Part shown: piece after piece, positions 1 through 64,000 of the stretch | Position numbering within the stretch: the stretch's first letter is position 1 | Layout: each line of letters begins with the position of its first letter | Source of the DNA: an uncultured Thiohalocapsa sp. | Lineage (GTDB): Bacteria; Pseudomonadota; Gammaproteobacteria; Chromatiales; Chromatiaceae | NCBI GenBank assembly: GCA_964524185.1 | Contig: CAZGCI010000010.1 | Coordinates: 520-64,519 of the forward strand | Length of the DNA: 64,000 bases | Direction: 5' to 3' | Translations under genes and position numbers: made by a program | The notes under the pieces: model-generated | What the model was told of the DNA's origin: nothing | Database searches by the model: none | What the model saw: only the letters and a program-made list of their open reading frames with translations

Positions 1-59
1 CACCAGCGCGAGAGGGGCAGGCTCCCTCCTCCCGCGCCTGCGTTTGCCTCACCCACCGA

Positions 60-1013
60 TCACGCGAATAGGCCCCGCAGCAGCGTCTCCAGCGCTCGCT
101 GCTCGCGCTGCGGATTGAACATTGGCCGCAGCGCACGGCAGGCGTGCTCGAGTGCAGCGTAGAACCCAGCATCGTGCTCCGCATCCAGTAGGAGCTCCCG
201 CAGCGCTTGCGCATCCGCCACCGGATAGAAGCCCGGGTAGTCCGCACCGAGCAAACCGATCGATCCATGGATGCGCGACGCGACCACCGGCAGATCGGCC
301 ATCACCGCCTCGCCGACGACGTTGGCACCACCCTCCATCCGGGACGGAAGCACCAGCAAATGGGACCGAGCGAAAGCGCGGCGCAGGCGATGGCGCGGCA
401 CCTCGCCGTGCCATTGAAACCGCGGGTTCGCCGCCATCTCCGCCTTGGCTTGCTGAGCCCACTCCGGGCTGTGCGCACCGCCGAAGAGGTCGACTCGGAT
501 GCGGCTGGAAGCAGGCAAATCACGCACCGCGTAGGCGGGCCGCAGTGGATCTTTTTCCTCGCGCAGGTGCCCCGCGACGCAAACCCGAAAATCGCGCTGG
601 GCCGGCTGGCGCGGGAGGCCGAGCGGCGCCGACTGATGGATCACCCGCAGCTTGCCGCGATGCGCTGAGGGCACAACCTCCCCAATCAGATCATGGAGAC
701 CCACCAACACGTGGGCCAGCTCCATTGAGTGCAGCGTCTGCGCTGGGTGACTGTGAATGAACCGGTAGGCATCGGTGCCGGTCAACACGACCACCAGCGG
801 CCGGTCCGGGTGCTCCATCGCAAAGCGCCTGATCGAGTCGGCGCTGCGCCAGGCGTGCAGCGCGATCATCACGTCGGCCGACTCGCCGTGGTAGTCGCGG
901 CTGACGTCTACGCGATGCCCCAGCCCGCGCAGCATCGATGCCCATCGCGCAGCCGTCGTCCAGTTGCCTCCCCGCGCGCGCGACGGCGCCGGGGTGATCA
1001 GGTGTATTCGCAT
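60..1013 (-). CDS. senB: Glycosyltransferase, SenB-like selenosugar synthase (selenoneine pathway)
   Basis: ORF 60..1130 (-). The conserved-looking N-terminus MRIHLITPAPSRARGGNWTTA begins at ATG 1011-1013 (alternative ATG at 1025). C-terminal GT-B-like motif LVLPSRMEGGANVVGEA. Divergent from the EgtB-like and SelD genes. Confidence 0.75.
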   Translation of the reverse strand: MRIHLITPAPSRARGGNWTTAARWASMLRGLGHRVDVSRDYHGESADVMIALHAWRSADSIRRFAMEHPDRPLVVVLTGTDAYRFIHSHPAQTLHSMELAHVLVGLHDLIGEVVPSAHRGKLRVIHQSAPLGLPRQPAQRDFRVCVAGHLREEKDPLRPAYAVRDLPASSRIRVDLFGGAHSPEWAQQAKAEMAANPRFQWHGEVPRHRLRRAFARSHLLVLPSRMEGGANVVGEAVMADLPVVASRIHGSIGLLGADYPGFYPVADAQALRELLLDAEHDAGFYAALEHACRALRPMFNPQREQRALETLLRGLFA

Positions 1014-1065
1014 CGAGGATCCCATGTATGCGAACGTTGCCAGGCGCCAACTTAACCCATGAGGC

Positions 1066-2370
1066 ATGGACGTGCAGTTGCCCGAGCCACGCGAACTGAT
1101 TGTGCAGATCGACGACGCCCGCGCGCGCACTCTGGCCCTGACACAGGATCTGGATGCGCAGCAGCTGATGGGCCCAAGATTGCCGACGGTGAACCCGCTG
1201 CGCTGGGAAATCGGCCACGCAGCCTATTTCTACGAGTATTGGGTGCTGCGGCAGCACCTCGGTGAAGCACCGGTGCGGCCAGACGTAGACCAGCTCTTTG
1301 ACTCCATCACCATCGCCCACGACACCCGCTGGGACCTGCCACTGCCGCCGCTGGAAGAGACGCTGGCCTACATGGACGCCGTCAAGCAACGCATGCGCCA
1401 TCACCTCGAGCAGGGACCGCCGGATGCCCGGCGCGACTATCTCACCCAATACGCCGTGTTCCACGAGGACATGCACACCGAGGCCTTCACCTATACGCGC
1501 CAGACGCTGGCCTATCCGCCGCCGGCGATCGGCGCGGCGGCCGATCCGGGCTGGAGCGCCGGGGGTCTGGAGGCTGATGCAGACATCCCGGGCGGCAGGT
1601 TCCTGCTGGGCGCGCGACCAGACGCCGGTTTCGTGTTCGATAACGAAAAGTGGGCACATCCGGTGGAGGTTGAGTCGTTTCGCATCGCGCGGGCGGCAGT
1701 CAGCAATACCGAGTTTGCCGCGTTCGTCGACGACGGCGGTTACCGGCGCCCCGACCTCTGGGACGCAGCAGGCTGGGCATGGCGCAGCAGCGCCGGACTC
1801 GAGCACCCGGTCCACTGGCGGCGCGCGGACGACGGCTGGCAATGGCGGCACTTCGACCGTTGGCAGCCGTTGCCACTGCAGGCGGCGGTGATCCACGTGA
1901 GCTGGTATGAGGCGAAGGCCTGGTGCCGCTGGGCGGGGCGTCGCCTGCCGACTGAGGTCGAGTGGGAAGTGGCGGCCGCCGGCGAATCAAGCGCCGACGG
2001 CACGACCCTGGCGCCCGTGCAGCGGCGCTATCCCTGGGGCGACAACCCACCTGAGCCCTCGCGCGCGAACCTGGACGGCCGCGCGCTCGGCACCATCGAC
2101 GTCGGCGCACTGCCGGCCGGCGACAGCGCTTTCGGCTGCCGACAGATGCTCGGCAACGTCTGGGAGTGGACCGACACCAGCTTCGGGCCCTACCCCGGCT
2201 TCACCCCCGACATGTATCGCGACTACTCCATGCCGCTGTTCGGTCAAACCCGGGTGCTGCGTGGCGGCTGCTGGGCCACGCGCTCGCGCCTGATCCGCAA
2301 CACCTGGCGCAATTACTATGGCCCCGAGCGCAACGACGTGTTCGCGGGCTTCCGAACCTGCGCGGTCTGA
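1066..2370 (+). CDS. senA: EgtB-like DinB/FGE-sulfatase-domain C-Se/C-S bond-forming synthase (SenA-like selenoneine synthase)
   Basis: 434-aa ORF. N-terminal DinB-like region with WEIGHAAYF and FHEDMHTEAF (HxxxH metal ligands). C-terminal FGE-sulfatase-type region (GNVWEWT, RVLRGGCW). Sits between the GT and SelD genes. Confidence 0.8.
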   Translation: MDVQLPEPRELIVQIDDARARTLALTQDLDAQQLMGPRLPTVNPLRWEIGHAAYFYEYWVLRQHLGEAPVRPDVDQLFDSITIAHDTRWDLPLPPLEETLAYMDAVKQRMRHHLEQGPPDARRDYLTQYAVFHEDMHTEAFTYTRQTLAYPPPAIGAAADPGWSAGGLEADADIPGGRFLLGARPDAGFVFDNEKWAHPVEVESFRIARAAVSNTEFAAFVDDGGYRRPDLWDAAGWAWRSSAGLEHPVHWRRADDGWQWRHFDRWQPLPLQAAVIHVSWYEAKAWCRWAGRRLPTEVEWEVAAAGESSADGTTLAPVQRRYPWGDNPPEPSRANLDGRALGTIDVGALPAGDSAFGCRQMLGNVWEWTDTSFGPYPGFTPDMYRDYSMPLFGQTRVLRGGCWATRSRLIRNTWRNYYGPERNDVFAGFRTCAV

Positions 2371-2411
2371 ACCTGCGTAAACCGACCGGCAGCACGAGGG
2401 AGAATTGCCCG

Positions 2412-4745
2412 ATGCAGAAGATCAACGCGCCCGTCGCCAAGGACCTGGTGCTGGTCGGCGGCGGCCACGCGCACGTCGCGGTGCTGCGCCGTTTCGGGAT
2501 GCGACCCTTGCCGGGGCTGCGCCTGACGCTGATCACGCGCGATATCCACACCCCTTACTCCGGGATGCTGCCGGGCTACATCGCCGGTCATTACACCTTT
2601 GATGCATCCCACATTGACCTGGGCCCGCTGGCCCGCTTCGCCGGCGCGCGGCTGTATCACGGCGCGGTGCGGGGGCTGGACCCCGAGGCCAGGCTGCTTG
2701 AGGTGGAGGGGCGTCCGCCGGTGCACTACGACCTGCTGTCGATCAACACCGGGTCACGCCCGGGAACGCTGGACGTGCCGGGGGCCGCGGACGTCGCACT
2801 GCCGGTGAAGCCCATCGACGCCTTCCTGCGGGGCTGGGAGGCGCTGGTCCAGCGCGTGCTCGACAGCCAGGGGCGCTTCCGAATCGCGGTGGTCGGCGGC
2901 GGCGCTGGCGGCGTCGAACTGGCGCTCGCGACCCAGTACCGCTTGCAGACGCTGCTGCGGGAGCGCAGCGACGATCCGCAGCGGCTCGACTACCTGTTGC
3001 TCACGCAGGGACCGAACATCCTGCCCACGCACAACGCTGGCGTGCGCTCGCGCTTTTACCGCGTGATGGGCGAGCGCGACATCCGGGTGCTGACCGAACA
3101 CCGCGTCACCGAGCTGCGGGAAGGTGTCATCGTCGCCGAGGGCCAGCCGGAGCTGCAGGCGGACGCAGTGCTCTGGGTCACCTCTGCGTCGGCACCGGAC
3201 TGGCCCGCCAAGGCGGGGCTCGCGGTGGACGACGGCGGTTTCATTCGTGTGGACGCAAACCTGCAGTCGATATCGCACCCGGGCGTGTTCGTCGCCGGCG
3301 ATGTCGCGGCCATGCCGGACCCACGCCCGAAATCGGGGGTGTTTGCGGTGCGCCAGGGACCGGTCCTCACCGAGAACCTGCGCCGCGCGGCCACCGGCCG
3401 ACCCCTGAAACCTTATCGGCCCCAGAAAAACTTCCTCGGCCTGATCAGCACCGGCGACCGTCACGCGGTAGCCTCACGCGGCGCGTTCTCGTTGGAAGGC
3501 GCCTGGCTGTGGCGGCTGAAGGACTGGATCGACCGCCGTTTCATGGAGCGTTTCAACGAACTGCCGGAGATGCCGGCCGAGGACGCGCCAGAACTGGCCG
3601 CCGGTATCGCGGACGCGGACGCCATCCGGGAGCTCTCGACCCTCGCGATGCGCTGCGGTGGCTGCGGCGCCAAGGTCGGCAGCACGGTGCTCACCCGGGT
3701 GATGCAGCGCCTGCCCGTATCCGGGCGTGCGGACGTGGTGCTCGGGATCGACGCCCCGGACGACGCCACCGTGCTCGCCGTCCCCGAGGGACGCCTGCTG
3801 GTTCAGAGCGTGGACTACTTCCGCGCCTTCATCGACGACACCTACACCTTCGGGCGCATTGCCGCGAACCACGCGCTGGGCGACCTGTTCGCCATGGGCG
3901 CGGAGCCCCAGTCCGCATTGGCGATCGCCACCGTCCCTTACGGCCGCGAACGCGTGGTCGAGGAATCCCTGTACGAGCTGCTGACCGGCGCGCTCAGCGT
4001 CCTGCAGCCGAGCGGCGCGGTCCTGGCCGGCGGTCATTCCAGCGAAGGCGCCGAACTCGCCTTCGGGCTCACCGTGAACGGCCTGGTCGACCCGGACCGG
4101 ATCTGGCGCAAGGGCGGCATGCGACCGGGCGATGTTTTGGTGCTGACCAAGCCCGTTGGCACCGGCACCCTGTTCGCCGCCGACATGCGCCGCAAGGCGA
4201 AAGGCCGCTGGATCGATCAGGCGATCGAGTCCATGTGCGTCAGCAACCAGCAGGCTGGAGAGGTATTGCGGCACCACGGGGCGACGGCCTGCACGGACGT
4301 CACCGGCTTCGGACTGCTGGGCCACCTGCTAGAAATGACCCGAGCCTCCGACGTGGACGCGGTGCTCGACATCGACGCGATCCCGGTGCTCGACGGCGCG
4401 GCGGAGACGGTGGCCGCGGGCATCCTGTCCTCCCTGCAGCCGGCAAACCTCCGGTTGCGCCGTGGCGTCGCCGATCTGGAGCAGGCCGCCCGCCACCCGC
4501 ACTTCCCGCTGCTGTTCGACCCGCAGACGGCCGGCGGCCTGCTCGCCAGTGTGCCGGCGGACCGGGTCGAAGCCTGCGTGGCCGAACTGCAGCGCGCGGG
4601 CTACCCAACCGCGGCGGTGATCGGGCGGGTGGAGACCCGGGGCGACGCGCTGGAGCCCATCCGGCTGCGCCCCTGTCCCGAACCGGTTCTCGCACGCGGG
4701 AGCGGCGCGCAACCCCCGCCGCCGATGCCGACGGACGGACGGTAA
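2412..4745 (+). CDS. selD: Fusion of a pyridine-nucleotide-disulfide (NDH-2/SQR-like) flavoprotein with selenide, water dikinase (SelD/SenC)
   Basis: ATG 2412 is preceded by GAGGGAGAA. N-terminal half has LVLVGGGHAHVA and a second Rossmann motif RIAVVGGGAGGVELA. C-terminal half is SelD-like (LAMRCGGCGAKVGS, DDATVL, AIR-synthase-type fold motifs GFGLLGH). The long ORF start at 2166 overlaps senA and is rejected. Confidence 0.88.
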   Translation: MQKINAPVAKDLVLVGGGHAHVAVLRRFGMRPLPGLRLTLITRDIHTPYSGMLPGYIAGHYTFDASHIDLGPLARFAGARLYHGAVRGLDPEARLLEVEGRPPVHYDLLSINTGSRPGTLDVPGAADVALPVKPIDAFLRGWEALVQRVLDSQGRFRIAVVGGGAGGVELALATQYRLQTLLRERSDDPQRLDYLLLTQGPNILPTHNAGVRSRFYRVMGERDIRVLTEHRVTELREGVIVAEGQPELQADAVLWVTSASAPDWPAKAGLAVDDGGFIRVDANLQSISHPGVFVAGDVAAMPDPRPKSGVFAVRQGPVLTENLRRAATGRPLKPYRPQKNFLGLISTGDRHAVASRGAFSLEGAWLWRLKDWIDRRFMERFNELPEMPAEDAPELAAGIADADAIRELSTLAMRCGGCGAKVGSTVLTRVMQRLPVSGRADVVLGIDAPDDATVLAVPEGRLLVQSVDYFRAFIDDTYTFGRIAANHALGDLFAMGAEPQSALAIATVPYGRERVVEESLYELLTGALSVLQPSGAVLAGGHSSEGAELAFGLTVNGLVDPDRIWRKGGMRPGDVLVLTKPVGTGTLFAADMRRKAKGRWIDQAIESMCVSNQQAGEVLRHHGATACTDVTGFGLLGHLLEMTRASDVDAVLDIDAIPVLDGAAETVAAGILSSLQPANLRLRRGVADLEQAARHPHFPLLFDPQTAGGLLASVPADRVEACVAELQRAGYPTAAVIGRVETRGDALEPIRLRPCPEPVLARGSGAQPPPPMPTDGR

Positions 4746-4974
4746 GAGGGCGCGGCATAAACCCCGGAAGATCTCGCCGACGCCCGCACGCCCAACGCAC
4801 TCGAGTGGTGCGGTAGGGCCATGTACCCGAGGCGGTTCCACGAGCTTTGAATAGGAACGCCGAGACGAAGCCGAGCTGTCCGTCGTCGGGTTGGGCGCCG
4901 ATCCACCCCGCGGCCTACGCCTTGGCATCGGCGCGCACACCCGCGGGCCACGGGCGCTGCCAACAGAGTTTAGG

Positions 4975-5319
4975 TTAAAACACCAAGACCCTGTCGGCCG
5001 CGACCGTGCGCTCAGCAAGCTCCTCCATGGTGCTGCGCTGCGCGCCCTCGACCAGTTCGTCATCGGCGATGCCGCGCGCGTCCATGCAGGTGCCGCAGAG
5101 CAGCATCTCCCCTTTTCGTGCCACGCCCTTCACCATCAGCTCCAGGTTGTAGTAGCCCTGCGGTACGTGCTGCCCGGCCTTGGCGCAGGAGACTGCATCG
5201 GCCATCAGGAAGACGCTGACCGTCTCGCCTTTGCCTTGCAGGGCCTTGGCCAGGCGCAGCCCGTTGAAGCTGCGCTCGGTCCCGTAAGCAGGATCATTGA
5301 GGATAAAAAGGGTGCGCAT
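4975..5319 (-). CDS. DsrE/DsrF(YchN)-like sulfur-relay family protein
   Basis: ORF 4975..5382 (-). Likely start is ATG 5319 (MRTLFILNDPAYGTER). Characteristic LCGTCMDARG motif. Confidence 0.78.
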   Translation of the reverse strand: MRTLFILNDPAYGTERSFNGLRLAKALQGKGETVSVFLMADAVSCAKAGQHVPQGYYNLELMVKGVARKGEMLLCGTCMDARGIADDELVEGAQRSTMEELAERTVAADRVLVF

Positions 5320-5527
5320 GGTGACATGCTCCGCGGTCGAGGTTGAAGCCGCGAGTATCCCACGGGCGTCGATTTCGTTCAAAGATAAAGTTGAATGAAG
5401 CGGTGGGGGTCGGGCATCCTGGTGCTTCTTTGCGGAAAGCCCGAGACCGGTCGCGCGATTTGTCTACTGCTGCACTCGCCGTATCCAGCGCTATACTTTT
5501 TCGACATGTCTTTGTCAGCACCCCGCC

Positions 5528-6199
5528 GTGACCAAGCCCGCATCGCCCAAGCAACAGTTGTTCGGACATCTCGCGGTCATCGCGCGCGCCCTCGGGCACG
5601 CGGCGCGGCTGGAACTGCTCGACTACCTGGCCCAAGGCGAGCGCAGCGTCGAGGAACTGGTGCACCTGAGTGGGCTCTCGGTCGCCAATACCTCCAAGCA
5701 TCTGCAGCAGCTGAAGGCGGCGGGACTGGTCGACGCTCGCCGCGACGGTAAGTACGTGCGTTACTCGCTCGGCGATGCGCGGCTGCTCGACGCCCTCGCC
5801 GCGCTGCGCGGCATCGCCCAGGACCGCAGCGATGCAGTCGCCGAGCTCCTGAAGCAGTATTTGGTGCAGCGCGATGCGCTCGCGCCGATGCCGGCCGCGG
5901 AGCTATTGGAGCAGGCACGCGATGGGCTGGTCACGGTGCTTGATGTACGCCCCGCCGAAGAATTCGGCCAGGGCCACCTGCCTGGGGCCCTCAACATCCC
6001 CCTCGATCAGCTCAAGCTGCGGCTCGCGGAGCTGCCGCCGGAGCGCCAGGTGGTCGCCTACTGCCGCGGGCCCTGGTGCGTGTTGTCATTCGAGGCGGTC
6101 GCAGCGCTGCGCGAGGCAGGTTTTCAGGCGCGGCGCCTCGCCGATGGCCTGCCCGAGTGGCGCCACGCCGGACTGCCGTTGGCGCGGAACTCAATCTGA
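5528..6199 (+). CDS. ArsR/SmtB-family HTH regulator fused to a rhodanese domain
   Basis: GTG start at 5528. ArsR wHTH (RLELLDYLAQGERSVEELVHLSGLSVANTSKHLQQLKAAGLV). C-terminal rhodanese with active-site loop YCRGPWCVLS. Divergent from the DsrE-like gene. Confidence 0.85.
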   Translation: MTKPASPKQQLFGHLAVIARALGHAARLELLDYLAQGERSVEELVHLSGLSVANTSKHLQQLKAAGLVDARRDGKYVRYSLGDARLLDALAALRGIAQDRSDAVAELLKQYLVQRDALAPMPAAELLEQARDGLVTVLDVRPAEEFGQGHLPGALNIPLDQLKLRLAELPPERQVVAYCRGPWCVLSFEAVAALREAGFQARRLADGLPEWRHAGLPLARNSI

Positions 6200-6402
6200 C
6201 CGGGAGCTATGCGTTATTGCTGGGGCGCCGGCAGCCGATCGGGCTCCGCGATGCAGACGCGAGATTGCGGCGAGCCGGTCCCGCATCTGCGCGCGCATCG
6301 GTGCCGGCAACTCCGCCAACGTGAGTCCGTCTCGTGCCCTGCCAGGCGCCCCGCGATACGCACCCTGACGACCGTCCAACGACGCTATTCAGGTGGAGCG
6401 CT

Positions 6403-6432
6403 TTGGACTTTCGCCGAACGTCCAACTATCTT
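6403..6432 (+). promoter_or_regulatory. Candidate sigma70-like promoter (TTGGAC-N18-TATCTT) upstream of the hairpin RNA
   Basis: TTGGAC at 6403-6408 and TATCTT at 6427-6432. This would place a transcription start near 6440, just 5' of the structured element. Confidence 0.2.
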
Positions 6433-6463
6433 CCTCGGTTAAAGTCCCGGGGGTAGACGGACC

Positions 6464-6641
6464 GGGGGTATACCCGTTGCACATGGGTTTTCGTGAAAGC
6501 GAGGTGCGTCGCTCGTGCCCGAGCACAAGGCACGACGACGCGTCATAGTCACCACTATGGCGAGGCGTCGTCAGCGGCGATCGGGTGCGAGCGGCGTGCA
6601 TCGCGACCGAAAACCCATGTTTCAGGGGTGTATGTCTCCCC
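6464..6641 (+). ncRNA. Candidate structured ncRNA or 5' leader: a ~178-nt rod-like imperfect hairpin (6S-like architecture, family unassigned)
   Basis: Nested helices read directly from the sequence: 6482-6493/6608-6619 (12 bp perfect), 6499-6512/6591-6604 (14 positions, 13 paired incl. 3 G.U, 1 mismatch), 6513-6522/6581-6590 (10 bp, 2 G.U), 6534-6541/6565-6572 (8 bp), 6544-6549/6554-6559 (6 bp, CACC loop). The G.U pairs exist only in the + strand transcript. Confidence 0.4.
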
Positions 6642-6715
6642 TTACCACCAAAGGCCGGCGTGAGCGCTGATCCCAGCCGCCGGCATCCAATCACAAGACC
6701 ACTGAGGCTGGAGCG

Positions 6716-7729
6716 ATGTTCGCTGAGTTTTTCCACATGACATTCCGCCGTTTCAGCGGCGGTATTGATGCGTTGTCCAGCGCAGACGCGCCATCACCAG
6801 CGTGCGCCGGTGTGCTGGATCAGGCCGTCGAGCACGTCGTTGACCGCGTCTCTCCGCGGCTGCGTGCCGTGTCCGGCTATACCCGCCGACTGCGTAAACC
6901 CGTCGTGACAGCGCTGCATGCCGTTGATCAGTTGGTGGACGCCATGCCGCCCGTCCTGCCCTGTGATCGGGCCGCCTATGCATCCGACCCGCGGGTGGCC
7001 GCCTTCTTTGTCAATCATGCCGAGCTGCGCGCGGTGTTCAGCCAGAGCCAGGAAGTGCGCGATCTCTTCGGCGCCAACGCTGGCGCAGAGGCGTGTTTCG
7101 CCCTGCTCTGCATGCAGCGCGCAGAGCACCGCCAGTTGGGTATGGCCGTGGAGGGCGATGTGCTGCGCAAGGACATACTGCAGAGTACGGTGAGCTTCAC
7201 CGACCACCAACTGGTCTCGCCGGGGATCGACGAGGTCGCCGGCCGTTGCGCGTTGAAATGCTGCATCTTCAACAGCCTCATCAGCCACATTCATCTGGAG
7301 TCCGCCGGCGCACAAACCCGCAGTGCGGAGCTTGCGCGCCGCGCGCAAGCCTGGCGCGCACGCTTGCGGCGCGCCACCCCGGGCTCGCCGGCACACGCGG
7401 CGCTGCAACGCGAGATCGATGCCATCGAGGCGGAGCAACAGGCGCCGACGCTCAAGCTGGCGACGCTGAACGATCTGTTCGACTATGTGGCCGACGCCCT
7501 GTCGCACCCGACCAAGCTGGTCAGCGCCCGCCAATACAGCATCTTCGTCGATCGCTTGGGCGTCCTCTACGACGCCGCCCACAGCGCCGGCGCCCGCGAG
7601 GTGGCGTTGACGGAGATCCAGGTCGCGGGCCATCACCCGCGTATCGCCTGCCTGGTCAGCTTCCCCCGCGCGGAGCTGCTCCCAGAGCGCGACTTCGTCC
7701 GTGAGGCGAGCATCTTTCTGGCCGCCTGA
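6716..7729 (+). CDS. Hypothetical protein (no family recognised)
   Basis: 337-aa ORF with GGAG 5 nt upstream of ATG 6716 (alternative ATG 6737). Composition looks coding, but no motif was recognised. Confidence 0.55.
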   Translation: MFAEFFHMTFRRFSGGIDALSSADAPSPACAGVLDQAVEHVVDRVSPRLRAVSGYTRRLRKPVVTALHAVDQLVDAMPPVLPCDRAAYASDPRVAAFFVNHAELRAVFSQSQEVRDLFGANAGAEACFALLCMQRAEHRQLGMAVEGDVLRKDILQSTVSFTDHQLVSPGIDEVAGRCALKCCIFNSLISHIHLESAGAQTRSAELARRAQAWRARLRRATPGSPAHAALQREIDAIEAEQQAPTLKLATLNDLFDYVADALSHPTKLVSARQYSIFVDRLGVLYDAAHSAGAREVALTEIQVAGHHPRIACLVSFPRAELLPERDFVREASIFLAA

Positions 7730-7856
7730 CAGAGGTATGGCTTAGCGCCAGCAACCGTAGCAGTCACATGGCCGCAGCAAGAACACGCGGCTGACGGCCG
7801 CAGAGGCCGCCACCCCGGCACGACAATAGGCATAGACCACCAAGGTATCCCCACCC

Positions 7857-8138
7857 ATGAACGACGCCGCGACCAACCACAACCTCGTCCAACTCCTCAT
7901 GCAGCGCTTCGAGACCGAGCACCTCGACCGCATCCTGGCGCTCAGAGACCGCGTTGCCACCGGCCAGCTGCTCAGCGAGGAAGAGCAGACGTTCCTGGCG
8001 GACGTCTTCCAGGAAGCGATGGACAGCAAGCACCTCGTGGACCGCAACCCGGAGTACCAAGCGCTGTACGCCCGCGTCATTCACCTCTATCACGACATCA
8101 CCAGCCAAGCCCTGGCCAACGAACAGCAGCCGGGCTGA
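7857..8138 (+). CDS. Small helical hypothetical protein
   Basis: 93-aa ORF on the same strand, immediately upstream of the periplasmic DsrE-like gene. Non-repetitive, balanced composition. Confidence 0.5.
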   Translation: MNDAATNHNLVQLLMQRFETEHLDRILALRDRVATGQLLSEEEQTFLADVFQEAMDSKHLVDRNPEYQALYARVIHLYHDITSQALANEQQPG

Positions 8139-8216
8139 GCGGTTATGACGCAACCCACTCATCCACCGCCGATCCTACTGCCGATCCCATTTCCGATCCC
8201 ATTCAGGAGCCTATCG

Positions 8217-8714
8217 ATGCACAAGACCGACCTCTGGCCGCCCTTTCTGCTGCTGTTGCTCCTGTTGCCCGGCATGGCGGCTGCCGAGAAGCCCAGCGAC
8301 GCCAACGCCCTGGCCGATGTCAGCGCCGGCAAGATCGCCTGGGACATCAACATGGACAGTGCCGAGAAGCTGCTGCTGTATCTTAAGGTCATGGATGAGA
8401 CCTACGAGGACCTGAAGCGCCAGGGCGTGGAGCCGGACATGGTGCTGACCTTTCGCGGCCCGTCGGTGCGCCTGATCACCAGCGACCGGACCGATGTGCC
8501 CCTCGACCAGGAGGTGCACCTCGACGGCGTCGCCGAGCAGATCAAGGCCATGCTGGACAAGCCGAATGTCCGCGCCGAGGCCTGCTCCGTGGCCACACGC
8601 CTGACCGGCGTGGATCCCGCCACCCTGCTGCCGGGCGTCGAGCACGTCGGCAACACCTTCGTCTCGCAGATCGGCTATCAGGCCAAGGGTTACGCCATCA
8701 TCCCAATCATGTGA
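8217..8714 (+). CDS. Secreted (signal-peptide) DsrE/DsrF-like family protein
   Basis: ATG 8217 gives MHKTDLWPPFLLLLLLLPGMAAA, a signal-peptide-like N-terminus. The remainder resembles the DsrE-like fold family (CSVATRLTG, YAIIPIM C-terminus). Confidence 0.7.
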   Translation: MHKTDLWPPFLLLLLLLPGMAAAEKPSDANALADVSAGKIAWDINMDSAEKLLLYLKVMDETYEDLKRQGVEPDMVLTFRGPSVRLITSDRTDVPLDQEVHLDGVAEQIKAMLDKPNVRAEACSVATRLTGVDPATLLPGVEHVGNTFVSQIGYQAKGYAIIPIM

Positions 8715-9095
8715 CCTCCCGCCTGCGCCGCGGCGGTCGGCAGGCTCAGCGGCGCACGCCGAGCCAGGCCAGCCGCCCCAGCTTCTCCAGCAGCAGCAGC
8801 CAGGGCAACCCGTGCAGCAGCTGCTCGAATTGGGAGGCGCTGCGCGTTGAACAGGATTGTTCCCGTCATCGTTTTCGCGCCTTTCGGAGTGCCTTATCTC
8901 CGCCAAGCGCCACCGTCGAATGACCGCCATCGAGCCAGCGGCTGTGGCCGGCCTGCCAGCGCCGGCTCAGCAGCGCGTCACGACGCTGGAGCACCGCGAC
9001 CCTCACTGCGGGGTCGGCATCCTATACTTCAAGGACAGCTTGAACCGCACCGGGCCGGCCCAGGGCCCACCTGAGCCGCAGTCAGGTACGCGGAG

Positions 9096-11056
9096 GTGAT
9101 CGTGAAGGCTTCAACGCAGCACAACGCGCCCGCATCCATGGGCGTTGCAACGGCAGTCGGCGCGACAAACGCGGCCGACGCCACCGCGCCAGCACCGGCA
9201 GCGCCGCCGATCTCCGCAGCGACAGCCCGCACGCTGGCAGGGCTCTTCGCGCAGCGGGTGGATCGCACACCGGGCGCAACGGCCTATCGCCAGTGCGAGG
9301 GCGACACCTGGCGCGACTACAGCTGGCGCGAGCTGGCCCGCCTGGTGGAGCGGTGGCAACGGGGCCTCGCCGCCGAGGGGCTGGCGCCGGGCGAGCGGGT
9401 GGCCGTGGCCCTGCCGAACAGCGTGGACTGGGTCTGCTTCGATCAGGCCGCCCTGTCGCTGGGGCTGGTGACGGTGCCGCTCTACACCACCGACAGCGCC
9501 GGCAACATGGCGCACATCCTGGCCGACAGCGATGCACGGCTCCTGCTACTCGAGGACGACGCACAATGGGCCGCCATACTGGCCCGCGACACGCCCCTGC
9601 CGCAGCTCAAGCGCGTGCTCTGCCGGCACCGCAACGCCGCCAATACCGACCCGCGCCTGTGCAGCCTGCACGACTGGTTGCCGGGCCGCACCGACGACGG
9701 CCCGACGCCCTATGCGGCAAGCGCCGTTGACGCCGCCCACAGCCCCGCCAACGAAGCCGACCCCGACCCGGACGCCACGGCCACCCTGGTCTACACCTCG
9801 GGCACCACGGGGCCGCCCAAGGGCGTGATGCTCTCGCACCGGAACATCCTGAGCAACGCCGAGGCCGTTCTGATGCGCATCCCGGCGTACCCGACGGATT
9901 GCTTCCTATCCTTCCTGCCCCTGGCGCATGCCTTTGAGCGCACCGTGGGCTATTACTTGCCCATGATGGCGGGCTGCACGGTGGCCTATGCCCGCTCCAT
10001 CGAGCAACTGCGCGAGGATCTGCTCAGCGTCCGCCCGACGGTGCTCCTGTCGGTGCCGCGCGTGTACGACAAGATCTATGCAGCCATCCAGGCCAAGCTC
10101 GGGCGCGCCGGCATCAAGCGCCTGCTGTTCGAGACCACCGTCCGGCTGGGCTGGCGACGCTTCGAGGCCGCCCAGGGGCGCCGCCCGCCGCCGGGGCCGC
10201 TGAATCGCCTATTGTGGCCGCTGCTCCACCGGCTGGTGGCCGCCCCCGTGCTGGAGCGCCTCGGCGGGCGGCTGCGGGTGGCGGTGAGCGGCGGCGCACC
10301 GTTGTCCGCCACCGTGGCCAGGTGCTTCGTCTCGCTCGGGCTGCCGTTGACGGAGGGCTACGGGCTGACCGAGGCCGCGCCAGTGGTCACCAACGTCGGC
10401 GTCCTGGACTTCCGCCCCGGCTTCGTCGGCCTGCCGCTGCCGGGGGTGGAGCTACGACTAGGCCCGCAACAGGAGATCGATGTGCGCGGACCCAACGTCA
10501 CCAAGGGCTACTGGGGCCAGCCGGAGGCCACCGCGACGGCCATCGACACCGACGGCTGGCTGCACACCGGCGACGTGGGCGAGCTCCAGGACGGCTACGT
10601 GCGCATCCGCGGCCGGCTCAAGGAGATCATCGTCACCTCCACCGGCGAGAAGGTGCCGCCCGGCGCCGTGGAGGCAGCGCTGACCATGGCGCCCCTGTTC
10701 GATCAGGCCATGGCGGTGGGCGAGGGCCAGCCCTACCTCACCGCCGTGCTGGTGCTGGCGGAGGCCCCCTGGCGCGAGCTTGCACAGCAGCTGGGCGTCG
10801 ACGCGGATGACCCCGCTGCCCTGCACGCCCCGAACGTCCTTGCCGCGGCGCAGGCCATTGGGGATGCGCAGCTCGAGGACTTCCCGCGCCCGGCGCAGGT
10901 GCACGGCCTGCACCTCACCCGCACGCCCTGGACCACCGAGAACGGTCTCATGACACCCACCATGAAGCTCAAGCGCGATGCGCTGCTGGCAGCCTTCGCC
11001 GACGCCATCGACGGCCTCTACCGCCGGCCGCGCCCCCCTCGCAGCGAGGCCCGCCG

Positions 11057-11060
<4 letters not shown>
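9096..11060 (+). CDS. Long-chain acyl-CoA synthetase (AMP-forming, FadD/ACSL-like)
   Basis: AMP-binding motifs LVYTSGTTGPPKGVMLSH, TEGYGLTE, GWLHTGDVG, KLKR. GTG 9102 with GGAGG upstream is an equally likely start. Confidence 0.85.
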
Positions 11061-13993
<2,933 letters not shown>

Positions 13994-14127
13994 AGGGAGC
14001 CTGACGGCACGGGGACAGGCCAGCTGGCGCACACGCCCAACCGCCTGTGCGAGAATCCGCGCCACGGGACTGCATCGTTGTGCCCTAAGTTGTTACCTCA
14101 AGGAATTACGGATTGAACATCAACGAC

Positions 14128-15420
14128 ATGGCAGGCGGCGCTGTGGGCGCAGAGGATGAGCGCATCGTCATCATCGGCGCCGGGGCATCCGGTCTTGCGC
14201 TGGGTTGGCTCTTGTCCGAGATGGGCAAGCGGGTCACGGTGCTGGAGGCGGCGCCGCGCATCGGCGGGCTGGCCCGGACCTTCCTGTGGCATGACCTGCC
14301 CTGCGACATCGCCCCGCATCGGCTGCATACGGACGACCAACCGGTGCTGCAGGCCATTCAGGGCCTGGTGCCGCTGCGGGAGTTCCGGCGCAACAGCCGC
14401 ATCCTGATGCGCGATAAGCAGATCCAGGACCCCATCAACCCCATCGAGCTGCTGCTGCGCTTTCCGCCACACATCGGGTTTAAGTTGGTGTGGGGCTTTC
14501 TGAACCGCCCGAAGCTCCCCGAGACCTCCTTCGAGGCCATGGCCCTGAACCGCTACGGCCGCGGCCTGTACGATTTCTTCTTTGAGCCGTACACCAAGAA
14601 GATGTTCGGCGTGCCGCCGGGCGAGATCTCCGCCACCTGGGGACGCGAAAAGCTCCGCGCCTCTGGGCTACTGGACGTGCTGAAACGGCAATCCAAGACC
14701 TTCTTCAACACCTTCTGGTACCCGGCCCAGGGCGGCTACGGCAGCATCTGCGATGCCATGGCGGCCCGCACCCGCGGCGAGATCCGGCTCTCGGCAGCCG
14801 TCACCGGCCTGGACCACGACGATGGGCGCATCAGCGCCGTGCAATACCGGGCCGATGGCAGCGAGCAGCGGCTCGCCTGTGACCGGGTCTTCTCCACCAT
14901 ACCGGCAACGGTGCTCGCACGCATGCTCGGTAGCGAGCTGAAGCTGCGCTTCAAGGGCGTCCAGCTGGTCTATCTGCACATCGCCAAGGCCCAGGCCCTG
15001 CCCTATCAGTGGGTCTACTGGGGAGACGGCGATGTGGTCATCAACCGGATGGCCGAATTCAAGCACTTTCATCCCGACCTGCCGCACACCGATCGCACCG
15101 TGCTGTGCGCCGAAGTCACGGTGGACACCCAGCAGCCTGTGGAGGACGTGCTCGCGGCACTGGAGCGCTATCAGCTGGTCCGCCGCGACGAGGTGCTGGA
15201 CAGCATGGTCCTCACCGAGGGCTGCGGTTATCCGGTCTATGACCGCGGCTTCGAGGCGGCCAAGGCGCAGGCGCAGGCGCTGTTCGGGCGTTTTGGCAAC
15301 CTGCACTGCGTCGGGCGCAACGCGGAGTTTCGCCACATCGAGACGGACGAGGACATCGCCTCCGCCGCCAACTGCCTGCGCGGTATCTACGGGGCCGATG
15401 CCGTCCGCCTAGGCGCATGA
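14128..15420 (+). CDS. FAD-dependent oxidoreductase, UDP-galactopyranose-mutase-like
   Basis: IVIIGAGASGLALG dinucleotide fold. FFEPYTKKMFG resembles [11 protein letters not shown] in the glf gene of this window. C-terminal GRNAEFRHIETDEDI resembles [15 protein letters not shown] of glf. Start is ATG 14128 (ORF opens at TTG 14113). Confidence 0.78.
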   Translation: MAGGAVGAEDERIVIIGAGASGLALGWLLSEMGKRVTVLEAAPRIGGLARTFLWHDLPCDIAPHRLHTDDQPVLQAIQGLVPLREFRRNSRILMRDKQIQDPINPIELLLRFPPHIGFKLVWGFLNRPKLPETSFEAMALNRYGRGLYDFFFEPYTKKMFGVPPGEISATWGREKLRASGLLDVLKRQSKTFFNTFWYPAQGGYGSICDAMAARTRGEIRLSAAVTGLDHDDGRISAVQYRADGSEQRLACDRVFSTIPATVLARMLGSELKLRFKGVQLVYLHIAKAQALPYQWVYWGDGDVVINRMAEFKHFHPDLPHTDRTVLCAEVTVDTQQPVEDVLAALERYQLVRRDEVLDSMVLTEGCGYPVYDRGFEAAKAQAQALFGRFGNLHCVGRNAEFRHIETDEDIASAANCLRGIYGADAVRLGA

Positions 15421-16442
15421 AGCAACTCGTGAGCCTCACCGTTGCGGCGGCCGTCACCGCCGCTACGCTGAGCTATGCCCTGTGGGGCACGGACCTGCCC
15501 GCCCTATGGCAGACCCTGCGCGACGGCAACCTCTGGGTGCTGCCGCCCTTCCTGGTGGTGCTGGTGGTCTTTTTCGTGAGTAACGCTCACCGCTGGGGGC
15601 TCCTGCTCCGTCCCTTCGGGCGGTTCGGCATCCGCGCGCTAATGCCGTCGATGATGATCGGCTTCGCCGCCAACAATGTGCTGCCGCTGCGCGTCGGCGA
15701 GCTGATCCGCGCCCACCTGCTGGCGCGCGATGCGGGCCTGTCCGCCCCTGTGTCCAGGAGCGGCGCCCTCATGAACCTGACGCTGGAGCGCCTGCTGGAC
15801 CTCATCGGCATCCTCGCCATCTACAGCGCGGCGCTGGCGCTGCTGCCGGCGGCGCCGGCGGGCTTTCGCGCCAGTGCCTGGCTCGCCGGCGCGGCCATCC
15901 TGGGACTCGGCGCCGTGCTGGCCGCCTTGTTGCTCTTGCCGCGGCAGGTGGATGCCCTGTGGCAGCGGCTCTCCGCCTGGCTGCCGACGACGCTGCGCAG
16001 CCGCGGCAGCATCTACCTGGTGCAGTTTGAGCAGGGGCTGGCTGCCATGCGCAGGCCCGGCACCGCGCTGCTGCTCGTCGTCTACTCCATCGCCCGTTGG
16101 TTGCTGGCCGTCGCCCTCGCCTGGCTGGCGCTCTATGCCTATGCGGGCGCGGTGCCGTTCCCGCTGGCCATGGTCACCATCGGGATCACGGCCTTCGCCG
16201 TCGCGCTGCCGAGCGCACCGGGGTTCGTGGGGCCCATCCAGGCGGCCTTTGTCTTTGCACTGACGCCCTTCGGCATAGACCGCGAGGTGGCCCTGGCCGC
16301 GAGCGTGCTCTTCCTACTCGGGCACTGGATTCCGATTACCGCCGTCGGCGCCGCCTTCCTGGCACGCCGGCACCTGTCGTTTCGTGAGCTGGCCGCCCGC
16401 GCCGAGGCCGCGGCGGACGCCCCAGCGGAGCCCGCGCCATGA
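15417..16442 (+). CDS. Polytopic membrane protein, lysyl-PG-synthase-TM/UPF0104 (MprF flippase-like) family
   Basis: ATGA overlap with the upstream gene. About 8 hydrophobic segments. Motif NNVLPLRVGELIRA is typical of flippase-like UPF0104 proteins. Confidence 0.75.
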   Translation: MKQLVSLTVAAAVTAATLSYALWGTDLPALWQTLRDGNLWVLPPFLVVLVVFFVSNAHRWGLLLRPFGRFGIRALMPSMMIGFAANNVLPLRVGELIRAHLLARDAGLSAPVSRSGALMNLTLERLLDLIGILAIYSAALALLPAAPAGFRASAWLAGAAILGLGAVLAALLLLPRQVDALWQRLSAWLPTTLRSRGSIYLVQFEQGLAAMRRPGTALLLVVYSIARWLLAVALAWLALYAYAGAVPFPLAMVTIGITAFAVALPSAPGFVGPIQAAFVFALTPFGIDREVALAASVLFLLGHWIPITAVGAAFLARRHLSFRELAARAEAAADAPAEPAP

Positions 16443-17860
16443 CCTGTATCCGCACCGCGCTGTACGCACTCAGCGCTGCCGACGGTGCCTGGCTGTTCAG
16501 CCGTGCCGTGCTCGTGCTGTTGGCGCTGCGGCTCGGCCTGTTGCTGCTCCTGTGGGCCGTCGGCGGCGAGCCGCTGCAGCCGGACTCACCGCTGTACCTA
16601 CAACTGGCCGCGGGCCTGGCGGAGCAAGGCTGGTTCTCCGCCAGCCTCACGACCTTTCAACCAGAGGTCTTTCGCACGCCGGGCTACCCCGCCTATTTGG
16701 CCTTGTTCTACCCGACGGGGCTACCGACAGGGCTCAATCACCTATTCTGGCCGCTGCTGGTGCAGGAGGGCCTGTACCTGGTCAGCGTGGGCATCTTCTA
16801 CATCGGCACGCGGACGCTGCTGGACCTCGGCCTGGCGCGGGCGGTGGTGATATTCCTGCTCATCGAGCCCGGCGGCATCGCCTACCCGAAGCTCCTGTTG
16901 AGCGACACGCTCCACCTGGCCCTGATCGTACCCGCCGTCTTCGCGCTGGGCGGGCACCTCCGGACCCAGCGCTGGTCCTGGCTCATCACCGCCGGAGTGC
17001 TGCTGGGCGCCGCCGCCTGGGTGCGCCCGGCGGCCTTTTTGCTGCCGGTGGTGTTCGCGCCGGTGCTGATTGTAGCCAGCCGTTTTCGACGCGCCGGCTT
17101 TATCCGCGCGGGGGTGCTCGTGCTGGTGACCACGTTGACGCTGAGTCCGTGGCTGGCCCGTAACCAGAGCGTCTTCGGCACGCCCTACCTCTCCGGGCAG
17201 GCCAGCAACATGTTCGCCAACTACCACCTGCCCTACGTCTGGGAGGTGACACGCGGCCTGCCCTTCCAAGACGGCCAGCGTGAGGTGGCTGCGCTCACCG
17301 AGCAGGCCGTCGCGGAGGCGGAGGCCGAGTTGGGCAGGGCACTCAATGCCGTGGAGCGGCTCAACGTCCAACAGGCCCTTGCGCTGGCCGAGCTCAAGCA
17401 GCATCCGGCGCCCTATGCCCAGCGCTGGATCATCGGCATGCTCAAGACCCTGCTCGGCCCCGGCCTGCTGGACGCCTACGCCGCCTATGGCCACCAGCCC
17501 GAGCGCATCCGCTTCGCGGCCATCGACGAGGCATCGTTCACGCGCAAGGTCACACAATTCCTGGCCGGCCAAGACCTACTGGTGCTCACCGAGGTGCTGC
17601 TGCGCGGGCTCCTCCTCGGCCTCGCACTCATCGGCGCCCTCGTCATCCTGCGCTCCGGCAACCCGTTCCTGTGGATCATCCTGCTCTTCACCGCCTACAC
17701 CATCGCCATCCCCGGCCCCATGGGCCTCACCCGGCTACGCTTCGCGGCGGAGGGGTTTCTGTTTTTGCAGGCGTGGCTGGGGTTGCGGTGCCTCTGGCGG
17801 GCCCTTGCGGCCGTCCATTCCTGGGGCAGCCAGCTGCGCCAAGCAGGCGCGTTGCACTAA
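16439..17860 (+). CDS. Polytopic membrane protein, GT-C (ArnT/PMT, GT39/83)-like putative glycosyltransferase
   Basis: ATGA overlap with the upstream gene. Many TM segments. N-terminal loop QPDSPLYLQLA ... FRTPGYPAYL resembles GT-C first-loop architecture. Confidence 0.6.
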   Translation: MTCIRTALYALSAADGAWLFSRAVLVLLALRLGLLLLLWAVGGEPLQPDSPLYLQLAAGLAEQGWFSASLTTFQPEVFRTPGYPAYLALFYPTGLPTGLNHLFWPLLVQEGLYLVSVGIFYIGTRTLLDLGLARAVVIFLLIEPGGIAYPKLLLSDTLHLALIVPAVFALGGHLRTQRWSWLITAGVLLGAAAWVRPAAFLLPVVFAPVLIVASRFRRAGFIRAGVLVLVTTLTLSPWLARNQSVFGTPYLSGQASNMFANYHLPYVWEVTRGLPFQDGQREVAALTEQAVAEAEAELGRALNAVERLNVQQALALAELKQHPAPYAQRWIIGMLKTLLGPGLLDAYAAYGHQPERIRFAAIDEASFTRKVTQFLAGQDLLVLTEVLLRGLLLGLALIGALVILRSGNPFLWIILLFTAYTIAIPGPMGLTRLRFAAEGFLFLQAWLGLRCLWRALAAVHSWGSQLRQAGALH

Positions 17861-17918
17861 GCGAGAGGGGTCGCCGTCATGCACCGCCGCCGCGGATGTG
17901 TCCGTGGTTAGGGGCTGG

Positions 17919-18059
17919 CCGCAAATAACCTGTGCAGATTGCGCCGCAATTGCGTTCGCTTTCGCGAAGCGGCGAGGGGCGCATAGCCGGGCTATGTAAG
18001 CCTCGCCGCGACAAAGAAAGCGGGCGAAAGTGCAAGCAAGGTGTGCAGGTTATTTGCGG
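17919..18059. repeat. 141-bp imperfect palindrome between convergent genes (REP/MITE-like element or bidirectional terminator)
   Basis: Arms CCGCAAATAACCTG (17919-17932) and CAGGTTATTTGCGG (18046-18059). Inner arms GCGGCGAGG (17969-17977) and CCTCGCCGC (18001-18009). Centre CATAGCCGGGCTATG (17982-17996). All are symmetric about 17989. Confidence 0.6.
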
Positions 18060-18166
18060 ACGGTCCCTTAGCGCGTGGCCCGCGCCCGCGCCGGCGACGC
18101 CCCTGGATGCCGCGACAGAGCCTCGGCCGATCCGCTGATCATGAAGGCCAGCGCCGGCGGCATCGG

Positions 18167-19402
18167 CTAGCCAGGCCTCGTGCCAGCCAGCAGCTCACGG
18201 TACACAGATAGGGTTTCCTCGGTCACCCGGCCAATGCCGAAGGCCGCCTCAGCCAGCCGTCGTGACGCGCGGCCGTAGGTCGCGCGCAGCTCGGTATCCT
18301 CTGCCAGCCGCGCCAGCGCCTCCGCAAGCGCCGCCGCGTCGCGAGGTGGCACCAGAAAGCCGTTCTCGCCCGCTTGAACCACCTCGCGGCAGCCGGGCAC
18401 GTCCGTAGCCACCAACGGCAGCCCCGCAGCAGCCGCCTCGATCAGGATGGTCGGCAGCCCTTCGCGGTAGGACGGCAGACAAACGATATGCGCCTGAGCC
18501 AGCACTGCCGGCATGTCCGCACGGTGGCCCCACCACTCGACGGCGCCGCTGTCGTGCCACTGGCGAAGCTGCGCCTCCGGCACAGCGGAGGGGTTGCTTG
18601 GGTCCGGCTTGCCGACGAGCACCATGCGCGCCGGGACGCCGCGGGCGCGCAGCAGCGCCGCCGCGTCCACGAACTCCTGCAGGCCCTTGTCCCAGAGCAT
18701 GCGCGAGGCCAGCACGACGGTCACCGGACCAGCGGGCGGTGGCTGAGGCCGAAAGCGTGCCAAGTCGACACCGGCACCGCGGATGAGCGTGGCGTCGACG
18801 CCCGCATTGCGCCTCAGCTCAGCTTGGTCGTCCGGGTTCTGCACGATGACCCGCGCCCGCGGCTGCCCAAGCAGCACGCGGTATGCCAGGGTGAGCCCCG
18901 CCTTCAGCCAGCGCGCCCGGCGGGTGCGTGCGGTGAACACATAACCCATGCCGGCGAGGGTCGCCACCAACGCCGGTGCCCGCCCGAGCCGCGTGGCGAG
19001 CGCGCCGTATAAGACCGGCTTCTGAGCAATAGCGTGCAGCAGCACGGGCCGCTCCGTGCGCAGCACGCGCAGAACCGCCTGCAGCGAGCGCCATTCCTCG
19101 CGCGGACGCATGCCCTGGCGAGACAAGGGGATTGCGTGCAGACGCAGGCCCGCAGCCTCGATCCGAGCGACCAGCTCCGGGTCGGTCGTCGACGTCATCA
19201 GCACCACATCGTGGCCTGCGGCCTGAACAGCTTGCGCGAGCGGCAGCCAGTGCAGACAGAAGTACCAGTCCACTGACACGTAGAAGATCACCGGGCCGCG
19301 GTGAACAGCGGCAGCATCGGGCGCGCGGCGAGCCAGAGAGACCGTGCCCTTCTTGCCCGTCGCGACACCCAGCGCGGCAGCGAAGCACTCACCCATCGGC
19401 AT
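18167..19402 (-). CDS. Glycosyltransferase family 4 (GT-B)
   Basis: GT4 C-terminal signature VCLPSYREGLPTILIEAAAAGLPLVATDVPGCRE. The exact start is uncertain. Confidence 0.85.
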   Translation of the reverse strand: MPMGECFAAALGVATGKKGTVSLARRAPDAAAVHRGPVIFYVSVDWYFCLHWLPLAQAVQAAGHDVVLMTSTTDPELVARIEAAGLRLHAIPLSRQGMRPREEWRSLQAVLRVLRTERPVLLHAIAQKPVLYGALATRLGRAPALVATLAGMGYVFTARTRRARWLKAGLTLAYRVLLGQPRARVIVQNPDDQAELRRNAGVDATLIRGAGVDLARFRPQPPPAGPVTVVLASRMLWDKGLQEFVDAAALLRARGVPARMVLVGKPDPSNPSAVPEAQLRQWHDSGAVEWWGHRADMPAVLAQAHIVCLPSYREGLPTILIEAAAAGLPLVATDVPGCREVVQAGENGFLVPPRDAAALAEALARLAEDTELRATYGRASRRLAEAAFGIGRVTEETLSVYRELLAGTRPG

Positions 19403-20528
19403 GCGGCGGGATCAGTTCACCATAAAGTGCAGCGTAGCGCGCAGCGACCGCGGGCAGCGAAAACTGCTCCAGGATGCGCGAACGCGCTGCGGCGCCGAGC
19501 GCCTCCCGTTCGGCCGTCGACAGGACAAGCAGCGCCTGCATGGCGCCAGCAACTGCCGCCGCATCATGCGGCGCTACGACCCGACCCGTACCGCCGATGA
19601 TGCGCGCCGCGTCCCCCACGTCGGTTGCGACGCAGGGCACTCCGCAGGACATGGCCTCCCCGATCACGAGCGGGAACGCCTCGCCGAACGCCGACGACAG
19701 CACCATGAGATCTAGGGCCGCCAGCAGGCGACCCACGTCCGAGCGCAGGCCGAGCAAATGAAAGCGCTCGGCAAAACCGGTTTCGTCAATCCAGTGGGCG
19801 AGCGTTTCGTTGTTGCGTTCACAACCCTTGCCGACCAACACGCAATGGAGGTTCGGGTGCTGCCCGGCCAGCTGCCCGACTGCACTGACAAAGTTCTGGT
19901 GGTCCTTTTGCGGGTCGAAGCGTGCGACCTTCCCGACGAGAATCGCATCCTCGGCGAGGCCGAGCTCCGCGCGCACCGCCGTGCGATACGGCGGATGCGG
20001 GTGCAGGGCCGTTGTATCGAAACCGTTCGGGATCGAGACGAAACGCTCCGCGGCGTACCCTTGCCGGACGTGGATGGAAACGCCGGCGTCCGAGCACGAG
20101 ACGATTCTTGTCGGTAAGCGACGCGAAAGTGCCGCGCAGGCTTGGACGACCCAGCGCGTCGCGCGCTTGGTGTGCCGAGGGTCGAGGTCTGTGTTGTGCA
20201 GACCCCAGACAATCGGAATTCCGCCGACCACGCGCGCCGCCAACCCGCCCAGAAGATCGGCGTGGTACATCCACGTCTGCACCAGGTCCGGCTGCTCAGC
20301 GCGAATGAGCCGCGCCATCCGCAACAGCGCCCGCGGATACGGCAGCCCAGGCTTCATGCCGAGCTCGTGTACTGTAACCCCCTCCTCTCTAAGCACCGGT
20401 GCAAGGGCGCCGCCACGCATCAATGACAATACTGTCGACTCGAACCCCGCCTGCCCGAGCGGGCCAATCAAAGCGGCGAGTATGCGCTCCGCGCCCCCGA
20501 CGTCGAGGTCCGTGATGATATGCAGCAC
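19389..20528 (-). CDS. Glycosyltransferase family 4 (GT-B)
   Basis: Core starts VLHIITDLDVGGAER (GTG 20528). Upstream in-frame ATGs at 20711 and 20756 would add an Arg/Ser-rich tail that does not look real. EAFPLVIGEAMSCGVPCVATDVG motif. Confidence 0.78.
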   Translation of the reverse strand: MLHIITDLDVGGAERILAALIGPLGQAGFESTVLSLMRGGALAPVLREEGVTVHELGMKPGLPYPRALLRMARLIRAEQPDLVQTWMYHADLLGGLAARVVGGIPIVWGLHNTDLDPRHTKRATRWVVQACAALSRRLPTRIVSCSDAGVSIHVRQGYAAERFVSIPNGFDTTALHPHPPYRTAVRAELGLAEDAILVGKVARFDPQKDHQNFVSAVGQLAGQHPNLHCVLVGKGCERNNETLAHWIDETGFAERFHLLGLRSDVGRLLAALDLMVLSSAFGEAFPLVIGEAMSCGVPCVATDVGDAARIIGGTGRVVAPHDAAAVAGAMQALLVLSTAEREALGAAARSRILEQFSLPAVAARYAALYGELIPPHADG

Positions 20529-21037
20529 CTTGGCGCAGCCACGCCCGCTCCGCTTGCAGCGGGGGCCCGACAGCGATGGCGCGGAGGTGGTCCGTGACAC
20601 GAAGGTTCTCGATGCTGAAGCGGAATCAAATGGCGCAGTTGACGCACGACTCTCCGACCAGCGTAAGCGGTTCGCACCGATGCCCGGTCTCGTTGCCGGA
20701 GCCCGTCTCATGCTAACGGGGCGCGCCGCGATTTCCGCGAGCGCTCGCCTGACCAAAGCCCCGTGGCAGCGACTCCGCCGCCAGAGCCGAGCTCGTTGGC
20801 GCGGAGTTTACGGGCGAGGCACTGGTGCTGCACCCTTTTCGGCTCAGCCCGGCCGTCGCCGTGGCCGCCCTCCATCCGCGCGTTCCTGTCCCGACTAGCC
20901 CTCTGCAGATGAATCTGCATGGGATCACACCCCATCCGCGGATGGGAGCAGCGTCGCCGGATTGCGGGCTGCCCCCAAGCCGACCGCCAGGCGTCTGATG
21001 GTATTCTGAACGCCGTGAACACGCCCGGCTGCGCCTG

Positions 21038-22186
21038 ATGTCTGCACCACCGACCCTAGCCATCTTTCTGCCTTCCCTGGCCGGTGGCGGGGCCGAGCGC
21101 ATGATGATCAACCTGGCCTCAGGCGCGCTCGCCGCAGGCGTGGCGGTAGACCTTCTCTGCGCCGATGCGACCGGCCCTTACTTGCACCAGATTCCGCCCG
21201 GCTGCCGGCTGGTGGACTTCAAGGCGGCCAGGGTGCTGTGGGCTCTGCCGAAACTGGCGCTATGGCTGCGCCGGCACCGGCCGACTGTGCTGCTCGCGGC
21301 AATGGATCACGCCAATCTCGTGGCGATCTGGGCGCGCCAGCTGGCTCGGCCGCAACCGCCCTTGCGGCTCGCCGTGAGCGTCCGCAGCCAGCTTTCGATT
21401 GCAGCGGCCAATGAAACCAGCCTGAGAGGCCGGACGCTGCCTTGGCTGGCACGGCACTTCTACCCGCAGGCGGACATGGTCATCGCCGTTTCCGAGGGCG
21501 TGGCTGACGATCTGGCTGACTGCCTAGGGCTGCGCCGCGAACTCATGGCCGTGGTTCCGAATCCGGTTGTCAGCGACGACATCCAGGCCCTAGCCGCGGA
21601 GCCATTGGAGCACCCCTGGTTCGCGGCCGACGCACCGCCGGTTCTGCTTGCAGCCGGACGGCTAACCGCACAGAAGGATTTTCCCACGCTGCTGCGGGCC
21701 TTCGCTTGCCTAATGCCGCAGCGTGATCTGCGGCTGATCATCCTTGGCGAGGGGCCCGATCGCGCGTTACTGCAGGCCGAAATCCAGGCACTCGGCCTCA
21801 GTCATCGGGTTGCGATGCCCGGTTTTGATCCGAACCCCTTCCGCTACCTGGCGCGTGCCCGCGTCTTCGTCCTGTCGTCAGCGTGGGAGGGCCTGCCCGG
21901 GGTCCTGATCCAGGCCATGGCCTGCGGTACGCCGGTTGTCAGCACGGACTGTCCCTCTGGACCACGCGAGATCCTCGAGGATGGTCGCCTCGGGCCGTTG
22001 GTGCCAGTCGGTGATGCACCGGCATTGGCGGCTGCGATCGCCCGGACTCTGGATGACGCGCCAACGACAGCGGTGCTGAAGGCACGTGCGGCGCAGTACA
22101 GCCTGGCCCCGGTCACTCGTCGCTATCTCTCTGCGCTCGGCCTCGTCGAGGATGAGCACACGCCCGCATCCAGCACGATCCCATGA
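21038..22186 (+). CDS. Glycosyltransferase family 4 (GT-B)
   Basis: LAIFLPSLAGGGAERMMINLA N-terminus and SSAWEGLPGVLIQAMACGTPVVSTDCPSGPRE motif. Confidence 0.85.
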   Translation: MSAPPTLAIFLPSLAGGGAERMMINLASGALAAGVAVDLLCADATGPYLHQIPPGCRLVDFKAARVLWALPKLALWLRRHRPTVLLAAMDHANLVAIWARQLARPQPPLRLAVSVRSQLSIAAANETSLRGRTLPWLARHFYPQADMVIAVSEGVADDLADCLGLRRELMAVVPNPVVSDDIQALAAEPLEHPWFAADAPPVLLAAGRLTAQKDFPTLLRAFACLMPQRDLRLIILGEGPDRALLQAEIQALGLSHRVAMPGFDPNPFRYLARARVFVLSSAWEGLPGVLIQAMACGTPVVSTDCPSGPREILEDGRLGPLVPVGDAPALAAAIARTLDDAPTTAVLKARAAQYSLAPVTRRYLSALGLVEDEHTPASSTIP

Positions 22187-22350
22187 GAACGCCGATGACC
22201 TTGGCTTGGCGTGAAAGATCCGGGACCTCCGCACGCTCGGCACAGGAGTCCATGCTTGCTTCGTCACGGCGCCCGATAGCCCAGGCTTCGAAAGAATCAT
22301 GCGCAAATCTCCCTCGACCAACTTCCAGGCGACCATCGGGGCGACGCCTA

Positions 22351-23037
22351 ATGGATGAGAACCTTTTCTTTCGTCTGGCCCGTAGCGAGGGTTTCGACCT
22401 GCCAAAGACAATCAGAATCCTTGACTTCGGCTGCGGCAAAGGCGCTTTCGTTAACCAATGCTTAGCCGCGGGATACGATGCTTGGGGATGCGATCTAACC
22501 ATCGACAACGACCAGGCGCGGCTGAAGACGATCCGAGAACCCTACGCGCTGCCTTTCGCGGATGATACCTTCGACTTCATCGTCAGCCACCAGGTCTTCG
22601 AGCACGTCCAACATCCCGAGGTTGCCTGTCGAGAGCTCGCCCGGATTCTGCGCCCGGGTGGGCTTTCCATCCACGTATTCCCATCGCGTTACCGCCTCAT
22701 CGAACCTCACGTTTACGTGCCGCTGGCCTCGTTTTATCAGCCGTCTTGGTGGTTATGGCTCTGGGCGAAGCTCGGCGTGAGAAACGAGTATCAGGCCGGT
22801 CTTTCGTCGCGGGATGTGTATGAGCGCAATCGCGCTTTCCTGTGCGACGAGACGAACTATCTGCATCGAAGAGACATACGCCGCACGTTCGCCTGCTCTT
22901 TTGCTGAAGTCCGCTTCATCGAACGCCGTTTGATGGAGACCTCGGCGCGCATTCCCGAGTGCTGCAAGACGCTGATGGGCTCCCCGTTAGCCAGAATCTA
23001 CAGGGCGTTCTATCAGCGGATCGTTCTGGCCAAGTGA
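22351..23037 (+). CDS. Class I SAM-dependent methyltransferase
   Basis: ATG 22351. ILDFGCGKGAF (motif I) and FDFIVSHQVFEHV ... LRPGG. Confidence 0.8.
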   Translation: MDENLFFRLARSEGFDLPKTIRILDFGCGKGAFVNQCLAAGYDAWGCDLTIDNDQARLKTIREPYALPFADDTFDFIVSHQVFEHVQHPEVACRELARILRPGGLSIHVFPSRYRLIEPHVYVPLASFYQPSWWLWLWAKLGVRNEYQAGLSSRDVYERNRAFLCDETNYLHRRDIRRTFACSFAEVRFIERRLMETSARIPECCKTLMGSPLARIYRAFYQRIVLAK

Positions 23038-23214
23038 AGTGTCAGTAAACCTTACGGAAGCAGGCCCAGAGAGGCCAACGCGTACGCCGTGTTTTCGTTT
23101 TTTTTTGGCCTCGCTTACAACTCCGCCAAGACCCGCCATAGCGCAGAGATTCGAGAGACCGCGGAAGAAACCCTGGCGTCAGGGCTGCAAGGGCTACCGC
23201 TGCAAGAGGGCACC

Positions 23215-24066
23215 ATGGCCAATCCAAGTAAAACCGACCAACACAGCCCCACCAGAGCGAGCCTGCGACCGCCGCTCGGTGCGGCAGCGCTCATGGCAGG
23301 CGGGTTGATGCTGGTGGCGTCCCTCTATCCTTTTCTTTGGCAGCTCCCTGACCTGCATGCCGGTGCCACGAGCGGATATCCGGGTTACACCCATGCAGTC
23401 GATCCACCACTATCGGGATGGGAGGATGATCGCCTAGTCATTCGTCCAGACGAGTCGGCCATCCAGTTCGCGCAACGTGCGACAGAAAAGATTCACCAAG
23501 CAACCTATCACTGCGCCACAGTATACGATACACACTGGCTCTCCACGTTGCTTGCACAAACAAACATTTTGCGCTTCAGGGAGCTAGGGGTATTGAGCGC
23601 AAAACACTTCCGCTGCGGTTGGTGCTCACAGCGGGCCTACATCCTCGACCGTCAACTGCGGCATGCAGGCATCGATTCTGGGCTACTCGGCTTGCACGGC
23701 CATGTTGTGACGCTGTTCAACATTGACGATGCAGTGTATATCGCTGATCCAGATTATGGGGTGGGTCCGTTTCAGATCGACCCAAATAGCGAAGAGCACA
23801 TGTCGCAGGCCGTGAGCCAATACTACGGTTTTCTCACGCAAGCAATGCAAGACGAGGTCAAGCGTGCATATGCTGACATCTCGAATGACGAACCTTACTA
23901 CTCCGCGGTAGAGCTCGATCAAGCGGCAGATCGCCAGCAGCGCTTTTTGGACGCGGCGGAGCGCTACAAGTATCTCTTGCCCCCGATAGCGCTGGCGCTC
24001 CTTCTAAGCGGGTTTTATCTGCTGCGCGGCGCCCGTTCGGCGGCTACTGATTCCGGTCTGCCCTGA
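23215..24066 (+). CDS. Hypothetical membrane-anchored protein with a possible Cys/His/Asp (transglutaminase- or papain-like) core
   Basis: ATG 23215. N- and C-terminal hydrophobic helices. CGWCSQRA ... HGHVVTLF ... IADPDYG spacing. Lower-GC segment. Confidence 0.5.
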   Translation: MANPSKTDQHSPTRASLRPPLGAAALMAGGLMLVASLYPFLWQLPDLHAGATSGYPGYTHAVDPPLSGWEDDRLVIRPDESAIQFAQRATEKIHQATYHCATVYDTHWLSTLLAQTNILRFRELGVLSAKHFRCGWCSQRAYILDRQLRHAGIDSGLLGLHGHVVTLFNIDDAVYIADPDYGVGPFQIDPNSEEHMSQAVSQYYGFLTQAMQDEVKRAYADISNDEPYYSAVELDQAADRQQRFLDAAERYKYLLPPIALALLLSGFYLLRGARSAATDSGLP

Positions 24067-24086
24067 GTGCTGTACCGAGCAAAGCG

Positions 24087-26033
24087 TCAGTGGATCGCCG
24101 GCCGCCAGCGCCGCCGCCAGGCCTGGAACATCAGGATGACCCAGAGCCGGTACTGCCAGTCCACCCGCCCAGTCAGGTGCTCGGCCCAGAGCGCCCGGAT
24201 GGGGCCAGGCGCGAGCAGGCCATCCTCCGCCAGTGCGCGCTCGGACAAGAGGTCTTCGGCCCACTCACGCAGCGGGCCCCGCAGCCACTCGTCCACCGGC
24301 ACGCCGAAGCCCATCTTCGGGCGCTCGATGAGCGCCCTTGGCACGTAGCGAAACAGGAGCTGCCTGAGCAGCCACTTGGTCTCGCCGTCGCGCACTTTGA
24401 ACCGTTGCGGCAGGCGCCAAGCGAATTCCACGACGCGATGATCCAACAGCGGCACCCGAGCCTCCAAGCTCACGGCCATGCTCGCCCGGTCCACCTTGGT
24501 GAGGATGTCGTCGGGCAGATAGGTGAGCATGTCCACGAGCTGCATGCGATCTGTGAGGTCCGGCAGCGCGGCGTGGGTCTCGTTCCGCCAGAGGGGCGAC
24601 TCCGGCTCCGTACTGCCCGGTACCAATTTCGCCGGGTCCGGCCATTGTGCTACCAGTTCACGGTAGAGCTTGAGCTCCATCGTCGGGTCCAACAGCATCG
24701 CCGCCCGCGCAGCCCGGTCACCGAGCAGCCGGCCGCCGCGACCGGCGGTGAGTAACCGGCCGAGCCCGGCGTACCATGCCGGCGGGACCGTGCGCAGACC
24801 GGTCGCAAGCCCCCGGCGCAGCCCGGGCCGCAGCCCCTGCACCCGCCCGAGCAACTGCCGAGCGCGCGCATAGCGGTTGTAGCCGGCGAAGAGCTCGTCG
24901 CCCCCGTCACCAGAGAGGGCGACGGTGACATGCTGGCGGGTCAGCTCGGAGACGAGAAAGGTCGGGATCTGCGAGCTGTCGGCGAAGGGCTCGTCGTACC
25001 ACTCGGGGATATCTGGGATCACCTCCAACGCGTGGCCTGGCTCGACGTACAGCTCGTGGTGCTCGGTGCCCAGGTGTGCCGCGACCCGCCGGGCGTGCTC
25101 CGCCTCGTTGTAGCGGGCTTCGTGAAAGCCGATGGAGTAGGTCTTCACCGGCCGCGCGCTCTGGGCCTGCATCAGCGCCACCACCAGGGAAGAGTCGATG
25201 CCGCCGGACAAGAAGGCGCCGAGCGGCACGTCCGCCAGCATGCGCCGGCGCACCGCGTCCCGCAGCAGGGTGTCGAGCTGGTCGGCGGCCTGGCCATCAT
25301 CCAGGTCCAGCGGGTCGGCGACAGCGGCGGCGGCGATGCCCTGCAGAGTCCAGTAGCAGCGTTCGTTCACGCGCCCGCCGCTGTCGATCACAACCATGTG
25401 CCCAGGCGACAATTGGCGCACGTTGTGATAGATACTGCGCGGCGCGGGCACATACCCGTAGCGCAGGTAGGCGGCAAGGCTGTCGCGGTCCAGTTCCCCA
25501 CGCCAGGCCGGATGCTGCGCCAGGCTGCGCGGCTGCGAGCCGAACAGCACCACGTCACCGAAGCGCCCGTAGTACAGCGGCTTGATACCGACGCGGTCGC
25601 GCATCAGCGTCAGCGTGCGCTCCTCCCGATCCCACAGCGCGATGGCGAACATACCGATGAACCGCTCCACCGCGCGCGCCGCGCCCCAGGCAGCACAAGC
25701 CTCGAGGACCACTTCGGTGTCGGAATGGCCGCGAAACCGCACCCCTCTAGCAGCGAGCTCAGGGCGCAGGTCGTCGCTATTGTATACCTCACCGTTAAAG
25801 ACGATCATGTAGCGCCCGTCTGCGGAGGCCATGGGCTGTCGTCCCGCCGCCGTGAGATCCCGGATCGCGAGCCGTCTGAAGCCGATTGCTATGCCCGCAC
25901 CAGCGTCCACCCAGGTATGTTCGTCGTCAGGACCACGGGGTGTCACTGAGGCGGTCATGCACCGGACCCTACGCTCTGCCTCCGAGGTAACGAGCAAAGC
26001 GGTTGGATCCAAAAAACCGGCGAAGCCACACAT
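24087..26033 (-). CDS. asnB: Asparagine synthase (glutamine-hydrolysing) family amidotransferase
   Basis: MCGFAGF N-terminal nucleophile Cys2. SGGIDSS PP-loop. 648 aa, full length. Confidence 0.9.
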   Translation of the reverse strand: MCGFAGFLDPTALLVTSEAERRVRCMTASVTPRGPDDEHTWVDAGAGIAIGFRRLAIRDLTAAGRQPMASADGRYMIVFNGEVYNSDDLRPELAARGVRFRGHSDTEVVLEACAAWGAARAVERFIGMFAIALWDREERTLTLMRDRVGIKPLYYGRFGDVVLFGSQPRSLAQHPAWRGELDRDSLAAYLRYGYVPAPRSIYHNVRQLSPGHMVVIDSGGRVNERCYWTLQGIAAAAVADPLDLDDGQAADQLDTLLRDAVRRRMLADVPLGAFLSGGIDSSLVVALMQAQSARPVKTYSIGFHEARYNEAEHARRVAAHLGTEHHELYVEPGHALEVIPDIPEWYDEPFADSSQIPTFLVSELTRQHVTVALSGDGGDELFAGYNRYARARQLLGRVQGLRPGLRRGLATGLRTVPPAWYAGLGRLLTAGRGGRLLGDRAARAAMLLDPTMELKLYRELVAQWPDPAKLVPGSTEPESPLWRNETHAALPDLTDRMQLVDMLTYLPDDILTKVDRASMAVSLEARVPLLDHRVVEFAWRLPQRFKVRDGETKWLLRQLLFRYVPRALIERPKMGFGVPVDEWLRGPLREWAEDLLSERALAEDGLLAPGPIRALWAEHLTGRVDWQYRLWVILMFQAWRRRWRPAIH

Positions 26034-26275
26034 TCAGAAAACCTCCAATACGCATGTTCTCCCGCACAACCCGCTGGGCGACGATGAAGCGCCAACCTTA
26101 CAGATCACGCCAAATTGATATCGACACATTCCACCCGCTTCCGGTAAAGCCTGCAGTCGGCCGCGACGAGACGCACGTGAGTGCCCGTTCCCAAGACCCC
26201 ACGCGAAACATGATCCCATAGGTCCCGCGGTATGCGCCGCCGCATCGAGCACATTGCCTGACAATAGACGCCACT

Positions 26276-28405
26276 ATGGAACTATCTGCCCGCCCCACCC
26301 GGGAAGGCTCCCATCACTCCGCGAGCAACGACTCAGTCTCCTCAGATCCAAGGATCGCTGCAGCGTTGGAGTGGTGCAAAGCCAAAGGCATCGATGACTT
26401 GACGGTCGCGGCACCGGACGCGCTCTCGGGAAGCCAACTGAAGGCATTGCTGGAGCAACCCAACGTTACGAGTGCAATAACCGTAGACGCACTCCCCGAC
26501 CGCACCGAAGACAACCGCGTCGGCGCGTTTTTGCCATCCGACTACACCTGGCGACTACCAGTCGTCCGGGGCCAACGTATCGTATACATCGGCGGCCGGG
26601 AGACCATCACCGCCCGTATGATACGCGCAGCGTTCGCGGGAGGAGTCAAGAGTCTCATCTATTGGAACGTTGACAGCTGGACACATAGATCCGTCAACAC
26701 ACTTGCGTTCCACAAGGTAGCGAGCAAACTCTTAGGAATAACCCAAACGGGCTACTGCTTCGTCCAAGACCTACTCGCCGGTACCCTAGAGTCTTTGCGT
26801 TCAACCGCAAACGCCACACCTGCACTACGAAACATAGCGCCGGCAGTCATCGCAAGAACTCGTAATTGGTCCGCAACTACCCAACGGCGGATTCTTGTTG
26901 GGGAAGCAGAACTCCGACGTCTTATCGGCATGCCTCCCCTTCACGAGGCAGCGCACTCGGCACCCGGTTCACTCCCAAGCCCCGAACTCCTCTCCTCCAC
27001 ACTATTTAGCGCAAGACTACTGCAAACCCCAAATAGCCGCCGTCTTCAGCGCTTATTGCGCACTAACAGACTCCGGTTGGACGCCACCTATGAACGACGG
27101 CTGCCACGAATCGTTATGGCATGCCCTACGCTGGTCGCGGGCGGAGCGGAGCGGCAGATTGTCAATACAGCCATCGGTCTTCGCCGAAGCTTCGAAGCCG
27201 ACGTCACGGTCCTAGTGAGTCACCTATTTTCGCCCCCGGGTAACGACTTCTTCTACCAGGAACTGCAGGCCGCCGGCGTAAACGTCCGGGAAGTCCAATC
27301 GCCGACAACCTCTGCCGACACTTGGATTCGATATCAGACGCCCGCAACCGCAACCCAGCTCCGGGAATTGCGTCAACTGCTGCGGGGTTTGCCACCAGCT
27401 CTCACCCAGGAAGTGACCAATGTATACCTGATGCTGAGCGACTTACGCCCGACCGTACTCCACGCCTGGCTAGATCATAGCTCCGTATGCGCCGGCTTAG
27501 CGGCGCTGCTGGCGGGCGTACCCCGCGTCATACTGTCCGGCCGCAACGTCAGCCCGCAGCATTTCTCATACATCCTACAACCGTACATGCGCCCTGCCTA
27601 CCGCGCTATGGCCAAACGCGGAGAGGTCTACTTTGTGAATAACAGTCACGGCGGGGCCCAAGATTACGCCCGGTGGCTAGGCCTCGATGAGACCCGGTTC
27701 CAGATCATATACAACGGAGTTACTCCCGATCACGTTAAAACGGTTCCAGCAGCGAAAGTATCCGGTCTCCGGCGTCGACACGGCATTCCCGAAGATGCCC
27801 TGCTAGTTGGCGGGATGTTTAGGTTGTCCGCAGAAAAACGGCCGCTATTGTGGGTCGAAACGGTCACGGCGGTAGCCTCGAAACGTCCGAATGTTTTTGG
27901 AATAATCTTCGGCGCCGGCCCAATGCTAGGTGAATTACAAGCTGAAATCGCGCGGCACGGAATGGGAAAGCGCATTATCCTTGCAGCCCCGATAAAGGAC
28001 AGCGTAACGGCTATAGCGGCCTTTGACATCCTGCTACTGACGTCGCGCTGGGAGGGTACTCCTAACGTCGCCATTGAGGCCCAGGCCATCGGAACGCCCG
28101 TCGTCGTCTCAGGCGGAGGCGGAGCTGCCGAGGCACTCGAACATGGAAAAACCGGCATATTCGTTGATCACGCCGATTACCCAACCTTAGCTGAACAAGT
28201 CCTTCGACTGGCGGATGATCAAGCTCTGCGGGCACAACTCGGAGCCAATGGGCCTGCCTTTGTCAACTCCCGCTTCGGCCTTGCCCGCATGTTACAGGAG
28301 ACGTGGGCTCTATACGGCCTCCCCTGCGCGGAACCTCAAGCTACTCCCAAAGCTCGCGCCGACCGGTACATTAACCCTTCCCACTCGCAGAGATCCAAAT
28401 CGTGA
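26276..28405 (+). CDS. Glycosyltransferase family 4 with a ~290-aa N-terminal domain of unknown function
   Basis: GT4 region begins RIVMACPTLVAGGAERQ and ends TSRWEGTPNVAIEAQAIGTPVVVSGGGGAAE. The N-terminal third matched nothing recognised. Confidence 0.8.
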   Translation: MELSARPTREGSHHSASNDSVSSDPRIAAALEWCKAKGIDDLTVAAPDALSGSQLKALLEQPNVTSAITVDALPDRTEDNRVGAFLPSDYTWRLPVVRGQRIVYIGGRETITARMIRAAFAGGVKSLIYWNVDSWTHRSVNTLAFHKVASKLLGITQTGYCFVQDLLAGTLESLRSTANATPALRNIAPAVIARTRNWSATTQRRILVGEAELRRLIGMPPLHEAAHSAPGSLPSPELLSSTLFSARLLQTPNSRRLQRLLRTNRLRLDATYERRLPRIVMACPTLVAGGAERQIVNTAIGLRRSFEADVTVLVSHLFSPPGNDFFYQELQAAGVNVREVQSPTTSADTWIRYQTPATATQLRELRQLLRGLPPALTQEVTNVYLMLSDLRPTVLHAWLDHSSVCAGLAALLAGVPRVILSGRNVSPQHFSYILQPYMRPAYRAMAKRGEVYFVNNSHGGAQDYARWLGLDETRFQIIYNGVTPDHVKTVPAAKVSGLRRRHGIPEDALLVGGMFRLSAEKRPLLWVETVTAVASKRPNVFGIIFGAGPMLGELQAEIARHGMGKRIILAAPIKDSVTAIAAFDILLLTSRWEGTPNVAIEAQAIGTPVVVSGGGGAAEALEHGKTGIFVDHADYPTLAEQVLRLADDQALRAQLGANGPAFVNSRFGLARMLQETWALYGLPCAEPQATPKARADRYINPSHSQRSKS

Positions 28406-29541
28406 CTGCAGACCACGTACGCTTCGGCTTCGGAAAAAACTGGGCTGATTTTGTAGACGCTCATCTCAACGAAGAGCGCATCGCTAGGGCAGAAAAACAC
28501 CTGCTTCGATTCCTGCGCCTAGACAACCTATCGGGCAAGACCTTCTTGGATATCGGTTGCGGCAGTGGGTTGCATTCCCTCGCGGCACTCCGCGCGGGCG
28601 CAAAAAGAATCGTCTCATTCGATTACGATTTTGATTCTGTCGCGACGACTGAGCATCTGCGTCAATTCGCAGGAGCTCCTGCACATTGGCAGGTCCTACA
28701 AGGCTCGGTCTTAGACGAAGCCTTTATGCGAAGCCTTGCTTCAGCAGACATAATTTATAGCTGGGGTGTCCTTCACCACACCGGGGATCTGTGGCGAGCG
28801 ATAGAAAACGCGGCGATGACAATGTTGCCGGATAGTGTATTCTATATCGCCCTATACAGTAGTGATGTTTACCTCGACCCACCTCCCGAGTATTGGCTCG
28901 ATGTCAAGCGACGGTACAATGTGGCCGGCCCATTGAAAAAACGCCTCATGGAGTGGCAATACGCCTGGCGGGAGACCATCCTGCCGGATCTACGGCATGG
29001 TCGCAACCCGCTGAAGTTGATACTGGGTTATGCTGCCTCACGGGGAATGTCGTATTGGACCGATGTGCGTGATTGGCTAGGAGGCTACCCGATGGAATTC
29101 GCCGGAAACGAGGAGACCAAGGCGTTCTGTCGGGATCGGCTCAAACTTGAGTTAATCAACATTTCCGCCGGCGAGGGAAACACCGAGTTCCTTTTCAGGC
29201 GCCGAGGCGCCCAAAACTACTGGGATGAGGTCCGCGCAGGCACGCGCTTGATCGAACTTCACGGCCCGTTCTTGCATCGCGAGGGTCAGGCGTATGAGGC
29301 CCAGATTCCAGAGTTCATTGAAAGTGCGGATAACACTCAACATCCGCGGCGCTCTCGCTTGATGCTGTACGAGGATGGGAAGCCAGTGGGTTTCGCTCAT
29401 CAAACTATTGCAAATATCGAGCGTCACGGTAACGGACGGTACTCTCACTGGAAAGAACAGCTCATTTTCTCCAGTACCGACGGCAGCGATCCGAATACCA
29501 ACGGTCGGTGTTACGCCATTGCCGAGGATGTCTTGCCATAG
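28402..29541 (+). CDS. Class I SAM-dependent methyltransferase with a C-terminal extension
   Basis: GTGA overlap with the upstream gene. FLDIGCGSGLHS motif I and IIYSWGVLHHTGD. Confidence 0.8.
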   Translation: MTADHVRFGFGKNWADFVDAHLNEERIARAEKHLLRFLRLDNLSGKTFLDIGCGSGLHSLAALRAGAKRIVSFDYDFDSVATTEHLRQFAGAPAHWQVLQGSVLDEAFMRSLASADIIYSWGVLHHTGDLWRAIENAAMTMLPDSVFYIALYSSDVYLDPPPEYWLDVKRRYNVAGPLKKRLMEWQYAWRETILPDLRHGRNPLKLILGYAASRGMSYWTDVRDWLGGYPMEFAGNEETKAFCRDRLKLELINISAGEGNTEFLFRRRGAQNYWDEVRAGTRLIELHGPFLHREGQAYEAQIPEFIESADNTQHPRRSRLMLYEDGKPVGFAHQTIANIERHGNGRYSHWKEQLIFSSTDGSDPNTNGRCYAIAEDVLP

Positions 29542-29722
29542 TTTTCGCCTTGGCCATGCGACATCCCTGCTCGGTGACGCCCCCGTCTTTCCGTCCGACA
29601 TTTTTTTGGGCTTGCGCCCCCACCTTATCGTGTGACGAACCGCCGCTGCGATAAGCGCGGTAGAACCGCTTCGCGCTATTAAGGCGCCTAGGGCGTTACC
29701 AATTGTTTTCGTTGCCGCCAAA

Positions 29723-30574
29723 ATGCCGCTTACTCCTTTACAAGCTAATCACCACTTCCTGGCTTTCTGGCAGCTCGTCGTGCTTTTGAGTCGATACCGG
29801 CAGCTCACGTGGGAGATGACTAAACGTGAGGTCTCTGAACGGTACGCGGGACAAGTTCTTGGAACGCTCTGGGCAGTGGGCCATCCAGTTCTCTTGATGG
29901 CCCTGTACGTCTTCGTGTTCGCCTTCGTCTTTCCTACGCGTCTTGGCCTAGGCGACGACCTGCCCCGGAGTTACGTGCTGTATATACTCGCTGGTCTAAT
30001 TCCTTGGATCACGTTTGCTGATGCAATGAACAAGTCGACAGCTGTGATCATAGGCAACGCGAGTCTAGTGAAGCAAGTTGCGTTTCCACTCGAGATCCTA
30101 CCGGTCAAGGTCATTTTCGCCGCGTTCGTCACACAGCTTGTTGCGACGCCTTTGCTTTTGTTCTACGCGGTGGCTGTCGACCCGCAAGGGCTGCCGTGGA
30201 GCGCCCTTGCGCTTCCTGTGCTGTTCGGGTTTCAGCTCTTGGCCATGATTGGGGTCGCCTACCTATTGGCATCAATAACTGTTTTTGTGCGGGATCTGCG
30301 GGAGCTGGTACAGGTTTTCACGACCGCTGGTCTTTTCCTGGCACCCATTCTTTTTTTGCCTTCTTGGCTTGAGACTGCCTGGAAGCCTTTGCTTTGGGTA
30401 CTCTATGTGAATCCATTCAGTCATCTGGTCTGGTGCTATCAAGACATTCTGTACTTCGGGCGCATCAGCCATCCAATTTCGTGGATTTTTTTTATTCCAT
30501 TTAGTCTCGGGACCTTTTACGCGGGATACCGCGTTTTCCGCAAACTCAAGACCCTCTTCGGAGATATGTTGTGA
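29723..30574 (+). CDS. wzm: ABC-2 type polysaccharide export permease (Wzm)
   Basis: 283 aa with 6 hydrophobic segments. ABC-2 signature region SERYAGQVLGTLWAVGHP. Translationally coupled to the ATPase gene. Confidence 0.85.
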   Translation: MPLTPLQANHHFLAFWQLVVLLSRYRQLTWEMTKREVSERYAGQVLGTLWAVGHPVLLMALYVFVFAFVFPTRLGLGDDLPRSYVLYILAGLIPWITFADAMNKSTAVIIGNASLVKQVAFPLEILPVKVIFAAFVTQLVATPLLLFYAVAVDPQGLPWSALALPVLFGFQLLAMIGVAYLLASITVFVRDLRELVQVFTTAGLFLAPILFLPSWLETAWKPLLWVLYVNPFSHLVWCYQDILYFGRISHPISWIFFIPFSLGTFYAGYRVFRKLKTLFGDML

Positions 30575-31836
30575 TAGACGAACGGGCAATTGTCGTCTCA
30601 GATCTCTCCAAGCGTTTCGATCTGTATCGTCAGCCCGCAGACATGCTTTGGGAAGTGTTGCTTCGTCAGCAGCGCCATCAGGAATATTGCGCATTGTTAG
30701 ATATAAGCTTCGACGTGGGACACGGCGAAGTTGTTGGCATCATCGGCCGGAATGGCGCAGGCAAGAGTACCTTACTCAAAATCTTGACGGGAACACTGGA
30801 GCCAACCGCAGGTCGTGTTGCGATCGAGGGCAAGGTTTCCGCGATTTTGGAACTTGGCACGGGCTTTCATCCAGAGTATTCCGGGCGCGACAATATTCTC
30901 ATGGGTGGCCTTTGCCTTGGCATGACTAAGGACGAAATGAGAAGAAAGTTAGATTGGGTAGTCGGCTTCAGCGAGCTCGGATCCGTGATCGACCGGCCGT
31001 TCAAGACCTACTCCACTGGTATGCAGGCGCGGCTCGCTTTCAGCACCGCCGTTAGTGTCGAACCGGACATCTTGATCGTCGACGAAGCCTTGTCGGTTGG
31101 CGATGCGAAGTTTCAGCGGAAGTGCTATCAGCACATGGAGGATCTTCGTCTCCAAGGGCGTACGATCTTGTTCGTTTCGCACGATCCTCGGCCGATCACG
31201 GGATTTTGTGATCGTGCTCTATTACTCGACCAGGGGCGGCTCATCGCTGACGGCGATCCCCGGGCTGTCATGAACCGTTATAACAAGATGCTTTTCGACG
31301 AAGAAGCGGTCGTGCGAGGCCCGGTGTCGGAGCCCAGCCGGGTCGAGCGGAAAGGTAGCCTCGGCCTTGGCGGTACTTTCACACCGTCAAGTAGCGAGGT
31401 GCGCGCAGGGGATAGGAGCGCCGAGATCTTTGACGTCGCATTGGTCGACAGCAGGGGGCAACGTGCGGTGACTCTCGCGACGGGAGAACCTTGCCGAGTC
31501 GTCTACTGGGTCAGGGTGCAGGAGGCTATCGACAGCATTGGCTTCGGATTCCGCTTTACCACAGTGCAGGGCACTGACGTCTACGGCACGAGTACCAGCT
31601 TGCAGCAAATTCCCATTCCCACAACAGTTCCTGGACACGTTTATCAAGTCAGCTTTGATTTGAGAATGTGGCTTGCGCCTGGACGTTATTTCCTCACCGT
31701 GGGGGCTGCACGCAACTCCCTGGAAATGTACGACCGACGCGCCGACGTCCTGGACTTCGAGGTCACCGGAGACTTCAACGGGTACACCTCTTCGCTAGTG
31801 AATCTTAACGCGTCTGCCGCAGTTGAATTGCAGTGA
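30571..31836 (+). CDS. wzt: Polysaccharide export ABC ATPase with a C-terminal carbohydrate-binding (Wzt_C-like) domain
   Basis: GTG start overlapping the wzm stop. Walker A GRNGAGKST, signature YSTGMQARL, Walker B ILIVDEAL. An extra ~160-aa beta-rich C-terminus. Confidence 0.88.
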   Translation: MIDERAIVVSDLSKRFDLYRQPADMLWEVLLRQQRHQEYCALLDISFDVGHGEVVGIIGRNGAGKSTLLKILTGTLEPTAGRVAIEGKVSAILELGTGFHPEYSGRDNILMGGLCLGMTKDEMRRKLDWVVGFSELGSVIDRPFKTYSTGMQARLAFSTAVSVEPDILIVDEALSVGDAKFQRKCYQHMEDLRLQGRTILFVSHDPRPITGFCDRALLLDQGRLIADGDPRAVMNRYNKMLFDEEAVVRGPVSEPSRVERKGSLGLGGTFTPSSSEVRAGDRSAEIFDVALVDSRGQRAVTLATGEPCRVVYWVRVQEAIDSIGFGFRFTTVQGTDVYGTSTSLQQIPIPTTVPGHVYQVSFDLRMWLAPGRYFLTVGAARNSLEMYDRRADVLDFEVTGDFNGYTSSLVNLNASAAVELQ

Positions 31837-31873
31837 TAGACGTCGTCTCCAGACACCTCCACGTTAAAGACAG

Positions 31874-32944
31874 ATGAGTTCTGCACCCCTACAGTCGCCG
31901 ATCATGGTCATTGGCGCCGGACGATCGGGCTCGACTCTGATCTCCCGCATGCTCGACGCACACAGCGCCATTGACTTTAAAGGTGAGACTAGCTTTTTGT
32001 TGCTACGTCTCTGGGTGGAGGTGTGGCACGATCGATTCTGGCTTAATTGGCCTCGCCATGTCGCTGCACGACCGCACTCTGCAGCCGCGCCTGTGCCACA
32101 CATGCCTCCCAACGAGCTAGCGACGGAACGAGCCCGTGTCGGTAAGCTCGTCGCAGAAATGATAGTCCGTTTGTTGCGCGTGCAACGTGAGGACCGTCGC
32201 TTCTGGGGTTATAAAGAGCTCTGGAGCGGCTTGTCGCAATACAACCACGACTGGAGCGCGTACGATGCAGTTTTGCCCGGCGCCCATTGGCTGCATCTCG
32301 TTCGGCATCCGTTTGACTTTGCCCGCTCCTGTGCCGCTTGGAATGGCACACTGCTGACCCGCGACTATTTGGAAGCGAGGCTTTCCAACTGGGTCGACAT
32401 GGTCGAATGCAACCGCCGACGCATTGACACGGGGCGTTACCATGAAATTCGCATGGAAGATGTTGCTCGCAAACCAGAAGAAACGTTAGATCCCATACTG
32501 AGTGAGCTAGGACTTGGTTGGGAGTCCGCAATGACCACGGCTCTGGGCAAGAAGACAATGGCTTCGGATCAACACACGGATGACGAGACAGCGTCGCTAT
32601 CCTCGAATGAGATCAACATGTTGATTGACCAAATCCCGGGGTTGGCCGAAGCTATGAACTTATATTGCTACACTGCACCGCAGCGGGTGCTACTGAGCGC
32701 TCAGACTCGAGCGGAATCGTCGGTCGACCTTCGTGACCCGGAGAATGAGCAGAAGGGCGCGTTTTTACCACGTCACGTCCTGGAAGCGCAGCTGCACACC
32801 GCCCGCTCTGCCCTATCGGAGCTGACCGGGATGGCCTCCCAGGGCGGGTTTGGTCCGCACAAATCCATTAAAGTTGAGCCAGCCGAGGCATTCCAACGGG
32901 TTCGCTCGGTGTTGGCGAAACTCACCGAGGCCCTCAAGCAATGA
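31874..32944 (+). CDS. Sulfotransferase family protein
   Basis: N-terminal PAPS 5'-phosphosulfate-binding loop IMVIGAGRSGSTLISRML. A later RHPFDFARS region. Confidence 0.72.
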   Translation: MSSAPLQSPIMVIGAGRSGSTLISRMLDAHSAIDFKGETSFLLLRLWVEVWHDRFWLNWPRHVAARPHSAAAPVPHMPPNELATERARVGKLVAEMIVRLLRVQREDRRFWGYKELWSGLSQYNHDWSAYDAVLPGAHWLHLVRHPFDFARSCAAWNGTLLTRDYLEARLSNWVDMVECNRRRIDTGRYHEIRMEDVARKPEETLDPILSELGLGWESAMTTALGKKTMASDQHTDDETASLSSNEINMLIDQIPGLAEAMNLYCYTAPQRVLLSAQTRAESSVDLRDPENEQKGAFLPRHVLEAQLHTARSALSELTGMASQGGFGPHKSIKVEPAEAFQRVRSVLAKLTEALKQ

Positions 32945-32990
32945 TGCTTCGGCGGCTATTGATTCCCGAACGCAGCAAACCGACAACCCC

Positions 32991-34838
32991 ATGTGCGGAA
33001 TAGCAGGCATCGTCTGCCAGTCACGGATTTTCGATTCTGACCAGCTCAAGCGCATCGTCACCGATATGCGCGACCAGATGGTGCATCGGGGGCCGGATGA
33101 CGCCGGCGTCTGGGTAGACCCGGACGGCGGCTGTGCGCTCGCACACCGCCGACTGTCGATCATCGACCTATCGGCCGAGGGGCGCCAGCCGATGGGCAAT
33201 GAGGACGGTTCAGTCCAGGTCACCTTCAACGGCGAAATCTATAACTTTCAGGCCCTGCGCGACGAGTTGATCCGCAAGGGGCATCGGCTGCATTCGCAGA
33301 CCGACTCTGAGGTACTACCGCATCTGTTCGAGGCAATGGACCCGGCGCGCCTTCATGACCTCGACGGCATGTTCGGTCTTGGAATCTGGCACCGGGAGCG
33401 CCGCCGCCTGCTGCTTGCGCGCGATCCGTTCGGTAAGAAACCGCTCTACTTCGCAAAAGGACGGGGCTGGTTCGCGTTTGCGTCCGAGCTGCAGGCACTT
33501 ACGCGCGTCCCGGGGTTCGACCCGGCGATCGACCGCGACGCGCTGTCTCTGTACCTGCTGCTCCAATATGTGCCGGCGCCGTTCAGCATCTATAGCGCCG
33601 CCAGGAAGCTAACGCCGGGGTCCTATCTGGAGCTCGATCTCGCCGACGGGCAAGCCGTTGAGGGGACTCCGAGACGTTGGTTTCAGTTCGAAGCCGTCGA
33701 GCCGCCGTCGCTGGGCGGACCATCGCTCGACGAGCGCATCGAGGAACTGCGACCGCTTATCCTGTCGGCAGTCCGGAAGCGTCTGATCAGTGACGTGCCG
33801 CTCGGGGCTTTCCTGTCCGGCGGAGTCGACTCTGGACTCGTCGCGGCAATGGTGACGCAAGAGCTCGGCGAACCGCTGAAGACCTTTTCCATCGGCTTCG
33901 CTGGGACCAATGAGAGTGAGCACCAGTATGCGCGTGAGGTCGCCCACCACCTCGGCACGGAGCATCATGAGGACCTGCTGCAGCCGGACGCACTGCAGCT
34001 CGTGCATGAGATCGCCGGTCGGCTCGATGAGCCAAATGGAGATTCGAGTTGTCTGCCCACCTACCTACTCTGCCGCTACACCCGCGAACATGTGACCGTA
34101 GCGCTGTCCGGGGACGGCGGCGACGAGCTGTTCGGCGGCTACGGGCGTTACCGAGACACGCTCAACGAGTACGGCAGCCGGCTCGACCGGCTCAAGCGCA
34201 TGTTCCGCAGCCGGCGCCCTTACCAACCTGCGGACGGTTATCTGTCACCGCGCTGGCTAATGTTCCAGCCCGAGCAGGTGGATACTCTGGTCGGCGGTTT
34301 GTCGCCGACGGTGCGAAACATCCTCCATGACTGGCGCGAGCGCCTCAATGACCAGCGCAAGCCCCTGTTGCACCGGATGCGGAATTTGGACGCCGAAACT
34401 TATATGCCCGGCGCCGTGCTGGCCAAAGTCGACCGAATGAGCATGCAAGTGGCGCTTGAGGTGCGGTGTCCGTTGCTCGATCGGCACGTGGCCGCCTATG
34501 CGCAGGGCCTCCCCGCCTCCGCCTGCTGGCGACCGCCGGCCGAAACCAAACGACTGCTGAAGGCATTGACCGCTCGCTACCTGCCGCGCAACTGGATCGA
34601 CCGCCCCAAGATGGGTTTTGGGCTCCCGTCCAACGCCTGGTCCAAGGACGCAATGCTCACGCTGGCTCGCGAATTGCTAACCGGTACGGATAGCCGACTC
34701 GGTCAGCTGCTTGTACCAGGAAGCCTGAGCGCCGTGATCGAGAAGCAGGCGCAGCCCGGCTGCTTCTCGATCTACCAGCTTTGGCCGCTTCTCATCATGG
34801 AGCTTTGGCTGCGTAAGATCGCAGATCACCACCTATGA
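32991..34838 (+). CDS. asnB: Asparagine synthase (glutamine-hydrolysing) family amidotransferase, second copy
   Basis: ATG 32991 gives MCGIAGI. SGGVDSG PP-loop. The longer ORF start at 32850 overlaps the sulfotransferase gene and is rejected. Confidence 0.9.
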   Translation: MCGIAGIVCQSRIFDSDQLKRIVTDMRDQMVHRGPDDAGVWVDPDGGCALAHRRLSIIDLSAEGRQPMGNEDGSVQVTFNGEIYNFQALRDELIRKGHRLHSQTDSEVLPHLFEAMDPARLHDLDGMFGLGIWHRERRRLLLARDPFGKKPLYFAKGRGWFAFASELQALTRVPGFDPAIDRDALSLYLLLQYVPAPFSIYSAARKLTPGSYLELDLADGQAVEGTPRRWFQFEAVEPPSLGGPSLDERIEELRPLILSAVRKRLISDVPLGAFLSGGVDSGLVAAMVTQELGEPLKTFSIGFAGTNESEHQYAREVAHHLGTEHHEDLLQPDALQLVHEIAGRLDEPNGDSSCLPTYLLCRYTREHVTVALSGDGGDELFGGYGRYRDTLNEYGSRLDRLKRMFRSRRPYQPADGYLSPRWLMFQPEQVDTLVGGLSPTVRNILHDWRERLNDQRKPLLHRMRNLDAETYMPGAVLAKVDRMSMQVALEVRCPLLDRHVAAYAQGLPASACWRPPAETKRLLKALTARYLPRNWIDRPKMGFGLPSNAWSKDAMLTLARELLTGTDSRLGQLLVPGSLSAVIEKQAQPGCFSIYQLWPLLIMELWLRKIADHHL

Positions 34839-35021
34839 TTAGGCCGGTACGCTTGCGGATCGGCTGCTCCGAGATTCCAGAAGGCGCGCCTGCTCATCCC
34901 ATCGGTCTCTCATATTCATTGTAAGTGGGACTGCCGGCCCTGCGGAAAACAGCGCCGCAAGTCGTCCTACGGGGTCTTCTGCTCCCTCAGTGGTGTTGTG
35001 GAGCGGAATCCTCTCGCCTTA

Positions 35022-36647
35022 ATGACCCGACCCAGACTGATCATCACAGCGGCGGCCCTTGCATTAGCCGCGTTCGTCGGCCTCGCCTGGCACAGCCTCG
35101 CCTATTGGCACTGGGGCGATGAGGACGAGAAAATCGTCGCTGCCTGGATGATCGCGGAGGGTTGGCGGCTCTACGGCGATCTGTTCGCCCACCATGGTCC
35201 GCTGAACTATGCGCTGGCGCACGGGGTGTACACGCTGACCGGGTCGGTTGCGCTGGCGCCCTATCGTGCCGCCCAGTGGGGCATTCTGTTGTTGACGGCG
35301 GTCGCGCTGGGCGCGAGCCCGCTGCTACGCGGTTGGCAGCAGCGGGTGCTAACGGGGAGTCTCTTTTGCCTGCTCGTGGCGCTGCTGGCGCCCCTTTGGT
35401 ACGGGCATACGTTGCTCTATCACGCGCAGGGCGGCGCGGCGGTGTCTGTCGCGCTGAGTCTACTGCTATTGCCCTTGATGTTGGGGGTTATCCCGTCGCG
35501 CATCGCGGCGGCATTCGGTGGTGCGGGGCTTTCAGCGGCGGTCTTTGCGGCCTATCCGTTTGGCGTCGCTGCGGGCTTGTTGACCTTGTCGACCCTGATG
35601 TTGGTGCGCGCCGGTGGCCGACATTGGCGCGACGTGCTCGGCACGCTGGTGGCTGCTGCGGCGGGCTTCGCTGCCTTCACGCTGCTGATGCTGCTGTGGC
35701 TGGTGCTGTACGGCGACCTCGTGGGATACGGCGTCTACCACCTCTGGTTCAACCAGGTCGTTTACGCCGACTTCATCATCTACTCGCCCGTTGACGCGCT
35801 CAAGCAGCTAAAAAAGCTGTTCCGCAGTCCGCTCGGCTGGGTGCTGCAGGCAGCGCTGCTGTTTACCCTTCTGCTCGGCCTCGAAGTCCGCTCACTACGC
35901 CGCAAAGACCCGCCAGCAGGTAGCGGCCTGCGACGCGGCCTTTGGCTCGTGGGCGGTTGCACGACATTCCTCCTGGGCCTGTTGTTCCTCAACCCCCGCG
36001 GCGACGTGGTATTCAAGAACGCGGCCCTGTGGATCGTCGGGCTTGGGCTCTTGAGCCTGCTCATCGTGTGGCGCCCGATGGGTCCCAGCAGCCGGCGCGC
36101 CGTCGGCGTCCTGCGGTGGCTGGCGATCTTCGTGGCCGTGGCGGCCCCGCTCTACCTGGCTGGGATCAAGGGCTGGGCGGATGTCGACCAGACCTACGTC
36201 ACGCGCACCGCTGCTGTGCAGATGCGCGAGGCGCTGGACCGGCAGGTGCGCTTGGCGCAGGCCCTGACGTCACCGGACGAGCCCATTCTGGCCACGGTCT
36301 TCATGCCACGCTGGTACCTGCTGACGGAGCGTCTGCCGTCCTCCGGCGCGTACTACTATCTGCCCTGGCAGGCCGCCTACAACCGCGACCCGGTGCTCGG
36401 CTACCGCATTGACCCCTGCGTGGATCTCGCTATGGCACCGCCGAAGCTCATCGCCTGGGACCGCTGGACGGTCTGGGAACGCTACGACGTCGCCGACTAT
36501 GCGCCCTGCTTGGTGGAACTCATGCAGCGGGACTATGTCGCGGTGAGCGGCACACCCTTTCTGCTGCGGCAACCGGTGAGCGACGCGGACCGGGCCGTTG
36601 TCGCTGACTTCGGCTACCGGCTCGAGCCCGTGACAGCAGCCGATTGA
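35022..36647 (+). CDS. Large polytopic membrane protein, GT-C-like or polymerase-like (unassigned)
   Basis: About 12 hydrophobic segments followed by a soluble ~150-aa C-terminal domain. ATG 35022 (GTG 34998 is an alternative). Convergent with the flavoenzyme/flippase-like/GT2 operon. Confidence 0.6.
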   Translation: MTRPRLIITAAALALAAFVGLAWHSLAYWHWGDEDEKIVAAWMIAEGWRLYGDLFAHHGPLNYALAHGVYTLTGSVALAPYRAAQWGILLLTAVALGASPLLRGWQQRVLTGSLFCLLVALLAPLWYGHTLLYHAQGGAAVSVALSLLLLPLMLGVIPSRIAAAFGGAGLSAAVFAAYPFGVAAGLLTLSTLMLVRAGGRHWRDVLGTLVAAAAGFAAFTLLMLLWLVLYGDLVGYGVYHLWFNQVVYADFIIYSPVDALKQLKKLFRSPLGWVLQAALLFTLLLGLEVRSLRRKDPPAGSGLRRGLWLVGGCTTFLLGLLFLNPRGDVVFKNAALWIVGLGLLSLLIVWRPMGPSSRRAVGVLRWLAIFVAVAAPLYLAGIKGWADVDQTYVTRTAAVQMREALDRQVRLAQALTSPDEPILATVFMPRWYLLTERLPSSGAYYYLPWQAAYNRDPVLGYRIDPCVDLAMAPPKLIAWDRWTVWERYDVADYAPCLVELMQRDYVAVSGTPFLLRQPVSDADRAVVADFGYRLEPVTAAD

Positions 36648-36656
36648 GCCGCCCGG

Positions 36657-38027
36657 TCAGACCACCGCCGCCCCATGCCGCCCGACCGCCGCTGTCGGCG
36701 CCTGTAGCTCCGCCGCCAATGCCGCCGCCGCGGCACGCCCCTCGCGAATCGCGTAGTTGGTGCCGCGGTCTTCCGGGTAGATCTGCGCCATGGTGGCGAG
36801 CTTGAGGCCGCGGATGGGCGTGTCCCGTGGCGGGACGAGACCGGCGTAGCCGCGCTCGACGATGGGCTGCGAGTAGCGCGCCCGCCAGACATGTGCGGCT
36901 TGGACCCAGTCCGGCCGCAGATCCGGAAACATCCGCGCGAGGTGCCCGAGCGTGAAGTCCACCACCGCGGCGTCGTCCATGCGGTACAGCGCGTCGTCCT
37001 CGGGCAGGTATTTGGACAGGTAGACGATGTGCCGCCCGCCGTAGCTGTCCACGGGCTCGAAGTTGGTGTGCTCGATGACGCCCACAAACGGGAAGCCCGG
37101 GTCGTTGACATTGAGCCAATAGGTCTCGGAGAGGCTGCGGTCCAGCTCCAGCACCACGCACAGATTCGCGAGGTAGCGGATGCGGCGCAGCGCGGTCAGC
37201 GCCTCCGCACTCAGATGCGGCGCGAGCAGGTCCGCGACGAGGGGCAGCGCCGGCGTCGCGATGATGGCGTCCACGGCCACCCGCCCGGCGTCGGTGACCA
37301 GCGCGGTGGCCCGCCCCTGCGTGACCTCAATACCGCGCACCGCTGCGGCAGTCTGCACCACACCGCCCTGCACCGCAATGGCCGCCGCCAGGCGTTCGGC
37401 GAGCGCGGCAAAACCGCCGCGGAAATACGCCAGCTGCTCCGCGCCGCCCTTGCCGCGGCTGCCGCCGCGCAACTTGAGCTTGTTCCAGATCCACACGGCG
37501 GAGACTTCGTCGGCAACGGCGCCGAACTTGCCTCGCAGCAGCGGTTCCCAGACGACCCGATACACGCGCTCGCCGCCCAGCTGCAGCAGCCAGTCGGCGG
37601 CGGTGCGCTGCTCCAGCGTCTGCCAGTCGCGGACCCGTCTGGCGCGCAGCGCGAGCAGCCCGAGGCGGATGCGATCGGCCAAGGGCAGGGCGGAGAAACG
37701 CAGCAGATCCAGCGGCGTGGAAAGCTTGAAGAAGCGGTTGGCGTAGTACATACCCGTGCGGGTCGGGCGCAGTCGCACCTGGTCGGCGGCGCCAAGCGCC
37801 TCGATCAGGTCCATCACGTGCCGGTCGTTGGTGAACCAGTGGTGATAGAACTTCTCCAGCCGCTCGCCGCCCACCTGGAAGCTGCCGGCGAGCCCGCCCA
37901 CCTCCGCGGCCGCCTCGAAGACGGTGGCGCGCACACCGCGGCGGCCCAGCTCGTAGGCGGCAGCAAGCCCGCAGAAGCCGCCGCCGATGATGCCAACATG
38001 CGGTCCGTTTGCAGTGCCTGGGTTCAT
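36657..38027 (-). CDS. NAD(P)/FAD-dependent oxidoreductase (amine-oxidase/phytoene-desaturase fold)
   Basis: VGIIGGGFCGLAAAYEL ... FEAAAEVGGL dinucleotide fold. C-terminal YPEDRGTNYAIREG. Confidence 0.85.
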   Translation of the reverse strand: MNPGTANGPHVGIIGGGFCGLAAAYELGRRGVRATVFEAAAEVGGLAGSFQVGGERLEKFYHHWFTNDRHVMDLIEALGAADQVRLRPTRTGMYYANRFFKLSTPLDLLRFSALPLADRIRLGLLALRARRVRDWQTLEQRTAADWLLQLGGERVYRVVWEPLLRGKFGAVADEVSAVWIWNKLKLRGGSRGKGGAEQLAYFRGGFAALAERLAAAIAVQGGVVQTAAAVRGIEVTQGRATALVTDAGRVAVDAIIATPALPLVADLLAPHLSAEALTALRRIRYLANLCVVLELDRSLSETYWLNVNDPGFPFVGVIEHTNFEPVDSYGGRHIVYLSKYLPEDDALYRMDDAAVVDFTLGHLARMFPDLRPDWVQAAHVWRARYSQPIVERGYAGLVPPRDTPIRGLKLATMAQIYPEDRGTNYAIREGRAAAAALAAELQAPTAAVGRHGAAVV

Positions 38028-38101
38028 CGCGTGCTCATCGGATGTTCATCGGTTGCTTAACGGGTCCTCGGGTGGGCCCTCGGGCGGCTGCTCAGGGGCG
38101 C

Positions 38102-39157
38102 TCAGGGGCTGACCCGTTGTGCCGATCGCTCGGCGGCGTGTGCCGCGGCGGCGCCGGCCAGCAGCCCGCGCCCGCGCAGCAGCAGATAGCCCAGGCCGAG
38201 CACCGTCATGGGCAGCCACAGCACCGCGTGCACGGTAAAGGCGACGGCCGCTGCCATGGTCTCTGGCACGCCGTAGGCGGCAAAGGCGGTGAGGGTGAAG
38301 TAATCGAAGGTGCCGATGTAGCCGGGCGAGCTCGGGATCAGCGTCGACAGCGTGCCAGTGGCCATGGCAAACAGGGCGCCGAGCGGACCGATGGACACCG
38401 CGAAGGCGAGCGCGACGACACCGAAGACCGCCGCTTCCAGCAGCCAGATGGCCAGCGACAGACCCAGCAGCACAAGCACGTCCACCGGGCGGCGCAGCAC
38501 CGCGAAGGTCTCGACGAAACTCTGCCCCCAACGCCCGAGGCGCTCCGACCAACCGCGCGCCGCAACGGCTGGCTGCTGCGCGACCCGGTGCACCAGCGCC
38601 GGCAGCCGCGGCGCCAGCAACAGCAGCGCCGCCGAGGTCAGCGCCGTGGTGCCGGCCAGCCCTGCCGCAGACAGGGTGATGGCGCGTGGAAACAGGTCCG
38701 TTGGCACCGCCAGCAGGCCCACAAAGAAGAGTCCAAGCAGCGTCGTCATGTCCAACAGGCGCTCCAGCACCAGGGTGCCGAGGACGCGCATGGCCGGCGA
38801 GCGCAACTGGCGCCGAAAGCCAAAGGCGCGCAGCGCATCGCCGGCGCGCAGCGGCAGGACGTTGTTGACGGCAATGCTCGTCAGGTACGGCCACACGCAG
38901 GCCGCCGCCGGCAGCCCCGGCGCCAACGCCCGCAATAGCCACCACCAGCGCAGGATGCGCAGGGCATAGTCGGCGGCGAGCAGGCTCAGCGCCGCGAGGA
39001 GCCAAGGCAACGCCAAGCCGGTGAAGGCGGCGGCGAGCGCAGCGGCGTCCACCCGCGCGGCGATGAGCCACAAGAAGCCTGCGGTTACGATCAGCCCGAG
39101 CACGGGCTTGAGCCAGCGGCCCTGGGCGGCAATGCCCCCTGCGCGCGGCGCGGTCAT
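38102..39157 (-). CDS. Polytopic membrane protein, lysyl-PG-synthase-TM/UPF0104 (flippase-like) family
   Basis: ATG 39155-39157 forms an ATGA overlap with the stop of the upstream GT2 gene. NNVLPLRAGDALRA motif matches that of 15417..16442. The longer ORF reaching 39781 is an out-of-frame artefact. Confidence 0.78.
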   Translation of the reverse strand: MTAPRAGGIAAQGRWLKPVLGLIVTAGFLWLIAARVDAAALAAAFTGLALPWLLAALSLLAADYALRILRWWWLLRALAPGLPAAACVWPYLTSIAVNNVLPLRAGDALRAFGFRRQLRSPAMRVLGTLVLERLLDMTTLLGLFFVGLLAVPTDLFPRAITLSAAGLAGTTALTSAALLLLAPRLPALVHRVAQQPAVAARGWSERLGRWGQSFVETFAVLRRPVDVLVLLGLSLAIWLLEAAVFGVVALAFAVSIGPLGALFAMATGTLSTLIPSSPGYIGTFDYFTLTAFAAYGVPETMAAAVAFTVHAVLWLPMTVLGLGYLLLRGRGLLAGAAAAHAAERSAQRVSP

Positions 39158-40131
39158 GGTGCTGCGTCCTCCGGCGGTGCGTCGAAGCCGAGCCGCTCCT
39201 TGATCAAATACAGCGGCCGGCGCTTCACCTCCCAGTAAACCCGCCCGAGGTACTCGCCGATGACGCCGAGGAAGAGCAACTGCACGCCGCCGAGGAACAG
39301 CACGGCGATGAAGAGCAGCGTCCAGCCCGGCACCCACACCTCCGTGAACAGCCGCAGTGCCAGCGCATAGCCGATGCCGAGCAGCGCCAGCCCCGACGCC
39401 AGCAGGCCCAGGTACACCGCGAGCCGCAGGGGCACCAGTGAGAAGGACAACAGCCCATCCGCCGCAAAACGCAGCATGCGCCGCAGCGGGTACTTGCTCT
39501 TGCCGGCGGCGCGCGCGGCGCGCTGATAGCGCAGCGGCTCCTGGCGGAAGCCCGTCCAGGCCACCATGCCGCGCAGGAAGCGATCGCGCTCCGGCATGGC
39601 CAGCACCGCGTCCACAACGCGCCGGTCCATGAGTCGAAAGTCGCCGGTATCGACGGGGATGGGCGTGTTGGAGAGCCGGTTGAGCAAACGATAGAACAGG
39701 CTCGCCGACCAACGCTTGAAGCGCGTCTCCCCCGCGCGGGCCTCGCGCTCGCCGTAGACCACGTCCACGCCCTCGCGCCAACGTGCGAGCATCTGCGGGA
39801 TCAGCTCCGGCGGGTCCTGCAGGTCGGCATCGATGAGCACCACGGCAGCCCCGGACGCCGCCGCCAGACCCGCGCTCACAGCGATCTGGTGGCCAAAGTT
39901 ACGCGACAGCGACAGCACGCGCACACGCCCGTCCGCGGCCTGAATCTCGCGCAGCTCGTCCAACGTGCCGTCAGCGCTGCCGTCGTCCACATACAGGATC
40001 TCCCAGTCCAGATCCGACACCGAGTCGAGCGCCCCGCACAGGCGCGCATGGCTCGCCGCGATCACGGCCTGCTCGTTGCAGCAGGGGACGATGACGCTGA
40101 GGCTGGCGTTGTGCTGGCGGTGGTTGGGCAC
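39154..40131 (-). CDS. GT2 polyprenyl-phosphate glycosyltransferase (GtrB/ArnC-like)
   Basis: LSVIVPCCNE, YVDDGSADGT, LIDADLQDPPE (DXD). Two C-terminal TM helices typical of GtrB/ArnC. Confidence 0.85.
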   Translation of the reverse strand: MPNHRQHNASLSVIVPCCNEQAVIAASHARLCGALDSVSDLDWEILYVDDGSADGTLDELREIQAADGRVRVLSLSRNFGHQIAVSAGLAAASGAAVVLIDADLQDPPELIPQMLARWREGVDVVYGEREARAGETRFKRWSASLFYRLLNRLSNTPIPVDTGDFRLMDRRVVDAVLAMPERDRFLRGMVAWTGFRQEPLRYQRAARAAGKSKYPLRRMLRFAADGLLSFSLVPLRLAVYLGLLASGLALLGIGYALALRLFTEVWVPGWTLLFIAVLFLGGVQLLFLGVIGEYLGRVYWEVKRRPLYLIKERLGFDAPPEDAAP

Positions 40132-40149
40132 CCAAATACCTCGCGAAGC

Positions 40150-40360
40150 GCTGCCTCAGGCCGACGAGCGACGGGGCGCCGGCACGTCGGTAGCTCGTTC
40201 ATGGGCAAGGGCCGATGGCCAAGGGCCAAGGGCCGAGGAGCGGACTCGCACCCCTGGCATCAGCGGTTATGCCTTGGCCCTTCCCCTCGCCGTCGCCTGG
40301 CACAACACGCGTCGCCGAGAACTTAACGCATCCGCAAACATCTGGCCCGGCGAAGCAATC
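40150..40360 (-). repeat. Copy A of a ~210-bp structured intergenic repeat (sense orientation taken as the minus strand)
   Basis: The reverse complement aligns by eye along its whole length with 62022..62226. Shared blocks include GATT(G/A)CTT, CCAGAT(G/A)TTTGC(G/A)GATGCG, GCCAGGCG, GGGGAA(A)GGGCC, AACCGCT, GTGCCGGCGCCC, GTCGCTC, CTGAGGCA. Confidence 0.6.
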
Positions 40361-40457
40361 GACTTCCTTTTGGGCGAGAGCGGATCAGGTCGCGTCGGCC
40401 AGCCCCCTGTGCCAGGCTAGCACGCACTTGCAAGATCAGCGGCAGATGACGGTGAGA

Positions 40458-40469
40458 CACGCTACCGCC
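40458..40469 (-). promoter_or_regulatory. Exact 12-nt match to the ops element GGCGGTAGCGTG (RfaH-recruitment-type site)
   Basis: The minus strand reads ACGGGCGGTAGCGTGTCT. The TAG inside the motif is the stop codon of the epimerase gene 40462..41451. It is in sense orientation within the minus-strand polysaccharide operon. Confidence 0.35.
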
Positions 40470-41451
40470 CGTTGTTGGGCTCAGGCCGATGGGCATCCGC
40501 TGTCGCTACCATCTCGTCGACGACGGCGAAGAAATTCTGCTGCGGCCGCCAGGACAACTCCGCGCGGAGCCGATTGGCTCGGTAGCAGGCCGAGCCGCGC
40601 AGGCGCGCGAGCGCTAGGGACGAAAACGGCATGGGCCGGCCCGCGGTGCGCCCGAGCAGATCCGCAGCCCGCGCCCCCGACTCGAGCAGCCACATCGGCA
40701 GCGACCAGGATGGCGGCCTTCGACCAAGCGCCTGGCAAATGGCCAGATACAGCTGCCGGGTCGAGTAGTCCACCCCGTCCGCAACAATATACACACGCCC
40801 CTTGGCCGCCTCTGTCGTCATCGCCAGCCAAGCGGCCGCGACTAGGTCAGACACCGACACCATGGAGCGCCGGTTATGCGACTCGGGCAACGGCGGGAAG
40901 CGACTGCAGGCCACCGCGTCGACCATCCGCCGCAGATTGCCTTTCACACCGGGCCCATAGACCAGCGTCGGGCGCAGGACGCTCCCGTGCAGACCCTGCT
41001 CTGCGGCGGCCAGGACCAATTGCTCCGCGGCGCGCTTGGATTGCCCGTAGACGTCCGCCGGCGGCGCATCCCAGGTCTCGTCGACACAGTCCTCGCCGGG
41101 TTCTGCAGCCGCCTTGACGCTGCTGAAGTAGACAAACCGGCCGACGCCGGCGGCCGCGGCTGCCTCGAGGAGCAACCGCGTCCCGTCGACATTGAGTTGC
41201 CAATAAGAGGCGTCCTCGGTGCCGCTTTCGTCCGGCACGTGGGCCAGCCCAGCCAAATGGAAGATGCCGTCGATACCGGCACACGCATCGGCCGGTACGC
41301 TGCCATTGGCCAAGTCGCAGACCACGCGTTCCTGCCAGGGGCCCAGAGCATCATGATGCAAGAGCGCGCGGACGCGGCAGCCGTGCTCCGCCAGCAACCG
41401 GCACAGGGCATGCCCAACGAAGCCGTTCGCACCGGAGACCAGATAGTGCAT
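40462..41451 (-). CDS. NAD-dependent epimerase/dehydratase (SDR family)
   Basis: MHYLVSGANGFVGHAL Rossmann motif and YGQSK catalytic motif. Confidence 0.85.
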   Translation of the reverse strand: MHYLVSGANGFVGHALCRLLAEHGCRVRALLHHDALGPWQERVVCDLANGSVPADACAGIDGIFHLAGLAHVPDESGTEDASYWQLNVDGTRLLLEAAAAAGVGRFVYFSSVKAAAEPGEDCVDETWDAPPADVYGQSKRAAEQLVLAAAEQGLHGSVLRPTLVYGPGVKGNLRRMVDAVACSRFPPLPESHNRRSMVSVSDLVAAAWLAMTTEAAKGRVYIVADGVDYSTRQLYLAICQALGRRPPSWSLPMWLLESGARAADLLGRTAGRPMPFSSLALARLRGSACYRANRLRAELSWRPQQNFFAVVDEMVATADAHRPEPNNGR

Positions 41452-41459
41452 CGTCGCGC

Positions 41460-42518
41460 TCAGCCCGATGGCGGGCGTTCAAGCCCGCGGCGGTAGGCTT
41501 GCACCATGCTCGGTATCGCTGTCTCCAGGCGATGGCGCGACACAAAGGACAAGGTGTCCCGAATCTTTTTGGAGCTGTACCAGGCATCGCCGGCGAGCTT
41601 ACCCAATGCCGCCGTGGTCAGCGGCATGGGCCGGCCCGTGAGGCGCTCTCCGAGCGTGCCGCCCCAGGCCGCCAAGCGCCAACACCACAGGGGCAAGGCC
41701 CAGCGCGGCATCGGCAGGCCCAGGGCCAAGCGAATGTGCTCGTAGATCCAGCGGGTGGAATAGTCAGCGCCGTCCGTGACGAGGTAGGTTTCGCCGGCGG
41801 CCCGTGGGTCCGTCGCAACCAACAGGGCCGCGCTGACCACGTCGTCCACGTGGACCGCGGAGCGGCGGTTGACCAGCCGCGGCCAAGGCGGAAAACGCCC
41901 GCGCGCAACGGCATCGATCATCCGATATAGATTGCCGCCGGCCCCAAGCCCATACACCATCGGCAGGCGCAGCACACACACATGGAGGCCGCTGGTCAAG
42001 CCGGCTTGCAGCACCGCATGCTCGGCCTCCAGCTTGGCGCGCCCGTAGAGCGTCTCCGGTCGCGCGGGGGTCGATTCATCCGCCGGCCGCCCGTCAGCGC
42101 CGGCGGCCTCGCCCATCGCCTTGACGCTGCTTAAGTAGATCAGGCCAGACACGCCGGCGGCGACGGCCGCATCCAGCAGATGGCGCGTACCCTCCGCGGT
42201 CACTGGCCAATGCGATGCCGCCTCGTAGAGGTCGGGCTCGTCCGGTCGCGGCGAGTAACTCGCGAGGTGAAACACCAGCTCGACGCCCTGCAATGCTTGG
42301 CGCAGCGAGTCTGGCTCAGTCAGATCAGCCCGAATGCACGCGATATCGGTGTGCTCCCACAGCTGTTCTGCCACCTCCGGGGACCGCGTGAGCACGGCGA
42401 CCAACGCGCCCGCACCATGTAGCGCCGTGACCAGCTGCCGCCCCAGCTTGCCCGTCCCGCCCGTCACCAGAACGCGCGTGCCGCTGAGCCCCAGGTTGTC
42501 CGGCGCTGCGGCACTCAT
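41460..42518 (-). CDS. NAD-dependent epimerase/dehydratase (SDR family), second copy
   Basis: RVLVTGGTGKLGRQL and YGRAK catalytic motif. Confidence 0.85.
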   Translation of the reverse strand: MSAAAPDNLGLSGTRVLVTGGTGKLGRQLVTALHGAGALVAVLTRSPEVAEQLWEHTDIACIRADLTEPDSLRQALQGVELVFHLASYSPRPDEPDLYEAASHWPVTAEGTRHLLDAAVAAGVSGLIYLSSVKAMGEAAGADGRPADESTPARPETLYGRAKLEAEHAVLQAGLTSGLHVCVLRLPMVYGLGAGGNLYRMIDAVARGRFPPWPRLVNRRSAVHVDDVVSAALLVATDPRAAGETYLVTDGADYSTRWIYEHIRLALGLPMPRWALPLWCWRLAAWGGTLGERLTGRPMPLTTAALGKLAGDAWYSSKKIRDTLSFVSRHRLETAIPSMVQAYRRGLERPPSG

Positions 42519-43489
42519 CGGTCAGCCCACCGTCCGAGCTGCCGCCTGATCCAGGTCGCCGGCGCCACCAACGCAAAGTGCAGCCAAATCCCAACGATGA
42601 CGAGCAGACTCAATGGCAGCGGATAGTCGCGAAACTGGAACTTCCGAAAGAAACGGTCCATCCCACGATGTTTATGCCAAAGCACCGACATCGGCCGCCC
42701 GACACTGCATACACCCTTGTGGTGAAAGGCCTCCGCATCCGGGACCAGATAAATAGCCCAGCCCGCACGCCGAAACCGGACGAACCAATCCAAATCCTCG
42801 CAGTGCAGGAAATAGTCTTCATCCATGAGACCAACCTCGTCCAGCGCCGACCGCCGGACCAGCATGAAGGCGCCAGAGATCGCTTCAACTTGAATGGGAT
42901 GCTGCGGCAGCGGGTCGTGCGTGCGGTCAAGCCGTTTCCCAGCCAACAAGCTCGGCCAGAGCCGCTCGACGTACAGCAAGCGCGCCAACCCGATCCACGG
43001 GTCCGGGATCACCCGCCGACTGGCAACCTGCTCAGTCCCGTTCGGGTCGCGCACAACGCACCCGCACATACCGGCGTTCGGCGTCGCCTCCATGAATGCC
43101 AGCGTGCGCTCTAAGGCGCCCTCTCCGACGATACAGTCGGGGTTCAGGAACAGCAGAAAAGGGGCCTTCACCTCACCCATGGCGCGGTTGCTGCCGCGTG
43201 CGAAGCCCAGGTTCTGGCGGTTCTCTAGGATCTTCAGCCGACCATCACCGCCATGGTGCTCCCGGAGAAGTGCCAAGCTGTCATCCGAGGAGCCGTTATC
43301 GCTGACGACGACCTCAGCAGAGACCCTAGACGCCAGCACCGCCTCCACGCTCCGGCGCAAAAAGCTGCCGGCGTTGAAGTTGACGATAATGACGCCTACG
43401 CTCAATGCCTTTACGTCCGCAGTCAAAACGTCGCTATCTGTTTTCACCGCGGCCTCGGGACCTGATCCGACCAAAGCCTGATGCTGCAA
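42515..43489 (-). CDS. Glycosyltransferase family 2
   Basis: VGVIIVNFNAGSFL, VVSDNGSSDDS, and a downstream FLNPD region. Overlaps the downstream gene by 4 nt. Confidence 0.85.
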   Translation of the reverse strand: MQHQALVGSGPEAAVKTDSDVLTADVKALSVGVIIVNFNAGSFLRRSVEAVLASRVSAEVVVSDNGSSDDSLALLREHHGGDGRLKILENRQNLGFARGSNRAMGEVKAPFLLFLNPDCIVGEGALERTLAFMEATPNAGMCGCVVRDPNGTEQVASRRVIPDPWIGLARLLYVERLWPSLLAGKRLDRTHDPLPQHPIQVEAISGAFMLVRRSALDEVGLMDEDYFLHCEDLDWFVRFRRAGWAIYLVPDAEAFHHKGVCSVGRPMSVLWHKHRGMDRFFRKFQFRDYPLPLSLLVIVGIWLHFALVAPATWIRRQLGRWADR

Positions 43490-43619
43490 TATCTGTGGGG
43501 TCGCAAAGACGCATCAGGCCCGAAAAGGCGGCCCGCCGCTGTCTGCCGGAAGATACCAATACCAGCAATGGGCCACCCGTGACTCAAAGATCCCGCCTGG
43601 CATGAAAACGTACAACAAC

Positions 43620-44867
43620 TCAACACCGAATCCCCTTCTCTGACTTAACTGCTCCCGCAATCCGCCCTAACTCGCACAACAATTGGTCCGTTGTCTCCTG
43701 CCAACTTGGCCAGGTTGGAATACTGCCCGCCAAATCATCCACCGAGCTGGGATTGGCGGCGAGCTCTAACGCCACCCGTCGCAATGCCTCAGCATCATTG
43801 GGCTCGACGAGCCGCCCGCCTTTGCCATCCTCGACCATTTCCATGATACCGCCGATTCGGCTCGCGATGACGGGCCGACGATGCGCAAACGCCTCGAGGA
43901 TCACCAAAGGCTGGTTCTCAAGCCAGACTGACGGCAAGACGAGCACGTCGATCTGCCGAAAAAACGCTGCACGGTCTTCATCGAACAGTTCCAACGTCGC
44001 TTCCAGGTCGGGGTAGCTCGCGCGAAAATCGGCTCTGTCCGCCTCGGTTTCGAAGCCCCTGATGACAAGCTGGCGGCCAAGGCTGCCCCGGAAGGCCGGG
44101 GCAAGGACGTGCAACCCCTTCTTGCGAGCCGTGTTCCCGATGTAGCCGAATCGTATCCCATGCTTCGCGGGCAAAGCAGACACCTGCGGCGCTAGGCTCG
44201 AGCCGTTGCGGATGCAAGCAGAAGACGCGCAGGCGACGCCGCGTTCTTTGAGTCCCGCGAGCACTGCCTTCGACGGTGCAACCCAAAACGACACACTCGG
44301 CAGCACCCGCTTGATCACGTGGTTTCGCCATGCCATGGCGAGCGCGCCAACAATGAGCGCCAAGCGGTTCGGCGACCTCTGAAACCGAGCGATGTAAAGG
44401 CACTTGGCACAGCGCGACGGCGAGCCGCCGGGACAGACATCTGCATCCCAGGCGTACAGTGAGTACGAAGGGCAGGCCCAGTAATAATCATGCGCAACAT
44501 AAACGCTCGGGACCCCACGTCGAGCTGCAACCAAGGGCAGCAGCAATGACAAGCGAACGAGATGGTGAAACACCACGACATCCGGGCGAAATTCGGACAG
44601 CGCCCGACGAAAACGCCGCTCCACGTGCGGCTTACGCGTAGAAAAGAGCACCTGCGCCTTAGTGTCCAGATAAGGCACCCGGTAGAGCGGCACATCCGCG
44701 AGTCCCAGCATCGCCATTAACTTCGAGTCAGCATCGACGTTGCAGGCATAAAAGAAGGCAAGGTCATGCCCGCGACGTTTCATCTCGACTGCCTGCGTCA
44801 GTGCGACGTTTTCTGCACCAAACAGCCTGTTCGGAACAAAATTGTGCAGACAGATCAAAATGCGCAT
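43620..44867 (-). CDS. Glycosyltransferase family 4
   Basis: MRILICLHNFVP start (ATG 44867; an alternative GTG at 44885 adds 6 aa). PSVWLENQPLVILEAFAHRRPVIASRIGG motif. Confidence 0.8.
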   Translation of the reverse strand: MRILICLHNFVPNRLFGAENVALTQAVEMKRRGHDLAFFYACNVDADSKLMAMLGLADVPLYRVPYLDTKAQVLFSTRKPHVERRFRRALSEFRPDVVVFHHLVRLSLLLPLVAARRGVPSVYVAHDYYWACPSYSLYAWDADVCPGGSPSRCAKCLYIARFQRSPNRLALIVGALAMAWRNHVIKRVLPSVSFWVAPSKAVLAGLKERGVACASSACIRNGSSLAPQVSALPAKHGIRFGYIGNTARKKGLHVLAPAFRGSLGRQLVIRGFETEADRADFRASYPDLEATLELFDEDRAAFFRQIDVLVLPSVWLENQPLVILEAFAHRRPVIASRIGGIMEMVEDGKGGRLVEPNDAEALRRVALELAANPSSVDDLAGSIPTWPSWQETTDQLLCELGRIAGAVKSEKGIRC

Positions 44868-44884
44868 CGCGGGCCCGTCAGCCA

Positions 44885-45886
44885 CTATTCAACATGGCGG
44901 ATGTAGCGCTCGTAGCGCCAAAACAGGCCATCGCGTGCTGCCTTAGTCAAGAGGCGGCGCCAATGCGCATCGACGCCGTTCAGTCGCCAGACCAATGGCA
45001 ACAAGACAACGCGGACACCTTCACGCAACCAGCCAAATCGACGGCGACGATTCACTGCCACGAGGTTCCGGACCTTACAGGTTAAAGCATGCGGATCCGC
45101 GAGAGTCACATCGGGCTGCCATAATCTGAATCCGTCATTGGAGCGGGTTAGATGCACCACACGGCTCTCCGGCACAAAAAACCCGCAGTAGCCCGCCCTG
45201 CTCAGACGCCATGAATATTCGACGTCATCGGAGCCGAGGAAGAACTCGGCTATCGGGAGGCCACAGGCGCGCACGGCCGCCGACGAAATCAGCATCGAGA
45301 CAAAGGAGGCATAGTCAATCTGTTGGTGCTCGCAGGAACCCTCAGTCACTCCGCCGCTGCGACCGCGAGTGAAGCGCCCCGGCGCATTCATGGGATGGGC
45401 TGCACCGTCCGTCCAAACCACCGCCGACGCGAGGTAGCCGAGGTCAGCGCCCGCCTGCTCGGCGCAACGCACATTCGCAGGGGCAGCAGCGAGCAAGCGG
45501 TCCAGTGCCTGCGACTCCGGGAGGCAGTCGTCATCCATCAGCCAAAGCCAATCCGGCTGCAGCCGCAACGCCGCCTCAACGCCCGCAGCAAAACCGCCCG
45601 CGCCACCGCGATTGTCGTCCAGGCCAAGAACATGCAGGGGCGGCCATATCGCGCGGCGGAGCTCCGCCAAATAGGCTGCAGTTCCATCGCTGGACGCGTT
45701 GTCCACAACGACGACAGCGTCGGGCGGCCGCGTCTGCTCAAGCACCGCCTGAAGACAGGCCCGCAGCAGGCCAAGCCGGTTGTGCGTCACGACCACAGCG
45801 ACCGCGGTCACCCGGTCCGTTGAGGACTTCGGGGGTGTGGCGAACGGCGAGTCAGTCGCGACGGCAGTGATTGGGTACCTATCCAA
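44885..45886 (-). CDS. Glycosyltransferase family 2 (rhamnosyl/galactofuranosyl-transferase-like)
   Basis: VAVVVTHNRLGLLRACLQAV, VVVDNASSDGT, LWLMDDDC motifs. Confidence 0.8.
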   Translation of the reverse strand: MDRYPITAVATDSPFATPPKSSTDRVTAVAVVVTHNRLGLLRACLQAVLEQTRPPDAVVVVDNASSDGTAAYLAELRRAIWPPLHVLGLDDNRGGAGGFAAGVEAALRLQPDWLWLMDDDCLPESQALDRLLAAAPANVRCAEQAGADLGYLASAVVWTDGAAHPMNAPGRFTRGRSGGVTEGSCEHQQIDYASFVSMLISSAAVRACGLPIAEFFLGSDDVEYSWRLSRAGYCGFFVPESRVVHLTRSNDGFRLWQPDVTLADPHALTCKVRNLVAVNRRRRFGWLREGVRVVLLPLVWRLNGVDAHWRRLLTKAARDGLFWRYERYIRHVE

Positions 45887-46292
45887 GACGATGGGAGAGC
45901 AACTGCGGGTGAGAGGCCAATGAGCCTAAGCCCATGCGTACCCCAGAGAAAGCGTTCGGTCTACGGGGGCGTTCGAACGGCACTTAAAACCGCTGCGCCG
46001 CGAAGGAGGAGACAGACCGCTGTGCAGAGGAGTCAGTGACGGGTGTTCGATAGACCAGCAGCACCCGCTTGTCGCGACGCGCCGTCTGGCAGCAGCCCCT
46101 TTCCAGTCGCCGACTTGGGCTGTTCTGAGCCGCAAGGATACAACAGCACCCAAGGCCAAGCGGGCTTCGGCAACCGTCGGCGCCCAGGTTCGCGGCGCAC
46201 ACGGCATTCTGCGCAGACAGTCCACTCCTGGTATACCCTTGTGATGCGTCAGGTCTTCCGCCTGAGGCGCCAGATCGACAGAGGCACCTACG

Positions 46293-49200
46293 ATGTTTCA
46301 AAACATGGGCAATCAACAAGGCAGCGCCTGTCAGAACTTCGCTCGCAACGCCACCGTGCGAGCACTGCTGCTGATTGCTGTAGCGGCCTCACAAACAGCC
46401 GTCGCAAGGACGGACCCGATTACGCAAGACCACCCACTCTGGACAGTGATGCGCGGCACGGCCACCGTCGACGGCGTACTCGATGTCGGAGAGTGGTCGG
46501 GCGCAATCCCCATCAGACGGAGCCAGCCCTGGCGCGACGGCGCCGTGGTGGTCCGTGCCATGTTCGATGACCAGGGCATCTACCTCAGCGCGGACGTGGA
46601 GGACGATCAACTTTACGCCGATGGCAATGGGGGCGGGAGCGGGAACCGTTGGGAGGTCGAGAGTGATGACTCCATCACTTTCTACTTTGACCCCGACGAG
46701 AGCCGGCATGAGTATTTCACCAGCGCCGACCGTGCATTCGGCGTGAACCTGGGTAACCCCGCGGACCCGATCAACGGCCCCGGCGTGGTCCGACGCTGGA
46801 AATACGTGCAGGGAAATGGCAGCGGCGGCGCACCCGACGTCCTGCCGGGCGGCGCTCCGGCGACGGGCATCCGCTGGGTCACCGTCGCCCGTGGCTCGGT
46901 GAACGATAACCGCGACCAGGACGAAGGCTGGACTACTGAAATCTTCCTGCCTTGGAACGCCCTCAACCGCGCAGCCCCGTCCCATGGCGAGACCATGGGC
47001 ATGAACTTCGACGTCATCTTCGATAACGACGGCGGCCCACGCAACTTTGTCGACAACCGCCACAGCGATCAGCGCTTTGTGCTGCCCGCCTTCGTCGACG
47101 ATCACATCCTGGGCGCCCACAGCAGCTTCCACGCGAGCCTCGGCGGCATCCGAGGACCAGTCAACTACGCGCGCGCCATGTTTTTCGACCCCGCAAGTGG
47201 CACGCGCCCGTCAGCCGTCCGGAACCTGTCAGTCTCTTCGCCGTCCGCCTACGGCGCCGTGCTCGAATTCACCGCGCCGACCGGCACGGCAACCGGACGC
47301 GGCCAAGCACAGGGCTACGCTATCCGCTACAGCCGGGCGCCGATCACCACGGAGGCCGATTGGGCCGCTGCGGAGGTACTAGAGAATGCGTATAGGGCTC
47401 GCAGACCGGGCGCCCAGGAACGGTTGCGTCTCATCGGCCTCTCGCCGAACACGACTTACCATGTGGCAGTTCGCGCCGTGGACGCCGCAGGCCGGCTCGC
47501 CCCCTTATCGAACGACGCCAGCTTGCGCACCGCCCCGGCTGCTGCAGCACAGCGGGGACGCATCGTGCCATCACCCGGCGGTACCTACCTGCTCTTTGAA
47601 GACGGCACACCCTTCGTACCCGTTGGCGAGCATCTTGGCCTGAGTTGGGCCTACTTCCGCAACCTGTTCCCCGGTGATGTCTGGGACCCGGTGAACCGAA
47701 AGTTCCAGAACTACGCGGCGGAACCGTCCTATGAAGGGGCGGCCGGCCCTTACCTTGACGATCTGCAGTCGTTGGGCGTCAACACGCTGCGGGTCTTCCT
47801 CGAGGTCCTGGGGCTCGACCAAACAGGCAATCCGCAAGTCCCGCGTGGCCGTTACTGGCTCGAATATCCGGCAGGTACATTCAATCCGGACGCACGGCAA
47901 TTTATTCTGAATTTGCTCGAAGAGGCAGCGGCTCGGAATATCTACCTGATATTCTCGCCCTTCGACACCTTCGTCTGGGACGACGTCTTCTGGGAAGAGA
48001 CGCCGTGGGCCATCGCCAACGGGGGGCCGCTGACCGATATCAACGATTTCTTTCAGGACTCGCGGACCTTGGACATGGCCAAGGAGCGGATGCGCACATT
48101 GATCTCTTGGGTGCGGGAGAGCCCCCATGCCGATCACCTCATCGGTTGGGAAACCCTCAACGAGTGGGATTCCTATGAATGGACGCTGAATGCAGAGGGC
48201 GATGGCGAGCCAGGTCGAGAAACCGAAATGCGTCGTCGGGTGCAATGGGTGCAAGCCCTGAACGACTTTGTCAGGCAGCAGGACCCCGATCGCTTAGTCA
48301 TCTCCAGCACCACGTCCCGCGACCCCCGAGGACCCGTTGCACGAGCGCTGTTCTACGACCGGTCTTTTGATGTTCTCGCGCCGCACTTCTATACCACCAG
48401 CTCAGAAGAGCCGATCAACAACCCCGACGCCGACCGCTCCGTGCGCCCCGCGCTGGAGGTCGGGCGCCTGACGGCCTATTGGTTGACCCACCAAGACCAC
48501 GTCGCACCCCTCCTCAATGGCGAGTGGGGCATGACGCGCCACCTTTGGCCTGGGGCCTGGCCGAGCTACGGCCCGCGGTTCTCCCAGGGGGAGGACAATG
48601 TCATGTATCGCGCGGTGACCTGGAGCGGACTGGCCAGCGGCCAGGCCGGGCAAGGGCTGCGCATCGCCACCGAAGAGCTCATCTTCAACTGTCACAGCCT
48701 GACCGACGGTAGCAATCAGCTACCCGTGAAGTGCCGCGGCGATGACAGTGTCGACCCGGCTGCAGGCGCAGTCGTCCGCGAGGGCAGCATGAGAGATGTG
48801 CAGCAGACGCTGGCCCGTCAGGTTGCTGCCCAAGCCGTCGCCGACACGCCGCTCACCCCGGGCGGTGCCCCATTCTTGACCAACGTGCGCGCAGAAAGCG
48901 CAGGCAAGCAGCTGCACGCCTGGGCTTTCGGTGGCGCGGACGCGGGCCTGGGTTACATCCTGCTCGACGGCAACGTCAGCGCAGGGCCGGCACAGAGTGC
49001 TCGCCTCCGGCTGTTCGGTTTGCAAAGCGGTGCGCGCTACTCCGTCGCGTTTTGGGCAACGACCGGCAATCGCAATGCGCCTGTCAGCGTGATCAATGGA
49101 CAGATTGCCCGCGGGAGCGAGCTCTCCGTGGACTTGCCTACGTTCGCGAAGGATCTGGCCTTCGGTTATCAGCGCATGAGCGCACCCGTTGCGCTGCCGT

Positions 49201-50660
49201 TAGACGACGACGGAGCGGCAAGTGCCCCCGGGGAGATTGCCCCCGGTGAGCTTGACGCTTGGTCATTCACAGCCATCCACCCCGGAAACACCGTCATTAC
49301 CGTTGCGGTCGGCACCGGCTTGACCATTTCTGTGTATGACGAGCAGGGCAACCTGATTGCGCAGGGCTCCGGCGGCAGCCTAGTATTTCCAGCCGTCGCC
49401 GGGGCCCGCTACGACATCCTCGTCGAGACAACGGGCGCCGGCGGCCCCTACAGGCTGGAAATCTCGAATCCGCCACCAGTCGCCGGCACCAACGTCTTCA
49501 CGGCCACCCCCGGCGGCCACGTCAACACCGCGGCAAGCGCGGGCGGCGTAGTCGTCGCCGCCACGCTCAATGCCGACAACGATGTCGTCGTCTTCATCGA
49601 CGAGGACGGCCACAGCGGCTGGGGCGCCAAGGTGCTCACCAAGGACATCCCCGGCCCTTCACCGTCGGGCATGCCGGTCACCTTCGTCGACCCCAAGGAC
49701 GGCGTCATCTCCGTCGCCTATCCCTCCACCAGCGGGCTGATGCTCTACCGCCGCGCGGCCGATGGCAGCTGGACGCTGAGCAACTTGACCGGCGCCGGCC
49801 AGAGTCCCATCAGCAAGCAGCTCGCCTGGTTCATTTCTCCGCCGGCGGGCGGCGCGTACGGGGTGCCCGCGGGGGAGGCCGATCTGATCAGCCTGGTCGG
49901 CCTCAATCCGGCCGATGAGGTGGTCAAGTATGCCCAACGGCGCAGCGGCGGCGGTGTGACCTGGGAGTTCGCCAATCTCACGACGCGCGATTTCGCGCCC
50001 AACGGCCAGCTCCCGCCGGGCTGGGTCGGCGAGCCGGTTGGCTACACCACGCCGTGGAACGGGCAGAACGTCGCCGGGCTGAATGCCTTCGGGGAGGTGG
50101 TGGTGGCCTGGGGCGAGCCCCGCAGCCGCTGGTCTGTCAGCAATCTGTCGGACTTCACCCCCACCCCGCCGCTCTCCGGCGGCCTGTCGGCCTATGTCAA
50201 TTGGGGCATCAACCTCACCGGCATCCTCGCCGATGGCAGCCTTGGGGTGACCTGGTGGAGCGCGGAGTATGAGCAGGCGCAGCGCGCCCGCGGCAGTGAG
50301 CAGAACTGGGCCTTCACTAACCTCACCGCCGTTGCCGAGGGGCTACGCCCGCGCCTCGGCGGCGATGCGGTGGTGGGCTTCACCACGCCGAACTGGATCA
50401 GCAACAACATCTACGGCATCGCCCAGGACTCCGGGCACCTGGTCGCCTATTGGTGGGCGCCCGGCCAACCCTGGAACTCCGCCGATCTGAACGAACGCCT
50501 CACCGGCTCCGAGGTGCCCACCGGTAAGCTCACCGCGGTGGCCGCCCGCGATAACAGTATCTCGGTGTTCGGCGTCAACGCCGAAGGCGAGGTGCTGCGC
50601 TTCTTCTGGCAGCCCGATCAGTGGCGGTTTGAGAATGTCAGCCGACGGGTGGCGCAGTGA
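46293..50660 (+). CDS. Large secreted multidomain glycanase: signal peptide, CBM9-like, Fn3-like, GH5/clan GH-A-like, PPC domain and C-terminal 7-repeat propeller-like module
   Basis: Hydrophobic N-terminus ending AVA. CBM9-like DGVLDVGEW ... FDDQGIYLSADVEDD ... DSITFYFD. Fn3-like segment. WETLNEWD and LLNGEWGM (clan GH-A acid/base and nucleophile contexts). PPC-like GELDAWSF ... YRLEIS. Seven ~50-aa repeats at the C-terminus. Confidence 0.82.
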   Translation: MFQNMGNQQGSACQNFARNATVRALLLIAVAASQTAVARTDPITQDHPLWTVMRGTATVDGVLDVGEWSGAIPIRRSQPWRDGAVVVRAMFDDQGIYLSADVEDDQLYADGNGGGSGNRWEVESDDSITFYFDPDESRHEYFTSADRAFGVNLGNPADPINGPGVVRRWKYVQGNGSGGAPDVLPGGAPATGIRWVTVARGSVNDNRDQDEGWTTEIFLPWNALNRAAPSHGETMGMNFDVIFDNDGGPRNFVDNRHSDQRFVLPAFVDDHILGAHSSFHASLGGIRGPVNYARAMFFDPASGTRPSAVRNLSVSSPSAYGAVLEFTAPTGTATGRGQAQGYAIRYSRAPITTEADWAAAEVLENAYRARRPGAQERLRLIGLSPNTTYHVAVRAVDAAGRLAPLSNDASLRTAPAAAAQRGRIVPSPGGTYLLFEDGTPFVPVGEHLGLSWAYFRNLFPGDVWDPVNRKFQNYAAEPSYEGAAGPYLDDLQSLGVNTLRVFLEVLGLDQTGNPQVPRGRYWLEYPAGTFNPDARQFILNLLEEAAARNIYLIFSPFDTFVWDDVFWEETPWAIANGGPLTDINDFFQDSRTLDMAKERMRTLISWVRESPHADHLIGWETLNEWDSYEWTLNAEGDGEPGRETEMRRRVQWVQALNDFVRQQDPDRLVISSTTSRDPRGPVARALFYDRSFDVLAPHFYTTSSEEPINNPDADRSVRPALEVGRLTAYWLTHQDHVAPLLNGEWGMTRHLWPGAWPSYGPRFSQGEDNVMYRAVTWSGLASGQAGQGLRIATEELIFNCHSLTDGSNQLPVKCRGDDSVDPAAGAVVREGSMRDVQQTLARQVAAQAVADTPLTPGGAPFLTNVRAESAGKQLHAWAFGGADAGLGYILLDGNVSAGPAQSARLRLFGLQSGARYSVAFWATTGNRNAPVSVINGQIARGSELSVDLPTFAKDLAFGYQRMSAPVALPLDDDGAASAPGEIAPGELDAWSFTAIHPGNTVITVAVGTGLTISVYDEQGNLIAQGSGGSLVFPAVAGARYDILVETTGAGGPYRLEISNPPPVAGTNVFTATPGGHVNTAASAGGVVVAATLNADNDVVVFIDEDGHSGWGAKVLTKDIPGPSPSGMPVTFVDPKDGVISVAYPSTSGLMLYRRAADGSWTLSNLTGAGQSPISKQLAWFISPPAGGAYGVPAGEADLISLVGLNPADEVVKYAQRRSGGGVTWEFANLTTRDFAPNGQLPPGWVGEPVGYTTPWNGQNVAGLNAFGEVVVAWGEPRSRWSVSNLSDFTPTPPLSGGLSAYVNWGINLTGILADGSLGVTWWSAEYEQAQRARGSEQNWAFTNLTAVAEGLRPRLGGDAVVGFTTPNWISNNIYGIAQDSGHLVAYWWAPGQPWNSADLNERLTGSEVPTGKLTAVAARDNSISVFGVNAEGEVLRFFWQPDQWRFENVSRRVAQ
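49506..50609 (+). repeat. Copy 1 of a 1104-bp nucleotide-identical direct repeat (encodes the C-terminal propeller-like module)
   Basis: Offset is exactly 3872 nt to 53378..54481. Translations are identical in all listed forward and reverse frame ORFs. Both junctions were read directly from the sequence. Confidence 0.93.
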
Positions 50661-50823
50661 AGGCCCACCGGGACGCGACACGGCACCAGTGCAGCTTAAA
50701 CTCAGAACATTTTATCCTGGACTTGCGGTCCCCTTCACTGCTCGCCAGGTGGGCAGACGTCCACCCGGCGCCAGCCTTCCTTAGTCCCTTACCTCCAAAA
50801 TCTTCGACAAACCGGTGAAGAGT

Positions 50824-51042
50824 TCAAATCGCCGCTCTGACCAGGGTAGGTTGCACGAAGTACTCGCGGATCACGAGTGCGGTGACGAAGACGCGGCGGC
50901 CGAGCTTGGTGAAGAAGTAGTTGTAGGTGTGAGCGACCTTCTTGATCAGGCCGTGGGTACGCAGGCGCTTGATCAGGTAGGAGGCGCGGGCGGGCGTGAG
51001 CCCTGCGATGTGGGCGCGCAGGTCGCCGGCGCACTGTTGATC
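50824..51042 (-). pseudogene. Fragment resembling the C-terminal HTH tail of a DDE transposase (family unassigned)
   Basis: The last ~72 aa of ORF 50824..52107 read LTPARASYLIKRLRTHGLIKKVAHTYNYFFTKLGRRVFVTALVIREYFVQPTL. Upstream of this, the reading frame runs antisense to the IS630-like fragment. Confidence 0.35.
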
Positions 51043-51044
51043 GA

Positions 51045-51700
51045 CGATGACACGGGGCGTGCCCACTTCAAGCGCTACAAGGCGGGCGGCATCTCGGCGC
51101 TGGAGCGCATGAACGACGTCGGCAGCGAGGCGCTGCTCAGCGCCGCGCAGCTGGCCGAGTTGGATGCGCACCTGCAGCAGCAGCTGCATACAAGCGTCGA
51201 CTCGGTGGCGCGTTGGGTCGACGCGTGCGTTGGCACAGGGGGCCGTGCACGACACCGACAACGGCATGACCGCGCTGCTGCGTCGCCTCGGGTACCGCTT
51301 TAAGATGCCCAAGGTGCTGCCGGGCAAGGCGCCTGATCCCGAGGTGCAGGCAGCCTTCGTCGCGGCCTGCCGAACGCGCAAGGACACCAAAGGTGAGCAC
51401 AACGCTATCCTATTCGTGGACGCCACCCACCCGCAGCACAACCCGTTCCTCGCCGGCGGCTGGATCAAGCGCAGGCGCTGCTTCGCGGTTAAGAGCAACA
51501 CCGGTCGGCGACGCTTGAATATCAACGGTGTCATCGACGTTGAAACGCTGCACGCGGTGATCCGCTGCGACGAGACGTTTGCCGTGTAAAGGGCCGCCTG
51601 CAAGCAGTTCTTCGCGGATCTCGACGCGCATGCCGCGCACTTGCGCTCGCTGCTGACCAATAACGTCGAGATCATCTGCAGCGATTGAAACCCGCAAAGC
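51045..51700 (+). pseudogene. IS630-family transposase remnant (N-terminally truncated, frameshifted, internally deleted)
   Basis: HFKRYKAGGISALERMNDVGSEALLSAAQLAELDAHL (HTH part) lies in one frame. LLRRLGYRFKMPKVLPGKAPDPEVQAAFV ... ILFVDATHPQHNP ... NINGVID (DDE part) lies in another frame. Premature stop at 51589, then a short C-terminal-like piece QFFADLDAHAAHLRSLLTNNVEII. Confidence 0.7.
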
Positions 51701-51841
51701 TCTATCGGTTGGACATAATGACCACGTCTTCGACCATGAGCGCCGGGGGGCTGCACCGATAGCGAGCCGTCGTCGGGATGGCGGTAGCTCCAGCAGACGC
51801 CCCCGTCACCCCTGCATTCAGAAAGAGAAATGGAACGATAC

Positions 51842-54532
51842 ATGACCAAAAGAATCGATCGGATCATCGGCTTTGCAGCGGCACTCAGTGTGGCCGTGGC
51901 GCCATCCTTTGCGGGCGGCGACTCCGGTGCCGCCGTGCAAGACCTGCCGTGGCGGGACGCTTCCGGCGGCATCTCAATGCCCGGCGCATTCAGTCCCGAG
52001 ACGGCGCAGCCGCAGACCCGCGGGATGCGTGCCGATGCACTGTCGCAGGATGCCCAATTTTGGCAGCTCGAGACCATTCGCGACCAACTCCTGGCGGTGA
52101 CGGCCACCCCGGCAGCGGACCTCTATGAACAAATGCTGGCGGAGCGGGCCAAAGACCCGAGTGTCATCGGCATCGGCGTGGACGTGCCGGAACTAAACAC
52201 CGTGGCCGCGACCCAGGCCAGCTTCGTCTCATTCGACGCCATCGACGGCGGCAGACTTCTCGCCCTGCGCATCCGTGCACCCGGAGCGGTGGGGATGCGG
52301 CTCGGTCTTCTCGTCGAACAGATGCCCACGCAAGTGAGTGTCGCTTTTGCCGATGTGGCTGGCAATGAACCGGTTGCGCCACCGGTGACGGGTGCAGAAA
52401 TCACGCGGATCATCGAGACCAACCAGGCCGCCGGCGACCTATCGGACGAGGGTCGGACTTACTGGAGCCCGATGCTGGAGGGGGAAGAGGCGCTCATCCT
52501 GATTCATGTGCCGCATGGTGTGGAAGCTGACGCTGTGCGATTCAGCATCCCCCGGATCAGCTACATCTTCGAGGATCCTCTCAGCAATCAGTCGATCGAG
52601 CTGTTCCAATCCAAGGTCGCGGCCCAGTCGGCGGCTTCCTGCAATCTCGACGCGACCTGTTCCCCAGATTGGAACGTCGAGAGCCAGGCAGTCGCTCACA
52701 TGGTCTACACCGTGAATGGCGCGTCGCGTTGGTGCACCGGCTCTTTGATCAACGACAGCGATCCGTCTGGCTTCGTTCCCTATTTTCTGACCGCCAACCA
52801 CTGCATTTCGACCCAGACCGCTGCCTCGACACTTCAAACCCACTGGTATTTGCAATCGGCGGCCTGCAACAGCTATGTTCTAGACCCAAGGTACACGATC
52901 GTAAACGGAGGTGCGCGGCTCTTGTACGCCAGCGCAGCGATGGATACCGCATTGCTGCGCCTGAACCAGTCGCCTCCGGGAGGCGTCTACTACCTGGGCT
53001 GGTCGACCGCCAACCCCTTACTCTTCGACGACGTCGTCGGCATCCATCACCCTCAAGGAGACCGGAAGAAGATCAGCGCCGGGGAGTTTGTTGGATTTGG
53101 CGATTGCTGGAGCACCACAGGAAGTGGCTTCCAATGCAGCCCTGCCTCAAGTACGACCGGAAATTACCTTAACATCGATTGGTATGCTGGAACCACAGAG
53201 GGCGGCAGCAGTGGGTCGGCCCTGCTGAATGCGAGCGGGCAAGTGATCGGCACTCTTTGGGGCGGTAACGGTTTATGCGCTCCCTACGGTAACAGCAATT
53301 ACGGGCGTTTTTCCGCAGCCTACGCTGACGGCCTCAAGGATTGGCTCAACCCACCGCCTCCCGGGACCTACACCTCGACCCCCGGCGGCCACGTCAACAC
53401 CGCGGCAAGCGCGGGCGGCGTAGTCGTCGCCGCCACGCTCAATGCCGACAACGATGTCGTCGTCTTCATCGACGAGGACGGCCACAGCGGCTGGGGCGCC
53501 AAGGTGCTCACCAAGGACATCCCCGGCCCTTCACCGTCGGGCATGCCGGTCACCTTCGTCGACCCCAAGGACGGCGTCATCTCCGTCGCCTATCCCTCCA
53601 CCAGCGGGCTGATGCTCTACCGCCGCGCGGCCGATGGCAGCTGGACGCTGAGCAACTTGACCGGCGCCGGCCAGAGTCCCATCAGCAAGCAGCTCGCCTG
53701 GTTCATTTCTCCGCCGGCGGGCGGCGCGTACGGGGTGCCCGCGGGGGAGGCCGATCTGATCAGCCTGGTCGGCCTCAATCCGGCCGATGAGGTGGTCAAG
53801 TATGCCCAACGGCGCAGCGGCGGCGGTGTGACCTGGGAGTTCGCCAATCTCACGACGCGCGATTTCGCGCCCAACGGCCAGCTCCCGCCGGGCTGGGTCG
53901 GCGAGCCGGTTGGCTACACCACGCCGTGGAACGGGCAGAACGTCGCCGGGCTGAATGCCTTCGGGGAGGTGGTGGTGGCCTGGGGCGAGCCCCGCAGCCG
54001 CTGGTCTGTCAGCAATCTGTCGGACTTCACCCCCACCCCGCCGCTCTCCGGCGGCCTGTCGGCCTATGTCAATTGGGGCATCAACCTCACCGGCATCCTC
54101 GCCGATGGCAGCCTTGGGGTGACCTGGTGGAGCGCGGAGTATGAGCAGGCGCAGCGCGCCCGCGGCAGTGAGCAGAACTGGGCCTTCACTAACCTCACCG
54201 CCGTTGCCGAGGGGCTACGCCCGCGCCTCGGCGGCGATGCGGTGGTGGGCTTCACCACGCCGAACTGGATCAGCAACAACATCTACGGCATCGCCCAGGA
54301 CTCCGGGCACCTGGTCGCCTATTGGTGGGCGCCCGGCCAACCCTGGAACTCCGCCGATCTGAACGAACGCCTCACCGGCTCCGAGGTGCCCACCGGTAAG
54401 CTCACCGCGGTGGCCGCCCGCGATAACAGTATCTCGGTGTTCGGCGTCAACGCCGAAGGCGAGGTGCTGCGCTTCTTCTGGGTGCCCGATCAGTGGCGGT
54501 TTGAGAATGTCAGCCGGCAGGTCGCGCGTTGA
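51842..54532 (+). CDS. Secreted S1-family serine endopeptidase (lysyl-endopeptidase-like) with N-terminal pro-region and C-terminal 7-repeat propeller-like module
   Basis: ATG 51842 gives signal peptide MTKRIDRIIGFAAALSVAVAPSFA. Catalytic contexts FLTANHC (His), MDTALLRL (Asp), TEGGSSGSAL (Ser). The C-terminal ~368 aa are identical to those of 46293..50660. Confidence 0.85.
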   Translation: MTKRIDRIIGFAAALSVAVAPSFAGGDSGAAVQDLPWRDASGGISMPGAFSPETAQPQTRGMRADALSQDAQFWQLETIRDQLLAVTATPAADLYEQMLAERAKDPSVIGIGVDVPELNTVAATQASFVSFDAIDGGRLLALRIRAPGAVGMRLGLLVEQMPTQVSVAFADVAGNEPVAPPVTGAEITRIIETNQAAGDLSDEGRTYWSPMLEGEEALILIHVPHGVEADAVRFSIPRISYIFEDPLSNQSIELFQSKVAAQSAASCNLDATCSPDWNVESQAVAHMVYTVNGASRWCTGSLINDSDPSGFVPYFLTANHCISTQTAASTLQTHWYLQSAACNSYVLDPRYTIVNGGARLLYASAAMDTALLRLNQSPPGGVYYLGWSTANPLLFDDVVGIHHPQGDRKKISAGEFVGFGDCWSTTGSGFQCSPASSTTGNYLNIDWYAGTTEGGSSGSALLNASGQVIGTLWGGNGLCAPYGNSNYGRFSAAYADGLKDWLNPPPPGTYTSTPGGHVNTAASAGGVVVAATLNADNDVVVFIDEDGHSGWGAKVLTKDIPGPSPSGMPVTFVDPKDGVISVAYPSTSGLMLYRRAADGSWTLSNLTGAGQSPISKQLAWFISPPAGGAYGVPAGEADLISLVGLNPADEVVKYAQRRSGGGVTWEFANLTTRDFAPNGQLPPGWVGEPVGYTTPWNGQNVAGLNAFGEVVVAWGEPRSRWSVSNLSDFTPTPPLSGGLSAYVNWGINLTGILADGSLGVTWWSAEYEQAQRARGSEQNWAFTNLTAVAEGLRPRLGGDAVVGFTTPNWISNNIYGIAQDSGHLVAYWWAPGQPWNSADLNERLTGSEVPTGKLTAVAARDNSISVFGVNAEGEVLRFFWVPDQWRFENVSRQVAR
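53378..54481 (+). repeat. Copy 2 of the 1104-bp nucleotide-identical direct repeat
   Basis: See copy 1. Identity starts at ACCCCCGGCGGCCAC and ends at CTTCTTCTGG, after which CAG versus GTG differ. Confidence 0.93.
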
Positions 54533-54582
54533 CCGGCCAGCTAGGCGACAATGCCGATCTTTGCAACCGGAGCGCAAGCGAC

Positions 54583-55551
54583 ATGAGCGACAGTCCGCAG
54601 ATTCAACTCCCGATCAGCGACGCGCTCGGCGACGCGGCCATGGGCGCCTATGCACAGTGGGTGCAGGCACTCCCGGAAGAGGTCGCCTACTGGCGGGGTT
54701 ACATCCGCAGCCGCGGTGGCGCGTATCCCGATGACTTCGCCTACCGGCTGCGCCAGGACACCCTGGTCCAGGATCGTGATCCGGTGCTCGCCGGGACCCT
54801 CACTGCCCTCGGCCCCAAAGACCTACGGCTGCTCGACGTGGGCGCAGGCCCGTTGACCAACCTGGGCAAGCAGGTGCTTGGCAAGCGCCTGACGATCTAC
54901 CCCTGCGATCCCCTCGCCGACGCCTACGGCTGGCTGTTGCAAGAGGCGAGCGTGCGACCGCCCGTCGGCACGCTGTTCGCGGACGTCGAGAATCTCTCGA
55001 TGTACTTCCCGCGCGACAGCTTCCATGCAGTGCATTGCGCCAATGCGCTCGACCACACCTACGACCCCCTCGGCGGCATCCTGGAGATGCTCAAGGTGCT
55101 CCACCCCCGGGGCGTGATCCACCTCGGCCATTTTGAGAACGAGGCCGAGCACGAAGGCTATGGCGGCCTGCACCAATGGAACCTAACGGAGCGGGACGGC
55201 GATTTTGTGCTGTGGAATCGCCGCGAGGAGATCTCCCTGCGCAGCATCGGCGCAGAGGCGCTGGACATCCATGCGCGGCGCTTTCCGCTGGAAGGCGGAC
55301 GCCAGTGGATCTTGGTGCAAATCCGCAAGCGCTCGAGCCTCCTGGAGTGGCTCGGTAAGCGCTCAAAGGTCGACGCCCTGTATGCACTGCGACCGCCCAA
55401 TCTGCCGGCAAAATATCGCACCCTCCTGGCAGACGGTCTGCGCCGCGCGCTCACCGCGATTGAATCGCCTGTGGGATCTGACGTACCCGAGGACACGCCC
55501 GACGTGCCTGAGGATACGTCGACCTCGCCTGAGCCTGAGGTTACCCCCTAA
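54583..55551 (+). CDS. Class I SAM-dependent methyltransferase
   Basis: ATG 54583. LRLLDVGAGPLTNLG motif I and FHAVHCANALDHTYDP. Acidic PEDT repeat tail. Confidence 0.72.
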   Translation: MSDSPQIQLPISDALGDAAMGAYAQWVQALPEEVAYWRGYIRSRGGAYPDDFAYRLRQDTLVQDRDPVLAGTLTALGPKDLRLLDVGAGPLTNLGKQVLGKRLTIYPCDPLADAYGWLLQEASVRPPVGTLFADVENLSMYFPRDSFHAVHCANALDHTYDPLGGILEMLKVLHPRGVIHLGHFENEAEHEGYGGLHQWNLTERDGDFVLWNRREEISLRSIGAEALDIHARRFPLEGGRQWILVQIRKRSSLLEWLGKRSKVDALYALRPPNLPAKYRTLLADGLRRALTAIESPVGSDVPEDTPDVPEDTSTSPEPEVTP

Positions 55552-55631
55552 GCGCCGCGGGCGAGTGCAGGCCGACACTGCCGCAAGAGTTCCCGGCGAA
55601 CCGCTGGGCCGCTGCAACGGGTCGCTCACCG

Positions 55632-57557
55632 ATGGCTGCCTGCCCTCAGTCAGCGGGCGACTCAAGACACAAGGAGAGCTGCAGCTTGAACCCCCTTTGT
55701 ACTGGCTTTCGGCCCGCATCGCGCGAACCCCTGCCACCTGCCTGGCGCCGCTGGCTAGATCAACAGACGCTGCGCGAAGCACCCGGTGCGGAGAATGCCT
55801 TTGTGCTCCGCTGGCATGGGCTTCCGGAGCTGAGCACCGTCGAGCTCGGTCACACCTGGCTGGAGATGGCCGCCTGGAGTCTGATCACGCGGCCCGAGAT
55901 CCGCGCCGTCGTCTGGCCCTTGTATGCGGATCTCGATCCCAGCCGTCCACGCGCGCTGTTGCCATGTGACCAAAAGCGACTTGCGCGCCTCTGCAGCGGC
56001 GGCTATCTGCTGCTTTCGCCCGAGGACCTTAGCGCTTTAGAGGCGACACCCGCGGGTCTCGCTGCGCTCCCAAGCGACACCGTGTTGGTCGCGACACGGG
56101 CCTTGCTCGAGCCCCGTTTGACTCACCTGCAGCCGGCAGCCGTCCGAGGCGGGCGACATGGTGCGCAGTGGCTGAAGGATCAGATCCGCCGGCGCCTGGG
56201 GCTGCGCCAGAAGATCTGGCTCAAACGCCAGCTGCAGCGCCTGCGCCTGCTGCCCCGAGCCCACAGTGCCGTCCCGGCGACGGCGGAGCCTTTGCTGGCC
56301 CGCTGCAAGCAGTGGGCACCTGCCATCGAGCAGCCAGCGCTCGCGCTGCGCAGTCAGCCGAAGGACACGCGTATCCCCGTGCTCTTCGCCGTGCATTGGC
56401 TGGAGCTCGGCGGCGCGGAGCGCTTTGCCGTCGACCTCATCCGGGCCCTGCCAACAGACCAGTATGCGGTGCATCTCATCACGGAGATTCCGTCCGAGAA
56501 CCCCTGGGCGGCGCTGATTCGTGCGCATGTTGAGGCCATCATCCACCTGCCCGAGTCGTTGCCGGACTATGCCGCCGGCATCTTCTATGAGCACTACATC
56601 CGCACCCGCGGCATCCGGCTGCTGCACATCCATCACGGCGCGCGGGCCTACGAGTCACTGTTTCACATCCGCCGCTTCCATCCGACCCTCAAGATTCTCG
56701 ACACGCTGCACATCCTCGAGCTGCCACCCCACTCCGGCGGCTATCCAGAGCACATGGCCCGGCACTTCGGCGCCTTTCTGGACGGCCACCACGTGATCAG
56801 CCGGCATCTCGGCGCGTTCTTGATGGAGCGCTGGCTCGTGCCTGAGGCGCGGGTGCATGTGATCCACTTGAATGTGGACAGCCAATCGATGGACCCGGCA
56901 CGCGTCGAGGCCGGCCTATTGCGCGAGCCCAGACAGGTGCAGGCGGACGCCCTGGTGGTGGGCTTCGTCGGACGCTTCAACCGCCAGAAGCGGCCGCTGG
57001 CGTTCGTCGACATGGCCGAGCGTCTGCTTCAACGCTGGCAGTCGCAGGAGCAACCGCGAGCACTGCACTTTTTCATGGCCGGCAGCGGTCCGCTGCTCGC
57101 CGCCGTGCGCAAGCGCATTGCACAGACCCCTGCGCTCGGTGCCGTCATGCACCTGGTCGGCGAACTGGACGACGTTCGGCCTTTCTACCGGGATTGCGAC
57201 CTCATCGCCATGCCGTCCGAGAACGAGGGCCTTGCCCTGGTGGCCTACGAGGCCATGGCCATGGCGCTACCGGTGATCTTCACCGATGTCGGCGCCCAGC
57301 ATGAGCTGTTGCCGCCCGCGTGTCTGGTGCCGCCCGACGGCGCTGTTGGGCAAGACCTGGCTGCGGCGGTTTGGCCGCTCCTGATCGAGGACGCGCAGCG
57401 CCTCGCCCTGGGACAGCGCAACCGCGCCTACGTGGTGCAGCATCATCCAGCCCGGCAGACGTTTGAGAGGGTGCTGGCCCTATATGCGACGCTGCTGGCG
57501 AACCCGCAGCAAATGATTTCCGTGAGCACTGCTCAACAAGCCGTCGGCAGCCACTGA
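55632..57557 (+). CDS. Glycosyltransferase family 4 with a ~250-aa N-terminal extension
   Basis: GT4 core from IPVLFAVHWLELGGAERF to PSENEGLALVAYEAMAMALPVIFTDVGAQHE. The start codon is uncertain. Confidence 0.72.
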   Translation: MAACPQSAGDSRHKESCSLNPLCTGFRPASREPLPPAWRRWLDQQTLREAPGAENAFVLRWHGLPELSTVELGHTWLEMAAWSLITRPEIRAVVWPLYADLDPSRPRALLPCDQKRLARLCSGGYLLLSPEDLSALEATPAGLAALPSDTVLVATRALLEPRLTHLQPAAVRGGRHGAQWLKDQIRRRLGLRQKIWLKRQLQRLRLLPRAHSAVPATAEPLLARCKQWAPAIEQPALALRSQPKDTRIPVLFAVHWLELGGAERFAVDLIRALPTDQYAVHLITEIPSENPWAALIRAHVEAIIHLPESLPDYAAGIFYEHYIRTRGIRLLHIHHGARAYESLFHIRRFHPTLKILDTLHILELPPHSGGYPEHMARHFGAFLDGHHVISRHLGAFLMERWLVPEARVHVIHLNVDSQSMDPARVEAGLLREPRQVQADALVVGFVGRFNRQKRPLAFVDMAERLLQRWQSQEQPRALHFFMAGSGPLLAAVRKRIAQTPALGAVMHLVGELDDVRPFYRDCDLIAMPSENEGLALVAYEAMAMALPVIFTDVGAQHELLPPACLVPPDGAVGQDLAAAVWPLLIEDAQRLALGQRNRAYVVQHHPARQTFERVLALYATLLANPQQMISVSTAQQAVGSH

Positions 57558-57806
57558 TTTCAAATCTGCGTTTTGCAAATCGGCCGCCATGAACCGCGGA
57601 GTCTGCCGCGCCAACGGCCTTTACAACCCCGCCGCCACGCCCCGGTCTCGGCTTTGCCGCCGGTGGCATGCGACCCGCCAGGAGGCCGCGTGACTGCGGC
57701 ACTGAATACAGGCGTTTCGGTCGCGCCCCCCTTCACCCAACGGGCTTGCCTTGGCGGGGACACGGCTGCGACGATTGACGGCTGATGCTTCCCGAGGAAC
57801 CCGCCG

Positions 57807-58268
57807 ATGAGTGCAGCCCTGGAACTCTATACACGATTGACCGAGGCGCCCGACGACAAGACGCGCGCGCGACTTATTGCCGACGCCTTCGACGCCCTGG
57901 AGGCCCGGTTTCCGCAGATCACGGACCTCGCCACACAGGGCCATGTGCGCGAGAGCGAGCTGCGGCTGCAGAAAGAGATCAAGGAGGTCGAGGCGCGGCT
58001 GCAAAAAGAAATCAAGGAAGTCGAGGCCCGGCTGCAAAACGAAATCAAGGCCGTCGAGCTGCAGATTCGTGAGGTCGAGGCCCGACTGCAACAAGAGATC
58101 AAGGCCATCGAGCTGCAGATACAAGACGTCGCGGCTGGGCTCCAAGAACGCATCGCACGGGTCGAGGTCAGTCTGCACCAAGCCATGGCGGCCCAGACGC
58201 GTTGGCTGCTAGGCGGCCTCGCGGTGCTGGGCGCCGTGTTCAAGCTGGCGGATCTGTTGATTGGCTAG
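57807..58268 (+). CDS. Coiled-coil membrane-anchored protein, DUF1640-like
   Basis: 153 aa. N-terminal helical region, RLQKEIKEVEA-type 11-aa repeats, and a C-terminal TM helix WLLGGLAVLGAVFKLADLLIG. Confidence 0.68.
   Translation: MSAALELYTRLTEAPDDKTRARLIADAFDALEARFPQITDLATQGHVRESELRLQKEIKEVEARLQKEIKEVEARLQNEIKAVELQIREVEARLQQEIKAIELQIQDVAAGLQERIARVEVSLHQAMAAQTRWLLGGLAVLGAVFKLADLLIG
57957..58130 (+). repeat. In-frame 33-bp tandem repeats (4 full units plus two 21-bp partial units) inside the coiled-coil gene
   Basis: Full units at 57957-57989, 57990-58022, 58023-58055 and 58077-58109. GAGCTGCAGAT-type partial units at 58056-58076 and 58110-58130. Confidence 0.85.
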
Positions 58269-58427
58269 GCAATTGCCGCAGACACGCGTCCCGGCGGCCA
58301 CATCGCATCCGCGTTGATCGCCAGCGCGACCGGGCAGACGGACGTCAAGACCGGTCACGCAGCATGAGCGTCCACAGTATCCGTACCGCGCTGCGGCTGG
58401 CTGCCCGTAAGCCGCGCACGGAGCCGA

Positions 58428-61400
58428 TCAGTCGGCGTCTGGCGCTTCCGTCCGGCCAAGTCGCTGACCCAGCAGCCGCGCACTCGGCCCGTCATAGGCC
58501 ATGAGGCATCCGCGTAGACGCAGCTCATGCTCTTCCGGCGAGAGAAAATGCACGTCCTCGGTCAGCATCGACAGGTTCGGGCTCACGTAAGGGTCGCCGC
58601 GGCGCAAGACCTCGCCCCAATGCGTCCAGAGACGCGCCAGGTCTGCTTCCCGCCAGGGCTGGAGTGCGTGTCGGGGATACTCCGCAGCGAGGGTAAACCG
58701 CGCGGCGTTGATGACCCAATGGCGCAAGCCATTCTGATGCGTGAGTCTGAGCGCCAGGTCCAGCTCGTAACCGGCCTCGACGTAATCGGCGTCGAGGCCA
58801 CCGGTGGCAAGCAACCGCTCGCGCTTCAGCGCAAGCAGCTGTCGCGGCAGGGCGGACACCTCATGATCCAATCCAACCCAGCCGCCGTAACCCGGAATAT
58901 CTGCGGAGCAGCCATGGTGCCAGCGGCCGGCCGCGCCGGCCATGCCGAGCACCAAGCCGGCGGCGTAGAGCGTGCCGTCGGCGTACTCCAGACGTCCGCC
59001 GACAATGCCGATTTCATCGCGGAAAAGCGGAGGCAGCAGCCAATCTTCCCAGCCGGGTTGCGGCTGGACGCCAGTACTTGCGATCACGACGATGTCGCCC
59101 GATGCATGGCTGACGGCCGCATTGAGGGCAGCCGCAGTGGCCAACTCGCCCGATGCAATCTGGATGACCTCATGCGGCTCCCAAACGCCGGGGTCAGCGG
59201 CAATGCCATGCTCCGAGAATTGCAGCACGGAAATGCTTGGGCGCTCTGACATCTGGTAGCGGATGCGGTTGAAACCGGGCATGCCATCCAAGGCGCTCAC
59301 CTCCGCCCGCAGACCACGCCGGTGGAGTGCATCGGCAATCGCTCGCCGGTCGCGGTCGTGCGCGTCGGGCTTGGCCTGCGGTCCTGAAGCCAAGGAGCCC
59401 GAATGCACACGCATGTGGTAGAGGATGTCTGGCACCCTTAGGACCTCCCCGCCCTGCTCCACCGCGCGTAACAGCAGGTCGTGATCCTGCGAGCCATCGT
59501 ACTCCGAGCGTAAGCCGCCGAGCGACTCGAACAATCGCCGCCGGATCGCAACCGGATGGTGGATATAGTTGGTCCGCAGCAACAGCTCGGGGGAATACTC
59601 AGGCTTGAACCCCGGATGAAAAGACGAGTTGGGCTGAGCGAAGCGGTCCTCGTCGGCGTACAAGACATCGACCCGCTCAGGCGCGGGATGCTGCTGCCGC
59701 GCTTGGACCAATGCCGCGAGGGCCAGTGGATCCAGACAATCATCATGATCAAGAAACAGCAGCAGATCGCCCTTGGCATCAGCGGCGGCGGCATTGGTTG
59801 CGGTCGACACGCCGCCCCGCCGCTCGGCAAACCTCGCGCGGATACGGGAATCCAATGCGGGCGCCGCCGCGACGAGATCTCTTACCGAACGGTCTTCCGA
59901 GGCGTCATCGGACAAGATCAGCTCCCAGCCCGAATACCGCTGAGCAAGTACTGAATCAATGCAAGCCTGCAGCCACTCAGGCTTTGGATCGCACACGGGC
60001 ACCAGCACTGAAAAGAGCGGAGACGCGCCGTCGGCCTCGCACGCCTCCCAGTCTGCGGCCGCCTGTTCCCGAGCTGCTCTCCAGCGGTCATAGCCGCCGG
60101 ACCGCTCCACGTTGGCGGTAGCGGCGCCCCCGGATGCTCCAGCGGGCTCCACCGGGCGCAGCATTGGATGCCCGGAGCCGGGGAGAAACGGCAATGGCCA
60201 GTCGCGCGCCCAGGGCTGGCCCACCTCGGGATCAACACCAAGACGGCGCAGCACAGGGGCTGCCTCCGGTGGTGGCTTGCCGAGCTCCGGCGGCGCTCGG
60301 AAGCGTTGGGTCGTAACACGGACCGCCAGCTTGGCAACCGCCGCCGCGCCAACGAACCCAACCAGCGCCCGCAGCGGCCGGTTGTTTGCCTTCAAGAGGC
60401 GCCCGTTGTGGAAAAAACCAGCGCGCAGACCCGCCATGCTGGTGGGCCGGCGCGGCTCCATGAAGGCATCCGTCACCACCAGATCGTAGAACCGACGTAA
60501 CAAATGCGGGAACGTCTTGAGCTGGCCCAATCGGCCGGGCATGCGGCCGCGGACGGCATTGAGCCCGAAGCGGCCACGATGCACTTCCACGCGATGGGCA
60601 TCGCACAACAGATCGATGCGAAGCCCGGGGCCGGCCGCCGCGTGCAACGCCTCGACGCAGCCGGGGATGTTGTCCTCGATGGTGATATCGACCAAAACTC
60701 GCCGGATGCGGCGTCTGCTGAACCACTCGGGGGTGAGCTCCGGGCGTTGGGTGCCGAACACGATGGGATCTGCCCAGGCCCCGTAATTGCGGCGCCAGCT
60801 GTCCCGAAACACACGGGCAAGGGTCTTGGCGATTTCGTGATCGCCAATGAGCCAGCTGTAGAACCAGCGGCGGTAGAGCTGGTACAGCGCCGCCGGCAGC
60901 GCCGTCTGCTCCTCGGGGCGGCGGGCATGCCGGGCAATCAAGTAGAGGCCGTTGCGATGAAAGAAATACAAGCGCATCGGCGAGAAAGGTTTAGCCCACG
61001 GAAAGTCGTGCAGCGCCTTGGCGGTGGTGACGCAGGCACCCTTTTTGCCGAACGCTTGACGCAATCGGAGCGACCAATCCACATCGTCGCTGAAGATAAA
61101 GAAATTCCAATCCATGACGCCAAGGCGGCTGATGGCGTCTGCCCGAACCATTAGAAAGCACGCGCTGGCGTAATCCACATCGAGCACCGGAGGCAGGTCC
61201 GGAGAAACGGCGAAACGATTCCATGCCTCTATCGGCGCGGGTTTGGTGAAGTCAACCCCGCCACCCGTCTCCTGCAGCGTCACCGGCTCTGGCGTGATAT
61301 AGATCGCCGGCGCCGCAAAGACGTAGTCGGGATGACTATCGAGGAAATCGGCCAGCGCGGTGATGCAATCGCCAACGGGCAGGGCGTCGTCGTCGACCAG

Positions 61401-61670
61401 CAGCACGTAGTCGCTGCCACTGCTGAGCGCCGCCAGCACTGCCAGGTTGAACCCGCCGCAACCGCCGAGGTTCGCCGGACTCTCCAGAAGAGACACCCAA
61501 GGATGCGCCTGGCGGATGGCCTCCGCCGAGCCATCCTGACCCGCATTCTCAGTGACGTAGACGGGAAAACCCAGCGGCCGCAGCGCCTCGAGCAGGCGCA
61601 GGGTCGCCTCGCGTTGATTGTAAGTGACGATGGCCACCGCAACGCGCGGCGGAGACGTGATTGTTACCAC
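58428..61670 (-). CDS. Multidomain glycosyltransferase (two clear GT2 modules plus a third GT-like C-terminal module)
   Basis: 1080 aa. N-terminal VAIVTYNQREATL ... LLVDDDA. Central FSVLVPVCDPKPEWLQACIDSVLAQ ... ILSDDAS ... FLDHDD. The C-terminal ~300 aa have a further GT-like layout. Confidence 0.82.
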   Translation of the reverse strand: MVTITSPPRVAVAIVTYNQREATLRLLEALRPLGFPVYVTENAGQDGSAEAIRQAHPWVSLLESPANLGGCGGFNLAVLAALSSGSDYVLLVDDDALPVGDCITALADFLDSHPDYVFAAPAIYITPEPVTLQETGGGVDFTKPAPIEAWNRFAVSPDLPPVLDVDYASACFLMVRADAISRLGVMDWNFFIFSDDVDWSLRLRQAFGKKGACVTTAKALHDFPWAKPFSPMRLYFFHRNGLYLIARHARRPEEQTALPAALYQLYRRWFYSWLIGDHEIAKTLARVFRDSWRRNYGAWADPIVFGTQRPELTPEWFSRRRIRRVLVDITIEDNIPGCVEALHAAAGPGLRIDLLCDAHRVEVHRGRFGLNAVRGRMPGRLGQLKTFPHLLRRFYDLVVTDAFMEPRRPTSMAGLRAGFFHNGRLLKANNRPLRALVGFVGAAAVAKLAVRVTTQRFRAPPELGKPPPEAAPVLRRLGVDPEVGQPWARDWPLPFLPGSGHPMLRPVEPAGASGGAATANVERSGGYDRWRAAREQAAADWEACEADGASPLFSVLVPVCDPKPEWLQACIDSVLAQRYSGWELILSDDASEDRSVRDLVAAAPALDSRIRARFAERRGGVSTATNAAAADAKGDLLLFLDHDDCLDPLALAALVQARQQHPAPERVDVLYADEDRFAQPNSSFHPGFKPEYSPELLLRTNYIHHPVAIRRRLFESLGGLRSEYDGSQDHDLLLRAVEQGGEVLRVPDILYHMRVHSGSLASGPQAKPDAHDRDRRAIADALHRRGLRAEVSALDGMPGFNRIRYQMSERPSISVLQFSEHGIAADPGVWEPHEVIQIASGELATAAALNAAVSHASGDIVVIASTGVQPQPGWEDWLLPPLFRDEIGIVGGRLEYADGTLYAAGLVLGMAGAAGRWHHGCSADIPGYGGWVGLDHEVSALPRQLLALKRERLLATGGLDADYVEAGYELDLALRLTHQNGLRHWVINAARFTLAAEYPRHALQPWREADLARLWTHWGEVLRRGDPYVSPNLSMLTEDVHFLSPEEHELRLRGCLMAYDGPSARLLGQRLGRTEAPDAD

Positions 61671-62021
61671 AGGTTACCTATGCAGCGTCGTCTCGCCTGC
61701 AACCGGTGCGGAGCGAGATGTGCCGGTGCGGAGCGAGACGCATTGGAAAGATTCAGTGCCCGGCAGGGCACAAGAACGGCCCAAGGCGGGCGGAGTCGAC
61801 CCGTCCTGGACGGGAACGACACCGCGCTGGCGTGCTCGGCGGCCGGAGAACGCTCGGCGGATAGCGACCGGGCTGGACCATCAGCCGCGGGGCCTGGCAG
61901 TATAGCTGCGCGCGAGAGCCGCTGAAAGTGACTTCGCGGATGAGAGCCCGCGGGGGCTGCGGGGCTGCGTGCCTCGTATTACCCCGCGCAAGTCCCGGGA
62001 CCGGCGCCATCGCGGGTGCTA

Positions 62022-62226
62022 GATTACTTGACCGCGCCAGATATTTGCAGATGCGCCAAATTTCCCACGCGCCGTCGTATGCCAGGCGCCGGCAGGGGAA
62101 AGGGCCGAGCGCCGGAGCGCAACCGCTAACGCCAGGACTGTGCATCCGCGCCCTGGCCCTCGGCCCTGGCCAGTGAGCGACCCGATGGCGTGCCGGCGCC
62201 CTCGTCGCTCATCGGTCTGAGGCATC
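62022..62226 (+). repeat. Copy B of the ~210-bp structured intergenic repeat (sense on the + strand, upstream of glf)
   Basis: Aligns by eye with the reverse complement of 40150..40360. Contains hairpins AGGGCCGAG/CTCGGCCCT and TGAGCGAC/GTCGCTCA. Confidence 0.6.
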
Positions 62227-62242
62227 GCCTCGCTACTCATAG

Positions 62243-63679
<1,437 letters not shown>

Positions 63680-63712
63680 TCGCATCCTGCTCCCTCGTCG
63701 GTTTAGCGACGC

Positions 63713-64000
63713 TCACACCGGCGGCGCATGTCCTCTGCGGGCATAAAGTTCCAGTATTTCGTCGACTGGGCCCATGGCGGCAACCTTGCCGCGCTCCAGT
63801 AAGACCGCGGACTTACACATCGCCCTGATCAGCGGCGCCGAATGCGACGCCAAGACGATGATCGCAGCCCTTTCCGCAAACGAGCGCAGTCGCGCGTTGG
63901 CCTTCGCAAGGAACGCGGCATCACCCGCTGCAATGCCCTCATCGAGTAACAGGATCTCTGGTTCGATCGCGGTTGAAACGGCAAAGGCCAAACGAAGGCG
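63713..64000 (-). CDS. ABC transporter ATP-binding protein, 3' part only (runs off the window)
   Basis: Walker B context EPEILLLDEGIAAGD and H-loop VLASHS, with the C-terminus at stop 63713. The N-terminal portion lies beyond 64000. Confidence 0.7.
   Translation of the reverse strand, partial: RLRLAFAVSTAIEPEILLLDEGIAAGDAAFLAKANARLRSFAERAAIIVLASHSAPLIRAMCKSAVLLERGKVAAMGPVDEILELYARRGHAPPV

Follow-up and report, generated by a model that had tools for sequence, protein, structure and literature searches.

The flavoenzyme family of a gene module in an uncultured Thiohalocapsa sp. (Chromatiaceae) occurs in nature fused to UPF0104 membrane proteins and to PMT-type GT-C proteins. These natural fusions are newly described here. 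The module is one of two in the window, i.e., the 64,000-nt stretch of DNA that was analyzed (GCA_964524185.1, contig CAZGCI010000010.1). Both modules probably serve extracytoplasmic glycosylation with a sugar carried on polyprenyl phosphate, and module 2 is the complete form. More tentatively, its PRK07233-type flavoenzyme may be a membrane-tethered editor of polyprenyl-phosphate-linked glycosyl donors, with a fold unrelated to that of DprE1. It would alter the sugar, yielding a keto or epimeric form, or else the isoprenoid tail, and pass its product straight to UPF0104 and the GT-C protein.

Module 2 is encoded mainly on the minus strand, by a GtrB/ArnC-type polyprenyl-phosphate glycosyltransferase (GT2, 39154..40131, assigned by similarity to a solved GtrB), a UPF0104/MprF-flippase-type membrane protein (UPF2, 38102..39157, from Pfam and NCBIfam) whose gene overlaps that of GT2 by 4 bases, and a phytoene-desaturase/PPOX-like flavoenzyme of the PRK07233 type (FAD2, 36657..38027, from NF005560 and a predicted model). 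Convergent on FAD2, on the plus strand, lies POLY2 (34998..36647), an orphan polytopic protein of 549 aa with a predicted GT-C fold; it has a GTG start, and an alternative ATG at 35022 gives a 541-aa form. Module 1 lies on the plus strand and comprises FAD1 (14113..15420; TTG start, in-frame ATG at 14128 possible), a UGM-like flavoenzyme of the amine-oxidase superfamily, UPF1 (15417..16442), of the same type as UPF2 by Pfam and NCBIfam, and POLY1 (16439..17860), a 473-aa polytopic protein assigned through its homologue families as ArnT/PMT_2-family GT-C-like. FAD1/UPF1 and UPF1/POLY1 overlap by 4 bases each. ORF calls and Pfam agreed with the first-pass annotation on the positions and families of all seven genes. 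The genome has three PF03706 genes, two of which abut an Amino_oxidase gene; Amino_oxidase itself gave 11 matches in the genome, corresponding to about 10 frames. The pairing is not due to chance, for which rough arithmetic over ~4000 genes gives a probability of ~1e-4. The third UPF0104 gene adjoins a lipid A acyltransferase gene.

Upstream of module 2, within the same minus-strand gene run, are two SDR genes (40462..41451 and 41460..42518; Epimerase and 3Beta_HSD families), with HpnA as best NCBIfam match (107-121 bits, below the cut-off) and relatives at 16 of 80 FAD2 loci. They are possible redox partners for the sugar or the lipid-linked sugar and may belong to the cassette. A Wzm/Wzt polysaccharide gene cluster (ABC transporter) is also adjacent to module 2.

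GT2 had been called GtrB-like, and it indeed matches the solved GtrB sll0501 (5ekp) over its full length (308 bits, E 6.5e-91, residues 9-320 of 325), with 150 bits to ArnC among solved chains and 126.7 bits to Pfam Glycos_transf_2. Its translation contains two hydrophobic C-terminal stretches, near residues 225-260 and 270-300, and a crude hydropathy count gave two such stretches (three in locus L011) in 9 of 10 orthologues. Orthology to PgfS or ArnC was rejected, as both equivalog cut-offs were missed (287.8 bits vs. 500 and 151.1 vs. 529, respectively); GT2 is a family member only.

Across 80 loci from many phyla, the FAD2-type cassette keeps the order GtrB-type GT2, (UPF0104), flavoenzyme, variable polytopic protein. 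Upstream of the flavoenzyme and on its strand, 63 loci have a GT2 gene (49 of the 59 whose upstream sequence spans 4.5 kb or more), and this placement is directional, since a GT2 anywhere in the locus is found at just 66 of the 80. UPF0104 is an optional member of the cassette (37/80). It is missing from 42 of the 80 loci, and a small GtrA ORF is close by at only 2 of these; the cassette can therefore do without a dedicated flippase. Neither GT2 nor UPF0104 occurs at 11 loci, including 6 short ones (<9 kb). Fifty polytopic ORFs were found no more than 300 bases from the FAD gene. PMT_2 is matched at E<0.01 by 12 of them (by 6 over the cut-off), DUF7024 by 8, and DUF2298 and DUF2079 by one each. 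A further 25 have no family match, and the remaining three are a permease and two UPF0104 proteins. Altogether, the polytopic partners form 34 sequence clusters among 92 candidates, a variability like that of the acceptor-specific Gtr* enzymes. The cassette has a scattered distribution (at E<=1e-60, 10 of 401 genomes sampled from the phylum) and looks mobile.

Both polytopic proteins had been proposed to be GT-C-like, and this view is sustained by the homologues of POLY1 and the model of POLY2. POLY1 itself scores below the cut-off of PMT_2 (17 bits, E 0.007; cut-off 26.1), but PF13231 is found in 19 of its 41 homologues, several of which are named ArnT-like by their sources, which on sequence grounds would place POLY1 in a PMT_2/ArnT-like family. 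Its profile (alignment A4) found no GT-C by sequence among solved chains. In GT-C enzymes, the first extracytoplasmic loop carries a conserved acidic residue. The 20 sequences of A4 share an invariant D49 and Y53 just behind the first hydrophobic helix, along with a conserved S50, and D49 may be catalytic. For POLY2, no Pfam or NCBIfam family was found, and the profile (A1) from its homologues (15 found) hit no solved chain at E<=1. Its AlphaFold model (pLDDT 82.6, pTM 0.86) has STT3 and ArnT as top Foldseek matches and aligns to ArnT 5ezm (VIA) over 428 of 549 residues (rmsd 4.7 A) with a Z of 16.1, moderately above the values near 13-14 that are common for helical bundles; GT-C enzymes or GT-C-like subunits make up 50 of the 50 VIA matches listed. 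Directly after helix 11-33, the stretch G40-D41-E42-D43-E44-K45 is invariant in 11 sequences, and its acidic cluster is a candidate GT-C loop feature.

UPF1 and UPF2 are members of LPG_synthase_TM (PF03706; 142.9 and 156.0 bits, cut-off 33.4) and of the TIGR00374 flippase-like domain (52.7 and 61.7 bits, cut-off 43.2). N98, N99, P102, R104, G106, D107, and R110 of UPF2 are invariant across 38 orthologues (alignment A3). Searching PDB sequences with the A3 profile returned no solved MprF and no chain at E<=0.01, and the match to NCBIfam bifunc_MprF was 20.4 bits only. By homology to the MprF flippase domain, UPF0104 would flip the lipid-linked donor. A genome search found no GtrA gene in either module; the single GtrA domain of the genome is located on contig C17, joined to a different GT2.

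The known or proposed cargoes of UPF0104 proteins are phospholipid derivatives (Lys-PG, GlcN-PG), and UPF0104 and the flavoenzyme might accordingly have a phospholipid or a glycolipid as their substrate, like MprF or GpgF, with module 1 working together with the acyl-activating genes upstream of it (9096..13993) and without a polyprenyl-phosphate sugar. The neighbor of the third UPF0104 gene would fit this, as would the ACP-FAAL-acyltransferase gene that ends 120 bases upstream of FAD1. However, acyl-activation genes are present at 0 of 24 FAD1 loci (8 of them with 3 kb or more of sequence upstream), and the partners that are kept, a GtrB-type GT2 and a GT-C protein, are users of polyprenyl-phosphate sugars, which makes this explanation very improbable.

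FAD2 belongs to Amino_oxidase in Pfam (140.3 bits) and meets the equivalog score of NCBIfam NF005560 (PRK07233, 'hypothetical protein'; 522.4 bits vs. a cut-off of 252), as runner-up to which HpnE reaches 111 bits. Its Yersinia orthologue scores 514.7 bits on NF005560. A literature search found no paper on this type of flavoenzyme. The predicted model (pLDDT 90.7) aligns best to rice phytoene desaturase 5mog (VIA; Z 35.7, rmsd 3.1 A, 432 aligned), followed by PPOX (Z 30-32) and UGM (Z 29.8, bacterial UGM ranking 22nd). The modeled fold is nearest to that of membrane-associated phytoene desaturase and PPOX, and it separates the desaturase, oxidase and mutase classes only a little (Z 35.7, 32, 29.8). 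The nine long relatives comprise seven UPF0104-FAD and two FAD-PMT/PMT_2 fusions, none with a soluble sugar enzyme. The FAD2-type domain is found at the C-terminus of UPF0104 or N-terminal to the PMT-type GT-C; at locus L007, a fusion of this kind lies within a single open frame. Together with the lack of a signal peptide in FAD2, these fusions show that the family is placed at the cytoplasmic face of the membrane, and they support the suggestion that the flavoenzyme belongs with the membrane machinery. Its substrate is probably lipid-linked.

What FAD2 would alter on such a substrate can be read in two ways. In analogy to phytoene desaturase, CrtI and HpnE, it might desaturate or saturate the isoprenoid tail, thereby giving the pathway a distinct carrier. 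The lead of phytoene desaturase over the next family (Z 35.7 vs. 32.3) and the second place of HpnE agree with this, as does the fact that the sugar supply varies: Yersinia has a CDP-6-deoxyhexose route, distant relatives have PRPP/UbiA-type clusters, and most loci have none. Since the supplies differ in this way, polyprenyl phosphate would be the constant part of the substrate. Nevertheless, the patchy distribution stands against a modified tail, as it is hard to rationalize how a mobile decoration cassette would alter a shared, essential carrier pool, and no such modified bacterial carrier was found in a literature search; this possibility is considered unlikely. The favored reaction, itself tentative and based on analogy, is one in which FAD2 would oxidize a hydroxyl group of the sugar in Und-P-sugar, following the logic of DprE1. 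FAD2 relatives at 30-33% identity are located in UbiA/DprE1-like/SDR/GtrA operons of two plasmids, on which the neighboring DprE1-like gene matches FAD_binding_4 (64.5 bits). DprE1 is of the FAD_binding_4 type. A DprE1-type oxidase by fold was rejected for FAD1 and FAD2, which are both of the Amino_oxidase type, the FAD2 model being phytoene desaturase/PPOX-like. The analogy to DprE1 is therefore functional only and concerns the proposed role.

FAD1 belongs to a different subtype. It matches Amino_oxidase (77.1 bits) as well as GLF (36.6 bits, cut-off 26.3; profile positions 2-161 of 203) and, below the cut-off, the PRK07208 type of NCBIfam (173 bits). Among solved chains, UGM 4dsg is closest to it in sequence (E 5.9e-11), and FAD1 is 25% identical to the UGM of the window itself, with the UGM motifs aligned. 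A UDP-galactopyranose mutase equivalog was rejected (TIGR00031, 66 bits vs. a cut-off of 303.75). FAD1 orthologues adjoin UPF0104 in 10 of 24 metagenome loci and PMT_2 proteins in loci L125 and L133. The fused relatives nearest to FAD1 join soluble partners, namely GT2 (5 of 10 long forms), RmlD and NeuB (3/5), and this subtype hence points to nucleotide-sugar chemistry.

Both flavoenzymes could then be ordinary cytoplasmic nucleotide-sugar enzymes, either oxidoreductases or pyranose-furanose mutases, supplying an unusual NDP-sugar to GT2, with the membrane proteins forming a plain three-component system. Fcf2 of E. coli O52 is such a mutase, like UGM. Besides the likeness of FAD1 to UGM and its soluble fusion partners, the cassette of Yersinia and Pseudomonas points in this direction, as it combines glucose-1-phosphate cytidylyltransferase (418 bits), CDP-glucose 4,6-dehydratase (418 bits) and an SDR in the layout of a nucleotide-sugar pathway with the flavoenzyme last. 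For FAD2, on the other hand, all nine long relatives are joined to UPF0104 or GT-C, phytoene desaturase tops the structural matches, and most loci are without nucleotide-sugar genes despite the constant flavoenzyme. A role in nucleotide-sugar supply is judged improbable, about as much so as a modified tail.

The two modules had been described as paralogous, which is overstated: their sequences indicate that they are not close paralogues. Pairwise alignment does support the similarity of UPF1 and UPF2 (30% identity over 232 aa, E 2e-11), in which the common motif NNVLPLR(V/A)G(E/D) is aligned as had been noticed. In contrast, FAD1 and FAD2 are only 25% identical (404 aa, E 5e-14) and differ in subtype (UGM-like vs. 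phytoene-desaturase/PPOX-like), and comparison of POLY1 with POLY2 revealed no similarity (best E 1.3; hhalign probability 0.1). Moreover, module 1 contains no polyprenyl-phosphate GT2 according to Pfam.

In the preferred mechanism, i.e., glycosylation with editing of the lipid-linked donor, GT2 would, in view of its family membership, transfer a sugar from a nucleotide sugar to undecaprenyl phosphate at the cytoplasmic face. At this same face, FAD2 would act on the lipid-linked donor before export, and the nearby SDRs may reduce the oxidized product. UPF0104 would flip the donor in place of GtrA, as its homology to MprF suggests, after which POLY2, with its GT-C fold, would attach the sugar to a periplasmic acceptor, most plausibly the polysaccharide of the adjacent Wzm/Wzt cluster. 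The translationally coupled module 1 (FAD1-UPF0104-GT-C) would be a reduced analogue with a UGM-like flavoenzyme; lacking a GT2, it would have to draw its lipid-linked donor from another source.

Phage receptors, serotypes and vaccine targets are affected by three-component periplasmic glycosylation, which acts on them by shaping O-antigens, teichoic acids and surface glycoproteins. If the proposal is true, bacterial periplasmic glycosylation has a generic, so far unrecognized fourth component in many phyla, whose conservation would imply that editing of lipid-linked donors extends beyond the mycobacterial DprE1/DprE2 paradigm. Inhibitors and assays already exist for this flavoenzyme class (phytoene desaturase, PPOX), and the cassette gives stand-alone UPF0104 proteins a concrete candidate cargo.

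The closest systems described before, GtrA/GtrB/Gtr* O-antigen glucosylation and those of the CsbB/GtcA/YfhO type, share with module 2 a GtrB-type GT2, a variable GT-C and a step of translocation across the membrane; the ABC-transporter polysaccharide cluster beside module 2 is a further likeness. They differ in using a small GtrA flippase where UPF0104, often absent, is found here, and in lacking the flavoenzyme that is the constant fourth member of the cassette. A standard system of synthase, small GtrA and GT-C was rejected, as neither module has GtrA and module 1 is without GT2. PF03706 and the conserved motif region are common to UPF1, UPF2, the MprF flippase domain, PplT (YbhN) and GpgF, and a flippase role is proposed for stand-alone members; the known or proposed cargo is a modified phospholipid, whereas here it is most likely a polyprenyl-phosphate sugar. 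UDP-galactopyranose mutase has the GLF domain and aligned motifs in common with FAD1, but the operon partners of FAD1 are membrane proteins. In archaea, the AglD-like neighborhood contains the same trio of GT2, UPF0104 and a PMT/STT3-like protein, with UPF0104 likewise predicted as flippase for a lipid-linked sugar (Makarova et al., 2015, PMC5898192); the passages on this neighborhood do not mention a flavoenzyme, and the cassette described here is bacterial. The mycobacterial DprE1/DprE2, which epimerize decaprenyl-phospho-ribose, and the pentofuranose three-component systems of Citrobacter (Kelly et al., 2024, PMC11127046) offer the precedent of a lipid-linked sugar that is edited by redox enzymes before GT-C use, as proposed here. 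The operons of the distant FAD2 relatives add to this likeness, but the donor of the DprE1 route derives from PRPP, while that of module 2 would be made by GT2 from a nucleotide sugar.

Module 2 of the window consists of a GtrB/ArnC-type glycosyltransferase gene, GT2 (39154..40131), the UPF0104 gene UPF2 (38102..39157) and the PRK07233-type flavoenzyme gene FAD2 (36657..38027), all on the minus strand, where they close a long gene run, with two SDR genes upstream of GT2. The gene of the orphan polytopic protein POLY2 (549 aa; 34998..36647) is convergent with this run. Module 1 lies on the plus strand and comprises the UGM-like flavoenzyme FAD1 (14113..15420), UPF1 (15417..16442) and the ArnT/PMT_2-like polytopic protein POLY1 (473 aa; 16439..17860), all three genes being translationally coupled. 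In neither module did scans for promoters and terminators score higher than shuffled controls. The gene families assigned in the first-pass annotation were confirmed with Pfam and NCBIfam, and the motif it ascribed to both UPF0104 proteins of the window is indeed common to them in a pairwise alignment (30% identity, E 2e-11). FAD1 and FAD2 are 25% identical (E 5e-14). POLY1 and POLY2 have no similarity, either pairwise or profile-to-profile. The earlier interpretation of two paralogous glycosylation modules is partly supported; what the analysis shows is to which families the genes belong, how the cassette is ordered, that POLY2 is predicted to fold like GT-C enzymes and that flavoenzyme fusions exist.

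In total, the genome contains three PF03706 (UPF0104) genes and about 10 Amino_oxidase frames. With so few such genes, finding two abutting pairs within a single window is not a matter of chance (about 1e-4 by a rough estimate). The third UPF0104 gene (contig C13, 26110-29955, locus L003) is coupled to the gene of an acyltransferase of lipid A biosynthesis (Lip_A_acyltrans, 205 bits), a context unlike that of either module. The genome's only GtrA domain shares a 440-aa open frame with a GtrB-like GT2 match (contig C17, 5779-6861), apparently a GT2-GtrA fusion, and a classical ArnC-like/PMT_2 pair is present on contig C2 (74403-76063).

The organization of module 2 recurs across phyla. With one genome per species, 575 relatives of FAD2 were found, and the 80 best loci among them (47-87% identity) span Proteobacteria, Cyanobacteria, Gemmatimonadota, Bacteroidia, Acidobacteriota, Planctomycetes, Bdellovibrionota and others. 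Within the window's phylum the cassette is patchy: of 401 genomes sampled, 10 have it at E<=1e-60, and the genome of the window is one of these 10. Of the best 80 loci, 63 have a GtrB/ArnC-like GT2 gene upstream of the flavoenzyme gene and on its strand; among the 59 whose upstream sequence reaches 4.5 kb or more, 49 do. Counting any position in the locus raises the number only to 66 of the 80. UPF0104 stands between the two genes in 37 of the 80 (32 of the 59), both GT2 and UPF0104 were found in 32 of the best 80, and neither in 11, six of which are short (<9 kb). A search for small polytopic ORFs in the 42 loci without UPF0104 yielded six, two of them GtrA.

Polytopic partners, defined as ORFs that encode 400 aa or more, have five or more predicted helices and lie at most 300 bases from the flavoenzyme gene, numbered 50, most of them immediately downstream on the same strand. 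Twelve match PMT_2 at E<0.01 (six over the cut-off), eight carry a C-terminal DUF7024, and the other families are UPF0104 (two), DUF2298, DUF2079 and a permease (one each); 25 of the 50 have no Pfam family. The 92 candidate sequences fall into 34 clusters. Given this variety and the conserved gene order, GT2 and the flavoenzyme form a constant donor-side pair, whereas the GT-C-like partner is variable.

For GT2, the alignment with the solved polyisoprenyl-phosphate glycosyltransferase GtrB (sll0501) runs end to end (308 bits; 150 bits for ArnC). Profiles of POLY1, POLY2 and UPF2 matched no solved structure by sequence. POLY1 scores below the threshold for PMT_2; PF13231 is found in 19 of its 41 homologues, several of which are labelled ArnT-like in their source names, and an Asp after the first helix is invariant in the alignment of the family. 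For POLY2, only 15 homologues could be detected and neither Pfam nor NCBIfam assigns a family; its profile reaches just one FAD-adjacent polytopic protein beyond its orthologue (locus L039, 15.6 bits). Its predicted model is good (pLDDT 82.6). Foldseek places STT3 and ArnT as top matches, the comparison with ArnT (VIA) gives Z 16.1 and an rmsd of 4.7 Å over 428 residues, and 50 of 50 among the matches listed (VIA) are of the GT-C type. In GT-C enzymes, catalytic acidic residues are kept just after helix 1. POLY2 has the invariant stretch G40-D41-E42-D43-E44-K45 immediately past its helix 1. The GT-C signature expected of the polytopic proteins is thus present by fold and motif, although for POLY2 a profile search alone does not find it.

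FAD2 and its relatives supply the evidence on where the flavoenzyme works. For the predicted model of FAD2 (pLDDT 90.7), rice phytoene desaturase is the best structural match (Z 35.7, rmsd 3.1 Å, 432 aligned), ahead of PPOX (Z 30-32), amine oxidases (Z about 30) and UGM (29.8 and 26.8), and Foldseek agrees. A fold of this kind points to an enzyme that associates with membranes and takes a hydrophobic substrate, although it leaves the chemistry unfixed; the protein atlas offers generic oxidoreductase names only. A search for long proteins returned nine FAD2 relatives (49-65% identity). Seven are fusions of an N-terminal UPF0104 domain to a C-terminal flavoenzyme, of which four were checked domain by domain; one of the seven is encoded at locus L007 in one uninterrupted open frame. 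The other two join an N-terminal flavoenzyme to a PMT_2 or PMT membrane domain (P0062, PMT_2, 27.3 bits; P0063, PMT, 24.4 bits; both over the cut-off). FAD2 itself lacks a signal peptide, its sequence opening at once with the dinucleotide-binding motif, and the MprF flippase domain is described with eight membrane segments in a passage of the PplT preprint (10.1101/2022.03.11.483950). Most simply, therefore, the flavin domain is cytoplasmic and tethered to membrane partners. We infer from this placement, as the strongest evidence, that the flavoenzyme acts on a lipid-linked substrate before export.

The sugar supply bears on which part of that substrate is recognized. The Yersinia and Pseudomonas cassettes add a glucose-1-phosphate cytidylyltransferase and a CDP-glucose 4,6-dehydratase (418 bits for each, over the cut-off) as well as an SDR, implying a CDP-6-deoxyhexose donor; most FAD2 loci are without such CDP-sugar genes. 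The seven-gene cassette of Yersinia frederiksenii (locus L055, 2249-10272) has 33-42% G+C vs 47-50% in its flanks, and horizontal acquisition is suggested; complete E. coli genomes contain nothing that matches it. As the supply varies, it can be argued that what the flavoenzyme recognizes is constant among the donors and lies either close to the phosphate or in the lipid. Oxidation of the sugar and modification of the lipid tail are both compatible with this variation. More distant FAD2 relatives (30-33% identity) occur on a Burkholderia and an Agrobacterium plasmid. The plasmid operons (NZ_CP156687.1, NZ_CP074394.1) encode, in sequence, a methyltransferase, a UbiA prenyltransferase, an FAD_binding_4 oxidoreductase, two SDRs, the FAD2 relative and GtrA, and constitute a lipid-linked pentofuranose pathway of the kind treated in passages of Kelly et al., 2024 (PMC11127046). 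They are followed by convergent hypothetical proteins of about 530 aa without a Pfam family.

FAD1 differs from FAD2. By sequence, UGMs are the solved proteins nearest to it, and it aligns across the UGM motifs with the window's own canonical UDP-galactopyranose mutase (62273-63679; GLF, 263.8 bits), so that the island contains three flavoenzymes of the superfamily. Of 24 metagenome loci with FAD1 orthologues, 10 have UPF0104 downstream and two keep POLY1; PMT_2 proteins adjoin FAD1 orthologues at two loci (L125, 41 bits; L133, 57 bits). Among its closest fused relatives, five of 10 long forms carry soluble GT2 domains, and an RmlD or a radical SAM domain also occurs as partner. Of two further FAD1-type proteins, P0167 extends at its C-terminus into a family-less domain (about 730 aa, at least 10 helices), and P0214 ends in four helices that match GtrA weakly (E 0.13). 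Relatives of FAD1 at about 30% identity (L085, L088, L092) are fused to NeuB and SAF domains in three of five long frames tested, a combination that makes up nonulosonic acid synthase. The segment just before module 1 (9096-13993) is occupied by a gene resembling those of fatty-acyl-CoA ligases and by one for an ACP-FAAL-PlsC acyltransferase fusion of 978 aa. They were rejected as members of the module: none of the 24 FAD1 metagenome loci has them, so they are probably a separate unit.

The window is a large polysaccharide island of about 66% G+C, with its nearest relatives in Thiohalocapsa/Chromatiaceae (FAD2 of L083 is 87% identical). The region 22000-34838 has a lower G+C (54-60% vs about 68%). 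It contains Wzm/Wzt (with Wzt_C), a sulfotransferase, two asparagine-synthase-like genes, methyltransferases, GT4 genes and an ORF without Pfam or NCBIfam family (325 aa; 23089-24066), and is an ABC-transporter-type polysaccharide cluster, possibly acquired horizontally. It is the likely source of the acceptor for module 2.

In the mechanism proposed here, an undecaprenyl-phosphate-linked sugar would be the substrate of the cassette, the flavoenzyme would act on this donor, UPF0104 would flip it and the neighbouring Wzm/Wzt polysaccharide would serve as acceptor. The flavoenzyme is not mentioned in the passages of PMC5898192, the PplT preprint and PMC12713373 that concern such systems, and searches of openly accessible article texts found no paper on its role. 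The same passages offer the closest parallels: a trio of UPF0104, GT2 and a PMT/STT3-like protein was predicted for archaea in 2015 (PMC5898192), and both the PplT preprint (10.1101/2022.03.11.483950) and the GpgF paper (PMC12713373) propose a flippase role for UPF0104 proteins that stand alone. The observation of both modules is confirmed, and they most likely represent a variant of three-component periplasmic glycosylation with an added flavoenzyme. The GT-C-like partner varies in the manner of the acceptor-specific Gtr* enzymes, and it is the flavoenzyme that makes the cassette of interest beyond a plain three-component system.

Follow-up and report, generated by a model that had tools for sequence, protein, structure and literature searches.

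Within the window, meaning the whole stretch of 64,000 nt that was analysed, a glycanase gene and a protease gene end in the same 384-aa module (Table 1). Comparing the window, as assembled, with itself re-found the match described in the first-pass annotation: the two copies of the tract are identical letter for letter over 1104 nt at an offset of 3872, and the identity does not extend by a single base on either side. The copies lie in direct orientation, 3.9 kb apart, at the 3' ends of the two genes. The window contains no other long repeat, and tblastn retrieved two copies of the module in it, those of the tract pair. The last ~50 nt, which had been described as diverging, proved on re-reading of both quoted tails (QPDQWRFENVSRRVAQ and VPDQWRFENVSRQVAR) to be 51 nt leading to each stop codon, homologous to one another with 7 mismatches. 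Past both stop codons the DNA of the two loci is unrelated. The same is true 5' of the two copies, where no similarity was detected, as the annotation had stated. Directly 5' of the tract there is room for only 6 nt of possible diverged homology, which read ACCTCG in the protease gene, ACGGCC in the glycanase gene and GCCTCC in L002, a contig of a relative described below. A pattern of identity passing into divergent homology is shown on the 3' side only, as the 5' side leaves just these 6 nt.

Table 1. Positions of the genes, domains and other features in the window
Feature	Position	Strand	Basis or description
Glycanase gene, 1455 aa	46293..50660	+	ORF; signal-peptide-like N-terminus, propeller at C-terminus
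CBM9-like domain of glycanase	46536-47042	+	Pfam CBM9_1
fn3 of glycanase	47211-47513	+	Pfam fn3
GH5/cellulase-like catalytic domain of glycanase	about 47751-48536	+	Pfam Cellulase PF00150
PPC-like module of glycanase (putative)	about 49128-49505	+	homologous to the repeated module of P0018
Identical tract, copy 1	49506..50609	+	propeller residues 1-368: blades 1-6 and most of blade 7
Tail 1	50610..50660	+	last 16 codons and stop of glycanase gene; last strand of blade 7
Winged-helix protein fragment	50833..51027	-	tblastn, 44.6% identity over 65 aa, E 9e-7; no Pfam match
IS630-family transposase pseudogene, frameshifted and truncated	51058..51589	+	weak Pfam matches below cut-off; start of catalytic domain
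HTH_32-like piece	51058-51228	+	Pfam, below cut-off
HTH_33-like piece	51257-51361	+	Pfam, below cut-off
Protease gene, probable chimera	51830..54532	+	ORF; 900 aa from 51830, 896 aa from ATG at 51842
Trypsin-like S1 domain	52733-53251	+	Trypsin_2 E 3.2e-13, Trypsin E 1.3e-5, both above cut-offs
Probable fusion joint	53372..53377	+	ACCTCG after the last L003-orthologous base, 53371; GCCTCC at the same place in L002
Identical tract, copy 2	53378..54481	+	exact identity to copy 1; 84.4% identical to L002
Tail 2	54482..54532	+	orthologue is the tail of the YD/TSP3-propeller gene in the relative; 47/51 nt as in L002
Class I methyltransferase gene	54529..55551	+	Pfam Methyltransf_11; longest ORF overlaps protease stop by 4 nt

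The enzyme genes and the interval between them

The name 'glycanase' used in the first-pass annotation agrees with a match to the Pfam Cellulase/GH5 family (PF00150; E 2.7e-8, 34.1 bits against a curated cut-off of 23.5), obtained when the central region (residues 401-820) was scanned alone. Scanning the whole protein against Pfam did not report PF00150. With this match above the curated cut-off and the motifs LNEW and GEWG in its sequence, the protein belongs to GH5; to judge from the sequence, the two motifs probably represent the acid/base and nucleophile motifs, respectively. PF00150 is also precomputed for many of its homologues. This GH5-like glycanase family is found mainly in Phycisphaerae, and the propeller is its usual C-terminal partner, being present in 89 of the 115 homologues. 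In one of them, P0282, the whole architecture is colinear with that of the window protein, with 53% identity in the N-terminal part and 66% in the propeller, compared with 39-43% protein identity for the glycanase-borne propellers of most other homologues. Another homologue, P0280, has unrelated genes as neighbours, which shows that the glycanase is not generally linked to a polysaccharide cluster. The 'PPC domain' that had been placed upstream of copy 1 lacks sequence support from Pfam or the PDB: residues 946-1071 gave no Pfam match at E <= 0.05, to PF04151 or any other family, and no meaningful PDB sequence match. The module of ~100 aa at this place has a homologous counterpart that is present twice in P0018.

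The protease consists of a signal peptide, a lysyl-endopeptidase-type N-domain, the S1 domain, the linker NPPPPGTY and the propeller. The assignment of an S1 protease domain made from the sequence was confirmed by the Trypsin_2 match, which lies above its cut-off. The trypsin-fold domain, the N-domain and the presence of TANHC, DTALL and GGSSGS in the sequence identify the enzyme as an S1 protease of the lysyl-endopeptidase type, and the profile PF27052 (Lysyl_endopep_N) is precomputed both for P0160, which is the window's own product, and for its orthologue P0161. The propeller is absent from all of the 120 best protease homologues except the window's own protein.

The interval between the genes had been said to carry two decayed transposase fragments. 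IS debris is indeed present, but it amounts to one IS630-like pseudogene spread over two frames, part of which (51244-51538, 295 nt) shares 72% nucleotide identity with an IS630 transposase annotated in Allochromatium vinosum. No intact IS630 transposase gene was found, and the sub-threshold pieces in two frames constitute a decayed remnant. The minus-strand fragment was rejected as a second transposase, since its sole match is annotated as an ArsR-family regulator. A scan of the interval for promoters and terminators found none.

The shared propeller module

No Pfam family matched the 384-aa module at E <= 0.01. Its AF2 model contains 28 strands arranged in 7 four-stranded blades (pLDDT 89.3, pTM 0.89). 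The best Foldseek matches of this model were the lectins PHL, PLL2-5, PLL and CV39L (E 1.5e-16, TM 0.70/0.78), with 13-17% identity to PLL lectins in the structural alignments, followed by a second tier of AAL/AFL fucose lectins (E 1e-8 to 1e-10, TM about 0.5). A profile search against PDB sequences retrieved no lectin; it returned cyclophilins because the alignment used, A1, included the N-terminal partner domains of some members, and is therefore uninformative about the propeller. Many tryptophans that are invariant or nearly so recur across the blades (W89, W153, W184, W202, W209, W233, W250/251, W268, W297, W316/317, W323 and W373).

Relatives of the module, spread over 516 protein clusters, usually form the C-terminal end of secreted proteins of various kinds. 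Where alignments reached the end of the module, it lay 20 residues or fewer from the C-terminus in 157 of 214 matches. Its partners include Peptidase_S8, FG-GAP, CAP, cyclophilin, SdrD_B and Lcl_C domains. In a neighbour-joining tree, the window propeller joins P0001 and P0002, and next the glycanase-borne propeller of P0282; the tree does not separate propeller lineages by locus. Differences between the window and its relative within the module fall at third codon positions in 90 cases, against 46 and 34 at the other two, an excess which indicates that the module is under purifying selection.

Based on its modelled fold, we infer that the propeller is a multivalent carbohydrate-binding module that would anchor the two secreted enzymes on one and the same glycan. 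The first-pass description of a 'targeting module' stands at the level of the fold, which Foldseek places with the PLL/PHL lectins, while the binding is a prediction. After homogenisation, both enzymes would be expected to have exactly the same specificity. The analysis also flags an uncatalogued propeller family with the PLL-lectin fold, which merits a family model.

History of the identical tract

Two contigs, L002 and L003, both from JGI sample 3300040801, provide loci of a relative that is ~85-88% identical in DNA. L003 is 88% identical to window positions 51832-53371, where the blastn alignment stops and DUF4214 replaces the propeller. L002 encodes a complete product of 515 aa, in which a signal peptide, an RHS/YD repeat and TSP3 repeats precede the propeller. 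Identity to L002 is 87.6% over tail 2 and the methyltransferase gene that follows it, in an alignment that runs to window position 54706. Both the methyltransferase neighbour and the 4-nt overlap recur there, with the next gene call beginning 4 nt ahead of the stop. By position, the small YD/TSP3-propeller gene of L002 is the orthologue of the protease gene's 3' end (tail and downstream methyltransferase). Of the 7 sites that discriminate the tails, the five nearest the 3' end agree with L002 in tail 2 and disagree with it in tail 1, which assigns tail 1 to a separate paralogous lineage. Such flank ancestry, with tail 2 and its downstream sequence orthologous to L002 and the tract common to both genes, is that of gene conversion. 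The tract itself is 84.4% identical to L002 overall (range 76-92%, with dips to 76-79% in the middle), compared with 87.6-88.0% in the orthologous flanks; this uneven and slightly lower similarity points to neither gene as the donor and would also fit a more complex mosaic history. A glycanase orthologue of the relative was not recovered in metagenome scans with a single sequence or with an alignment, neither of which gave matches, and the sole match in a scan of species genomes was a distant Phycisphaerales locus (33% identity).

At the protein level, the linker NPPPPGTY is followed by DWQV in the relative (DUF4214) and by TS and then TPGG in the window, so that the protease-propeller joint is in frame and at a domain boundary. 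The protease gene is probably a chimera joined at 53371/53372, because the propeller is unique among the 120 best protease homologues and the relative's protease ends in DUF4214. Coding remnants of DUF4214 or YD/TSP3 were not detected by tblastn anywhere in the window. No second genome with the protease-propeller chimera was found, so the chimera rests on one 66-kb contig, and exact-sequence look-ups of both full proteins returned no further contig.

If differences were spread evenly, the probability that all 7 would fall in the last 51 of 1155 homologous nt is P = 3e-10, and chance cannot explain their clustering at one end. Purifying selection alone was likewise ruled out as the cause of the tract identity, as synonymous positions are identical too. 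The tails are ~14% diverged, and the window and its relative differ by 12-16%. Because the 51-nt tails are diverged and locus-specific, both propellers existed before homogenisation. Zero differences in 1104 nt suggest an upper bound of about 0.3% divergence, which, set against the 12-16% to the relative, would place the conversion in about the most recent 2% of the time elapsed since the split.

We consider it probable that an older fusion was followed by a very recent gene conversion between paralogous propellers. In the older step, an in-frame fusion at 53371/53372 would have linked the 5' 1.5 kb of a protease gene to the propeller-encoding 3' end of a resident lectin-type gene. The closest orthologue of the former has DUF4214 at its end; the latter, a small gene, would have lain directly upstream of the methyltransferase gene. 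In the very recent step, non-reciprocal homologous recombination between the glycanase propeller and the protease-side propeller, in either direction, would have homogenised 1104 nt, from the 5' edge of the homology to 51 nt before the stop codons, leaving each gene its own diverged tail. Most likely, one propeller copy recently overwrote the other, and the IS debris predates this conversion. The first-pass annotation had treated 'gene conversion or domain transplantation' as a single event; both ideas are retained, but as two events of different ages. Its reading of the identity as very recent gene conversion agrees with the confinement of the differences to the last 51 nt and with the locus-specific tails. 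The domain shuffling that it proposed is also real, but it is older and was not a transplant from the glycanase, given that the 3' end is orthologous to L002.

A single recent transplantation, in which the glycanase propeller segment was copied into the protease gene in place of an earlier C-terminal domain, would fit the 5' edge of identity, only 6 nt from the end of orthology to the relative's protease-DUF4214 gene, and a propeller that is the ancestral state in the glycanases but is carried by no other protease homologue examined. Nevertheless, we regard this as very unlikely: one copy-and-paste event leaves 7 differences in the last 51 nt against 0 in 1104 unexplained, and the protease-side tail and the DNA after it have their orthologue in a distinct propeller gene of the relative (L002), so that a propeller with its own ancestry was already present at the protease 3' end. 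The tails also bear on a possible assembly effect, whereby near-identical copies (e.g. 98-99%) were merged into one consensus or the order of segments is wrong, since their dense differences were resolved by the assembler. Both entry and both exit junctions are unique, hence all four must exist in the reads, and it appears that no linear path other than the assembled order passes once through every unique segment. The protease joint, in frame at a domain boundary, has no long stretch in common with either sequence of the relative, and the joint between glycanase and propeller is matched by the colinear homologue P0282. An assembly effect is thus unlikely, even though the evidence comes from one contig of 66,151 nt, neither full protein was seen a second time and graph-based assembly can merge repeat copies that differ at few sites; recent homogenisation would stand even with a few hidden differences.

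Alternatively, the propellers may undergo ongoing concerted evolution by repeated exchange, the 1104-nt tract being the latest and largest. This would refine rather than contradict fusion followed by conversion. The tails are only 14% diverged, near the 12-16% between species, while protein identity to the glycanase-borne propellers is 39-43% for most other homologues and 66% for P0282. The tree nests propellers regardless of the carrier gene (P0282 is a glycanase, P0002 and P0001 have other architectures), and similarity to L002 varies along the tract from 76 to 92%. Yet the comparison draws on one locus of a relative, in which repeated exchange and a module duplicated recently in the shared ancestor would look alike. 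We consider such repeated exchange unlikely.

Read as fusion followed by conversion, the locus clearly illustrates a process already known rather than a new mechanism, and current understanding of recombination and lectins is unchanged. It shows how modular secreted enzymes are assembled and kept in step, with a fusion at a domain boundary that can be reconstructed to within six bases from the relative's contigs.

A highly speculative reading, to which we give little credence, is that the propeller may act as a self-glycan anchor for the (possibly O-methylated) polysaccharide of the surrounding biosynthesis cluster. It is suggested by the tight linkage of the ancestral propeller gene to a methyltransferase gene in two organisms, by the Wzt-type ABC transporter with a glycan-recognising C-domain that the cluster encodes and by the binding of O-methylated sugars by PLL-type lectins. 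If true, conversion would be favoured, as it would keep glycanase and protease on exactly the same polymer, and the 1.1-kb direct repeats would constitute a recombination switch that deletes or amplifies the 3.9-kb protease unit.

Comparison with known systems

The PLL family comprises PLL, PLL2-5 and PHL from Photorhabdus and CV39L from Chromobacterium, and resembles the module in having seven four-stranded blades, W-motifs of ~50 residues and a wealth of conserved tryptophans. In this family, the sugar sites lie between blades and involve tryptophan stacking, and the ligands are L-fucose and O-methylated sugars (PMC6943638). Identity between the module and this family is 13-17%, with no Pfam or PDB match at the sequence level. 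PLL lectins are stand-alone proteins, whereas the module found here is usually C-terminal in large multidomain secreted proteins. The fungal lectins AAL, AFL/FleA and AOL are likewise propellers with sugar sites between blades, but they have six blades and the module has seven.

Carbohydrate-binding modules (CBMs) are shuffled among glycoside hydrolases and proteases, which are modular secreted enzymes. As at this locus, such enzymes combine a catalytic domain, a Pro-rich linker and a sugar-binding module, and the same type of module occurs on different enzymes; here, however, the module is not a small beta-sandwich CBM but a 384-aa propeller absent from Pfam. Gene conversion and concerted evolution of bacterial paralogues are known from tufA/tufB in Salmonella, from rRNA operons and from pilE/pilS in Neisseria. 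In those cases, as here, a tract of identity is bounded by diverged homology and the flanks keep their locus-specific history. Unlike in those paralogues, the exchange at this locus is confined to one domain of two otherwise unrelated genes, one of which is probably a chimera.

Tract identity and its borders

The first-pass annotation had reported a 1104-nt identical segment shared by a glycanase gene and a protease gene. Direct comparison confirmed this repeat as exact at offset 3872, and not one further base is gained on either end. Repeat searches and self-BLAST over the whole window retrieved it as the sole long repeat, and tblastn found two copies only of the encoded propeller, the 384-aa C-terminal module common to both genes.

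Coordinates of the features discussed, as positions in the window
Feature	Position	Description
Glycanase gene	46293-50660	1455-aa product; CBM9-like domain, fn3, GH5-like centre, C-terminal propeller
Protease gene	51830-54532	900-aa product; signal peptide, trypsin-like S1 domain, lysyl-endopeptidase N-domain, propeller
Identical tract	49506-50609, 53378-54481	1104 nt
Tails 1 and 2	50610-50660, 54482-54532	
Propeller module	49506-50657, 53378-54529	
Methyltransferase ORF	54529-55551	4-nt overlap with upstream stop codon
AMP-binding (acyl-activating) enzyme genes	9096-13993	two, adjacent; second fused to carrier-protein and acyltransferase domains
40-nt inverted repeat	17903-17942, 18036-18075	75% complementary, spacing 93 nt; intergenic, adjoins glycosyltransferase gene
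Asparagine-synthase-like genes	24087-26033 (-), 32850-34838 (+)	paralogues
Inverted repeat	25126-25232, 33792-33898	76-78% identity; arms inside the asparagine-synthase-like genes
Inverted pair, about 220 nt	40143-40360, 62022-62233	69% identity; one arm overlaps start of ORF 40215-41117 (without Pfam hit), the other lies just upstream of UDP-galactopyranose mutase gene
Small ORF	57807-58268 (+)	repetitive coiled-coil-like protein, repeats such as EARLQKEIKEVEARLQ, hydrophobic tail at end

The 51 nt between tract and gene end are homologous in both genes and differ at seven positions, giving the two distinct C-terminal peptides already quoted in that annotation. Past the stop codons the DNA is unrelated, as it is 5' of the tract, whose 5' limit lies approximately where homology between the two genes gives out. 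If differences were evenly spread, the probability that all seven would fall in the final 51 of 1155 homologous nucleotides is 3e-10; the pair is a mosaic, not uniformly young sequence. Tail 2 agrees with L002, a contig of a close relative, at five of the seven differing sites, those nearest the 3' end; at these five, tail 1 departs from L002. Each tail has thus kept a history specific to its locus, although the 1104 nt ahead of it are common to both genes. Such a pattern points to gene conversion between paralogous modules that both existed beforehand. The absence of differences over 1104 nt implies a divergence below about 0.3%, against 12-16% from the relative, which suggests that the conversion was very recent.

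Identity to L002 is 84.4% over the tract, falling to 76-79% mid-tract, compared with 87.6-88.0% in the orthologous flanks. In a neighbour-joining tree, the window propeller nests with two propeller proteins of other architectures (P0001 and P0002) and then with the glycanase-borne P0282. Both results fit repeated within-genome exchange, and they equally fit copying in either direction. Third codon positions are enriched for differences from the relative, which places the module under purifying selection.

Proposed origin of the protease-propeller fusion

When scanned alone, the glycanase central region matched Pfam Cellulase (GH5) above the curated cut-off, and the sequence contains LNEW and GEWG, which we read as the putative GH5 catalytic glutamate motifs. 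The 'PPC' label previously given to the approximately 100 residues directly before the propeller found no Pfam or PDB sequence support; this region is homologous to a module present twice in the homologue P0018. Most of the 115 glycanase homologues come from Phycisphaerae, and 89 of the 115 carry the propeller; P0282 is colinear with the window glycanase over the full architecture (53% identical in the N-terminal part, 66% in the propeller). In the set of the 120 best protease homologues, the propeller is confined to the protein of this window, the others ending in DUF4214, SLH, fn3, PPC or Ig-like domains. On the glycanase, then, the propeller is ancestral, whereas on the protease it is an isolated case. 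The lysyl-endopeptidase N-domain of the protease is known from precomputed annotation of this protein and its orthologue.

The relative, about 85-88% identical in DNA, is represented by two short contigs of a single JGI metagenome. L003 is 88.0% identical to window 51832-53371, beyond which it encodes DUF4214; NPPPPGTY is common to the two proteins, which part directly after it. L002 encodes a complete 515-aa protein (signal peptide, RHS/YD repeat, TSP3 repeats, propeller) and aligns with window 53380-54706, across tail 2 into the methyltransferase gene. Copy 2 and its tail thus occupy the position of an ancestral small lectin-type gene, whose 5' part the protease replaced. The joint, placeable at 53371/53372, is in frame and at a domain boundary of both parents, and the six bases after it (ACCTCG) are similar to GCCTCC in L002. 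No DUF4214 or YD/TSP3 remnants were found in the window.

An older in-frame gene fusion would thus have placed a lectin-like propeller on the protease, and a very recent gene conversion would have made it identical to that of the neighbouring glycanase. The earlier proposal of conversion or transplantation was right in spirit but merged these two events into one. The interval between the genes contains a single IS630-family pseudogene with its parts in two frames, recognized by weak HTH_32 and HTH_33 matches and 72% nucleotide identity to an Allochromatium IS630 transposase; the opposite strand has a fragment with one match, an annotated ArsR-family regulator. Since these remnants are decayed, they predate the conversion, and they may have helped to bring the protease segment here. 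The best named relatives of the protease and the IS630 remnant are from Chromatiaceae (Chromatium, Allochromatium), and those of the glycanase from Phycisphaerae.

Both proteins are known from one 66,151-nt contig only, which the window covers almost entirely, and an assembly artefact has to be weighed. Sequence at all four tract borders is unique, which requires each of the four to be present in the data, and no linear path other than the assembled order uses every unique segment once. The glycanase-propeller joint is matched in P0282, and the protease-propeller joint has no long stretch in common with either parental type, as a graph chimera would need. The assembler may have merged a small number of genuine differences within the tract, in which case 'identical' would become 'nearly identical' with the interpretation unchanged. 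The tract pair is real and is explained by known processes.

Polysaccharide cluster

Both genes lie within a large polysaccharide-biosynthesis cluster encoding GT1, GT2 and GT4 glycosyltransferases, a Wzt-type ABC transporter, UDP-galactopyranose mutase, two asparagine-synthase-like proteins and a methyltransferase. The stop/start overlap recurs in the relative (L002 1714-1890), which suggests a long-standing operon linkage of propeller and methyltransferase genes. An alternative methyltransferase start is an ATG 18 codons downstream. The two AMP-binding enzyme genes, the second with its fused carrier-protein and acyltransferase domains, hint at acylation of the glycan or of a lipid that the cluster makes.

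Propeller fold and distribution

A Pfam search of the 384-aa module matched no family. An AlphaFold2 model built from a 15-sequence alignment was confident (pLDDT 89.3, pTM 0.89) and has seven four-stranded blades, or 28 strands. Its top PDB matches in Foldseek were Photorhabdus PHL and PLL/PLL2-5 and Chromobacterium CV39L (E about 1e-16, TM 0.70/0.78, identity 13-17%), followed by six-bladed fungal fucose lectins. In PLL-family lectins, L-fucose and O-methylated sugars are bound between the blades, with tryptophan stacking (PMC6943638). Conserved tryptophans are abundant in the window module, and its modelled fold suggests that it may bind carbohydrate.

Exhaustive searching retrieved 516 cluster representatives at E <= 0.001. 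Of 214 hits aligned up to the module end, 157 have the propeller ending at most 20 residues before the C-terminus. Among the domains found with it are subtilases, FG-GAP repeats, CAP, cyclophilin, SdrD-B, lipase-like domains and Lcl_C. Secreted proteins carry it as a promiscuous appendage, and a GH5-like glycanase family of approximately 1300 aa, chiefly from Phycisphaerae, usually has it as the C-terminal domain. Together with proteins P0015-P0159 of the propeller set, the module appears to merit a new family model. The most useful by-product of this analysis is an uncatalogued family with the PLL-lectin fold, widespread as a C-terminal module.
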